From positions 2,964,603-3,028,602 of the forward strand of contig NW_003314262.1 in NCBI RefSeq assembly GCF_000143415.4: a stretch of 64,000 bases of DNA, given 5' to 3'. Under the pieces are notes generated by a model that ran no database searches, had not been told where the DNA came from, and saw only the letters and a program-made list of their open reading frames with translations. The stretch comes from Selaginella moellendorffii (taxonomy: Eukaryota; Plantae; Lycopodiophyta). Shown piece after piece: positions 1-64,000 of the stretch. Position numbers and translations under genes: made by a program. Numbering within the stretch: the stretch's first letter is position 1; the number at the start of each line of letters is the position of its first letter.

Positions 1-173
1 TTGCTTCGTGTTTGTTCCTTGAGCACTTCGTTAGGAGTTCCACTCCCACTCTCGACCTTTCAAGTTGGAGCTTTTAGTCCAAATGTGTTACGCTTGTTTG
101 GTTTTTGCTTCAGCCACTACCACATGGCACCCTTCCGGCTCCACTTTGGGGCTTAGGGATTTTGTGTCTCACA
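1..173 (-). mobile_element. Terminal part of an LTR of the same family as the 3543-11698 element, opposite orientation, continuing beyond the window
   Basis: Reverse complement reads TGTGAGACACAAAATCCCTAAGCCCCAAAGTGGAGCC..., matching the LTR starts at 3543 and 9239. Confidence 0.85.
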
Positions 174-1239
174 GGTTGAAGTGCATCTTGGCACTTTGGC
201 TGGAGATCCAAAAACTTGAATCTCTTTCGACTTGGAATTTTGCAAATCCCATTGCTGTCCATCTTTGCCCACACCAGAAAGAAGAAAATCTGAGCATGCA
301 ACTATACCGGTGTTGTTGCGAATCACAACCTCTAAAGAAATAGAGCCAAGACAAAGATCAAAATACTGACATAAAAAACTTTCAGAAACAATACTCTGAG
401 AGAATGAAAGAGGTGGGTGATCTCAAAAATGAAGAAGAAACCTCTCCATCCTTCTCAATAGGTTTTGGAGTTCTCTCTCTTTATGCTACTTGTAAAAATC
501 CATATTGAAACATAATTGAAATTTAAATATATCAATAATATGCAAAATGAATTTAAATTCTATAACACATTTAACATGTGCAAGTGTGACAATATTAATA
601 TTACTATCATCTGTCTAATGCATGTATACACATAGATCCAAGGAAGGATTTTTAGCACGTGAAGTTTGATAGTCAATAATGATATCAATAATGACATTCT
701 GCTATAGCGTGTTCGTAGTACAACTCAAGTTTTATCCATAATTGTGAACACTACTCAATGACATTTAAAGCATGTGTCTATTATTTAGGATCTAATACAA
801 CACAAAATAAATTTCTGTATGAGGATTCATCCATTTATAGATGGATATAGTACAACATATTTTAACGTGCTTTATTTATACTCTTTAAAGTTCTTGTAAC
901 TATTCCAAAATATGTACAAAATTTTGATGAGAATGCATCCTTTCTAGATACTTTGTAAAAAATAATATCATATCTCTAATAACAAAAATGTTAATAAATG
1001 CTAGTTATATCATCATTAAAATATACAAAATAAAGAACCATAATTCACATATAATAATAATGATAAGATAAAATAAGATCAAAGATATTGTGATGGGTTG
1101 AGATTTAGGTTATTCGAAATGAATGGCCATGGTTAGGGTTAGGGTAGCTGTGAGATTAGGGTTAGGGTAGCTGCCATACTATTTTCTCATGCTCTCTCTC
1201 TCTCTCACTCTTAATCTCAATTTGTGTTCTGTGCGCTCC

Positions 1240-1400
1240 ACACTCAATCTCTCTATCTCTTACATGCTCAATTCCTCAATCTCTTGTGCACTCAATCACT
1301 CGATCTCTTGTGCGCTCAATCACTCGATCTCCTTTGTGCTCAATCCCTCAATCTCCTTCACACTCAATCCCTTGATCTCTTGCGTGCTCCACTCACTGTG
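1240..1400. repeat. Degenerate 24-bp tandem repeat (ctcaatcactcgatctcttgtgcg-like)
   Basis: About 6-7 imperfect copies; explains the periodic LNHSISCA ORF at 1189-1431. Confidence 0.8.
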
Positions 1401-1499
1401 CAAATCCAGTAGAATCGAGAGATCCCACTAAGGGTGAGTTTCGATTTGATTGCTTCCACTTCCATGTTTTTTCTTCTTGCTTCTGTCACCTTCTGTCAC

Positions 1500-1965
1500 T
1501 GGCCCAAACTTGACCTTGGGCACTTTGGCTGCCCGAGCCAAACTGTCTAAGGTGGCTAGCTCAAAAACGACCTTGGGCACTTTGGCCACTTGAGGGGCTG
1601 AGGTTATTTGAATAACCTCGACCTTTCAGGTGGCTAAAGTGCCTGAGATGGCCTGCCCAAGCTCGATCTTGGGCACTTTGGTGGCCTGAGGCACCAAGAT
1701 TGTTCAAATAACCTTAGCCCCTCGGGCAGCCAAAGTGCCCGAGGTGGCTAGCTTGAGTTCGACATCGGGCACTTTGGCTGCCCTGAGGTTATTCAAATAA
1801 CCTCGGCCCCTGCCAAGAGAGCTGAGGTTATTCAAATAACCTTAGCCCCTCTGGCCCCTAAAGTGCTCGAGGTTGAGTTTGGGCAAGCCACCTTGGGCAC
1901 TTTAGTGGCCCCCCAATATGTCTAGGGGCCTTGGCAGCCAAACTGTCCAAGGTGGAGTTTGGACC
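1500..1965. repeat. GC-rich array of short direct and inverted repeats, resembling DNA-transposon subterminal repeats
   Basis: Recurrent gggcactttggc / gccaaagtgccc in both orientations, and palindromic gaggttattcaaataacctc near 1600, 1785 and 1824. Confidence 0.6.
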
Positions 1966-3772
1966 CATTTAATTTTTTTTTCTCTTTGATTGTTTGAATT
2001 TTTTATTATTTTTATATAGTTTGACTAAAAAAAAATTCTTTTACAGAAAAGGAAAATTCTACCACATAAAAAGGTTATTGGCGCCAAGAAGACATGAGAA
2101 GTTCAATTTGGCACTAACGACGACATTAGGATCCACATGTCCATTGGCACATCAACAAAGACACATTTGCTTAGAAATCCACCACCTCCACCACCTCCAC
2201 CATTGCCACCACCACTACCACTATTGCCACCACCACTGCCACTATTGCCTCCACCCCTGCTGCCACCACCACCACCCCCACCATCACCATTGCCACCTCC
2301 ACCTTTACTGCTCACTAGCCCACCACCAGCACAAATCTCTAAAGTTGGGCAATCTAGTGGTGTTTACGATAGGGAACCTGAGGAACAGCCTGGAGCTGAA
2401 AGAGTTGCAAACCTTCTTGATAACATGGTGGACAAATACTTCCAAAAGATTGTTAAGTGGACAAAGGAAAAAGTAGTTCACCAAATATTTGAAGTGCTCA
2501 AAGCCAAGCCCCTGTGACTTGATCAGAGAAATCCCCTTTTGCCTTTTGCAGTAGACAAATCTTGTCTGCACAACATCCAACTCAGACATATACAACTTGC
2601 TCAAATAGAATAGCCTTGCGACAAATATTGATATGTTTTTAGTCTCTCTTTGCAAGCCAAGAACAACGGAGATCATTACCATCACACCCAAGATTGTGAA
2701 TAGTTAGGATCTTATTTAGAGGAGGAAGTCCCTAGAATTTGATAACATGCTTATCAAACATCCTGAGACTCAACAGCTTGCAAGGATAATGTTCTAAATT
2801 ATTGACGATAACCACTAATATGGGGCTTGGATGAAGTGTATTGACAATCATTTTCACAATGATCCCATCTACTATATCAATGTTCTAATTGGCCATGTAT
2901 ACACGAGGGGACTTTTAGATGTCAACAGACTTATCTTGGCCTGCCAAAATATCAATATGTAAGTTTTATAATTATACCTCCAACTCCACTTTAACTTATT
3001 TTATCGTGTTTAAATGCAGGCTTGGGCAGTTCGTTGTTTAAAAGCAAAACCTTGTCTATGACATTGAGCAACTTCGATTTTTTGCAAACTTGAGTGAGGA
3101 TGACATACACCAACATCATAGTGATGATGTCAGAACACTTGTTTGGCACTCACGCACTCAAAATGACAGTACAATTTGGTTCAACAACCCAATCAATTTT
3201 ATGCTTGCTGTGTGGTGCAAGATATGTCTTTCCCTTTCATTTTATAAGGGCCTCTTTTTATTATTTTTGTTTTTAGCCTTTGGTGAAGGTTAAGCAAGAT
3301 GCTTACGAACTTGCATATCTGGAGAAAAGTCTGAAAGAGCTCTTGGTTGAGTTCGTACAAATTAAGCACAAAATTCAGTATGCAAAGTCTTCAAAATTGA
3401 AGAAACTAGTATGCATTGTAGACACTTGTATGCTAAAGGAGTGGCTAGAGACTATAGCCAAAATTTCTTCTCATGAATGTAAGTTTTTTATCACACTTCA
3501 TTTTTCTCAATTATGCATATGTTACTTTTGTAGTGAATAAAATGTGAGACACAAAATCCCTAGGCCCCAAAGTGGAGCCAGAAGGGTGCCATATGGTAGT
3601 GGCTGAAGTGAAAACCGAACGAGCGTAACACGTTTAGACTAAAAGCTCCGACTTGAAAGGTTGAGAGCAGAAGAGGAACTCCCAACGAAGTGCTCAAGGA
3701 ATAAGCACGAAGCAAGCAATAAGTGAGTCTCTAGAAAAGGGACACAAGAGGACCAACACATGACACGTGGCA

Positions 3773-4222
3773 GAGTCCGAGATGGACCCGAGAAGGACCC
3801 AAGATGGAGTCCAAGATGGATCCGAGATGGAGTCTAAGATGGAGACTGAGATGGACCGAGATGGAGTCTGAGATGGACCCGAGATGGAGTCTGAGATGGA
3901 CCCGAGATGGAGTCCGAGATGGACCCAAGATGGAGTCCGAGATGGAGTCTGAGATGGACCGAGATGAAGTCCGAGATGGAGTCCGAAATGGACCCGAGAT
4001 GGAATCCGAGATGGAGTCTGAGAAGGATCCGAGATGGAGTCCGAGGTTGAGACCGAGACCAGGACCGAGACCGAGACCGAGACCGAGACCAAGACCAAGA
4101 CCGAGACCGAGACCGAGACTGAGACCGAGACCGGGACTGGGACCGAAACTGACGCCGAGGCCGAGACCGAGCCCAAGCCCAAGTCCAAGTCCGAGTCTAA
4201 GTCCGAGTCCAAGTTCGAGTCT
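3773..4222. repeat. LTR-internal minisatellite (gagatggagtcc/gagatggaccc, then gagacc/gagccc hexamers); second copy about 9470-9922
   Basis: Visible tandem 11-12-mer and 6-mer units; source of the spurious ETET/PRPR/GLGL ORFs. Confidence 0.9.
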
Positions 4223-7200
4223 AAGAGGGTGAAAGCCCAAAGCGTTCATCTCCCAGACCTTAGGGGGTTTGGTGAGCTCCAAAAGTATAGTAAGGGGGAG
4301 GATTGTAGTGGAGCCAGTTTGGCCCAAGAATGCTGTACCCAGTGTTGGGTGATGAGTTACCCATTGGGAAGTCCAAGACTAGAGTGAATACGGACCAACA
4401 AGCGGGGTAGCTTGGTGAAGTGTTCAAGAGTCGGCTCTAGTTCCCCCGGGAGATCGATTGGCTAATGCTCTCAGTCCAAGTGTGGGTGGCACTACCTACT
4501 TGGATACCAGGCATGGCTCAACAGAACCTCGCTCTAAGCCCATGGCTAGAGCACCCAAAGGCGGAAGGCGGGGAGAGTACCCAGGAGGCCTGTGTAGGGC
4601 CACGGTGTTCCGAAATGTTGTCCCAAAGTCTTAGACTGTGGAAAGGAAGAGGAGTAGCCCTCTGGTGCGGTGGCCAAGGGCATAATCACATGGTGAGGAA
4701 GTCCCAGAGGACCATGGGACTTAGTGGTCGAGCCTGTGTGCCTTGATCCAATGGCAGTGTTGGCAAGCACGGCCATGGACAGAAAGGGACTTGGTGAGGA
4801 CCGAAAAGGGGATATTGGGGAAGGTTATTCCCCATGTCTGCAGGCATCCTAAGGATGCTAAGGAGTGGATCTGGGAGGACCACTCATGGATGGAAGGCCC
4901 AGTCTTGGAGAGATGGGGTTGCAATGCAGGTGGTGTTGGACCACCGATGTGACCAAGATGAATGAGCATGGCCTAATGTAATAGGTTGGTATGTTGGTGG
5001 TACCTTGGGTGTCGGTCATGGGATCGGACACGTGGAGCACTTGGACCAAGTGCAAAGGTTAAGTGGCGGGGAGGCCATTCTCGGGGCTAGCAAGCCCAAG
5101 TTCGAAATAGGACTTATGGAGGTTGTGAGTGAGACTCCTCCAAGTGGTCGGAGGTGTGGTTAAGTGACTAAAGTAGAATGGAAAATTAGTCGCTTAGAAC
5201 TTGGTATCGGAGTTGTTCTTTAGTCCGACTCTTATTGGTGGCCAAGTATATCACCACTTGTATTGGAATTGGAAGGTCCTAGATCCATATCCTCAAGGAG
5301 TAGCATGTCGAGAGGACATGGCTCTCCACTCAAGTTCATGTGTGAACTTGTGCACGATGTGGTGGATGGAAAAGGGCCAGTAAAGGAACGACTTTGGGAT
5401 CTTGGGAATAGTATAAGGGTTTCCTTAGAGAGCTGAGGATGTGATCTAGATGAGTGTTTGACATAGAAAACGAGCTAATGTAGTTGTGGTAAACAACTAT
5501 AGTTGGGATCACGGGAAAGATGCAGACTCCAAAATAATAAAGGAGTCACAAGATTACCCTCATATAGTTGAGGCTGGTGCTTATAACTTTGAGACCGGAA
5601 TTGATGACCATGGGAGGTCAAATACAAAAGAGGACACAAGCCTTTGAAATGGTAGCCGAGGCTACCTCTAATAAATGCTGGAACAACCCAAGGAGTTGGG
5701 GATGTACTTAGAGGATGGGTTGGTATTCTCATTACATGGATAAGTGGTCATAAGGGGCAAAAGGTTGCCCCAAGAGAACAAATCAAGTGTTGAAGTAACA
5801 TTTGCAAAGATGGTCCCTATGAGTAGGACTTGAATACAAGAAGTTATATTTCAATGAGTTGGCACCTCAAAGGTAAGACCTCACGGGTTGTCAGATGCCA
5901 AAGTCCAAGAAGCTAGATGACTCAAATAGAGTCAAAGAATAATCCTAAAGGATTGATGGAAGCATTTGGACTGAGGTGTGTTGTACCCCACGAAGGATGG
6001 CGAGGGGGGGGGGGGGGGGGGGGATCATAGGATCCAAGCATGAAAACAAAAGGGTATCTCATCAATGGTAGAATATGCCATGCTAAAGTTGTGGAAAAAG
6101 TTTTCCCCAAAAAGAAAGCAACTTTAGTATAGAGTTGTGTGTGAACACGATGGTGCAGTGCTAGCTGATAGTTGGCATGAAAAACGACTGCTTTAGTCTT
6201 AGCAAAGACCTTGACACAAGTGGGGAGTGTCGTAAAGATAGTCTTGTAAAGCCGAAGGTGTGGAGACACTGAATGTGCCAAGGCATGTTGCCTTGAGGTC
6301 AAGTTGGTGGGTTTATGAGAACCCCTTCCCAAAGGAATCCTAATGGAAATGGGAATGGTATGGCCTAAACTGGAAAGCATGCAGTTAGAGTGTGGTGACC
6401 CAAATAATGATGGAGGTGTGGAAGCACCAAGCAATGAGTTGTAGGACTTGACAACTATGAAGCAATTAAGCAAAAGGTGTAAAATAATTGGTTAAACTAG
6501 TAGAAGGTAGCTACCTAGGACTTCTTATTGGGATAAGGAAGTTAGATATACCCTTATGGGGGAGAAGCTGCTTATGTTGTGATATAGTAAGTCAATGTCG
6601 TAAAGGGAATGCTCATTGTCAAAGAAGACCATCATTGGGATACCCAAACACTTTAAAACACTAGGAAGTGGTGTTTGATGTCGCAAGGGCATTAGATAAG
6701 GCCCAAGGGACTAAGNNNNNNNNNNNNNNNNNNNNNNNNNNNNNNNNNNNNNNNNNNNNNNNNNNNNNNNNNNNNNNNNNNNNNNNNNNNNNNNNNNNNN
6801 NNNNNNNNNNNNNNNGGACAAAGCCAAAAATGAGATTTTGGCAAGGCTTATGATGGGCATATAGAGGCCCATAAGTAGCAACGGTAATCCTGGTGTGTGG
6901 GATTATAAGGTGAGCATGCCCAAATTGAGGAACCACTCCCTAAGCTATCAGGTAGGTTCATCCCTATGAATATTTGCTAAAGCATGGTAGAATGTGCAAA
7001 GTTATCTGCCTAGTTTGGAGGAGAATAACTAAAGGAAACATATGAGGCAAAATGCAAATAGAATTGAGATGGAACTGAACCATAGAAATCGAAGGGCATA
7101 ACCAACAGTGGTTATGCAAGTTGGGAGTGGAGAATCAAGTGGGTGATCAAGGATGTTGTTACTAGCAATCGCAATGCCATAGAGAGTCTAAAATGTGGAA

Positions 7201-10200
7201 TCATCCATGTTAGACCATATGGTGAGTAGGGAGCTTGCAAAGGAGAAGCCTTAGCAAGCTAAGGAATAAAGTTTCTTGAAGGTTCCCAAAGACAATTCTA
7301 GGTAGGTAAATACTTAAAAAGCCAAGCGTAAATGGTTCCTAAAGCGTGTGAAATCAAAGTGGCACAGCAGAAGCGTGGTCTTGAAGCTGGCTATGAGGCA
7401 ATGCTATCAAGGTTGGGGAAGTAGTTCTTGAGTGTTCAAAGAGAGGGCTTTGAACGAAAGTTGATGGTTAAAAACTTTCATGCTTATGCATGAACCATAT
7501 TACGGTGGCCGGATCACTTGCTAGGTGAGATTGGCAAGTCAAGGGTACAAATCCCCTAGTTGAAGGTGCTAACTTCAAAAGGGGTGGCCCATAGAGCATG
7601 GAGGAGTCCATGCATGATCACAGACTTGTCAAGTGAGAGGACTTGGCAATGCAGAGGAACTAGGTTCCTAAGCTGTTATCTATAGCATGCTTTAACTATA
7701 AGTTAGTGCACCGGCCTGGGAAGTCACGCTAGGCATCTTAGATGATGTCTTCCGTAGATGCATATATCAAGGTTGGGTTCGAGTCCCAACCCTCTAGTGC
7801 TTGGGTTTGAGTCCCAAATCACTATGGCATGGTGATGGTTTAGAATATGAAGACACTCATTTTTCGGTGGTCATGGACTCTCAGTGAGGAGACTAATTTG
7901 GGCACACCGCCAAGCGAGGGATGCCTCGGAGTTGTGATGCACGGTTAGATTGCTTAGTGTGGCTCGGCATATCTAACTTGAACACCTTGGTGCGAGTGGC
8001 ACCAAGGGCGTGGTGAATAAGATGGGGACACTTAGTCTTAGTTGCTATGGACCCTTGGCCGTAACGGCTGGCTTGGGTGCACCGCCAAATGTGGGGGATG
8101 CCCCCGAGGTCATGGTTAACAACTTGAAGGTCTAGAAGACCAAATACCTCTTGACAATTCTATTAAGGTGCCAAGGTGAGATCACTAGGTGATCTTGTGA
8201 CTAAATAAGGACAAGGTCCTTGGTTGGCTAAGGAATGAAGTTCCTGGTTCAAAGTGTTGATTTGAACTGTTTATGATGGTGGCGCTTGGAGCATATAAGG
8301 GAAATAAGCTATGTCCGAGGAAAGTAGTCTCTATAAAAAACCCATGGGAGGGTCACTAAATTGGCCTATGAATAAAGCCATAGCAGAAAATGATAAAAAG
8401 ACATACTAGGGGTAAACACCCTCTAGACTTAGCAAAGCAAAGTCTTTGCTATGGAACTGAAAGGATACTCAAAAATGGAGGTAGCGATCCGATGTTGCTG
8501 GGTGCAACAATCAAGGATAGGAGCAAAAGACTAATGGCTAAAAAAAGAGCCATGGGAATCATGGGAAAGAATCCAAAAGGCAAAGTGAGGCCAAAAACAC
8601 TACTGTGTTGGGGGCTAACAAATTGTGGAAAGGCAAGGTGTTCCCAAGGATGGATTCCCAATTGCTCCTATTTGGCGAAAGTGGAAGCTCCAAGGGAGGG
8701 AGTGGTAAGGTAGCCAAATGATAGGGCTATGGACAGCCCTAGCACAAATTATGATAACTGAAACTTAGTGCCCAAGGAGGCACGAAATAGAAGAGAGGAT
8801 GATGGTGCCCTCAAGTAAAGAATTTCCTAGGATAAGGAAGTGGACTTGCACAGTATGTGCAATGCAATGCGTCGGAGACACCTAGGAAATTGACTTCAAG
8901 AAGTCAAAAGTAAACGTTCCAAAGTGCAAAGGTTATGTCGATGGAAACTGAGACTACTCGAGAAATTGGGATTGAGATATAGACGATGTCTCTAACAAGT
9001 TTAGCGAGAACTAAACCAATAAAAGGAGAGAACCACTACAAGTGGTCCAATCAATCTCTAAGTTGGAGAGACTATCCTCCTTAGAGGTTGGGTAAGGCAT
9101 GGTGAGCCTTCGGTGTCAAACCATTGATGAATATTGGCAAGGTGCCAAGAATGGAAAGTGTAATACATATTGGTATTACTTTATAAAATAGTTTATCGTT
9201 CGATGAGGACATCGAACTTCGTCTATGGGTGGTGGAGTTGTGAGACACAAAATCCCTAAGCCCCAAAGTGGAGCCAGAAGGGTGCCATGTGGTAGTGGCT
9301 GAAGTGAAAACCAAACGAGCATAACACGTTTGGACTAAAAGCTCCGACTTCAAAGGTCGAGAGCGGGAGAGGAACTCCCAACAAAGTGCTCAAGGAACAA
9401 GCACGAAGCAAGCAATAAGTGAGTCTCTAAAAAAGGGACACAAGAGGACCAACACATGACACGTGGCAGAATCCGAGATGGAGTCCGAGATGGACCCAAG
9501 AAGGACCTGAGATGGAGTCCAAGATGGACCTGAGATGGAGTCTGAGATGGACCGAGATGGAGTTCGAGATGGACTCGAGATGGAGCCCGAGATGGACCCG
9601 AGATGGAGTCCGAGATGGACCGAAATAGAGTTCAAGATGGACTCGAGATGGAGTCCGAGATGGACCCGAAATGGAGTCCGAGATGGACCCAAGATGGAGT
9701 CTGAGATGGAGTCTGAGATGGACCGAGACAGAATCCGAGATGGAGTCCGAGATGGACCCGAGATGGAGTCCGAGGTCAAGACCGAGACCGGGACCGAGAC
9801 CGAGACCGAGACCGAGACTGATGTCGAGGCCGAGGCCGAGACCAACGCCGAAGCCGAGACCGAGCCCGAGCCCGAGCCCGAGCCCGAGTCCGAGTCAGAG
9901 TCCGAGTCCAAGTTCGAGTCTGAGAGGGTGAAATCCCAAAGCGTTGGTCTCCCAGACCTTGGGGGGTTTGGTGAGCTCCAAAAGTATAGTAAAGGGGAGG
10001 ACTACAGTGGAGCCAATTTGGCCAGGAAAGGCCAATTTGGCCCAGGAAGGCTGTACCCAGTGTTGGGTGATGAGCTGCCCACTGGGAAGTCCAAGACTAG
10101 AGTGAACACAAATCGACAAGTGGGGTAGCTTGGTGAAGTGTTCAAGAGCCGGCTCTAGTTCCCCCGGGAGATCGACTGGCCGATGCTCCCAGTCCAAGTG

Positions 10201-10793
10201 TGGGTGGCACTACCTACTTGGATACCAGGCATGGCTCAACGGAACCTCTCTCTAAGCCCATGGCTAGAGCACCCAAAGGCGGAAGGCGGGGAGAGTACCC
10301 AGGAGGCCCATGTAGGGCCACAGTGTTCCGAAATGTTGTCCTAAAGTCTCAGACTGTGGAAAGGAAGAGGAGTAATCCTTTGGTGCAGTGACCAAGGGCA
10401 TAGTCACATGGTGAGGAAGTCCCAGAGGACCATGGGACTTAGTGGTTGGGCCTGTGGGCCTTGATCCAGTGGCAGTGTTGGCGAGCATGGCCATGGACAG
10501 AAAGGGACTTAATGAGGATCGGAAAGGGATATTGGGGAAGGTTATTCCCCATATCTGCGGGCATCCTAAGGATGCTAAGGAGTGGATCTGGGATGACCAC
10601 TCATGGACGGAAGGCCCAGTCTTGGAGAGATGGGGTTGCAATACAGGTGGTGTTGGACCACCGATGTGACCAAGGTGAACGGGCATAGCCTAATGTAATG
10701 GGCTGGTATGTTGGTGGTACCTTGGGTGTCAGTCATGGGATCGAACACATGGAGCACTTAGACCAAGTGCAAAGGTTGAGTGGCGGGGAGGCA

Positions 10794-11570
10794 TGTAAGC
10801 AACCAAAGGGAACGACTTGAGAGACGATCCATGGGGTTCAAATATAGAGGGAAAGGGCCCATAAACAAGAGTGCACCCCTTTTTCCAATTGGTTAAGGGT
10901 CTTAGGATACTTGGGTTAAGCGTCTTTGGGTTTGAATAGTACTGGGTTGGGTGACCTCCCGGGAAGTCCAAACTCAGGAGCTTACATTTGGTATCAGAGG
11001 GGTCTCAGGTTCAACTCTATTGGTTGGGTAAGGGAATCACATCACATGTTGATTGACATCTAGCTAGTCCAGTTTGCTCCCATTGGGCTCGACTCGAGGG
11101 GTAAGGTGTCAAGAGAGCAGGGCTCTTGGGAGAGCTGCGGCTCTCAGTTTCCGTTCACGAGGGCGTGAACTTATAGGGAAGCGTGGTGGATTGTAAGCAA
11201 CCAAAGGGAACGACTTGAGAGACGATCCATGGGGTTCAAATATAGAGGAAAAGTGCCCATGAATAAGAGTGCACCCCCTTTTCCAATTGGTTAAGGGTCT
11301 TGGGATACTTGGGGTTAAGCATCTTTGGGTTTGAATAGTACTGGGTTGGGTGAACTTGTAGGGAAGCCTAGTGGATTGTAAGCAACCAAAGGGAATGACT
11401 TGAGAGACGATCCATAGGGTTCAAATATTGAGGGAAAGTGCCCATGAACAAGAGTGCACCCCTTTTTCCAATCAGTTAAGGGTCTTGGGATACTTGGGGT
11501 TAAGCGTCCTTAGGTTTGAATAGTACTGGGCTAAATGACCTCCTAGGAAATCCAAACTCAGGAGCTTACA
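10794..11570 (+). mobile_element. Cassandra-type TRIM with 5S rRNA-derived LTR segment; partial tandem with LTRs 10794-10986, 11192-~11353 (truncated) and 11377-11570
   Basis: About 193-bp TG...CA LTRs, PBS tggtatcagag at 10989, about 205-bp internal domain, TSD aggca/aggcc. LTR segment 10915-10969 (gttaagcgtctttggg...tagtactgggttgggtgacctcccgggaagtcc) matches the A-box to C-box part of plant 5S rRNA. Confidence 0.85.
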
Positions 11571-14133
11571 AGGCCATTTTCGAGGCTAGCAAGCCTAAGT
11601 CCGAAATAGGACTTATGGAGGTTGTGAGTGAGACTCCTCCAAGTGGTCGGAGGTGTGGTTAAGTGACTAAAGTAGAATGGAAAAATTAGTCGCTTACATA
11701 AAAATCTAGATGACATAATTTACAATATCGCAAAATTGAAGCTTACATATAAGCAACAAATAGAGACTATAGAGCTCCTTAATGTCTGCTTGATAAACAG
11801 AGAAAAAAGACTGCCAGAACTATTTGAGAACATGATGATAAAGGCTGTCTACATCACGCAAACTATAAGTGAAGGTGAAAAGTTTTTAGCACCGCACATT
11901 GGTGATGATCCAGATGGCATATTCATGCTTTTCAACACCTACATCAACACATCATTGGAAGGGATTGAAAAGAGGTGGCTCCCAGAGAAGTCTATAAGCA
12001 CAACAACTTATGATTGCCAACATGGTTAACCTTATTTCATGTGACATGCAGCTTACAAGTATAATATGATTTCTAAGACTATTTTTAAATATATATTGTT
12101 TATAAGTATCTTTGATATAGAGGCATGCTATTTGAGGCACTAGTTTGCACTCAACTTATTGCAAAGGGTGTAAGGGATGGAGGAGTGTACCCAACAATGT
12201 TTGCAAGAGTTCCAAATGCACAGAAGATAGAATGCCCTTGGGAGTTGGAGCTCCTAGGGAAGGAGACCTCTACACTAGACTACGAAGAAGTTGTCAATGC
12301 TAGTAACCATGGCAATACAAGTGATAATGGAGACCAGGATGAGGAAACTTCAGATCAAGTTCACATTCCACCACCAGATAGTTAGGATCAGGCTCCAATT
12401 CAACCATAAAACAACCAAGATTTAGATCAGGTTCCACCAGTAAATAACAATGATCAAGTGGTTCATAGAATATCATGTCGACCTCAAGGTAAGCAAAAGT
12501 GAATTTTACAAACTAAAGGTGGTAATACATGTTTTTTGCAACAATGACTATTGGTAGTAATTTCATTCCAATTCGATGAAATGCTCGTGAAGAGGAGTTA
12601 GAGGAACTCTTATCGACAACATGCTATATGACAATAGTATATTATTCATTGCTTTTTTCATTCACTTAATTATTCTATAGGTCTGTCCTATTTCCCCAAT
12701 AACACACCGAGGCATTGTGGGTGTCTTCATTGTCTCCTATAGTAAATTGTTGACATCTTTCATAGAAGATGACGTCAATATGGATATACGATGCCAATTC
12801 AATTGTTGGTGCTTAAAGATATAAAGGCCCTTCTGCCCAGTTGAGGATTTCATTCTCTTCGACTTTCCAGATGGTCTTTCAGATATCAATGGGAAAGTTG
12901 AGGATTGGAACTTTCTCACACCTGATCACATACACGATGCATTCCTCTTGTTCGAAGCACTTATGCTCGAAGTTGGCCATGTCGTCTTCATCCTACTGAA
13001 TGACCCAATTGGATGTATGAGCTTATAACATGTGTAGTAGAAGTTCATTTCAAGTCATTCTCTTCCGGTGCATCATGGATCCTATTGGCATTGATACGAG
13101 GGGCATCCAAGGGAAGCTTGAAAATGCGAGTATGTATTTTATCTTTTTATCTAATTTCTAAACTTTTTTATTTTCCAGGTTACGATGTGGACCTATCATG
13201 CCTTCTGCAGAAACACACATGATAGGTTTTGTGATAGCGAATGTGTAAAACGTGTTTTGCCTGGGTACGATAGTTCCACTATCCTACCCAACCTTGTGGA
13301 TGAGCAAATCCACAACACATTTCCAAGGTACTGATTTTGAACTCTATCAGCGATGCAAATCTTGCTTGAGCTTTATTGCCCACTGGATGGTGTTGTGATT
13401 GATTGCAGAGCATGTAGCAGTTCTATGGTGGAGGTAGTATGTGACTCTGGTAAGTCAGTGTTTGCTATTAAAGAATATCATTTCTTCAAACGTTAGCTTA
13501 AAGGATTTCGTGAGTTGCCTCCAACCTCAAGGAGGTAAATTATGTTTATTAAAATTTCAATATATGTTTATTCTATTTTATAGATCACAGTCACTTGGAG
13601 TTTCTAGAATTTGAGGCTTTGGAAGTCTCTCTGACTATGCAGAAGCTATGCCTCAATATATGCAAAGTGAATCTTCCCCACAATACCAATATAGGAGGAA
13701 GCATAATATATTGGTGATGTGGTAGAATAAAGTTAATTATATCCTTACATAAAATGAAAAACTTGTTATATATCAAATATCAGTGAAAGTGTTAAATGTC
13801 AATATAAGTGTTAGATATCATAATTACAAATTTTCATTCTCACTTGTCACCATCATTTTGTAGCATTTGTCTGTTGCCATCTCCTCTTTCAACATCTTAT
13901 AAATTTTATCTAATATAATAGCACATTTTAGACCAAAGTATGTTACCTACAATTAATATCATTTTATTATATTTTTTCTTTTAGAAGTGACAATACTATA
14001 GTATAGTAAAGTAATTTTAGATCTTACATTCCATTGTAGGGTGGCATAAAATCCTTATATTTTGCACTAGCTGATACAGTGTTTCCCAAGGGGATGTTGT
14101 TCCTCACCATGAAGCGATAGTGAGTATATATCT

Positions 14134-14208
14134 ATAACTCATTCTTAAATCTATTGTACATCCATATTTTGCACATATGGATGTACAATAGATTTAAGAA
14201 TGAGTTAT
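14134..14208. repeat. Perfect 34-bp inverted repeat with 7-nt loop
   Basis: ataactcattcttaaatctattgtacatccatat-tttgcac-atatggatgtacaatagatttaagaatgagttat. Confidence 0.9.
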
Positions 14209-14699
14209 TAAACCTATTGTTGGGCAATTTCTATAGTGCTCAATAAAAGTTTGTAAACCCATAGAGCCAGGTGTCTTGTCCAAGAAAAAGTAGCATATTA
14301 GACACCAAATGTAATAGTATTTTGTGCTTTCAAGTAGTCTTGCCATGTCCAGAGCAAGATCTTGCAAAAACATGTGGCATTGCTCTTGAAGTGTTACAAG
14401 CAATCCCTCTCCAGTAGCAAGATGTGGAATTTCATATATAGGGAGCTCTAATTCAACTTCAATAAAGCCTTCAGCAGAAAAAAAGATTGTTATGTGGAGG
14501 TGAGATGGAATGTTGATAGAACTTGTGGATGGAGGTGGAGATTGATATGAAATGCTGGGGGGCCAAATATGAGTAGCAATGACTTTCCTTTGAGCCATTT
14601 CAATACAAACTTCCAAGGAGTTCAAGGAGAATAAAAATCCCAACTCAAATCCAATGAGGATTTAAACATTCTAATATCATTCACTAACTCTTTCTTTCG

Positions 14700-16984
14700 T
14701 AAAATTAGTCCATAATTAAATCACTTTTTCAAGGAAAAGCAAAGCTCAACACTTACTAAATAATTTTGTCTAGAACACAATTAACTCAATTTGTTACTCA
14801 ATTTATTTGAACATCAATATAGTTGCTAACTAACAAATGCACGAATGCTAATAACATAAAGCTACAACCAAGCATTAACACTATTTTGTATCAAGATTAA
14901 TAAAATTCAATATCAATCCTACGGAGAGACATCTCATCCCACTTGAATCTCAATAACAATAATATAAATGATAAGGCATCACTTCAATGCCATCAACACC
15001 ATAATAAAGCTAATAGAAAGCAAGAGTGAATCATCACCCAAAACTCTTTAGCAACCAAACTAACCAAAGTCAAAAATACTTTAGTCAGTATCTAAGACCA
15101 ATCCTTTAACAATACTTAGTTTCAGATAACACATTATCAAAGAGTGATTTACCACATCCAAAACTCAATGAAATCCAACACCACAAATTAAATATAACCA
15201 AATGATATCGACAAAGTTAGAGTTGATATGCCAACATCGAAAACCCATGTAAGTTTAACAACACAATCTTCCACAACACTATCTGGTAAAGCAAGCCCAT
15301 CATTGATAAATCTTCATTGAGCAAAGCAAGTATCAATAGTCCTTGACAAAGTTTATAAGCAATCACTAGTCACAAAACAACTAACAATCATTCTTTCAAC
15401 TTGCCTTTTACAAGACCCAAACACTAAACTCATGTTATCAAGTTATATACTTGTCCATTATGAACATAATACCCCAGGTATGAGATTAAGGTCCATAGAC
15501 AAGCATGAATTAAATGACTACTCGAATCTAACTCAACCACAATAAGGTCACAAACACATATAACCAATAGCTTTGAGTATGTCTTGAAGAAACTAACTAT
15601 ACATTATCAATACTTAATCAAAACTAAAGTGAAGACCATGAGATGGACTCATATTGTTACACAACTTCCTCATAGACAAAGCTATAATATAGGTACTAAC
15701 ACTTCAATTTCAAACAACTAAGTTGAACATTACTATTCTCAGCCTCAACTGGATGACAAAGGAGAGACTTTGGAAAACGCTCAAATCATAGACGTGCTCA
15801 ATATGTACATGAAAGCACAAAGTTATCAAGACAAAATCAAGATTAATGAAAGCTCACTACTCTCATAAAGTTTAACGAAATGCAAGGTGCAACCTACCAT
15901 CTAGCATAACACTATAGAAGAAAGGCATAAGAGTCATTTTTCTAGGGAAGTGCAATAATCATTTTTCTACATGAACTTCAGACTTTATCCAACTCAATTG
16001 CCTTATCCCCAAAAGTTAATATCCTTTTTAGGCCACATCATACAAACTATATACTAAAGTCTAAGCTAATTAAAGTCAATTCCAACCCTTTCACTAGTGT
16101 ATATTAGCTTTAAAAAATGGAATGGTTTTCGAGCAAAATGAGCAATAGATCAACCATTGGAAAAGTCTAAGAAAATTTGTGGAAAATTTTCCATCAAGAG
16201 AAAAAATAACTTTTAATCTACGAATACAAAGTTTTCAAGACTCAACCAACTTCCTCTTACTAACAACTTCACATAAGTTCACTTCAACGTAAATTCTCAT
16301 GACTTATAGTCTCGAATATCATGCCCATATTTCCGACATCCAACACCGACATCCTAAAAATGCAAATGAATATTCAAGACTCGATCATGAAGACCATATC
16401 TTCAGATATCCACATTGCACTAACATTCTTTTTCAATCACCTTCAAGATCCAATATGAAGCTAAAACACTAACAAGAAAAGATGAAATGAAAAATCAAGA
16501 TCTAAAGAAAAATTCCTTATCAATTAAAATAACAATGCCACTTCCACTAACACAAGTGCTAGCAATGTCAGTATCTTAATATTATACTTTCTCCATCTAA
16601 CAATCAACTCCAAGTGCTAATAGATAAATGAATAAGCCATAGCAAGTGAATGATAACCTTTTCCAACGATTTATGGGCAAACCCCCAAGGAAACAAGGTA
16701 CCAACTCAAGCTTAGCATAATGGACCACCATCAAGAGTCCAGTCAAATGCTATTACATGTAAATAAACTAACTTCACTATCAACCATTTTAGGGTTTATC
16801 ATCATTTAACTAAGTAACTTCATAAACACATTGCTCACTATTATGTAGATATGATATAAGTATCACAATAACTTGATCATTAATTGAGCAACACCATGAG
16901 CAATGCTGTTATTATTACTTCAAAGGTTTATGTGAGTATCAAGTGCCACACCCCACAAAATGTAACATAAATGCCACACCCCAT
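14700..16984. mobile_element. AT-rich decayed repeat, probably an LTR-element internal region; host of the 16985-22585 insertion
   Basis: Long collinear similarity to about 33700-35400; no intact ORFs. Confidence 0.55.
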
Positions 16985-17382
16985 TGTCAAGACCCCCAAC
17001 AAGATCAAGACTGGAAAATGCTAAAGACAAAGAGAAAAAGCTAGTGAAAACAAAGAAGAGGCCTTAGACTGGTGTTGATTCAGATTGTGGAGAAATGGAA
17101 CAAGGCTAACCTATATATACTATAGGTTGATGAAGCTCCACCACTCTTGGATCGAGGACGGCCTAAATACAGCTGAGGTCGAGGAGGCGCCACATCATCA
17201 TCAGGAATGTGACTCGAGACTCAGGAATCGGGAAGTGTCTCGAGAGTCAGGAATAGGGAAGTGTCTCGAGAGTCAGGAATAGAGAAGTGTCTCGAGAGTC
17301 AGGAATGTGGTCTGCAGGTCAGGAATCCGGCGAGAGTCAGGAATGTGGCAAGAATTGGGGGATTCCTGACAGCACCCCCTCC

Positions 17383-20300
17383 TCAAGAACGAGTGGAACA
17401 AGGATGTGAACGAGAACGAAGAGGAGGATGAGATGAGCGGCGAGGGATGGGAGATGGAGAAAAAGAATGAGGACTGGGACGAGAAGGATAGCGGTGGTGG
17501 AAGTCCTGAACAAGGTCAGGAGAATGAATCAGGTTGTCCGCAGGTTCCCAAGTGCGTTCCTCAGGTCCGTAACCCTTCCAGTCCACCAGATAGTAGAGTT
17601 TAGATCGTGAAATCTTGGAATCAAGGATGTCCTAAACCTCGTACTCAGACCCATCCTCGAGCTGCACTGGTGGAGGTGGAGGAATGACCCGATTTGGAAT
17701 AGGACTGGGAATATAAGGCTCAAGGAGAGAGGAGTGAAAAATGGGGTGAATTTGATATGAGGAGGGAAGTGCAAGGCGATAGGTGACAGGATTAATGATG
17801 GCAGTGATAGGGAAAGGACCAAGGCGTTTGAAATCGAGTTTTGGACAGGGCCTGGTGGTGGAGATATTTCGCCTGAGGAGCCAGACTTTATCCCCGATAT
17901 TGTAAGGGGGACAATCCTGACGATGGACATTGGCAAATGTTTTATGAGATTCCTGAGCACGATGGAGGTGGAAGGAGATGGAGTTGTGGATTTCCTGAAG
18001 GTTGGAGATAAATGATTCAGAGCGGGGATTTGAACGAGAGGATTCAGATGGAGAAGGAAGTGAGAGATTGAATCGGGGATTTCGGCCAGAGTTCGCAAAG
18101 AAGGGGGAAACTCGAAGAGAGGAGTGAACAGAGTTGTTATAGGAGAACTCAGCAAGGGGAAGGATATCGAACCAGTTATCCTGATGATAGTTGATGAAGC
18201 ACCTCAAGAATTGTTCCAACGTCTGAATCGTTCGCTCGGACTGCCCATCAGTTTGAGGATGATATGCCGAAGAGAGGTTGGCCTTCACTCCAAGCAGCTG
18301 CAAAAACCGTTGCCAGAAATGAGAGATGAACTGAGGCCCCCGATCCGAAACCACATCTGTAGGAATCCCATGAAGTCGGAAAATTTCCCTGAATACCAGT
18401 TTTGCCATGTCCTCGCCCGAAAACTCCTTGGTACATGGCAAGAAGTGCGCCATCTTTGTGAAGCGATCCACCACGACTAAAATGCTGTTGAAGCCTCCAG
18501 AACTCGGAAGATCACTCAAGAAATCCATGGAGATGGATTCCCAAGGACCTGAAGGGACCGGAAGGGAACGAAGCAAACCTGAAGGAAGGTGGCGAGGTAC
18601 CTTATTCCGGGCACAAGTGTCACAGGAGGTAACAAAAGCTTTGATGTAGTCGTCCATGTGAGGCCACCAAAAGTCCCGTGCAACTAGCTCATAGGTTTTC
18701 GCAATGCCGAAGTGACCAGCAGTCGGGCTATCGTGGCACGCCATCAGGATCAACCTTCGAGCATCACCTTCAGGAACGTAAAGCTGCTCCCCACGGTACA
18801 ATAAGCCATCTAAGAACTCGAACTCGTCAAATCGCCGGCAGTCGGGAGTCACTGGGTGTCCAGCCTGATGATGGGGAAAAATGTCGCTAGCAAGATCATT
18901 GGATTGAAGATCTTTTCTGATTGCATCCATCAAGGAGGAGTCCTGAGGGGCCAGGGAAATTGCCATAACTTGAAGCCGATCAGGACCGAGGATAAATTGA
19001 TCCTGTTGATCGAAGGCAGGATTACCAGGCCTGAGACTGAGATAGGAGCGCCTTGAAAGAGCATCAGGAAGGCCTTGAAACTTTCCAGGTCTGTACTTGA
19101 TAACAAAGTCAAACCGACTCAGGAATTGTGCCCACCTTGCTTGACGACGGCTTAAAACTCGGGAAGTGGCAAAGTACTCGAGATTTTTGTGATCCGTCCA
19201 GACTGTTGTTTGATGGCTCGCCCCCTCCAAGAAACGGCGCCACTCTCCAAAGGAATCCACGATGGCAAGAAGCTCCTTGTCGTGGATTTCGTAATTGATC
19301 TCCGCAGGCTGGAATTTCCGAGAATGGAAAGCGACCGGATGAAGTTCGTGATCCGCTCCGAGTTGAGATAGCACAGCACCAATGGCAAAGTCGGAGGCGT
19401 CAGCCTCGATGAAGAAAGGTTGTGAGGAATTAGCATGGATCAAGACAGGAGCAGAACTGAAGGCCGCCTTGAGTGTGTCGAAGGCCTGCTGGGCAGCAGC
19501 AGACCAAGAGAAGGGAACATCCTTGCGAGTGAGATGTGTGAGAGGAAGGACAATGTCAGAGTAGTGATCAATGAATTTGCGGTAGAAGTTGGCGAAGCCA
19601 AGGAAAACCTGAACGTCTGACATTGATTGTGGAGGCTCCCATTCGAGAATAGTCTTGACTTTAGCAGGATCCATCGTGATACCCTCAGGAGTGACAATGT
19701 ACCCAAGGAACTCCACAGACTGCTGATCAAAGGAACATTTCTCAAGCTTCGCGTATAGGCCGTGTTCTCGCAGCTTCGCTAGCACCTTGCGAACATGTTC
19801 GTCATGCTCCTCCTGAGTTTTTGAGTAGATGAGGATGTCATCGAGGTAGACGATCACCATCTGATCAAGAAACTCCCGAAAAACGTCGTTCGCCATGTGT
19901 TGGAAAACCGCTGGAGCATTTGTCAAGCCAAATGGCATGACAGTGTACTCGAAGTGGCCATAGCGGGTTCGGAACGCAGTCTTCCATTCATCACCAGGCC
20001 GGATCCGGATCAGGTTGTATGCTCCACGGAGGTCGATCTTGGTGAAGAAGCGGGCACCGCCGAGGCATTCCAACAGGTCCGAGATCAGGGGCAGCGGATA
20101 ACGGTTCCGAACAGTCACCTTGTTCAAACCTCGGTAGTCGATGACTAGCCGCAAGCTCCCATCCTTCTTCTTGACAAAGAAGACAGGCGCTCCAGCCGGG
20201 GACTGCGAATGCTGAATGTAGCCCGAGGCAAGGTTCTCATCCACGTACTCTTTGAGGGCCTTAAGCTCGGACGGGGATAACCCGTAGATAGGCCCCCACG

Positions 20301-21156
20301 GAGGTGATGCTCCTTCCTGTAAATCAATGGGACAATCATAAGGCCGATGAACAGGCAGTACACTAGCTTTTTTCTTGTCAAACACATCCCCAAAATCATG
20401 ATACTTCTCAGGAAGACTGACAGGAGAAACATGCAAAGCAAAAAGAAAAAGAGGTTCTTCATGAAGGAGTTCTTTCATAGTGATTGTGGAGATAGGAGGA
20501 GGGGTACGACTAAATGGAATGATGAGACGAGGATACTGTCCAGTGTAAGATGGAAGAGAGGAAAAAGAAGAGGATGAAAACTGCGTAGAGTCAGGAACAG
20601 AACCCCGACTTGAGTTTAGGGAACTTTTCCTGATTTGGACTCGATGAACACCAGGGGAAGCCGTGGGAGATGGTGATGTGGGAGAGATAAGCTGTAAGTC
20701 CTTCCAACAAATCTGAGGCTGATGTAGTTGGAACCAAGGAAGACCGAGCACCACAGAGGAAGACTTGCTGTTGATGATGTTGAAGGCGATATCGGTGACG
20801 GTGGACCCGATGTGTACTCAAACGGGCAACGTTTCCCTAAGTCCAGAAGATGGAGACACAAAATGCCCGCCGATGCCTTCAACCCTCAGATCCCGTATGG
20901 TAGGAGAAAGAGGAACGTGATGTCGGGCAGCAAAGTCCGTGTCCATGAAGCAGGAAGTTGCACCCGAGTCCAGTAGCGCCAAAGCCTTGAGTCTTGATTG
21001 TCCGGTGAAAGAAAGGAGACATGGGACGCGGAAGTTGCGGGAATTGGTGGTGGCTTTGATGAAAGGTGGTGAGGAGCTTGATAAGGAAGAAAAGTGATTT
21101 TTATTTGGGGAGTCCAAACAGACAGCTCCTACTCTGTTTGGATAGGGTCGTTTCCC
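17383..21156 (-). pseudogene. pol: Pol polyprotein (protease, RT, RNase H, integrase, chromodomain) with two in-frame premature stops
   Basis: [59 protein letters not shown], and EYEV*DILDS..YLVDWKGYGPEERTWEP. Stops at 20818-20820 and 17632-17634 lie in the same frame. Confidence 0.92.
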
Positions 21157-22101
21157 GACTGCAATAGTGGTGGACTTTGAGGCAGAGTGAACTCGAGCAA
21201 TCGGGGAGGCTTCCTGGGACACACAGCTGCTTTGTGATTAGGATCAGCACAGTAGAGGCAAAGATTATGAGATATTCGATGTTGCCTCTCAGCAGGACTC
21301 AACTTCCCTCTAATGAGTCGGGGAGTACCAGAAATATCCATCGGGACCGGAGCAGTAGGTTCAGGACTATGCCCCGAAGACTCAAGCTGGGATTCCTGAG
21401 TCTGGGACGGAAAAACAGCGGCGCGGCGACTTTCCTGACGACGTTCAAAGAGACGATTGTCACATCGAACAGCTTTGTTGATGGCGTCCGACAGGTCCTT
21501 GGGATCCTCCATGGTGAGCAACAAATCCTTGACACCGTTGTTGAGGCCGAAACGAAATTGGTCAATCAGGGCCCGCTCATCCCACTGAGTGTCCAAGGCA
21601 AGGAGTTGGAACTCTGCAGCGTAGATCGAGGCAGGACGAGACCCCTGAGAGAGACGTCTCATCTTTGTGGTAGCAGCCCGAACCCGATCCGTCTCGCCAA
21701 AACATGCTTCGAGCTTCTCTTTGAACAATTGAAGATCCATCAGCTCCGGAACCACGACCCCTTTCATGCTCTTCTCCAGAAGAGGAGAAAACCATGACAA
21801 AGCTGCACCCTCGAGCAACGTCCCAATCGCGCCGATTTGAGACTCGGGAGTGGGGTACCGCCGATGTTGAAGTGCAAAGATCAGCTCCATTTGATTCAAA
21901 AATCCACGAAGCTCCGAACGCTTGCCTGAAAATTTCGCCGGGAAACTCACCTTCGGTTCAGGAACTTTGCTGGATCCTTGAGCCGAAAGTGAAGCAAGCT
22001 CCTGCTGCATGCGAAGAAGGGTTGCCTTCAGCTCGGTATTCTCAGACTGGATTTTTGACAAGGACTTCGGCAAAGAAATCAGAATGGCTTGGAGACTCCA
22101 T
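21129..22101 (-). CDS. gag: Gag (retrotransposon gag domain plus CCHC zinc knuckle); probable 1-nt frameshift near the 5' end
   Basis: PAKFSGKRSELRGFLNQ, LLEGAALSWF, LSQGSRPASIYAAEF, CLYCADPNHKAAVC. The ATG at 22101 (MESPSHSDFFAEVLVK) joins the main frame only if one base of the T5 run at 22052-22056 is removed. Confidence 0.85.
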
Positions 22102-23490
22102 TGGCAAGAAGAAAGAAAAGAAAGGGGGGAAACGACAAAGGCAATCAAATAATCAAAACAAGCTAAAAGAAAAGCAAAAAACACAATCTGAATCAAACTG
22201 TCAAGACCCCCAACAAGATCAAGACTGGAAAATGCTAAAGACAAAGAGAAAAAGCTAGTGAAAACAAAGAAGAGGCCTTAGACTGGTGTTGATTCAGATT
22301 GTGGAGAAATGGAACAAGGCTAACCTATATATACTATAGGTTGATGAAGCTCCACCACTCTTGGATCGAGGACGGCCTAAATACAGCTGAGGTCGAGGAG
22401 GCGCCACATCATCATCAGGAATGTGACTCGAGACTCAGGAATCGGGAAGTGTCTTGAGAGTCAGGAATAGGGAAGTGTCTCGAGAGTCAGGAATAGGGAA
22501 GTGTCTCGAGAGTCAGGAATGTGGTCTGCAGGTCAGGAATCCGGCGAGAGTCAGGAATGTGGCAAGAATTGGGGGATTCCTGACACCCATTGATAGAGGT
22601 TTACAACACCTAATATCATTAATTTTGTTTTATAACACAGACAAGTTCATGCCACTCTCTTTCTGACCAAACGAATCCAACACCAAGTTACTCAAGGATC
22701 AATAACTAGGTTCTCTAGAAAAGAATTGAGCATTGTAACCCAAGTCTTCAATAACAAGCTTAGATAAAATAGTTTAACGCTTCACCACTATCCATCCTAC
22801 GACTCACCATTTGTAAAACCACCATAATCAACATGTATCAAGATAGGGATTCTCAATTACATAATATAAACACAAGCAATGAATTAATACCTCCTTGCAA
22901 ATCATCTCTCCAAGAGAAGAAAATAATTTACATGTTTGATCTTTCATCCCTGATAACTCCCTTTTTGGTCTTAAAAGAGTTCAGGATCTACATTCTATAG
23001 ATATGCTAAATTAGCAATTCTAGACATTTTCTATAAAATAACAATTGGGACTGAACAAGACCAACACATAAGGTATGATAGAGTGAGGGTTCTTGGCAAA
23101 CACGGTAAGTTATCATCCAGTGATATTGAGGGATTAGTCTCAATATGCGAGGGTTCTTATCACTATCTAGTGTAAAATACAATGAGACGGAAACTCTTAC
23201 CGAGCTAAGTATGCTTAGCTAATAACACATATGAATTCTGTCATTATACTTGTTTGGTCTAAGTACACTCGAAATGCCCAATTAACTCCACTAACACAAA
23301 AGGGATTAATAAAAGGTCTAGCAATATTGGCCTCCTGCCATCATGGCACTATAGAAAGAATATCCGAAAGGACTAGCTGAAAAATAACTTTTGATACCTG
23401 AAGTCACATTCATGAGAAAAATCAAGATCCAAAGAAAATTCTTCGTCACTCAAAACAACAAGGTCACTTCCACTAATATAAGTTATAATG

Positions 23491-26400
23491 CTCAAAACTT
23501 ACTAAATATAGAATGTCCCTAGATTGCGAATTTGGACACGAGATAAATACCATTGTGTTCAAAACAATCTCTACATTCTGTAGATATGCCAAATGAGCGA
23601 ATCTAGACACTTTCCATAAATAGCATTTGGGACTAAAATAAGACTAACACAAAGGGTATAATAGCAAGGGTATTTGGTAGACATAACAAGCTATCATACA
23701 GCAATATTGAGGGCTTAGTCTCAATATGTGAGGGTTCTTGTCAAGCTAGTGCAAAATAGAGCAAAAGAGAACTAAAGGCAAGGCTGAGTATGCTCAGCTA
23801 GAAACACATAAGAGTGCCTACTTTATGTCCATCTAATTAAATATAGGTGTTAAGCCCAGTTTACTAACACTTGAACAAGAGGGGTTGATAAAGGGAACCA
23901 GCAATATCGACTTTTTGCTGTCATGACAGTAAGGAAAGAATATTTGAAAGGACAACTGACACATAACTTTTAATACCCGAAATCACATTTGCGACACTTT
24001 CCCCCCTTTAAGGAAGATCAATGTCCTCATCGATGCATACTCAAGTCTAGAGCACCACCAAGGAAACAACTCTAAAAATTATTTAAAGTAATCACACCAT
24101 ATGGGAAATGCACCAACTTAAATGAGTTAGGGTAACCTCTTTATCTAACATGGATGCACTACCAAATCAGACACCTTCTGACCGTTGTTGATAAATAAAG
24201 GACTAACAAAGTTAGCCACTCTTGCTACTCTAGTTATCACCCACCTTACAAAAGTGTGATATACCCTTGCCAGTAGGGACATAAAGAGAGAAGCCAGAGG
24301 CCCCAACCCTCTTAACCAAACCTGTTAGTAAGGTTTAAATAGATTACTGCAAATAGGCAATTAAAGTTGTTTATATGGTCATGCTTTTTTTACGAAATAA
24401 AGAACATCGACAGAGAGGTGGGTGATGTGACCAGTCGACAGTAGCTACCCCATGACTAAAGATTTCACCATGCACACAAAGTGCCAAAGCTAATCTATCT
24501 ATACTAGCTTAAACTCAAAGATCAATAGATAGACAATATCAAAGTCATCTTAGAGACTTAATTATCAGTGAATAAAGCTTAGTTTAGAACACAAAAGTAT
24601 TCCAAGTAAGTTATCATCCAATAAACCAATATTTGAGTATAGGAATCACCAAGATCATCATAAGTGGAAAACATAGGATTCACTATCCAATAAAATTCAA
24701 TAGTTAATGTATCATAGAAAAAACTTAATAATAAAACTTAACTACCAAAGATTGTAGATAACATGCCAAATAATTTACAAAAGATAGCTCAAAGAACACA
24801 ACGTATTATTAACTAGCAAGTAAGATACTTGTGAATATATCACCCAAAGAAAATAACATCTAAATCTATCAAAACTAACTGGAACAATAATCAATTGAAC
24901 AAAAGAAATGCAATAAGACCGACAAACACTTATTTATGCCAACTATTCCACTAGCCAATTTAAATAGATCCCGGTTAACAATATGAAGGAACTCAAGTTG
25001 TTTAAACAAGTGTTAGCAACATCCTATTGATGTCTCAAACCCAAGAGACCAATCCAAAGCAAACTATAAAGAACATATGGTAATGCGAAAAGCCATAAGT
25101 CATCAAAGAGAACAACTAACTATTGAAGAAAAAATCAACTATTCTAAAGAATGGCAACTCATTTTATATCAACAATAATCAAGCAAAACTCTTAATGAGA
25201 ACAATCAACTACCTCAAAATGATAGTCATTCGTCATCAATGATTGCTAAATGCAAATACTAACAACATTGAAGTTAATAAGCCAAAAATGCCTTCTCCAA
25301 CAACTCCTAGCAAATGGAATAATAAGCATAAAAACTCAAAAAAGGTTTAGCGTTTCACCGCTATCCATTCTACAACTCACCACTTGCAAGGCCATCATTT
25401 CTACATGCATCAAGGTAGGGACTCTTGATTGCATAATGTGAACATAATCAATGAGTTAACACCTCATTGTAAATCATCTCTTTAATAAAGGAAGATGATT
25501 TACGTGTTTGATCCCTTGTCCCTAATGACTCTCTTTTTGGCTTCATCTTTAGCCAAACCTTAAATTTGTATTCACACTACCTTCAATCCAATCTAAGAAG
25601 AGTTTATGAGAGAGCACGGCAATGATTACTTAAACCAATAGACTAATCCCTACAGTCTTAGTTGATTCACTTGTAATTATGCCTAGGAAGGATCCACTAG
25701 TGTTGTGCTAAACAACTACAGACCAGCCTATTTACCACTCATAGCAAACCTAGGAGAGGTTTACTTTCACCCACGATACATGGAATAACTTATGGAACTA
25801 CCGATAGGCTAATATTAATCCTGCCAACTCAAAGCATAACTTTGAGTTGCTAATGTGCCTCACTCACAAGCTCAAGCGCAAACTCATGCAAACAGAGCTT
25901 CTCAGTCCATCTTATGAGCCCAAGAGCAAACTCACATTATTACGGTACAAAAAGATAACCAAATCCATATCTAAAGAACTAATACAAAGTCTTAGCACCT
26001 AATATGTACCTACTTGGATCATCGTTTTCATCTTTGCATATGTAACAAAATTAGTTGCCTAATCTCATTAGATAATACTCGCCAAGACTCATCTTTTGAT
26101 ACCAAATGTAGCACATGTGGTTTTTACCCTTTATCCTATAGTGATTTACCATAAGATAACCATAAAATGGAGCTTAAACCCTCTATGTGCCATATGTCAT
26201 ATGCCATGTGCCACATGCCACACGTCCAAAGGACAGTAGAATGGAACTCGAGTTTTAGGGCCTTGGGCCATTAAACAAATGAACGGTGCCAAACTCCCAA
26301 GCATGGAGCCAAAGAGCAATGGCACTGGAGCACAAAATGACTCCCAAACATACAACCCAAGGAGCGAAGGATAGGAGCATAGAGCAACTTGGATCAGTCC

Positions 26401-27252
26401 TAGAACAACCAACATCCCAATACCAGCCACAACATGCAAAATAGAGCCAAATAGAGTTTAGCACTATTTCAGCATATCGGTGGGCTAATGCAAGAATATA
26501 GGTACTCCACTAATTAGCATGGAATGGAACTTGGGCTTATACCCAAGCCAGACATAGGACGAGGACAGGCACGCAAGTGGGAGCTAGATTATGCCTCAAG
26601 TTAGTCAGCCATGCCCGATCTACCCCCTATCCTTACTATATATTTGGAACCCCTTATATCCCCCCCCCCCCCCTAAGGAATACACGCTTTAGGCTTTCAC
26701 CCCAAGCCTCCCTTAGTATCAGGAGTTAGTTTTTGGGACAAACTCAAAACTTACTAAATATAGAATGTCTCTAGATTGCAATTTTGGACACGGGACGAAC
26801 ACCATTGTGTTCAAGACAATCTCTACATTCTATAAATATGCCAAATGAGCGAATCTAAACACTTTCTATAAATAACATTTGGGACTCAAAAGAAACTAAC
26901 ACAAAGGGCACGATAGCGAAGGTGTTTAGTAGATATGGTAAGCTATCATTCAACAATATTAAGGGACTAATCTCAATACGTGAGGGTTTTTGTCAAGCCA
27001 ATGCAAGACAGAGCAAAAGAGAATTAAGAGCCAGGCCGAGTATGTTTAGCTAGAAACACATAGGAATTCCTACCTTATGTCCATCTAGCTAAGTAAGTAC
27101 AAGTGCTAAGCCCAATTTACTAACACTTGAATAAGAGGGGCTGATAAAAGGAACTAGCAATACCGACTTTCTGCCGTCATGACAGTAAAGAAAGAATATT
27201 CGAAAGGATAACTAACAGGTAACTTTCGATACTCGAAGTCACATTTGCGATA
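23491..27252 (-). mobile_element. Decayed non-coding LTR element (family B): 5' LTR 26107-27252, truncated 3' LTR about 23491-23996
   Basis: Reverse PBS (tgatacca) just before 26107; reverse PPT (cttt ccccccttt) after 23996; 26744-27252 repeats 23491-23996; a further partial copy at about 22988-23410. Confidence 0.75.
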
Positions 27253-29778
27253 GGTATCCACTTTATATTGTATGGAGAGAAAGGAGGATTACAAACTTTT
27301 GTTATTGGAATAATGTTGTACCTTAAGTAAATAATCATTTTCACACTATAGTTGTAGATTTAAGGTTTCCCATTTGGAATTGGCAAATAAAAAGGTTTCT
27401 ACTTTGACTATAAAGCATAATTATTACTTTGAGAAGGATTAACTCCTATAATACTACAACAATATTCCAAATATCTCTCTTTGGTCCCTCCTTTTTAGCA
27501 GTGTATTGAAGAGTATTCCAACTAATGAGGAGTAAAATGGTTATTTCATAGTGGAGAAGATCTTAAGGGCAAAAGTATCCTCTTTATATTGTTTTGAGTG
27601 AAAAGAGAATTGGAAATTTTTGCTATTGAAAGAATGTCTTGCCCCTAACAAGGAATAATTTCCAAGCATAAGTTTAATTTTTATAGATTCAAGGTTTGCC
27701 ATCTGGAGCTACTGCCTTCTACTCAGAATATGAAGCACAGTTATAATTTTGAGAAGGATCAACTTTTATAATGCTAAATACCACTTCAAATACTTGCCCT
27801 CCTCCACTGCTTTGACTAATAGTGCATTAAAAAGTATTCCAGTTAATGAGGAGTACAATGGTTACTTCATAGCAGAGGAAGATATAGAAGCACTTTTGTT
27901 AGAAACAAATTTTTCAAAGTAGGTGGGAGAATTAAAATGCTATTGCACAAAAAAGACAACTCTAAACTTTGTTTCATTGCAACTGAGATATTTAAAAATA
28001 TCCATCTAAATTTCTATATGAAATTGGGTTTTGTAGTGAAAATAAAAGTTTAACCTACATCCAATCCTTGTTAGGATACGTTGATGGGATGTAAATGGCT
28101 TGTAGAAATGTTATATATCATGGAACCCAATGTGATGAGTTCCCCAAGAACTTATTACATACATAGATTTCCTCCCCTAGCTTGAAGTCAGGTGAATCAA
28201 CTACAAAATGGTAGAGTTTTGACAACCACTCCATAATATTTTAGATAATATTGATTGAAAGATAAGTACTTACCTTGGACAATCTCCAAAAACCATATTT
28301 TGGGATGCTTTGTAACACCTTCAAATTAGAAATCCTTGATAAGATCCTCTATTCATACTACACATTCTAAGGTAAAAACGTATAGAGTGAGTCAGTGCTA
28401 ATGCTTGTTAAAGCTTTTATGGGCACTCCATTCTTGTATGGTTGTTAGAGAGCTTCCATCATGATAGAGTGCTGAAATCGTACTCAAGGCATCATCAACT
28501 AACTTGGATTCCAAAAAGAGCCTTTAATGGATGACCATTGCCATGCATTCCTTCATTATTTTCACATAGTTTTCACCACCAAAGTCCTCTAATGCCATTT
28601 CTATAACCTGGTGGAGATTAGTGATTGCCAACTCCATCCTATCCTCTTTTAGATCCCCATTGTTGCTCACAGCAAATTCAATGCATTCTAAACTTCCTTC
28701 AAGGTTTGAAGATTGTCAAACTAGAAGATGATAAGCAAAGCTCAAATGACTTATTTACTAGCTTCTCTGGTAATTTGATCATATAGTGGAAAAGACATGG
28801 TGGAAGAAAGTGGTGACAATAACTTGTACAAGGTATTTATTCCAATTTTAGTCCTGCTTTTCTCAAACATGTCACCCATAGACCCTTCCAAGGTTTCATA
28901 GAGTGAACCTAGAGCACAACAAAGCAATGGAGAAAGAATTGTACTTTTGGGCAGCTTGCTCTAGACAACAATATTCTTCCCATTCACAAAAGGATGGATG
29001 TTATAACTCCAAGCAAGACACCAAGATTAAAGTTTCTCTAAAGCCCAAGATTGACAAGTGTGCAATAAACTCAAATTTATTAGGTGAATTAGAAGAAATC
29101 AATCTAACTTACCAAACTTGGAGATAACCACACATGAATAGATAGTAGCTACACTATTGTGATTCTATTTGTTGCTCATAGATGCAAAAAATGATTGTAC
29201 TAAGAAACTATTCCCAGGTATTTAAGGGGTACAAGATTGGACCTTGATTAATTCTCGTCCAAAAAAGTATGAAATCTGTGATGAAGTAAACAAAGAAATT
29301 AAAATAAAATTGCAAAGAAAGCATAAAAACCATGCTTAAGTTTTGCTTTGTGGGTGCAATATTTTAAATATTTCAAGTGCAACACAGCCTAGGCTCCAAA
29401 AATCCACAGAAACACTATTATATATTAAAGATACAAGATTCAGCAATGTGGCTACAATTATAAATTCACATATCTAAGTCCAGTAAGAAGAAATTGTTAG
29501 TTTTAGATATACACAAACTGGAGAAGTACTAAAAAATAAAGAACATTGAATGCAAACTTATTGCAAGGATGAGTGGAAAGAAGAAAACCTAATATCACTG
29601 CTATGACATACTTTTTCTATGCTGGAATAATACATTTCTATAAAAGTATTCAATTTTTCTTTACCTTGTAACTGCAAAAAGGATGTGGTTCTTATTGGCA
29701 GGCATTGGCCTTACAATTTATAATGTTGACCATTCTTGAATTTATGAATTAAAGAGTTCAGCTTGTGAGTTTGTTTTT

Positions 29779-29800
29779 TGTGTGTGTGTGTGTGTGTGTG
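29779..29800. repeat. (TG)n microsatellite
   Basis: Direct reading. Confidence 0.9.
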
Positions 29801-30562
29801 TTCTGGAGGATACTTCTTGTCTAAGATTTTAAATATTTATTCTCTGCTTTAATAGAGAGGTTTGTTATAACATAAAGTAAGATAAGATTTTTTGCAAAAA
29901 AAAGTAATTTTTACTTGTAAAATCCATACTATATGCTTTTCAGTTTTTAAATGTCAGGTTTTTTAGAATTTAAAAACTATTAAATTTAAAATAAGATTCT
30001 TTTGCAAGGCCATATACCAATTTCAAAGATTAAAAAACAACTATTAATGTAAACTTGTTGCATATAAAAATAGATTTAATTCTTTAGAATACATTCTTGG
30101 GATTTTTTTATAACATAGTGTCTAAAATAATATGAATATTCACTTGGACTCTCATTCTAAAAGAGGGAAATACACATAAATATTTATGTATTTTAGTGTT
30201 AATAATTTTAACTCTTGCAATCTTTCTTCTCAAGGTAATAGTTCAAGGGTTAAGAGTTATACTAGCCATCCTATTGCATAACACATCTCTTACTTGTTTA
30301 AAAATATTGCAATTCCATGATTTTCAAGAATTGCTCTATCTATTTTTAGCTTTTGGTGGAAAAAATGGTGACAATCATTATGATGTGATATATGCTCTTA
30401 CAACATATTGTAACATTACACCCCTAAAAAAATATTATAAAATATTTTTCAAGATGGTAAAGATAGAAATGGAGATACATGAATATTTTGGGAAATATTG
30501 CAAAAAGAACATTTGTATGTATATAAAATGAAAGAATATTTTTTTATTAACTAAAATATTTA

Positions 30563-30722
30563 TAATTCTGATAATCTTATTAGACTTTGAGAAGGTATAT
30601 GACCAAGTCGACTGGAAAGTACTTAAAACCATCATGCTCAAATAAGGGATCCCATAAGAATACATTGATTAGATAGCATCTCTCTACCACATAACTTCAA
30701 ATAGAGTCATTATCAATGGGGG
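30563..30722 (+). mobile_element. LINE (L1-like) reverse transcriptase fragment
   Basis: Translates IILIILLDFEKVYDQVDWKVLKTIMLK*GIP*EYID*IASLYH...VIING (LDFEKAYDRVDW-type motif), with stops. Confidence 0.75.
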
Positions 30723-30729
30723 GTTTCAA

Positions 30730-33700
30730 ATGTATTATAGGGATAGTGGTTGGAATATATGTTTAACCATTTGAGATATTAATTTGGTTTTTGTTGGGTT
30801 GTGTCACTCTTTATTCTGTGTTCGGCTTGGGTCTAAGCCCAAGTTCTATGCTACCTAATTGATAAAGTACCCTTCTTCTCGTGTTAAGCCACCAGTATGC
30901 CAAAATCATGCCAAACATCATTTGACACCGTTTTGTATGTAGATGTTGGATATGGGGAATTAGTACTTGTGAGATTGTACTAGACTTTCAGCAAAAAACT
31001 CACATAAAGGGTTTATGTTCCATTTCGTGGTTATCCTATAGTAAATCACCATAAGATAAAGGATAAAAACCATGTAGACTATATTTGGTATTAAAGAGCA
31101 CCATTCTATTCTACTTTAATTACTTAATTATGCCTTTAACCACTTGGAAGAATTTCATTCACAACCTTCATAAGTTTTCATCCTGACTTAGGGTACTTGC
31201 TAACCCCCAGATATATTCTCACAACCACACTGACTTTGCATTTAATGCTCTATATGTTTGGTCCCACTTTGGACACCTGAAAGTACCATCAACATACTAG
31301 CCTTTTATGTTAAAGCTATGTTTATTTCCAATATTTTATTGGTAGTCCAAGACCATCAGTACCATAGTCTCATCTTTCCAAGTCTGAGCTATCCATTCAT
31401 GAGTGATCATCCCATAACCACACTTTAACATCTTTAGGATATTCCAAGATATTAGAAACACCATTCCTTGATATCCCTTTTCTGATTCTCACAAAGTCTC
31501 TTTTCGTATATAGTAGTGCTCACCAACACTACTATGTTTAGTTAACTTCACAAACATCAAAGGGACTGATAAAAGGTATAGCAATAGCAACCTTTTACTA
31601 TCATGGCAGTAAGGAAAAAATATCCAAAAGGATTCACTAATAAATAACTTATGATATCCATAGTTACATTTACGACTCTCTTCCCCCCCTATACCACCCC
31701 CCCCCCCCCCCTGCCCTTAGAGAATATCATATCTTCGTCAATACCTACGCTAGTCTAGACCACTACCATGAAAATAATTCTAAAAAAAGTTCACAATGTT
31801 CACACTTTGTGAAAAATGTACTAACTTAAATGAGTTAAAAGGTGTCTAACACAAATATGCTACAACTCAAACACCTTCTAACCGTCACTGACAAGGAAAT
31901 GACTAACCAAGTTTGCCACCCTTGTTGCTCTAAGTATCCCCTAGCTTATAAAAGATGATATACCTTACTTGCAAGTGATATAGAGAGAAAAACTAAAGGC
32001 CCAAACCCTTCTGAGCAAACAAACCAAACTCGTTGATAAATTAGATAGACTACAGTAAACAAGTAGTTATTTATATAGTTACGCCCTTTTAATGAAATTA
32101 GGAACATCAAGAGAGAGGTAAGTTATGTGACTAATTAATAGTAGGTATCCTATAACTAAAGATTTCACCATGCATATAGAATGTAGAAGCCAATTTGCCT
32201 ATACTGACCCAAACTCAAAAACTAATAAATGAACAATATCAAAGTTATAGACAATGATATCTTAGAGACAAAATTATCAATGAATAAATATTAAATTAAA
32301 ATATAAAAGTATTTCAATTAAGTTATTATCTGATAAAAAAAGAGTATAGAAACCACCAAGATCATTATATTTTAAAGTTATAGGAATATTAAAGAACTTA
32401 AATTATTTAAACAAGTATTAGTAACATTTTATTAATGTCTTAAACCCAAGAGACCAATTTAGAGCAAGCCACAAAAAACATATGATAATATGCTAAGCCA
32501 AAAGCCATCAAAGAGAATAATTAACCATTATAAAAGATTATCAATCATTCCATCAATAAAGAGATGTAAAATCATCATCAAAGAAAGAATCTACCATCTT
32601 AAAAAAAGGTAAATCATTCAACATCAATAATAAATTAGTAAAACCTTTTACAAGTATAATCAACTATCCTAGATAATAGTTAATTATCACTAATGATTGC
32701 CAGATGTGGAAGCTAGCTTTAACATTGAAGCTAATAAACTAAAATACCTTCCCTAACAACTCTTAACAAATGGCACACATGGGTATAAAAATCTCGAGAG
32801 AAAACNNNNNNNNNNNNNNNNNNNNNNNNNNNNNNNNNNNNNNNNNNNNNNNNNNNNNNNNNNNNNNNNNNNNNNNNNNNNNNNNNNNNNNNNNNNNNNN
32901 NNNNNNNNNNNNNNNNNNNNNNNNNNNNNNNNNNNNNNNNNNNNNNNNNNNNNNNNNNNNNNNNNNNNNNNNNNNNNNNNNNNNNNNNNNNNNNNNNNNN
33001 NNNNNNNNNNNNNNNNNNNNNNNNNNNNNNNNNNNNNNNNNNNNNNNNNNNNNNNNNNNNNNNNNNNNNNNNNNNNNNNNNNNNNNNNNNNNNNNNNNNN
33101 NNNNNNNNNNNNNNNNNNNNNNNNNNNNNNNNNNNNNNNNNNNNNNNNNNNNNNNNNNNNNNNNNNNNNNNNNNNNNNNNNNNNNNNNNNNNNNNNNNNN
33201 NNNNNNNNNNNNNNNNNNNNNNNNNNNNNNNNNNNNNNNNNNNNNNNNNNNNNNNNNNNNNNNNNNNNNNNNNNNNNNNNNNNNNNNNNNNNNNNNNNNN
33301 NNNNNNNNNNNNNNNNNNNNNNNNNNNNNNNNNNNNNNNNNNNNNNNNNNNNNNNNNNNNNNNNNNNNNNNNNNNNNNNNNNNNNNNNNNNNNNNNNNNN
33401 NNNNNNNNNNNNNNNNNNNNNNNNNNNNNNNNNNNNNNNNNNNNNNNNNNNNNNNNNNNNNNNNNNNNNNNNNNNNNNNNNNNNNNNNNNNNNNNNNNNN
33501 NNNNNNNNNNNNNNNNNNNNNNNNNNNNNNNNNNNNNNNNNNNNNNNNNNNNNNNNNNNNNNNNNNNNNNNNNNNNNNNNNNNNNNNNNNNNNNNNNNNN
33601 NNNNNNNNNNNNNNNNNNNNNNNNNNNNNNNNNNNNNNNNNAACTAGCAAACTGCATAAATGCCAATGACACAAAGGTACAACCAGCTATCAACACTTAT

Positions 33701-35440
33701 TGAGATTAATAAAATGAAATATTAATCTCTATTAAGCCCAATTATTCATAAACCATTTGAACCACCACAAGGAAAATTCAACTTCCTTAATATGCCCATA
33801 GAGATAACAAATCATTTCATTTCACTCTTAATTCCAATAATATTAATGTCAATATATCACTTCATCATCAATAAAGCTAGTAGAAAGCAAGAGTAAATCA
33901 CCACTCAAAGTTCTTTAACAAAGTTGAAGATATTATATTTAGTATCCAAACCAATCATTCAACAATACTCAGATAAAGATAATATGTCATTATGGAATAA
34001 ATTGCCACATCCAAGACTCAATACAATTCAGCACTACAGACTAAATATAACTAAAAAATGTCAACAAAAATAAATATCAAAAAACCATATAAGTTTAATG
34101 ACATAATCCTTCACAACACTATCCGGTAAAACAAGCTTATCCTTGCTAAATTTTTATCGAGCAAAATAAATGTCAATAATCTTTGAAGAAATTTACAAAT
34201 AAACATTAGTTGCAAAGCAACTAACAATCACTCTTCAATTTGCCTTCATAAGACACAAACACTAAATTCATGTTATTGAGTTATATATTTGTCCAACAAA
34301 AAGGTAACATTCTAAAGATAACATAAAGGATCATAGATAAAATGACTACTCGAATCCAATCGTATAGCAATAAACTTACTAACATGTTTAGCCAATAGTT
34401 TAGAGCATAATTGAAAAAACTAGCTATGCATAATTAACACCTACCCAGAATTAAATTAAAGAGCATGAGATGGAGCACAACCTCCTAATAGATAAGGCTA
34501 CAATGCAAGTATTAACATTTCAATTACAAATAACTAAAAATGAGTGAAATTTTAATATATTTATAAAGACTAATGAAATGCAAGGTGTAACCTACCAATG
34601 TTACAAAAGAAAGGCACATGGTTCACTTTTTAATAAAGTGCAACAATCACTTTCTTACACCAACTTTAAATTCTATTCAACTCAATTGCTTTAGCCCTAA
34701 TAGTTAACATCCTTTCCAAGTTATATCATATAAACCCTATTAAGGTTTAATCTAATTAAAGTCAACTCTAACCTTTTCACTAACTTGTAATAGCTCACAA
34801 AAACAAAATGGTTTTCAAGCAAAATGATTAATAGATTAGCCATTAAAAAAGTCTAAGAAAGTTTATGGAAAATTTCCTATCCTAGAAAAAAAATGACTCT
34901 CAATTTAGGATTGTAAATTCTCAAAACTCAACTAAATTCCTATTACCTACAACTTTGTAGGAGTTCACATTAACACAAATTTTCATGATCCAATAATTTG
35001 CCTTAACATCAAACATCATGACCATATACTCAATATTAGATTAGTGAATAGAGAAAGTGTGTAGTTGAAACATTAGTATTGTTAACATTTGCATTAGTGA
35101 AAGTGGCATTGTTATATCAAGTGATTGAGAAGTTGTTCTTCAAATTTGATTTTATATCATTTTTTTTGTTAGCATTTTAGCTTAATATTTTATCTTGAAA
35201 GTGATTGAAGAAGAATGTTAGTGCAATATAGATATTTAAAGATATGGTCTTTGTGATTGAGTCTAGAGTGTTAATTTTGCATTTTTGCAAATGTTGGTGT
35301 TAACTCCAAGTGCTAACAAATCAACTAATAAGCTATAGTAAATGAATGGTATAACTCTTTTCTAAAACATTAATAGGTAAACCCACAAGGAGCCAAGTTA
35401 TTAACATAAGTTGAGCTATAGCATACCCACTATCTCTACT
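30730..35440. mobile_element. Decayed family-B LTR element fragments (LTR piece with PBS near 31086; LTR end/PPT near 31675; internal region spanning the N gap 32806-33640)
   Basis: Collinear similarity to 24000-25340 and 14800-16700; tggtattaaagagc PBS-like site. Confidence 0.6.
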
Positions 35441-35449
35441 ATATATTGT

Positions 35450-37022
35450 GCTCTAAACCCCAAAGTGGGGTGCACTAGCATGGGGAGTTATGTCAGGCAT
35501 TCTAGATAATGCCGTTTGTAGATGTATATATGGAGGTTGGGTTTGAACCTCCATATGGGGTAGTTATAGACTCTCAATAAGGAGACTAACTTGAGCACAC
35601 CACCAAGTGGGGGATGCCCTGGAATCATGATGTACAGTTAGATTGCTTATTATGAAAGCTCAACATATTTAATTTAAATACTTTGGTACAAATGGCATCA
35701 AGAATGTGGTGAATGAGATGGGAACACTTAATCTCAGTTGTTATGGACCCTTGGCCAGAAAGGTTGGCTTGGGTGCACTACTAAGTGTGGGGAATGCCCT
35801 TAGGGTCATAATCAACAACTTAAAAGTCTAGAAGACTTAATATCTATTAGCAAACTTATTAAGGTGTCAAAGTTAGATCACTAGGTGATCTTACAGTTAA
35901 ATAACGAGAAGGTCCTTATGAGGTTAAGGAATAAAGTTTTATTAATTTGAACTATTAGTAATGGTGTGAATTGGTCAAGATAACCAAATGGGAAGGATAT
36001 CTAAGGGAAATTAGCTATGTCAATCCGATGGCATAATGAGTCCAAAAAAATAATCTTTAGAAAAGATCTATAAGAAGGTCACAAAGCTGGGCTGTGGATA
36101 AAGCCTATAACAAAAAATACTATAGATACTGACTAAAGGTAAACACTCTTTAGATTTGGCAAAAGTAAAGCCTTTACTATGGAACCAAAATGATATCTCA
36201 AGGATGGAGATAGTGATCTTATATTTATTGGTAATAATCAAAATATAGGAACAAAAAATTAGTGGCTAAGAATGGGCCATGGAAATTATTGAAAGGAATC
36301 CAAATGACAAGTTAAGTGAGGAACACCCACATGGTGGATACTAATGGATTATAGGAAAGAAAATATATTTTCAATAATGGATTCCCAATTTAGCGAAGGT
36401 ATAAGCTTCAAAAGAAATAGAGTGGTAAAGTAGCTAAATGATAGAGCCATAGATAACCTTAACACGAATTATAGAGAAATGGAACATAATGCTAAGAGTG
36501 GTATAAAATAAAAGAGAGGATGATGGTGCCCTCTAGTAAAGAATTTCCTAAGATGGGGAAATGAGGTTTGCATAACTAGTGTAATGCAAGGTGTTAGACA
36601 CACCTAGGAAATTAATTCAAGATGTTAATATTAAAATTCTAGAGTGCAATAGTTATGTTAGTAGAGGCCGAGACTACTCCTAAATGAGTAATAAAATTGA
36701 AATAAAAAAGATGTCTTTAATAAATTTAGCATAAACTAAATGAACAAAAGGGAAATGACCATCATAAATGGTTTAATGAATCTCTAAGTTGGAGAAACTA
36801 TACTCCTTAGAGGATGGGTAAGGCATGGTGAGCCTTCAATGTTAAATCATTGATGAATATTAGCTAGATGCTAAGGATGAAAAAGGGTAATCCATGCTGG
36901 GGTTACTTTATAAAATGGTTTATCATTCGATAAGGACATTGAACTTTGTCTATGGGTGGTGGAGTTATGAAACAAAATCCCTAAACCCCAAAGTGGACCA
37001 AAAAGTGTGCCATATGGTAGTG
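35450..37022 (+). mobile_element. Older fragment of the 3543-11698 family (3' internal region, PPT and start of LTR)
   Basis: Collinear with about 7700-9298, including tatgggtggtggagtt...aaaatccctaa.ccccaaagtgg. Confidence 0.8.
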
Positions 37023-37157
37023 TTCTAAATTCTCAAATCTATATCATGACAAGCCAATCCATGTTATCTAAATTGAGAAGAAGATGGCAAGTGTAGATCC
37101 ACTTGTACTAAAGAAATGATATGCTTGCTTTCACTAGTTTTGACAATAGACATTAGA

Positions 37158-37606
37158 TGTAGCGCATGTGATCATGGGATGAGATTTGGATATACTGTGA
37201 CCATGGATCCTTGGAACCTTGGGGGATAAATGGGGATAAAATAGCCACTAAAGGCTCTCTCATCAAGCAATTGCCCTTTTTCCAGTTGGCTTAAGAGGAG
37301 AGAGATAAGGTGCGCTACAGTTGGTATTAGAGCAAATGGCACGGGTTCGATTCCCATTGATTAGTGGCTACTTAAAAATATAATATACCCTTGAGTAAGG
37401 TATATTCCTACCCCTAAATTTGAAATCGTATGTATTGGGCATCCATGCATACGTCCTTCCTCTTATGTGGGGTATCCACGGACGAAGGTATCCACCGTAG
37501 GATTGCAGGGGTATCCACGGACGAAGGTATCCACCGTGGGACGAAGGTATCCACCGTAGGATTGCAGGGGTATCCACGGATGAAGGTATCCACCGTGGGA
37601 TTGCAG
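37158..37606 (+). mobile_element. Truncated TRIM-like element: 162-bp LTR (37158-37319), PBS, and a 39/21-bp tandem repeat (37469-37606)
   Basis: LTR termini TGTAGCGCA...TGCGCTACA (9-bp inverted repeat) followed by tggtattagagc; no second LTR seen. Confidence 0.6.
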
Positions 37607-37671
37607 TACAGGTGGATCAAGCTCGGCCAAAAACTGATCTATATCCCAATCTATTCCACATTCATCAAAAA

Positions 37672-38288
37672 AGCAAGAGCTCAATATAGCCACTCCCAAA
37701 ACTACCCTTAATGTGTGAATAAAGTTTGGTTGACCAAGACATGATCTTCATGTGGCTCATCCAATAGGAGTGCCTTCTCTCATTGGTGGCAATTCATCTC
37801 TCAAACATAGCATGCAAGGTCTATAGGGCAATAGAGACACATCTTATGGGAATGTTTGGCAACACAAGAGGTGTGGGAAGTTTCTATAGTGATTCTTAGG
37901 CAACCCTCTCAAGGTAGTGCAACAATAATTTATGAATCAACACTTTTGGGCAACTTCCTTCAAGGAAAGGCAAAACACCTAGATAGCAAGAGCTCAATAT
38001 ATCCACTCCCAAAACTACCCTTGATGTGTGAATAAACTTTGGTTAACCAAGACATGATGCTTCATGTGGCTCACCCAATAGGAGTGCCTTCTCTCATTGG
38101 TGGCAATTTATCTCTCAGACATAGCATGCAAGGTCTACAGGGCAATAGAGACACATCTTATGGGAATGTTTGGCAACACAAGAGGTGTGGGAAGTTTCTA
38201 TAGTGATTCTTAGGCAATCCTCTCAAGGCAATGCAACAATAATTTATAAATCAGCACTTTGGGGCAACTTCCTCCAAGGAAAGGCAAA
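37672..38288. repeat. Tandem duplication with about 313-bp period
   Basis: 37672-37974 and 37985-38288 are near-identical. Confidence 0.9.
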
Positions 38289-41200
38289 TAGACTTATAAA
38301 AATGAAGATATAATGAGAACTTACATTTTGATTAACTTAATCATTCATACACACACACATTACACTATCTCCATATATGAGCTCTTTTATATCTTAAGTG
38401 TAGGGATCTGAAAGGTTCATTGCACCAAGTTGTCAATAACAAGAACCCCTCATCTCAAGAAATGATCTCAAATATTTGGTACCAGTTGATTGTTTTGCTA
38501 GCAACTTGGCTTGACACAATTACCAAAAGAGGAGACAAGGAAAAAATTGCTAAGAAATGTGCTTTGTGACCTTTTTTAGAAGTGTAGACAAAGAAGAAGA
38601 CAAATGGACATGAAAACCATTACTATAGCTATAGGAACATATGTCTAGGAATGATAGAACATATACCTCCCTAAGTTCATCAAATTCCTCATCAAAGACC
38701 TCAAGTATTTGGACTACAATAGTTATAGACTCATGTTCCATTTCAACTTTGTCCCTCTCACTACCCTCCCACTCCCAAAATGCTCTTTTCCGGTTTTGAG
38801 CAAAGATAATGTCAAATTGAAGGAAAATGAATATACCTATCTAATGCCCATGTCATGCTTATCATATAATACCCATATTTTACATGAGTGAATATTAATT
38901 GTATTCTTATATTAACCTAATGTTTACAAGGATACTGTCCCCAAGATTAAGTTACACAGGCTTAGATAAAATATATGCGCTATGTGGTATGACATGGGTG
39001 ATGTTGGTTTAGTGGATGAAGTTGGTTGCTTTTACTTGTGCTTGGAATTTTAGTAATTTTTAAGAGAGGAATGGTTTGTAATTAGAAGTGGATTACATAA
39101 AAATGTTCACTAGTATTAAAAAATTAACATAATTATTTCTGGTTTTTATTTTTATCATTTTACTTATTTGGTAAAAAAATCATGTAAAAATACATGCAGG
39201 TATAGATATCAAGATGATAATGGAATTTCATTACCAAACTACTTCTTTGTATTTTTCACTTCAAAGTGGAGAGTTGAGCAAGACAATCAAAAAAATAATA
39301 TAAGCAAGACAATCAAAAGGAGAGCATCAAGAATAAGTTTTTTTATTAACATGAGGAAATGATTAGTATTTTGTTCTGTAACTTATTACCAAACAAGATT
39401 TTCCTAATGTTCACTCACTCCTTTGCAATTGTGATGGTTTGGCAAAAGTTCTTAGTTAGTGCTCCAGCTTAAAGAAAATTATTTAATGATTTCTATATCT
39501 TATATAAATCATATATTTGTTATCATCATTAAACTTATCACTTAGCTGGCTCCTTCATCACATGTAATATCTAGTCTCAACTTTGATATGCCTTTGAAAA
39601 AATCAGATTGATAATACAAAATCATTTTAAAACTTAGTTTATTTAAAAATAAACTATTAATGGCATCTGTACTTTCTGATTTATTTGAAAAGGTAGCAAA
39701 TTGCAGTCATTACAAATTATGATACAAGACAATTTTTACAATATATATTGAATGATGACCAAACAATATTATCATTTGAATATATCACATTATTTCCATC
39801 TATTTGAAGTTTTAAATAATAATATTTATAGAATTTAGTTTATGATTCATGATATTTTTAATTTTATTATATTTAATCATATATGAATGTTTTCAGTTTC
39901 AAAAATATTATAAGATTTATCTAGATCTGTAGCCAAAGTTTCAAGAGATGTAAATATCATTGTAGTAAGAGGTCAGAACGTGGATGTGAAGGAATCTAAA
40001 GCTCTAGATGAGGGGGAAGCATGGCAGAAATGTAACAAAACAGACATCATTATACAAGAATCTCAAGCTTGGAGGTTACCTCACCTCTTGAACAATTCTA
40101 AGCGTTTTGTCTTAAGAAAAAAATTTCATCTTCTTTAGAAAGAAAATCTTCATGAGGAAATTTTTGGCTTGCAATTGGCCATTGACACCATGTCCTGTTT
40201 GAAACTGACTATAGAAACACAGTGATCTCAAGCATGAGCACCTGTTGGAGGACGTCTCTAACAAGTTGGAGTAGCCATTAGAAGAGGCTTGCCATCTTCT
40301 TTTGGAGAGGGAATTTTACATGACTATGAGTTACTAGATGGGGAAATCTTTGCAACCAAATAAAGAAACATAGTGATCCCATCTTGATCAACTTAGAACA
40401 GCCTAGCACAACCTATCCTCACCTTCTTTGGTGAGCTGGGTGGTAGATGTGTGGCTGATAACAGTGTTGAGACATGTGTAAGAGATGGTGGAGCTGGAGG
40501 GGAGTTGGAGGCTCAGTATCACGTTTGTGGATTTATCTTGGAGGTATAAACTTAGTTTTCACTAACTAACAAGCTGACCATGTTTCCAACTTCATATCCT
40601 TACTAGAAATCGCCCAGCAAATGCTGGCCAGTTGACAAAGTTTATTGTTTAACATATCTCTCCTTCTCTCAATGTCCATCCTTCACCATCATGATTCCAA
40701 GCTCTCAAAATCTAGAAGAAAGAAACTTTTAGCCCAAGTGGTGCAAAAAAAGTTTACATACCTTTTCTATACTCTTGAAGTTGAAGTTCTCTTGGACAAC
40801 CTATCATAGTTAGAAATTAATGTAAAATTGCTTTGGTAGGGAGAAGAAAATAACACATACCTTTGGCTCTTGCTCATACCTACTGTTGCCATGTAGCTAT
40901 GGCTATTGCTGGTAGCAATGTCAATGCTGATTTGACGATTGCTAAACAGCTTGCTCTAAACCTACTTGCTGTATCCTAGGTAGAAGGAAAACATTTGATC
41001 CTCCATCCTGTCAAGAGCCTCTAGAGTAGCACCAGATTTTCCACAAATCTGTTCTCTGCCGTCATCATGTGCTAACAAAGCTGCGAGCTGAGCAAGCAGC
41101 AACAATGAAGCCATAAACTCAGATGCAATGTTAGAGCTGTTTTCAATGTTAGCTCACTTTAAGAAAGTGAGCTTATAAGCTGTGACTCCACATTTAAGAA

Positions 41201-41993
41201 AGCCAGCATATATTTAATTCCCTAGCAGCCAGGAGCATTGTGGCTTAGAACTTGCTGCCACTAGATCTCCAACACCCTGCTTAACACTTACAGAAAGTGT
41301 AAGAGCATGTTAGATGCTTGAGTAGTGTTTAACCAGAGGAAGCATCATAACATACTGGGATATGTTGAAACAGGGGAGAGCAAGATGGTTTTAAAGTTTT
41401 TAAATGCATAGGGCTGGAAGAAACACTGCCAATCTTTGTAGTAGTGCCCCTGATGTTTTGTGGGACTTTGGTGAATTTGGAAACTGGAAGAATAGGGATC
41501 TGCAAGAGGCAGCAATGTCACAAACAAGTGGGCAAATTTCTCCTGTCCTGGGTGCAATGTGATTCTTGGACTAACGCGTGTTTTCTCTAATCCATAGCTT
41601 TTACCCACAACACCCGATGAGTTTCTTCTCTGCCAGCCAGCGTGCCCGTTATTGATTGGCCATCCAAACATCAACATGATTTTTCCCACAACCATGCCGG
41701 GCCTGGGATCCAACGGCCAGCAAGCCTCCCCACTATCACTTTATATATATAGATCATAAATAAGTAAGAAAGTTTCTAACAGCAGCTTCCAACCTGCATG
41801 GGGTCTGAAGATTCCACAGGTTCTTGACTATATCAAGAGCAACAAAGTGGTAAGACGTCAAAGCCGAGTGAAGACGATTATTTAGCCTTTGTCCCTTCCA
41901 ATATCTCGGTGCTATAAATTCCCCAAACCACGAAGTTGGAGAGATCTAGATCATAGTTTAGAATCTGATATCACAATTCTGAGATCAATCATC

Positions 41994-42293
41994 ATGGCGA
42001 GCAAGTCCTAGCTGATACTCTTGGTGATGTTTGTGACACTCCTCCTAGTGGGAGTGGACGCCCAGCAGCGATGCAAATCCGGATGGAACTGGGATGGTGA
42101 GAAGTGTATCCAGTGCCCGAAAGACTGGTACTGGTATGGCAACGGTTGCCACCAATGCCTCTCCGGATGGAAGTGGAGTGGAAGCAAATGCGTGAGTTGC
42201 CCAAGCAGCTGGTACTGGTATAGAAATGGCTGCCATCGCTGCCCTCCTGGTTTGAGCTGGAGTGGTGGTGGAAGCCGCTGCATTAGGATGTGA
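41994..42293 (+). pseudogene. Cys/Trp-repeat secreted protein, copy 1 (type A-like); TAG at codon 6
   Basis: MASKS*LILLVMFVTLLLVGVDAQQRCKSGWNWDGEKCIQCPKDWYWY...; TATAAAT at about 41913. The ATG at 42027 could still give a short signal peptide. Confidence 0.85.
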
Positions 42294-42599
42294 TCACACA
42301 ACACTGCTGTAATATGACTTCACCACAGCATTTGCAGGAATAAAGATTTGCTGTAATAGACCAGCAATGCTGGAGTTTGAAGGAAAACTGTGGCATTTGC
42401 AGGAATAAAAGCTCTTGCAGCTTCGATTGTAGCATTCCCATTAGCCGTGTTGAGGAAGCAATCCAGCCTGCAATTAGAGTCTTTGAGAGGTGGCTTTTCT
42501 TGGTTTGATCGGTTTGGAGATGTTATCTAGCCCTCTATTTTGACTCAAAGGTTGCAACCTTTGTAATTTCTTCGTAATTTCTTGTTGCATGGACCATGA

Positions 42600-43100
42600 A
42601 CTGGTGGGCGGCGAGGAGATTTGAACTCAAGAACTTCGTATTGGATGCGGTTTGTGCCTGTCCACCCCAAAAGATGTCATGCATTGTCCATTATGCTTGG
42701 CGGCACGTACTCAATTTCATATGGTGGAGGATTACTCGTCTCAAGCTCGAAGATGCGAGGCTGTTTTCTGGAGACGGCTGTAAAGCTCCGCTAACGCGTT
42801 TAGCATGAATCTTGGAATCTTTCAGATGGAAGATCTTGGCCGTTTCGAAATGCATAGGCAGCACGTTGTGCTTCGCTCCTCCATCGAATCAAACAGGCCC
42901 TTGGCAAGATTGATCTTGCGATCCTGCCAGAAGAACTTCCCTAGTAGGCTGTCAAAGGAGCTCCTCGCCTCTCTAAAGTTCTGGGCGACCGCAGTGATTA
43001 TCGAATTAGTCAATCACTCGGGGCATGGTTTCAAACACTCTCCTTGCTTCCAACGCATAGCCTGTTTGGCATACAATTCTCTCACAGGCGATCACGTCAG
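42600..43100 (-). pseudogene. PPR (PLS-class-like) gene relic
   Basis: Reverse-strand fragments GYALEARRVFETMP, NSIITAVAQNFREARSSFD and LAKGLFDSMEERST, with frameshifts. Confidence 0.55.
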
Positions 43101-43440
43101 ATAAAAAAGACTGATTTTCTTGACGATCAATGTAAATGTTTGTACGCAAATGTAAATGTGACCTTTTATATTCTACGGCCAGGTACCAGAGCAGCCTGTT
43201 ACCCGTCCGTTCTGCATTGAATGCGATTGAGTTAAGAGATCCATCTGATCAATACATTTAAAGCAGTTTAGAAAAAGAAAAGAAGAGAGAGAGAGAAGAA
43301 GCTGGAGAAAGAAATCCAAGATCTCCTTCCTCTGCGCGAGAGAGAGATCAAAGAATAGTTTTTCTTCTCTTTTCTGTTGTCCTCCTCTCCTCCTTGCTCC
43401 TGGCATTGATCGAGATCTCCTCCTCTCACAGCTCACAGCT

Positions 43441-44471
43441 ATGGTGAGGAGGCTTCGCCACACAGAGAAAGGGGGATGGCAATGGTGGGTTTTAGCCGGC
43501 ATTGTAGCATTGGTGGCTGTTCTATCCGTTGTCACAGTGTTCGTTGCGCAGCACAAGCACAGACACAAAGGCGGGAGCTCCTCCTCCTCTTCCTCTTCTT
43601 CCTCGTCCCCAATCTCTGGAGGGAAGATCCCTCCAGCAAATGCCCAGCCTCCAGCCGCCAGCGTCTCGTATCCTCCATCCCAGGACTCCGGAGGCACTGT
43701 CTACGCCAAGTACGCGGAGCCACTCAAGATTTCTCTCCAGTTCTTCGACATCCAGAAATGTGAGTAGATTTTTCTTTCCTCGTCGACGATCGATTCCATT
43801 GCAATTCCCCGAAATCGATCACGTTGGCTGCGAGAACTCCGCATTGGGTCCCTCGTGGTCGCTGTCGGTCCCTTCCCCTCCCCCTGGATTTTGCGTTTCC
43901 TCGTTCGTTCTAATGGTTTGGATCTTCCGCAGCGGGAAAGCTACCCCCAGACAATCCCATAGAATGGCGAGGAGATTCGGCGCTATCCGACGGTAGCGAT
44001 GCACACGTGGATTTAAGCGGCGGAATGTATGACGCTGGGGACTACATCAAGTTTGGCTTTCCAATGGCGTTCACGGCCACCATTCTTTCGTGGAGCATTC
44101 TCGAGTATAGGAAGGAGTACACCGCCACGCAGCAACTCCACTCGGTCACTGGATCGCTCAAATGGATCACCGATTATCTCATCAAGGCCCACGCATCAGA
44201 GAACGAGCTCTACTTCCAGGTACAAGTTTTTTTTCTCCTCCCTTTCCTCTAGCTGCTATGGTTTCCTTGTGTATGTTTCTCTTGTTTTTTCTTTCGCTAA
44301 TACCTAGAACTAGAATGATGGTTCTTTGGATTGCATTCTCTTTTGCTAGAGCTAATCTTTCTCTATGTTAGTCGCGTGAAATTGAGCTAGAGATAGATGG
44401 TATTCTCGGCTACATGTGAGTGTAATTTCTTGTCGATTTGATAGATGGTTCTTCGGATATATGTGTGTGTA

Positions 44472-44506
<35 letters not shown>

Positions 44507-46075
44507 CAGCTTTCTGTGTAACTTAGATATGTTTTCTCCTTTTCGCGTGTAATTTGAGGTGTTTTTTTCTTCCACCGATGTTTTCGAATTCCTGAGAAGA
44601 TTCGATTTTGTCTTTCACGTTTTTATTGTGGATGTTCCTTGGAATGATCTTTTCGTCTGGTACAAGTGTAAGAACTCAGTTTTTCGCTAGTTCTCGTAGT
44701 ATTTTCGTCTTCAAGTCTCTATGATCAAGCTATCCTCTTTCTAACTTTTGTACTTTCGTGAGAGCCAGGTAGGAAGCCCAAGGCTGGATCACGCATGCTG
44801 GGAGAGAGCCGAGAAGATGGACACTGCTCGCCCGTCTTTCAAGCTGGATCCATCACACCCAGGGACCGAGGTGGCGGCCGAGACGTCGGCGGCCATGGCA
44901 GCAGCCTCGCTCGTGTTTCGAAACGATGACCCCTCGTACGCACAAACTCTCCTCTCACACGCAACGCAGCTCTTCGCCTTTGCAGACAAGCATCGTGGAT
45001 CTTACACCGCCAGCTTTCCATCCGATCAGCTGTACTATAACTCTACGGGCTTCGAGGACGAGCTCCTCTGGGCCGCTTCGTGGATGTTTTACGCGACCAA
45101 GGACTCAAAGTACCTCGCCTACGCGACTGGAAAGCTGGCACAGCTAAGCGCCGGATGGGAGAAAGCTCCTGCTTGGTTTAGCTGGGATGACAAGAAACCG
45201 GGCATTCAGGCAAGTTCTCTCAAACTTTCTAGTGTTTTTTTGACTTCCATTTCTTTTCTTGTGTTGTTTTCCTTCGATTCTTCCACACTCTTCTCACACT
45301 TCCATTCTTCTAGGTGCTGCTATCGCGACACTATTTGTTTGAGCCGGAGGAGAGTGATGTAATGGTGAGAAGCTCGCTGGTGAAGTATGGCAAGACTGCC
45401 GAACACCTGGTCTGTGCGTTTCTTCCACAGTCTCCCACTGCTAGCACGAACAGGAGTACCGGTGGATTGCTGTGGGTGAGCCAAAGGAACGCTGTCCAGC
45501 ACGCCGTTGGCTCGGCTTTCCTAGCGGTCGTGTACGCGGACTATCTTTCGAGCTCGGGAGTTAAGCAGTTCCGGTGTTCCGGGAACAGCTTCGCGGCCAA
45601 AGATCTTCGGGCGTTTGCGGCTTCACAGGTACTAAAAACTTTGAGAGTTCTTCAAAGATAGAATTCCAGACTTAAAAGTAGTTACAAAGTTGGAACTAGA
45701 ACTTAGAACTTTTGTGGTCTCAGGCTAAAAGTTCTCTTACAGGCCGATTACATCTTGGGAGAGAACCCCATGTCCAAGAGCTACCTCGTTGGATATGGCG
45801 CAAACTTTCCACAGCAGCTCCATCACAGAGAAGCATCCATACCTCTGGACGCAGCGACTGGGTGCAAAGATGGATTCCGGTGGCTCCACGCTTCTGCTCC
45901 AAATCCACACGTCGCCACCGGAGCTCTGGTCGGAGGGCCCTTTCAAAACGATAGCTACTCCGACTTGCGAGACAACACAATGCAAAACGAGGCCACCACT
46001 TACAATTCGGCCGCCATGTCTGCGCTGCTCGTGGCTTTGTATGCTAATGGTCCGATACTTCCAACAGCACTTTAA
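43441..46075 (+). CDS. Membrane-anchored glycoside hydrolase family 9 endo-1,4-beta-glucanase, 564 aa; exons 43441-43759, 43933-44219, 44769-45209, 45314-45628, 45743-46075
   Basis: N-terminal TM helix; motifs QKSGKLP, WRGDSAL, DLSGGMYDAGD, DELLWAASW, FSWDDK, DYILGENP..SYLVGYG, HHREASIP, QNEATTYN. Exon sum 1695 nt is in frame; intron 3 is GC-AG. Confidence 0.95.
44461..44506. repeat. Compound (TG)n(AG)n microsatellite in GH9 intron 2
   Basis: Direct reading. Confidence 0.9.
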
Positions 46076-46206
46076 AGAGATTTGTCAAAAGGCTTTAGTT
46101 TCAATGGGAATTTTTTTTCTTTTTCTTTGTTAGATGAAATGGCACATCGCAAATTTGAGGAACTTGGGTTAGTGGTTAGTTAAAACTTGAGTGAAAAGAA
46201 TCTTCA

Positions 46207-47548
46207 TCACTCCAAGTAGAGCCAGTCCTGCCCATCGATAAACTTTATATCGCTGTACTCATAAGCTTGATCTGAGGTCAGCTGCTTGATCCAATTAACA
46301 CGCCTGGTGCTGTCCGCGCCGGGACCAAAGTTCCCATGTTCGGCAAAGAACGCAGTCCTGCAAAATCCAGAGAGATTAGGCCCGTCATCTTTTCTCTTTC
46401 TATGTGGTGAGGAAACTGTCCTTACCCCGCGGCTGGGTTGTAAGCCCATTGGTCCCATCCAGTCGGGTTGACGACTTCGTCCAGGTAATTGTTGACAAAT
46501 ACTACAGAAGCATATTCCTTCCACGGACGACCCAGATGCACCAGGCCCGTCCCTCCAATGTAGCTGTTGTAAATCGAATAGCCCGAGTCCAATGTGGCAT
46601 TGAACTTGGACTGAGCAGTGATCGATCCAGATTTGCTCCTCGCGTTTGAAATGATGAGACAGCCTGTGGGAACGATGAAAACCAAGTAAGAAGAAAAGGT
46701 AAAACTTTCTTGTAAGTTTACCTCAAACAATGCCCGGCCTTGTCCAAAGATGAAATCGACATTTCCCTGAATGTAGCTTCTCTTGTAGTAATGCCTTCCT
46801 TTCTGATCGTAGAGGGTATCTTGGCTGGAAGTAATAAAGCAGTCGTAGAATGCCGCGTATTCACCCGAGACGCGAAGGGCCACGGCTTGGCCTCCCACAG
46901 CTCCGGAGTAAGCAAACGGAGCATCGTTCTAAATCATAAAAACAACAATAAGTCAGTATTGCATATGCTGTTAGCTTGGATTCGAGTTTTGTCTTTTTAC
47001 CTTGAAAGTAATGTACTGAGCTACAAAGAAATTAGCCTCAACTGCAAATGTGGAGGTGTTGAACGTTTTGACGGAATTGTTGGTGTTCCCATTGAACACA
47101 ATTACCGTGGAAAACTTGGCGTCAGGGTTACCGACAAGTGTGATGAAGTCTTTTGTTGCAGGGATTATGATCTTTTCACTGCACAGCCCAAACAAAACAA
47201 AAGATTGGCTGGTTTCTCACATTCACCACTAACATACCGATAAACTCCTGCTGCGACGTTGATGATATACCGCTGCTTGTTTTGGAGGGGAACAGCATTG
47301 ATTGCCTCTGTGATCGTCTTGTACTCCTCGTCGGGGCCGACGTAAAGTTTGACTTTATCAGAATTTGCACGGGAAAGGGCTTCGCGGGGTGGAGGTTCAG
47401 TGTCGTCATCGTCACCACCATCATTGTCACGGTCGTCATGGTTGTCATCATCGTCATCATCATCCTCACGGCGGCCTAGGCATCCCCGATAATGAACAGA
47501 CAAAATCAGAAAACCAAAGAGGAGAAAGAGAAGGTAAGGCTTCAACAT
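46207..47548 (-). CDS. Pectin methylesterase (CE8, no PMEI pro-domain); exons 47548-47238, 47178-47001, 46928-46722, ~46663-46426, 46357-46207; apparent 1-nt deletion at the exon 4 start
   Basis: Signal peptide, Asp-rich linker, motifs GVYREK, QAVAL, QDTL, DFIFG, LGRPW. Canonical splicing gives 1085 nt, one base short of frame. Confidence 0.9.
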
Positions 47549-47747
47549 TGTGGCTGCCTGAATATTTGTGTCAGGAAGTTGATAAGTTTTATAGAGGCCT
47601 GGAGCTAATTTATTATTATGTGAGTTTTGATAAATTTAACAATGAACCATATTAGTTAAACAATAAACCATATAAATTTATTAACGAAAATAACCTTTTG
47701 GTGCTGCGAAAGGTTAAACTAAAAGAATGGTTTATTAATTTCGTTAT

Positions 47748-47824
47748 GGGGTGGTGGCGCAGTTGGTCGGTCTCATAGCTTCTAGGTTATCCTGAGGTCG
47801 AGAGTTCGAGCCTCTCTCACCCCA
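47748..47824 (+). tRNA. Elongator tRNA-Met(CAT) with 11-nt intron, lacking about 8 nt of the D-stem 3' strand and anticodon-stem start; probable pseudogene
   Basis: GGGGTGGTGGCGCAGTTGG...GGTCTCATA[gcttctaggtt]ATCCTGAGGTCGAGAGTTCGAGCCTCTCTCACCCCA followed by a T5 terminator; the AGCGCGTA of the plant consensus is absent. Confidence 0.85.
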
Positions 47825-47908
47825 TATTTTTCTAGAGTTTTCACAATGATTTAAAAGTCACAGAACAATTATTTTTGTGATCATGTGAAATATTGGGCTC
47901 CAATCTGG

Positions 47909-48226
47909 TTAGTTCTTGATGCAGTGGCCCTTGCTCCATTTCCAGCCAAACTGGCATTGGTGGCACTTGTTGTTGTACCAGTACCAGTTGCTCGGGCAAC
48001 TCACGCATTTGCTTCCACTCCAGTTCCATCCGGAGAGGCATCGGTGGCAATCGCTGCTATACCAGTACCAGCCTTTGGGACACTGGATGCACTTATGACC
48101 GTCCCAGTTCCATCCAGATTTGCATTGCCGCTGGGCTGCTGCGCTTTCGATTCCACCAACGTCCACTCCAACCAGGAGGATTGTCACAAACATGGCCAGA
48201 AGCATCAGTTGGGACTTGCTCGCCAT
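47909..48226 (-). CDS. Cys/Trp-repeat small secreted protein, copy 2 (type A, intact, 105 aa)
   Basis: Hydrophobic signal peptide followed by five 14-aa C-x3-W-x-W-x4-C-x2 repeats (10 Cys, 10 Trp); TATAAAT about 87 bp upstream. Confidence 0.92.
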   Translation of the reverse strand: MASKSQLMLLAMFVTILLVGVDVGGIESAAAQRQCKSGWNWDGHKCIQCPKGWYWYSSDCHRCLSGWNWSGSKCVSCPSNWYWYNNKCHQCQFGWKWSKGHCIKN

Positions 48227-48312
48227 TGTATCGTCAATCTAGAAATGTAAACTAATTGCTTTTCTTGTATCCCTTATTTGCTTTGCTGTGTTATGGTGCC
48301 AGAGTAGTGCCA

Positions 48313-48420
48313 ATTTATATGGAGGATTTGAGGCTGAGTCTAAGTAACACTTCTATGTACAGGGTTTTTACTGCTTCTCGGGCACGATATGTCGTGTTTG
48401 TGCTTCATTGACGGGGTCAA
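48313..48420 (-). promoter_or_regulatory. Type A promoter: TATA box, palindrome CACGA(T/C)ATGTCGTG and inverted TTGAC-GGG-GTCAA element
   Basis: TATAAAT at 48313-48319, palindrome at 48383-48396, TTGACGGGGTCAA at 48408-48420; conserved at 50139-50176 and about 63391-63422. Confidence 0.55.
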
Positions 48421-48825
48421 TAAACAAGTGTACGACTTTATCCAAATGACACAACCTCGAGTGAAATTATCAAAAATATCCCGGTGAGTATAAAAATGTC
48501 TATCTATCTATCTAATTGCGACCAATCACTATTTTATATGAATATAAATTGAGTTGCTAACTGGCTCATATGCATTCAAAAATATGGTAATGTTTTTAAA
48601 AGTGAACGCACTTATTGAGTGACATGTGCCTCAAGCTTCTAAACATTCAGAAATTTTTTTATGAAATATTAGAAAATGAAACTCAAGCAGCAAGGCAGGA
48701 TGAAATCTCTTCTGATTTTGTTGCCAAGGAAATTGGACTTCGCTACCGTAGAATGGGACGACACATTTTATTTACCAAGACAATTGGCTATTATACAAGT
48801 TTCAGCATGGATCTTGATGGGCAAT

Positions 48826-49058
48826 TCAGTCCTTATAGAACCTTCCGGTCCAGCGCCAGCCCCTTTTCGCATCTGTGGCAACCGATGCCATACCAGTACC
48901 AATAGAGCAGCGGTGGCAAGAACTGGTATTCCAGAACCAGTACTCCGGGCAGGAATTGTTGTACCAGAGACGCAGTGCCACCCCGACTTGCATTCCCACT
49001 TTTAGGCGCTTGCATTTGCATTGCCTCCAATGTCAACTCCCACCAGGAGCACCGCCTC
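48826..49058 (-). pseudogene. Cys/Trp-repeat protein, copy 3 (type B, frameshifted and deleted)
   Basis: AVLLVGVDIGGNANASA*..CKSGWH..WYNNSC..PEYWFWNTSSCHRC..WYWYGIGCHRC fragments in shifting frames. Confidence 0.85.
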
Positions 49059-49282
49059 ACGCTCTTCCTGTTGCTCGCCTTAAAACTCTCCTCTTGCCTC
49101 TGTCTCGACTTGCAAACGATAAGAAACTTTGAGAAACTTGAAGCTTGAAGTGTTGGATGGGAGGATTTACAGTTCTAGGCGGTGACCACGTCTTACAGGA
49201 TTAGCACGTTTAGTTCAGGGCTACTCATTGACAACATCTACGTTAAAAAGTAAAATGTGAAGCTGTGATACAATGCGGCCTT

Positions 49283-49502
49283 GGCTTGGACTGGGTACTG
49301 ATTGATCCAGATTTGGTCCTCGCGTTTGAGACAACACAATCCTGTGGGGAAGGATGGAAACCAAGTGAACTAGAAAATTCACGTAAACGTTTCTTGAAGT
49401 TTACCTAAAACAATGTCTAAAATAGACACTTCTCTGGTAGCTTCTCTTGTACTGAAGCCTTCCTTTGTGTTCGTAGCTGTAAGTAAAAATCAGTCGTAGA
49501 AA
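49283..49502 (-). pseudogene. Pectin methylesterase gene fragment (duplicate of about 46603-46850)
   Basis: Collinear similarity across the exon 3/intron 3/exon 4 junction. Confidence 0.75.
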
Positions 49503-49556
49503 TAATTCACGCAGGATAAGTTAAATAAAGGTTAGAAAGAAAGAAAGCAGGGCAGT

Positions 49557-49582
49557 CTGAGGTCGGGAGTTCGAGCCTCACA
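49557..49582 (+). pseudogene. tRNA-Met 3' half relic
   Basis: ctgaggtcgggagttcgagcctc matches 47792-47814, in the same position relative to the type A gene. Confidence 0.65.
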
Positions 49583-49662
49583 TCTTTCATATACTTTCAT
49601 AACGAAATGGACATGGGACAATTATATTGTGACGATCCATTAAATATTGGATTCCAACTTGG

Positions 49663-49980
49663 TCAGTTCTTGATGCAATGGTCCTTGTTCCATTTCCAGC
49701 CAAATTGGCATTGGTGGCACTTGTTGTTATACCAGTACCAGTTGCTCGGGCAACTCTCGCATTTGCTTCCACTCCACTTCCAACCGTAGAGACATTGGTG
49801 GCAATCGTTGCTATACCAGTACCAGCCTTTGGGACACTGGATGCACTTGTGGCCGTCCCAGTTCCATCCAGATTTGCATTTCTACTGGGCTGCTGCGCTT
49901 GCGATTCCACCAACGTCCACTCCAACCAGGAGAATTGTCACAAACATGGCCAGAAGCATCAGCTAGGACTTGCTCGCCAT
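49663..49980 (-). pseudogene. Cys/Trp-repeat protein, copy 4 (type A; TAG at codons 6 and 33)
   Basis: Same 318-nt length as copy 2; the repeat domain is open, but two stops precede it. Confidence 0.9.
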
Positions 49981-50675
49981 TGTATCCTCAATAGAAATGC
50001 AAACTGATATCTCTTCTTTCTCTTGATTAAATGCTTTGCTGGGTTATGGTGTTGCCAATGTGGGACCAATTTATATGGAGGATTTGAGGCTGAGTCCAAG
50101 TAAGACAGCTATGCACACGGTTTTTACCGCGTCTCCGGCACGACATGTCGTGTTTGTGCTTGATTGACGGGGTCAATCCAAATGAAACAGTCTCTATTTA
50201 AGTCCCGTGAAATCATCAAAAGATAATGGATCTTTGTTTTACCTGAGTTGCTAACTGATACATATGCATTAAAAAATATGATAACATTTGTACGAACCAT
50301 AATTTCTTGTTGGGTATTTAAAGTCCACTCAGAAGCAAGAACTAAGAAAAAGTAAACTAAACTAAACTGGCTAAACTAAGAAGCATGCGACTTTAATTCA
50401 CATTTCTCTCTCATCTCTTAGTATGAAACGCAGCAGCGCAAGACTTCGGTATTTCGATAATCTTGCTGCTCGAGTTGCTAGAAACTAAAAGTGAAACTGG
50501 CAGCAAGTTTCTCGTCAAGCGGATTCTGGATGAGGAAACCGAGCCTTAGAATGGGATGTCATGGAAAGAAAAACACACACATTTTATTCACCAAAAGGTT
50601 ATCACAAGAAACAGCACAACCACAATATTTATTGTCGTTGACATATTACATGAGCTTGGATCTTGATGGGCAACT

Positions 50676-50981
50676 TCAGTTCTTCTTGCAGGAACTTCCG
50701 GTCCAGCGCCAGCCCATCTTGCAGCGGTGGCAAGAACCCGAGTACCAGTTCCAGTACTCCGGACATCGGTGGCAAGAATTGTTGTACCAGTACCACGGGC
50801 ATTGGTGGCAAGAATTGTTGTACCAGTACCAGCGGGGCGGGCAAGAGACGCACTTCTTCCCATCCCAGTGCCGCCCCGGCTTGCATCGCCCATGGGCGCT
50901 CGCACTTGCAATTCCTCCAATGTCAACTCCCACCAGGAGCACCACCACAAGCATCGCCAGCAGCATCTTGTTGCTCGCCAT
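50676..50981 (-). CDS. Cys/Trp-repeat small secreted protein, copy 5 (type B, intact, 101 aa)
   Basis: Signal peptide MASNKMLLAMLVVVLLVGVDIGGIASASA plus five repeats (the third is 12 aa); TATAAAT at about 51101-51107. Confidence 0.92.
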   Translation of the reverse strand: MASNKMLLAMLVVVLLVGVDIGGIASASAHGRCKPGRHWDGKKCVSCPPRWYWYNNSCHQCPWYWYNNSCHRCPEYWNWYSGSCHRCKMGWRWTGSSCKKN

Positions 50982-53193
50982 CTTTTTTAAGAACGCCTCT
51001 TGCTTTGATGTGATCCCAGACTTGTGAACGAGATTGGAGAAAGCTAGAGAAACTTGGAGGAGCTTGAGTACTTTGATGTGCTTGAGTATGGAGTGGGAGG
51101 ATTTATAGTGCAGGAGAGCGTGTTATAGTTCCGGATGACTCGCTGACTTTTTCGACGTTGAAAAGTAAAATGTCAAGCCCTGCGGATACGGATGTAGTCC
51201 TTCGACCGTGTCAGGCGCAAAGTCAGACGTTTTGGGTATTTGTGCTTTCATGGTAGTAAAAAACATTAATGTTTTACAACGTCTGGAGTAAAATGGGTTT
51301 GCCAAAACATAATTCTTGCAGATGCTATGCTTGAGAATCATTTAGATTCATTTCTAATGAGGAATGTTATTGAATGAATTTCTTCCGCTTTTAATGACCT
51401 CAGCTCCCAGACTGCATTTTTACCTGGATTTGCCTGTGCACGTAGACAAGGAACTCCACATAAGGCGAGCCCAGCCCGCTCTTAAGGAGTGGAACATCAT
51501 CTCTGTAACAAAACCGAATGAGCAAGAGTGCCTCGAAAAAGAAAAAATGAGTGTGTTTGATCACCTAAAGGATCTCCCCGCTTCAGCAAATGCAACCTAG
51601 AATAGCAAGCATTTGCTATTCTAGGTTGCATTTGCTGAAGCGGGGAGATCCTTTAGGTGATTTAGCATCCGCATTAGAAAGACTAGTGAGAGTTTTTTTT
51701 TATCGAAACATACCGCAGGTAAGAGCAGCGTTGACGACGGATCTCGTTCACCATCTTGTTCAGCAAAATTGATGGCTCGTTATCGTACTCTTGCAACAAA
51801 AACTGCAAAAGAGAACAAGAGTAAGAAAATTACGAGTCATACGAGCAAGGGAATGTAGTACCTGTCCGGGAATCACTTCATTCACAGACCGCACTTCAAA
51901 GAGTTGATGAAGCAGCTCAGAGGAAACAGCCTTCCCTGCGTATAGAAAAGCGTCCTCACCGGTCTCCAAAAGAAAGATTCCTTCTGGGTCCAGGTTCTCA
52001 CTTGATAGAGGAAGTGTCAGTGGTAGACTTGACTTGTCCAGCTATGCAAAACGCACTTTAATCAGAGTACCAAAGAGATAACTAGTACCTTTGGTATGTT
52101 GTGGATGGAAAATAGTCTAGGATATACCAATGGTATTGCCAGGGATGCTGAGATACTTGTAGCTTGCATAAGCCAGTAAGCCCTTTCATCAACATGAGCA
52201 TCTTGCCACAGACCCATGCTCTTTGTAAGAGCTGTAATGAAGGAAATGAGATTGTGAAAAGTTAAAAGAAAAACAACATGAAACTTACTGAGTGTATACA
52301 GCAGTAGCAACTTGGGGAGGTAGGCATGCCTTGAACAGTGGAAGCCAAATGAGTGTAATATGTTTGGACTAAAGGCTTTAATTTAGATAGTCAAAAGTGG
52401 GAGTGGAATTCCTAACAAAGTGCTTGAGGAACGAGCATGAAATAAGCAGTAAGTGAGTATCTAGAAAAGGGACACAAGAGGACTAACACATGACACATGA
52501 AACTGTTTGAGATGGAGTTCGAGTCCGAGTCTAATTCTAAGTGCGAGTGCGAGTGCGAGTGTGAGTCTGAGTTTGGGTCCAAGTCTGAGTCCGAGAAGGA
52601 GTCTGAATCCGAATCCAAATATGAGTCTGAGTTCAAATCCAAAGGTGAAAGCCTAAAGCGTTTGTATCCCAGACTTTGGGGGGTTTGATGAGTTCCAAAA
52701 GTATAATAAGGGGAAGACTTTAATAGAGCTAATTTAGCTAAGAAATACTAGTATGACCAAGGAAGGTTATTATCACGTAGTGGGTGATAATAAAATTGTT
52801 GAGGAGTCCAAGGCTAGAGTGAATATGAATAGACAAGTGGGGTAGCTTGGTGAAATATTCAAAAATTGGCTCTAGCTCCCTTGAGAGATCAAATGGTCAA
52901 TACTCCCAATCCAAGTGTGGGTGGCACTACCTACTTGGATACTAGCATGGCTCATCAGAACCTCGCTTTAGCCACATAGTTAGGGCATTTAAAGACAGAA
53001 GGTGGGGAGAGTACCCACGAGGCTTGCATAAAGCTATAGTGTTTCAAAATGTCATCCCAAAGTCCCAAACTGTGAAAAGGAAGAGGAATAATCCTCTGAT
53101 GTAGTGATCAAGGATACAATCATATGGTGAGGAAGTTTCAAAGGACAATACGACTTAGTAATCGAGCCTTTAAACCTTGACCCAATGGTAGTG

Positions 53194-56100
53194 TATAAAC
53201 CACAAATTTTTCCTTTCCAATTTGCCAGCTTACCTCGTCTATCCGACCAACACTACCTTGGCTTGTGCTAAGTTCCCTCGCCAAGGTTCTTGCTTATTGC
53301 ACCAGCTCCTACTTGGTCCTACTTGGTTTCAACTAATCACTGCACGAGCAACGAAGAATTAGCCTTCCATCCACAGATTCCCAAATCCCTCCCAATCCCC
53401 CTTCTCGGGTTAGACTGGACTTAAGGTTCGGCTACACTCCCCGCAGGCACAAGCAGCCAGGCACACCAAGCCTCCAGGTTCCTAACACCCCTTGGTACAA
53501 CAAGACTTGATCATGGGACCCTCTAAATCCCAAGCCTTGAGTGTAACACTTGCTTCGGGACATCAGGGCGAAACACCGTGGCCTAACGGCCCGGTATAGG
53601 TACCTCTACCCCCCCCCCCCCCCCCCCACTTCCATCCCGAAGGGAAGGCCCAAGCCCCTAGGAAGGGCGAGGACCAATGAGCCACAAGGTTCTCAAGTGG
53701 GGCACCACTTCACATGAGCCGGGAGCACCACAGTCGGTTTCCCTTTCGAGAGTGGGAGCTGCTCTTGAGCACTTCCCTGGGTGGCCCCTCCGGCACCACC
53801 CAAGCCCATACTCACTCCCACCCAAGCCCATACTCACTCCCACCCAAGGGCCTTCGGCCCCAGTTTCAACCTCAAATCAGTTTGGAAGCACCATTGGAGA
53901 GTTCCTTCAAGACTGGTTCCTGGACCTCACTATCCCTACTATACTTTTGGAACCCCCGACAGCCCCCCCCCCGCCCCCCCCCCGGGAGACGCATGCTTTG
54001 GGCTTTCACCCCTTGACATGTATTAGTATTTGGACTTAGTCTCAGATTCGATCTCGGACTCGATCTCGGACCCAACTTCGGACTCGGTCTCGGACTTGAT
54101 CTCGGGCTCGATCTCGGACTCGACCTCGGACTCGGTCTCGGACCCGATTTGGATCTCGGACTTTGTCTCGAGCTCGGTCTTGAACTTGGTCTCGAACTCG
54201 GTCTCCAATTCAGCCTCAGACTCGATCCCGGACTCTATCTCGAACTTGGTCTTAGAGTTGGTCTTGGACTCGATCTTCGACTTGGTCCCATCCGATGAAC
54301 TCTTTGTCATTTCGGTCATGCTTTTGGGGATCCTTTAGCCTACGGCATCTCGGGGAGTCGGTTCCTTACAACTCCACCACCCATAGAAGAAGTTCGATGC
54401 CCACATCGAACATCTCTTTTTATCCTACGACTTGTTGACCATGTCTCCGGGGGCATCCCCCCACTTAGCGGTGTGCCTAAGTTAACCTCCCCGGCCAAGA
54501 GCCCACGACAACGGAATATAGGTGTCTCTATACCCCTCATCACCACGCCCTAGTATGGGGTCGGGACTTGAACCCAACCTTGCTTTATTAGAGGGTTGGG
54601 ACTCGAACCCAACCTCCGTAGAATACGTCTACGGATTCGACATCCCCGCGGGGAGTCGGGCGTAGTGCCCTACGCCTAATCGACCTAGCTAACCCATGCT
54701 AATTAGCTTACCTTCGGTGCGCCTTCGGGTCCCAATATATGCCATTGCTCAACTTCACAAATTGATATTTTAATTGAACTTTGCATAAGTACATAGAGTT
54801 TTGCCTTGCAGAAATTCCTCCACTAGATCTCGCACATTCGCTAGGTTCTCCTCCAGTTCCCATGTTGCTTCGTAGTGTGGAAATCCTTTCCACTTCACAT
54901 GGAACTCTCTCACCTCGCGTCCTTGTCGCTTGCTCTTGCGTGCATTGAGGATGGCCTCAACTTCGTATTCCTCTTCCCCTTGGATAACCTCAGGTAAAGG
55001 TCTTGCTTGGTCCTTGCGAAGCGGATCCTCAAAGTACGGCTTAAGTAAGTTCACGTGGAACACTGGGTGCATCTTCCCCATCTCTCGAGGAAGTCGGAGG
55101 CGGTAAGCCACTTTACTGATTCGTGCCTCAATCTTGTAAGGCCCCACGAACCTACTTAAGGAACTTAAGATCAATTCATTTACAGGAATACATGCGTTTT
55201 TACCTTTGGGTCAACTTCCGGCTGATCCCACTTGGTAGCCTGAGGTTCTTGGTATTCAGCCACACCTTCTCCCCAGCTTGGAACTCTACATCCCGACGCT
55301 TCTGGTTCGCATACTTGGTTTGCCTTTGTTGAGCTCGTTCCAAGGAATCCCTCACTAGATTCCAGATGTTGAGTCTTTCCACCGTGAATGCCTCCATTGC
55401 GGGTAACTCTCCATGATACTCGGCCATGCCGAGTTCCACAGGACCTTCAATAGCTCACCCATTGATGACTTCCCATGGACTCACCCCGATACTTGAATGT
55501 GGTGAGTTGTTATAACACATTTCTGCAAATCCCAAATGACTTACCTAATCGGTCTGGTCTCTAGAGACATAGCATCGCAAATAATCCTCCAGCTGCCTAT
55601 TCACCCTTTCTGTTTGTCCATCTATCAAGAAGTATTAGTGTCATCCAACTTGACTTAATACCCCATACCTGTCTGTGGGTGGTAGGCTGTGCTGAATTCA
55701 ACTTCGTGCGATACTGTTCTAGGAGAGTTCTCCAAAACCTACTAGTGAAGATCTTATCTCGATCTGAGATAATCTCTTCTGGCCTTCCCCACACTTGAAC
55801 CACTTGTTCGAAGAACAGCTTTGCCACACCTTCCGCATCCACTTCCGTTGTGGTGGGTATGAAATGTGCCATCTTCAAAAATCGGTCCACCACCACGAAT
55901 ATCGCATCAAACCCCTCACTTGGGGGGAGTCCCGTGATGTAGTCCATCGTAAGACATTTCCACGGACGATCTGGAATTGGGATGCTTTGCAACAAGCCCC
56001 CATTAGCCTTAGTCACGGCTTTTACCTGCTGACATATTGGACATGTCTTTACATAGTCTTGGACGTCCTTAGCCATATTTGGCTAGTGATACTTCCTCTT

Positions 56101-59100
56101 GAGTAAGCCCATCGTTTTGGGCACTCCGCCGTGTCCCGCAAGAGGTCCATCATGACACTCTTCTAAGGCTACCTTCCTTAGTTCCCCTTCTAGAACATAC
56201 ACCCTCGTTTGCTTGTAATAGATGAGTCTGTTGTGTTTCGCATAGCCCGTTTTCTCTTCCGTTGGCAGCTCAACTCTCTAGTGAGCTTCCCGTGCCTCTA
56301 GATTCCTTAGCAACACTTCTTGTGCTAGACCATCGTTCTCATATGCTGTCTGCACATCGTCCCAAAAGGTTGCTGTCGCACTAGATATCGCTAACTTCAA
56401 GCTCGTTTTTCGACTTAGCGCATCTGCCACGATATTGCTCTTCCTAGGCTTGTACAGGATTTCGCAATCAAACTCGGCCAAGGCATGGGCCCACCGACCC
56501 TGTTTCCCTCTCAGGTCGGGCTGTGACAAGAAGTGTTTCGTTGCCACATTGTCCGTTTAAACCTTGAAGTGTCTCCCAAGGTAGTGTCGCCACTCCTTGA
56601 GCGCCTTGACCACCGCAAACAGTTCCTTCTCGTGAGCAGGCCACTTCCTTTGAGCCTTGTCCAACTTCTTCGAGAAGAACACTACTGGATAGTTGTCTTG
56701 CTTCAAAACTGCACCCAACGCAAAGTCTGAAGCATCTATTTCTACCTCAAAGTCCTTACCAAAGTCTAATAATGCCAACACGGGAGCCTTCCTCAACTTC
56801 CCTTTGAGGTGGATGAATGCCACCTCATATTCCGCTGTCCATACCATCTTCTCTTTTCCTGTTTGGTCCGTTAAGGGTAGGGCTACTCTCGAATAGTGTC
56901 TGATAAACTTTCGGTAGTAGTTGCATAGCCCCAAAAATGCCCTCAACTCATGTACATTCGATGGTCACTCTCATTCCTGGATCTCTTGGACCTTCTTTGG
57001 GTCCACCTTGAGCCTGTCCTTGCCCACCACATGCTCGAGAAACTTTACCTCTTGTTGGCAAAGTCACATTTGCTCTCTTTAGCATATAGTTTGTGTTCCC
57101 TTAGTTTTTCAAACACCTTCGCCAAGTGTTCGGCATGCTCCTCTAGCGTCTCGCTATAGATCAGGATGTCGTCGATATAGACGACCATGAAGTGAGCTAG
57201 ATAGGGTACAAAGATGTGGTTCATCAGCGCCGAAAATGTTGCCGGCGCATTACATAGCCCGAAGGGCATCACCAGAAACTCAAAGCTCCCATACCTCGTT
57301 CGACAGGTTGTCTTCTCGACATCTTCCTCGGCTACGCTGATCTAGTAGTATCCTAACCTTAGGTCAATCCTCGAGAAGTATTTTGCCTTTCCCAACCAAT
57401 CGAACAGGTCCTCAATCCTTGGCAAAGGGTATTTGTTCTTCTTTGTATACTTGTTGAGCAACCGGTAGTCTATGCACATGCGCATAGATCCATCTTTCTT
57501 TTTCACAAATAACACTGGCGCCCCATATAGCGACTTGCTCAACCTAACATACCCTTTGTCCACCAACTCCTCTAGTTGGCACTTGAGCTCCTTGAGTTCT
57601 TTTTCGTTCAAACGATAGGGGGGACGAACCACCGCCTCAGCACCCTCGACTAGCTCAATCTTATGTTCTATCGGTCGTGCGGGGGGCAACCCCGCCAGTA
57701 GCTCCTCCTGCATGGTATCCTGGAATTGGTCCAACACCCGCTGGATCACTAAAGGTACTTCTTCCATTTCTGTCTTTTTGTCACTCTTCACCGAGAGTAA
57801 ACACAAAAATGCTGCCTTAGTTCCTTTAGTGAGTTGTCCTCTCGTGGACACTCCCAAGGAAGAAGATTTAGGGTGGAGGCCCAGGATCTAAAGGTAGGGC
57901 AAAAAAAGGCCAAAGATTCCTACTTAAACCTGCATTTGCCAGTACCACAAGGTTTCTACCTAGTTCATGCAAGGCTATCACGAACCGATTAAACCAATCC
58001 ATTCCGAAGATCACGTCAAATCCCGCCATATCCAACACGGTGAAATCCATGTCCACCTTCCAAGTCCCCACTTCGACTCTCGCTTGTCGAAGTACCTCAT
58101 CGGTGCTTTGGCTACCTTGAACAAGCTCTATAGTCCTTGGTTCGCCTAGCCGCTGCACCGCTAGTCCGACTTGCCAGACTATGTCTACAACCACAAAATT
58201 ATCCGAAGCACCCGTGTCAATTAAGATCTTAACAAAGCTACCTCCGAGCTTCCCTCGGAGGGCTAGTAGATGTCGCGAACGACTCTCTACCAAAGTTGCT
58301 CGTGTAATGAGTAACTTTGAGTTAGGGACTGGATCACATACCTCAGTTTAGACTTCACCCAGTTTGATGGCCATATTGGCTCTAGCCTTCTTCAGGTAGG
58401 GACATTCCCTCGAAAAGTGTCCCTCTTCACTGCAGTTGTAGCATATGTTGTTTCTCACGCTACTATACAACTTGACCTTCTTATCTATAGGTTTGTCTCT
58501 TTTCACTTGACACCCCCACGTACTCACTTGCTGGCCACCGGATTTGCCTTTCCGGAACCCCGAGGACTCATTCTTAGAGAAACTCTTCTTGAATTTCCCT
58601 CGGCTATACGTTCCCCTTGGTTTGGCCCCTTTGCTAAACGTGGACCCTAACCCCATCGTGTTTCCCTTTCACAGGTTATCATTGAAATGCACCTTGATGG
58701 CCGCATCCAACGCTTCCTTATAATTGGTCGGGTTCCACCGCATCACCTCACCGCGAGCCCAAGTTTGCAAACCTGATATGAAGGCATGGAACGCATCCAT
58801 ATCCCCCATATCCGTGACAAGTATCCTCTTTGCCATAAACCCATTCACATACTCCTGAATGGTTCTAGTCTGCTTCAGCCTACTCAGCTCATCTCTTAGA
58901 TGCAAAGTAGCATTCGGAGGAATGTAAGTCGTGCGGATCCTCGCCTTCATCATTTCCCAAGTGGCCACCGGTCCTTCGTTGGCCTCTGTTGTTCTCCACC
59001 AAGACTTGGCATTATCTACCAAGTATGGTTTTGCATATGGGACCTTCTCCGAGCTTGGTAACCGCAACGCTCGGAAGTAGTCCTCCATATCATAAAATAT

Positions 59101-60758
59101 ATCCTCCACCACCTTATAGTCATTCACTCCCTTGAAAACTGGTGGGGGCTTTGGTTTGTCCTTGGGAACTGCCTGAGGGACTGATTCCACTTCGGTCTAT
59201 TCGACCTTGTTTGGTTCTGCCTCAGTCCCTACCGAAGGGTCCGCACCCTCTGCGCTGCCAGCATTCGTAGTCTTTCGCTTTTTCTTCCGCTTCTCATCAC
59301 GCTTTAACTTGCATACGAGAGTCTCTAGCAGGGCATTGGTTTGTGCCAATTGTCCTTTTAGAACGTCCAATCAAGCCTTGGATGACCGAACCTCACCACT
59401 GGACTCCTGTTTGGAAGTTGTCTCACTTGAGTCCTCCTCATGCAAGGATTCCTCATCCATAACCTCTTGTTTGACTGGAGGCTCCAGCTCTGCAGGAGGT
59501 TTTGTCTCCGCCTTGGTTCGTTTCCACCCTGCCTTTGCCATCTCCCAGCAATCCGCCTCTATCCTTCGCTAGAACTAAGGAAAAGGCTCCGATACCAAAT
59601 TGTAAGCCACAAATTTTTCCTTTCCAATTTGCAAGCTTATCTCGTCTATCCGACCAACACTGCCTTGGCTTGTGCTAAGTTCCCTCGCCAAGGTTCTTGC
59701 CTATTGCACCAGCTCCTACTTGGTCCTACTTGGTTTTAGCTACTCACTGCACGAGCAACGAAGAGTTAGCCTTCCATCCACAGATTCTCAAATCCCTCCC
59801 AATCCCCCTCCCCGTGTTAGACTGGACTTAAGGTTTGGCTACACTCCCCGCAGGCACAAGCAGCCAGGCACACCAAGCCTCCAGGTTCCTAACACCCTTT
59901 GGTACAACAAGACTTGATCATGGGACCCTCTAAATCCCAAGCCTTGGGTGCAACACTTGCTTCGGGACATCGGGGTGAAATACCGTGGCCTAACGGCCCG
60001 GTATGGGTATCTCTACCCCCCCACTTCCATCCCGAAGGGAAGGCCCAAGCCCTTAGGAAGGGCGAGGACCAATGAGCCACAAAGTACTCAAGTGGGGCAC
60101 CACTCCACATGAGCCGGGAGCACCACAGTCGGTTTCCCTTTCAGGAGTGGGAGCTGCTCTTGAGCACTTCCCTGGGTGGCCCCTCCGGCACCACCCAAGC
60201 CCATGCTCACTCCCACCCAAGGCCCCTCGGCCCCAGTCTCAACCTCAAGTCAGTTTGGAAGCACCACTGGAGAGTTCCTTCAAGACTGGTTCCTAGACCT
60301 CACTATCCCTACTATACTATCCCTGCAGCCCCCCCCCCCCCCCCCTTGGGAGATGCACGCTTTGGGCTTTCACCCCTTGACCTGTATTAGTATTTGGACT
60401 TAGTCTCAGATTCGATCTTGAACTCGATTTCGGACCCGACTTCGGACTCAGTCTCGGACTCGATCTTGGGCTCGATCTCGGACCCGATCTTGGACTCGAC
60501 TTCAGACTCGACCTCGGATTCAGTCTCGGACCCGATTTGGATCTCAGACTCTGTCTCGAGCTCGGTCTCGAACTCGGTCTCGAACTCAGTCTCCGATTCG
60601 ACCTCGGACTCGATCCCGGACTCTATCTCGAACTTGGTCTTAGAGTCGGTCTTGGACTCGATCTTCGACTTGGTCCCATCCGATGAACTCTTTGTCATTT
60701 CGGTCATGCTTTTGGGGATCCTTTAGCCTACGGCATCTCGGGGAGTCGGTTCCTTACA
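53194..60758 (-). mobile_element. Full-length but decayed Ty3/gypsy chromovirus; LTRs 59601-60758 (5') and 53194-54370 (3')
   Basis: TSD TAGTG; tRNA-Met PBS at 59585-59597; PPT at 54371-54382. Confidence 0.95.
54770..59550 (-). pseudogene. gag-pol (gag with CCHC, protease, RT, RNase H, integrase, chromodomain) with multiple stops and frameshifts
   Basis: [78 protein letters not shown]. Confidence 0.93.
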
Positions 60759-61259
60759 TAGTGTTGGCAAGCACAGCTGTGAATGGAGAAAGACTTAGTG
60801 GGGATTGAAGAAGGGATATTGGGGAAGGGTGTTCCTTATGTTTCCAAGCATTTTAAGGGTGCTAAAGTGTGGTCAAGGGATGACCACTCATGGGCAGATA
60901 GTCCATTTTTTGAGAGATGAGACTGTGATGTAGGTGGTCTTAGACTATTGATGGGACAAGGGTGAATGAATATGGCCTTAGCGTAATGGGCTAATATATT
61001 AGTGGTACCTTTGGGTGTTGGTCATGGGATTGGACATGTGAAGCACTTGGACCAAGTGCAAAGGCTAAGTGGCATAAATGCCATTTATAGCACTAGTATG
61101 TCCCAAGTCAAAAATAGGACTTATGGAAGTTGTGAGCGAGACTTCTTCAAGTGGTCAAATGTGTGGTTAAGTGACTAAAGTAAAATAGAAATTTTAGTTT
61201 TTTACAATGGTAATTCCATCACTCATTTAAGTCAATGTGTTTCCCATAAAGTATGATTT

Positions 61260-61870
61260 CTATTAACTTTTAGAGTTATTTCCTTGACAGTTTGCTAGAC
61301 TTGGGTATGCATCAACGAGGACGTCGATCTTCCCTAAGGGGGGGAGAGTGTCATAAATGTGACTTCGGGTATCGAAAGATACTTGTTAGCCAATCCTTAC
61401 AAACACTCTTTCTTTACTACCATGACAGCAAAAGGTTAGTATAGTTGGATCCCATTAGAAGCCCCTTTTGTGCTAGTGGAGTTAATTGGGCATTTCGAAT
61501 GTACTTAGACTAAAAAAACATAAGGATGGAATTCCTACGTGCTATTAATTAAACATACTTATTTTGGTAAGGAGTTCTTGTCTCATTATATTTTACACTG
61601 GCTAGTGACAAGAATCCCTATATATTGAGATTAATCCCTCAATATCATCAAATGATAGCTTACCGTGTCTACTAAACACATTTGCTATCATGCCCTAAAT
61701 GTTGGTCCCATTTAGTCTTAATTACTATTTAAGATTTGCCACTCCATAAATAATAAGTTTCAAACTTATCCCAAAAACTAACTCCTGGTACAGGGAGGCT
61801 AGGGGTGAAAGTCTAAAGTATGTGTTCCTCAAAGGGGAGATTCCAAATGTATAGTAGGGATAGTGGCTAG
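61260..61870 (+). mobile_element. Family-B LTR fragment with upstream PPT
   Basis: gggggggagag then TGTCATAAATGTGACTTCGGG at 61349; reverse-complement match to the 23000-24050 and 26640-27252 copies. Confidence 0.7.
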
Positions 61871-62816
61871 AATACATGTTCGACCATTTGAGATATTAGT
61901 TTAGCTTCTGTTTAGTGTTGACTAAATCCATATTTGGTGTCAACTAAATCGATATCTTGCAGTTCTACAATCTGAGCAGGAGTTGATAATCCCCCAGTCT
62001 GTGCTACCACGATTCATAGAAATATTAGCTTGGACAATATTCAATACCTCTCTTGATGGAAGCATGTTATATACATGCTTCCAATTGGGATCATAAGCCT
62101 CATGTACTTGTATAGCATTGGTCTCGAAATTCCAAGGTAAGTTGCAAGGTAATTAGTAGTTTTAGTCTAGAGAATTCAAGTAACAAAATTAATTAGACTT
62201 CCAAAGCCTCGCAACTATACAAATTTAGTACACAATTAGTATGACAATAGATAATTTAACTTACCTCAAAAACATCTCTATCCTCAATGGTCTCACTCTC
62301 AACACTTGATTTATCAGAAACATTAATGCCATGATATACAACACTATGTTCTTCATCCTCCATTAGACTTGCTTCTCCAATTAGATAAGGAAAAGCCTAC
62401 ATAAATCAGGTGGTTCCACACACACCATTAGGAAATACTTTAGGCCAAAACAGTTTCAACATTGCAACCGAAAAAATAAATGATCTACAAACAGGAAATA
62501 GACTTCACCTCCTACCAGAAAAACTGCCAGTTGAATCCTGTCTTGGGTAGCAACATTAGAGACCAGGACAAGCTACCAACCCTAAGTTAACAAGTCAAAG
62601 TTATGCCAATGAATGAATGGTCCATGCATACGTGTGTATGAGTGATAATGGAAACATGCCATGGCCATCCGATGGGCATATTATGGCCATAAAATTATAG
62701 ACGAATTGGAAGACAACATGTCAGTTTTTGCATATGATCATCCACACACAATTTATAAATTGAACACCATAACTTCCTCTTTTTTTAACCGATGCTACAT
62801 TAGCCCTTTGATTCTA

Positions 62817-62850
62817 CCTGAGGTAGATAGTTCAAGCCTCTCTCACCCCA
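62817..62850 (+). pseudogene. tRNA-Met 3' half relic
   Basis: cctgaggtagatagttcaagcctctctcacccca matches 47791-47824. Confidence 0.75.
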
Positions 62851-62925
62851 TGTTTATCCCAATAAGTTTGCAATTTTATTTAAATCAGATTTAAAATCAC
62901 AATTCATTTTGTGCCTCCAATTTGG

Positions 62926-63245
62926 TTAGTTCTTGATGCAGTGGTCCTTTGCTCCATTTCCAGCCAAACTGGCATTGGTGGCACTTGTTGTTGTACCAGT
63001 ACCAGTTTCTCAGGCAACTCACGCATTTGCTTCCACTCCACTTCCATCTGGAGAGGCATCGGTGGCAATCGCTGCTATACCAGTACCAGTCTTTGGGACA
63101 CTGGATGCACTTATGGCCGTCCCAGTTCCATCCAGATTTTGCATTGCCAGTGGGCTGTTGCGTTGGTGGTCCCACTGACGTCCACTCCAACCAGGAGGAT
63201 TGTCACAAACATGGCCAGAAGCATCAGCTGGGACTTGCTCGCCAT
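62926..63245 (-). pseudogene. Cys/Trp-repeat protein, copy 6 (type A; two +1 frameshifts)
   Basis: 320 nt versus 318 nt for copy 2; extra A after the first Cys codon and another in the last repeat. Confidence 0.9.
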
Positions 63246-63832
63246 TGTATTGTCAATTTAGCAATATAAACTAATTTCTTTTCTTGTATCCCTTCTTTGC
63301 TTTGCTGTATTATGGTGCCAATTTATATGGAGGATTTGAGGCTGAGTCTAAGTAACAATGCTATGTACACGGTTTTTACTGCTTCTCGGGCATGATATGT
63401 CGTGTTTGATTGACGGGGTCAAGAAACAAGTGTACGACTTTATCCAGATGAAACAACCTCGAGTTTCGTTGTGAAATTATCAAAAATATCCCGGTGACTA
63501 TAAAAATGTTTATCTATCTATCTATCTCGTTGCGATCAATCACTATTTTATATGAATTGCCTCATATGCATTAAAAAATATGATAATGTTTTCAAAAGTG
63601 AACGCACTTATTGATATGGTGGAGAAAAGGCCTCCAAGCTTCTAAACATTCCGAAAAAACTTTATGAAATATTAGAAAATGAAACTCAAGCAGCAAGGCA
63701 GGATGAAATCTCTTCCGATCCTGCCAAGGAAATGGGACTTCCGCTACCATAGAATGGACGACACAGTTTATTTACCAAAAGGTTATTACAATTGGCTATT
63801 ATACAAGTTTCAGCATGGAAATGATGGGCAAT

Positions 63833-64000
63833 TCAGTTCTTACAGAACCTTCCAGTCCAGTGCCAGCCCCTTTTCGCATCGGTGGCAACCGATGTCATAC
63901 CAGTGCCAACAGAGCAGTGGTGGCAAGAACTGGTATACCAGAACCAGTACTCCGGGCATCGGTGGCAGGAATTGTTGTACCAGAGACGCACTTCTTCCTA
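63833..64000 (-). pseudogene. Cys/Trp-repeat protein, copy 7 (type B, frameshifted; 5' part beyond the window)
   Basis: KKCVS / WYNNSCHRCPEYWFWYTSSCHHC / WHWYDIGCHRCEKG fragments; collinear with copy 3. Confidence 0.85.

Follow-up and report, generated by a model that had tools for sequence, protein, structure and literature searches.

A tandem array of small, probably secreted Cys/Trp-rich repeat proteins in Selaginella moellendorffii resembling DUF5874-type hairpin repeats

Part of the 64-kb stretch of Selaginella moellendorffii DNA analyzed here (the window) carries a series of short reading frames encoding a cysteine- and tryptophan-rich repeat, which raises the question of whether these are genuine genes, to which known proteins they are akin and what their products might do. 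Tblastn with the two intact proteins and frame-by-frame translation identified exactly seven family copies (four type A, three type B), as put forward in the initial annotation. All seven lie within positions 41994-64000, and the same searches found no family copy in positions 1-41000. A regular expression for the repeat core (C-x2,3-W-x-W-x4-C), run over all six frames of the window, matched 22 times inside the copies and once elsewhere. The copies, designated c1 to c7, are as follows:

41994-42293, plus strand: c1, type A; TAG at codon 6, fifth repeat degenerate (Trp replaced, two extra residues)
47909-48226, minus strand: c2, type A; intact, 105 residues, a leader of ~31 residues plus five 14-residue repeats
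about 48826-49060, minus strand: c3, type B pseudogene; several frame breaks
49666-49980, minus strand: c4, type A; in-frame stops at codons 6 and 33
50676-50981, minus strand: c5, type B; intact, 101 residues, repeat lengths 14, 14, 12, 14 and 14
62929-63245, minus strand: c6, type A pseudogene; frameshifted twice, once behind the leader and again close to the 3' end
63833-64000+, minus strand: c7, type B; truncated where the window stops, frame breaks common to c3 and c7

Only c2 and c5 are intact in the haplotype of the window, the other five of the seven copies being broken. The initial count of two intact copies among seven is thus right for this haplotype, but it does not extend elsewhere. 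Reference scaffold GL377566.1 carries an intact twin of c1, and the mature coding part of the intact c1 twin at L001:10001-10297 is 100% identical in DNA to that of c1. In addition, RNA over c4, which is otherwise 89.5% identical to c2 at the protein level, encodes an amino acid at codon 33, the second of the two stops in the window; this RNA therefore stems from an intact allele or paralogue. In its public annotation, S. moellendorffii lacks this family or has it modelled wrongly: only two family models exist there, both mis-built, one a "pectinesterase 11" chimera and the other a hypothetical protein.

Both intact copies are covered by RNA runs, while the adjacent pectinesterase gene stands at zero depth in the same runs. 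Over c5, RNA word depth amounted to thousands to 20,000 in runs X1 and X2, and type B expression is very high and run-dependent, although these depths were taken from Logan contigs, a poor expression measure, and reads at 95-99% identity indicate that other alleles or paralogues add to the coverage. In the stranded run X16, first mates lay on the plus strand, as for minus-strand RNA in a usual stranded library. The following gene signals flank the intact copies:

48313-48319, minus strand: TATAAAT box of c2, read from the sequence, 93 nt upstream of the c2 ATG
51101-51107, minus strand: TATAAAT box of c5, 126 nt upstream of the c5 ATG
50628-50633 and 50583-50588, minus strand: a pair of AATAAA signals that follow the stop codon of c5

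The positions of the TATAAAT boxes are consistent with the start of RNA coverage, which for c2 begins in the bin ending at 48287 and for c5 drops from about 20,000 to 7 across the bins flanking 51071; RNA contigs at c5 extend to 50647. The RNA contigs are colinear with the DNA, in keeping with the description of the genes as intronless, except for one 78-nt skip without GT/AG borders inside type B repeats. It may stem from the assembly having jumped from one repeat to another.

In the mature part, dN/dS is 0.14-0.26, and all 10 Cys have been kept between type A and type B despite a dS above 1.7. Moreover, 10 of 15 RNA variants of c2 are synonymous, and none of the 15 affects a Cys or Trp residue. 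We are therefore confident that the intact copies are real, expressed and constrained genes, each consisting of one exon and preceded by a TATA box of its own.

The encoded proteins are highly regular. Type A consists of five exact 14-residue units, in which C-x-x-G-W-[NK]-W-[SD]-G-x-K-C-[IV]-x alternates with C-P-x-x-W-Y-W-Y-x-x-x-C-H-[QR], and here the strict repeat originally described holds; it does not hold for type B, in which the third unit has 12 residues and the first unit carries R at the position of the first Trp. The shortened third unit is due to a 36-nt internal tandem duplication in c5 (50751-50836). Neighboring units are separated only by the two inner residues of the CxxC junctions. 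The mature domains (~9 kDa) contain 10 Cys and 9-10 Trp residues, with a pI of 9.0-9.3 and a net charge of +7 to +10, in agreement with the basic, Cys/Trp-rich character first noted, and aromatic residues make up 17-21% of the protein. A leader starting with MASK(S) precedes the repeats, bearing a 13-residue hydrophobic core (Kyte-Doolittle score 2.8-3.3) as well as AAA/Q, ASA/H and VDA/Q small-x-small motifs upstream of the first Cys. On inspection, it displays the n-, h- and c-regions and the small residues at -3 and -1 of a classical signal peptide, as the initial annotation had assumed, and the proteins contain no second hydrophobic segment. We regard them as probably secreted.

AlphaFold2 modelled c2 with high confidence (pLDDT 91-94 over residues 40-105) as one β-hairpin per repeat, five in a row, the arrangement envisaged at the outset, and a single-sequence model of c5 likewise contained five hairpins in the same pattern. 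From these models and by analogy, each unit would form a β-hairpin with W-x-W or W-Y-W-Y on its first strand, in which a disulfide most likely links the unit's two Cys, and the five hairpins, lined up, would make a short rod that falls in the furin-like/TNFR-like/DUF5874 class. The Trp residues might be structural, packing on disulfides or forming cation-π ladders, rather than presenting a ligand-binding face. Structural searches yielded no well-matching solved structure (no significant score); the best, weak matches were all cysteine-rich rods, namely R-spondin Fu1-Fu2, HVEM, EGFR/IR, the Eph receptor cysteine-rich domain and Elapor1. Superposition on solved furin-like, TNFR-like and Ephrin_rec_like members was weak (Foldseek E ≥0.18, VIA Z ≤3.0, TM ≤0.45, the last value for Ephrin_rec_like), bending of the rods between repeats depressing such scores.

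The array also shows copies being gained and lost. The block 47898-48974 matches 62915-63990 at 86.8%, and c3 and c7 were already broken before this A-B pair was duplicated, in line with the birth and death initially proposed. A further segment was carried along in the cassette duplication:

49271-49650, minus strand: pectinesterase gene relic, spacer and 3' part of a tRNA-like sequence

Region 46590-46850 matches the pectinesterase relic at 49271-49501, and 47792-47896 matches both 49557-49650 and 62817-62913. The family has expanded through tandem duplication of a cassette comprising pectinesterase, tRNA-like spacer, type A and type B, with copies now being lost again. A GH9 endoglucanase gene adjoins the array, and at a paralogous family locus, too, a pectinesterase gene lies upstream. 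The dN/dS, well under 1, is unlike the diversifying pattern frequent in defence peptides.

As to function, we tentatively propose that the family represents an apoplastic defence-type cysteine-rich protein, whose polycationic, Trp/Tyr-rich surface would, once the protein is exported to the apoplast, bind microbial or plant wall polysaccharides or membranes. Defence-like traits include the basic charge, the high aromatic content, the tandem birth and death, and the very high, run-dependent expression of type B.

It appears rather unlikely that the proteins instead serve the plant's own wall, with the polycationic rod binding cellulose or pectin, the latter anionic because de-esterified, in a structural or wall-modulating role. 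Amplification in one cassette with pectinesterase, the adjoining GH9 endoglucanase and the pectinesterase upstream at the paralogous locus would all suit such a role, as would the strongly basic charge, the very high RNA abundance and fungal DUF5874-type fold matches named "cell wall cysteine-rich protein" and "oocyst wall protein". However, these AlphaFold DB names are automatic, the linkage to wall enzymes may be chance, and the pectinesterase, at zero RNA depth where the family is expressed, is not co-expressed with it in those runs. We likewise consider it unlikely that the family constitutes a new carbohydrate/polyanion-binding module, i.e. a rigid polycationic rod, stapled by disulfides, with a periodic ladder of about ten Trp/Tyr residues docking on polymers of the wall (for example chitin, cellulose or de-esterified pectin). 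Only lycophytes would then have this module, which was co-amplified with pectinesterase and could have come from, or have a common origin with, microbial DUF5874-type repeats.

A secreted signalling ligand sensed by a receptor kinase, with a role like that of EPF, LURE or RALF peptides, would also be small, probably secreted, predicted to be disulfide-rich and under purifying selection, and two conserved subtypes are maintained side by side; yet RNA depths in the thousands are unusual for ligands, neither a Pfam match to plant peptide-ligand families nor a homologue outside Selaginella was found, and fast copy turnover suits defence better than signalling, which makes a ligand quite improbable. 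We give very little weight to a polyprotein precursor that is cut into five disulfide-cyclised hairpin peptides of ~14 residues, as are the Ib-AMP precursors of Impatiens. Five near-identical short units per reading frame and variation in repeat number (the 36-nt duplication and the RNA contig lacking 78 nt) speak for it; but there are no spacer propeptides and no dibasic or acidic cleavage sites between the units, the AlphaFold2 model is one continuous, confident rod, and the missing 78 nt may reflect the assembly jump mentioned above. Equally improbable are transcribed but functionless young orphan reading frames in decay: while five of the seven window copies are broken and homologues in other plants were not found, the dN/dS of 0.14-0.26, the 10 Cys kept between types at dS > 1.7, the mostly synonymous RNA variants, the very high expression and the proper promoters argue against decay. 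Least probable of all is that the CxxC pairs (C-x2-C-x10-C-x2-C, often C-H-x-C) hold zinc instead of forming disulfides. This spacing equals the classical Cys4 zinc-ribbon pattern, and one ESM Atlas structural match falls in a "double zinc ribbon / ELAPOR1-like" cluster, but the clear N-terminal export signal points to an oxidizing compartment, two terminal Cys would stay unpaired, and extracellular repeats rich in disulfides are the closest relatives by both structure and sequence.

With an apoplastic defence-type protein as our working model, the locus adds to the model lycophyte a family of probably secreted proteins that is strongly expressed and unannotated, and it exposes two wrong public gene models. 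If the Trp ladder does bind wall polymers or microbes, plant defence or wall binding would gain a new scaffold; at present, the family is one more lineage-specific cysteine-rich family.

How does this family compare with known systems? Sequence searches found no homologues outside Selaginella or in other plants. Plant antimicrobial and signalling peptides, including hevein/CBM18 and EPF peptides, are likewise small, basic and Cys-rich, have a secretory-type leader, form tandem birth-and-death arrays and are under-annotated, but they are single knotted domains, whereas the Selaginella protein is built from repeats. No Pfam model for defensin, thionin, hevein, snakin/GASA, LTP, RALF or cyclotide matched even at E ≤10, as the initial annotation had anticipated, and a C-x10-C-x2 framework repeated five times is unlike all of these families.

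The best PDB sequence match was that of the C-P-x-x-W-x-W-x4-C motif of even-numbered units to the N-terminal hairpin of long-form C-type lectins (E 0.003-0.02), shared by CLEC12A, LOX-1, convulxin and NKG2. At such E-values, this likeness is a motif-level analogy. Those same two Cys form the disulfide that closes the hairpin of long-form C-type lectin domains, which would provide an experimental precedent for the within-repeat disulfide. Membership in the C-type lectin domain family was rejected: only one hairpin aligns, the rest of the ~120-residue fold, which includes the WIGL motif and the core disulfides, is missing, and Lectin_C did not match in Pfam.

Giardia VSPs and ciliate-type CXXC surface proteins share CxxC-linked G-x-Y/W hairpin repeats, and the second-best phmmer hit (P0003) is a VSP-family protein matching PF03302; VSP-type proteins are large and membrane-anchored, unlike the Selaginella proteins, and neither c2 nor c5 matches the PF03302 model. 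Furin-like, TNFR-like and Ephrin_rec_like rods, such as those of HVEM, 4-1BB, EphA2 and ELAPOR1, are elongated rows of small disulfide-stapled β-hairpins with CxxC junctions, as predicted on the Selaginella side, whose period is much more regular and whose Trp content is far higher. Rods of this group ranked foremost in each of the structural searches. The TNFR_ELAPOR1_6th model scored 13-15 bits against a cut-off of 33.2 (E 0.03-0.07) and Ephrin_rec_like 10.5 bits against 23.1 (E 0.55); Furin-like and GF_recep_IV were absent from the Pfam matches.

The loose furin-like/CXXC resemblance noticed at first pointed in the right direction, namely to the DUF5874-type CxxC hairpin repeat. Such repeats are widespread in bacterial, protist, fungal and metagenomic proteins, and their function is unknown. 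Phmmer returned 84 hits at E ≤1e-3, eight of them at E ≤1e-10 (best E-values 1e-10 to 1e-21), and alignment scores lay 5-9 sd over those of shuffles with Cys positions fixed. All eight members of the comparison alignment A4 match DUF5874 (PF19202), and hhalign aligned A3 with A4 at 99% (E 3e-18, 69 columns), although the A4 members were chosen from matches to c2 itself and internal repeats inflate scores. Against the Pfam DUF5874 model (PF19202), c2 reached 13.7 bits (E 0.084), below the gathering cut-off of 27.1 bits, and c5 gave no match. The repeat thus has a precedent in DUF5874-type repeats, but its scores stay under Pfam's cut-off. The likeness may also have arisen by convergence, a short motif being multiplied over five repeats, rather than by homology.

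The Selaginella and DUF5874-type repeats have in common a period of 13-14 residues, a C-x10-C spacing followed by CxxC or CxC, a C-x2-G-x2-W-[DN]-G-x2-C motif (G4, W7, D/N8, G9) and a Pro after the second Cys. DUF5874 proteins are long and multidomain, whereas the Selaginella proteins are tiny, stand alone and carry an export leader; their repeats differ in the second Trp (W-x-W) and in the W-Y-W-Y unit of alternate repeats. At ~70 residues and five repeats, they are the smallest natural form of the DUF5874-type hairpin repeat, of a size handy for solving the structure, mapping the disulfides and assaying binding. They are also the only plant examples of a DUF5874-like repeat that were found, and from its sequence we read the family as a probable plant variant, specific to its lineage, of an already known class of hairpin repeats.

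Listing of open reading frames, tblastn with the two intact products and frame-by-frame translation of the whole window placed seven copies of the Cys/Trp hairpin-repeat gene, in two subtypes (A and B), within 41994-64000, bearing out the seven paralogs of the initial annotation; in the first 41 kb, tblastn and frame-by-frame translation revealed none. Only c2 and c5 are open in the window. A search of its six frames for C-x2,3-W-x-W-x4-C returned 22 matches inside the copies and one outside, and the repeat unit is therefore not due to chance.

Features of the array, in window coordinates
41994-42293, plus strand: c1, type A, with a stop at codon 6
43441-46100, plus strand: multi-exon GH9 endo-beta-1,4-glucanase gene, between c1 and the pectinesterase/c2 cassette
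47747-47825, plus strand: tRNA-like gene, between c2 and the pectinesterase gene, assigned an odd anticodon by ARAGORN
47909-48226, minus strand: c2, type A, open, 105 aa
48313-48319, minus strand: TATAAAT box of c2, 93 nt before the ATG
about 48826-49060, minus strand: c3, type B, with frameshifts
49666-49980, minus strand: c4, type A, with stops at codons 6 and 33
50676-50981, minus strand: c5, type B, open, 101 aa
51101-51107, minus strand: TATAAAT box of c5, 126 nt before the ATG
53196-60758, minus strand: Ty3/gypsy LTR retrotransposon inside the array, with gag, RT-like and integrase ORFs
62929-63245, minus strand: c6, type A, with frameshifts
63833-64000+, minus strand: c7, type B, with frameshifts

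RNA coverage, dN/dS ratios and invariant cysteines together show that the c2- and c5-type copies are single-exon genes, expressed and under constraint, whose product consists of a leader and five Cys/Trp units. In both, the ATG is flanked by A at -3 and G at +4, and two AATAAA signals lie 3' of the c5 stop codon. When four RNA runs were compared with 46200-51400, transcripts, which had been proposed as a check on function, were found on both genes, with coverage setting in just 3' of the TATA boxes and ending shortly past the stops. Word depth was in the thousands on c5 (up to about 20,000 in run X1) and in the tens to hundreds on c2. On the neighbouring pectinesterase gene it was zero in the same four runs, which argues against DNA carry-over, and contamination of the RNA runs by DNA was thus rejected. 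Nearly all first mates of the stranded run X16 lay on the plus strand, which is the orientation that minus-strand RNA gives in a usual stranded library. Many reads were just 95-99% identical to the window, indicating that other alleles or paralogues are also expressed; matching RNA has a sense codon at the position of the second c4 stop. In X16, the type A reads finish in a loose 3' end that matches nothing in the window, and the expressed type A allele therefore has a different 3' UTR.

The second proposed check, on selection, pointed the same way. Nei-Gojobori dN/dS over the mature part was 0.14-0.26 for every computable pair, including type A against type B, for which dS exceeded 1.7. The ten Cys are all invariant in the three intact proteins, and of 15 RNA variants on c2, ten were synonymous and none fell on Cys or Trp. 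A further transcribed unit was observed upstream of c5 (51234-51400, with RNA continuing past this point; contigs of 776 and 2581 nt at moderate depth). Colinearity of all these contigs breaks off at 51395, where they share one loose end, seen in 50 X16 reads; either splicing or structural variation between strains accounts for the break.

The repeat had been described as strict, a description that suits type A, composed of five exact 14-residue units in two alternating forms (odd units, C-x-x-G-W-[NK]-W-[SD]-G-x-K-C-[IV]-x; even units, C-P-x-x-W-Y-W-Y-x-x-x-C-H-[QR]), but not type B, in which unit 3 has 12 residues owing to a 36-nt internal tandem duplication and unit 1 has Arg where the first Trp would stand. 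The mature domains (about 8.9 kDa, pI 9.0-9.3, net charge +7 to +10) contain 10 Cys, 9-10 Trp and 17-21% aromatic residues. Within 50725-50804 of c5, one high-depth X1 contig skips 78 nt, equal to 26 codons or two repeats; the non-intron GG..TT ends and 11 ambiguous bases led us to reject an intron. Further RNA contigs differ at 50721-50755 by short replacement strings. The skip and these strings represent either expressed type B variants in repeat number or assembly jumps from one 36-nt repeat to another.

The first 26-34 residues form a typical export leader with a short polar start, a 13-residue core (Kyte-Doolittle 2.8-3.3) and a small-x-small motif (AAA/Q, ASA/H or VDA/Q) directly before the first Cys. 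The signal peptide of the initial annotation is thus present as a putative feature, and by these sequence characteristics the leader is probably cleaved and the protein exported. The suggestion of one beta-hairpin per repeat likewise agrees with AlphaFold2 models of both proteins. In the c2 model (12-row alignment), residues 40-105 reach pLDDT 91-94, with the W-x-W segment in strand 1 and the closing Cys in strand 2 of each hairpin; c5, modeled without an alignment, again showed five such hairpins, at pLDDT 71-84. The mature protein is therefore predicted to be a rod of five hairpins, each probably closed by an internal disulfide.

As to the history of the array, the segment holding c2 and c3 (47898-48974) matches that holding c6 and c7 (62915-63990) at 86.8%, and c2 matches c4 at 87.8%. 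The frame breaks of c3 and c7 are identical, so inactivation of this type B copy preceded the duplication of the A-B pair. The interval between c3 and c4 holds a fragment of a pectinesterase gene, and the 3' part of the tRNA-like gene recurs with its spacer downstream of both c4 and c6. These observations partly confirm that what was amplified is a pectinesterase-tRNA-type A-type B cassette. By eye, the tRNA-like gene resembles an elongator tRNA-Met (CAT) with a short intron, which is usual for this tRNA in plants; Rfam at the gathering threshold gave no match in 41000-64000, the tRNA-like gene included. The two LTRs of the retrotransposon (53196-54370 and 59603-60758) share 89.6% identity, a divergence close to that between the gene copies. 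A 93-nt "tRNA-Arg" reported by ARAGORN within the element (54587-54679) is probably a false call.

The family is effectively unannotated, with only two close database relatives, both S. moellendorffii entries. One, SELMODRAFT_403507, retains the leader and first repeat, followed by unrelated sequence. Its locus on scaffold GL377566.1 is in fact that of an intact twin of c1 (L001:10001-10297, in our extract of the scaffold), a type A gene with a single exon that the entry mis-models with spurious introns over L001:10001-12028. The family thus occupies more than one locus or haplotype, and the earlier count of two intact copies in seven holds for the haplotype of the window but not beyond it. 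The mature coding DNA of c1 and its twin is 100% identical (0 differences), against about 87% identity in the flanks with gaps counted (about 3.5% substitutions and many indels), which suggests gene conversion or strong constraint. The other entry, XP_024531936.1, named "putative pectinesterase 11", is a chimera. A type A gene supplies its 52-53 N-terminal residues, which replace the signal peptide of the downstream pectinesterase, the enzyme that makes up the remainder (counterpart genes at 46207-48226, minus strand); no RNA joint between the two was seen in the four runs compared. A word-indexed protein search with c2 and a three-sequence profile matched SELMODRAFT_403507 alone, and no description of the family was found in the literature on Selaginella cysteine-rich proteins, DUF5874 or Trp-rich hairpin repeats. 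The family, missing from annotation, is a clean and useful annotation find.

We tentatively favor a defense-type, surface-binding role, although with less than even confidence, on the grounds of charge, aromatic content, abundance and birth-and-death dynamics. The protein would be exported and act in the apoplast, its polycationic aromatic surface binding microbial or plant wall polysaccharide, or membranes. An endogenous wall or pectin-binding protein is unlikely; its only support is linkage to wall enzymes, the neighboring genes encoding a GH9 endoglucanase and a pectinesterase, and these are not co-expressed in the runs examined. A secreted signaling ligand seems more doubtful still. A polyprotein precursor of hairpin peptides is very improbable, as the ORF has no spacers or cleavage sites, and equally so are functionless orphan ORFs, against which the selection and expression data speak. 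Zinc binding by the CxxC pairs is hardly to be expected given the export signal, for which reason a zinc-ribbon protein was rejected as unlikely.

Comparison with known families gave no Pfam model above its cut-off for c2 or c5. The hints below cut-off were DUF4215, TNFR_ELAPOR1_6th, DUF5874 and Ephrin_rec_like; no plant cysteine-rich peptide model appeared, consistent with the initial view that the spacing fits none of those families. Single-sequence and profile searches of the PDB found only the N-terminal hairpin of long-form C-type lectin domains (E 0.003-0.02), exemplified by C-P-R-R-W-I-W-H-K-D-S-C of CLEC12A. We rejected a C-type lectin reading. In these lectin domains, a disulfide joins precisely the two Cys of C-P-x-x-W-x-W-x4-C and closes the hairpin; by analogy, this would support a disulfide within each repeat. 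Foldseek (PDB, AFDB clusters; E at least 0.18), VIA-align (second look and wide; Z at most 3) and an Atlas shape search gave no convincing match, and an ESM Atlas feature search no usable relative (best score 0.72). The best TM-score was 0.45, to a 114-residue Ephrin_rec_like protein, and the top ranks, all weak matches, were uniformly cysteine-rich rods (R-spondin Fu1-Fu2, HVEM, 4-1BB, Elapor1, DUF5874 clusters and the cysteine-rich domains of EGFR/IR, Eph receptor and mGlu).

An exhaustive phmmer search returned 84 matching proteins at E<=1e-3. Besides the two Selaginella models, the matches are long proteins of bacteria, protists and metagenomes built from repeats of the unit C-x2-G-x2-W-[DN]-G-x2-C followed by CxxC or CxC, several of them matching DUF5874 or VSP themselves. 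Three matches of about 135 aa (P0012, P0023, P0028), apparently bacterial by their Ala/Thr-rich leaders, have a hydrophobic leader and Cys-free P-x-G-W-T-W-D-x-x-G repeats of similar period, in which the G-W-x-W-D-G hairpin motif may work without disulfides. DUF5874-type repeats share G4, W7, D/N8 and G9 with the odd Selaginella units, and one of the bacterial proteins contains C-P-Q-G-H-Y-W-Y-N-N-Q-C. Alignment scores lay 5-9 sd above shuffles with every Cys fixed, and profile-profile comparison with eight DUF5874-matching proteins gave 99% probability, a value from a set drawn from c2 matches and in which internal repetition multiplies a short motif. These sequence similarities make shared ancestry with DUF5874-type repeats likely, while the Selaginella proteins, below the Pfam threshold, are not DUF5874 members by that test. 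We conclude that the family is not categorically new: it represents a widespread uncharacterized class of hairpin repeat in a plant-specific form, very small and with doubled Trp, and is an attractive minimal model for DUF5874-type repeats.
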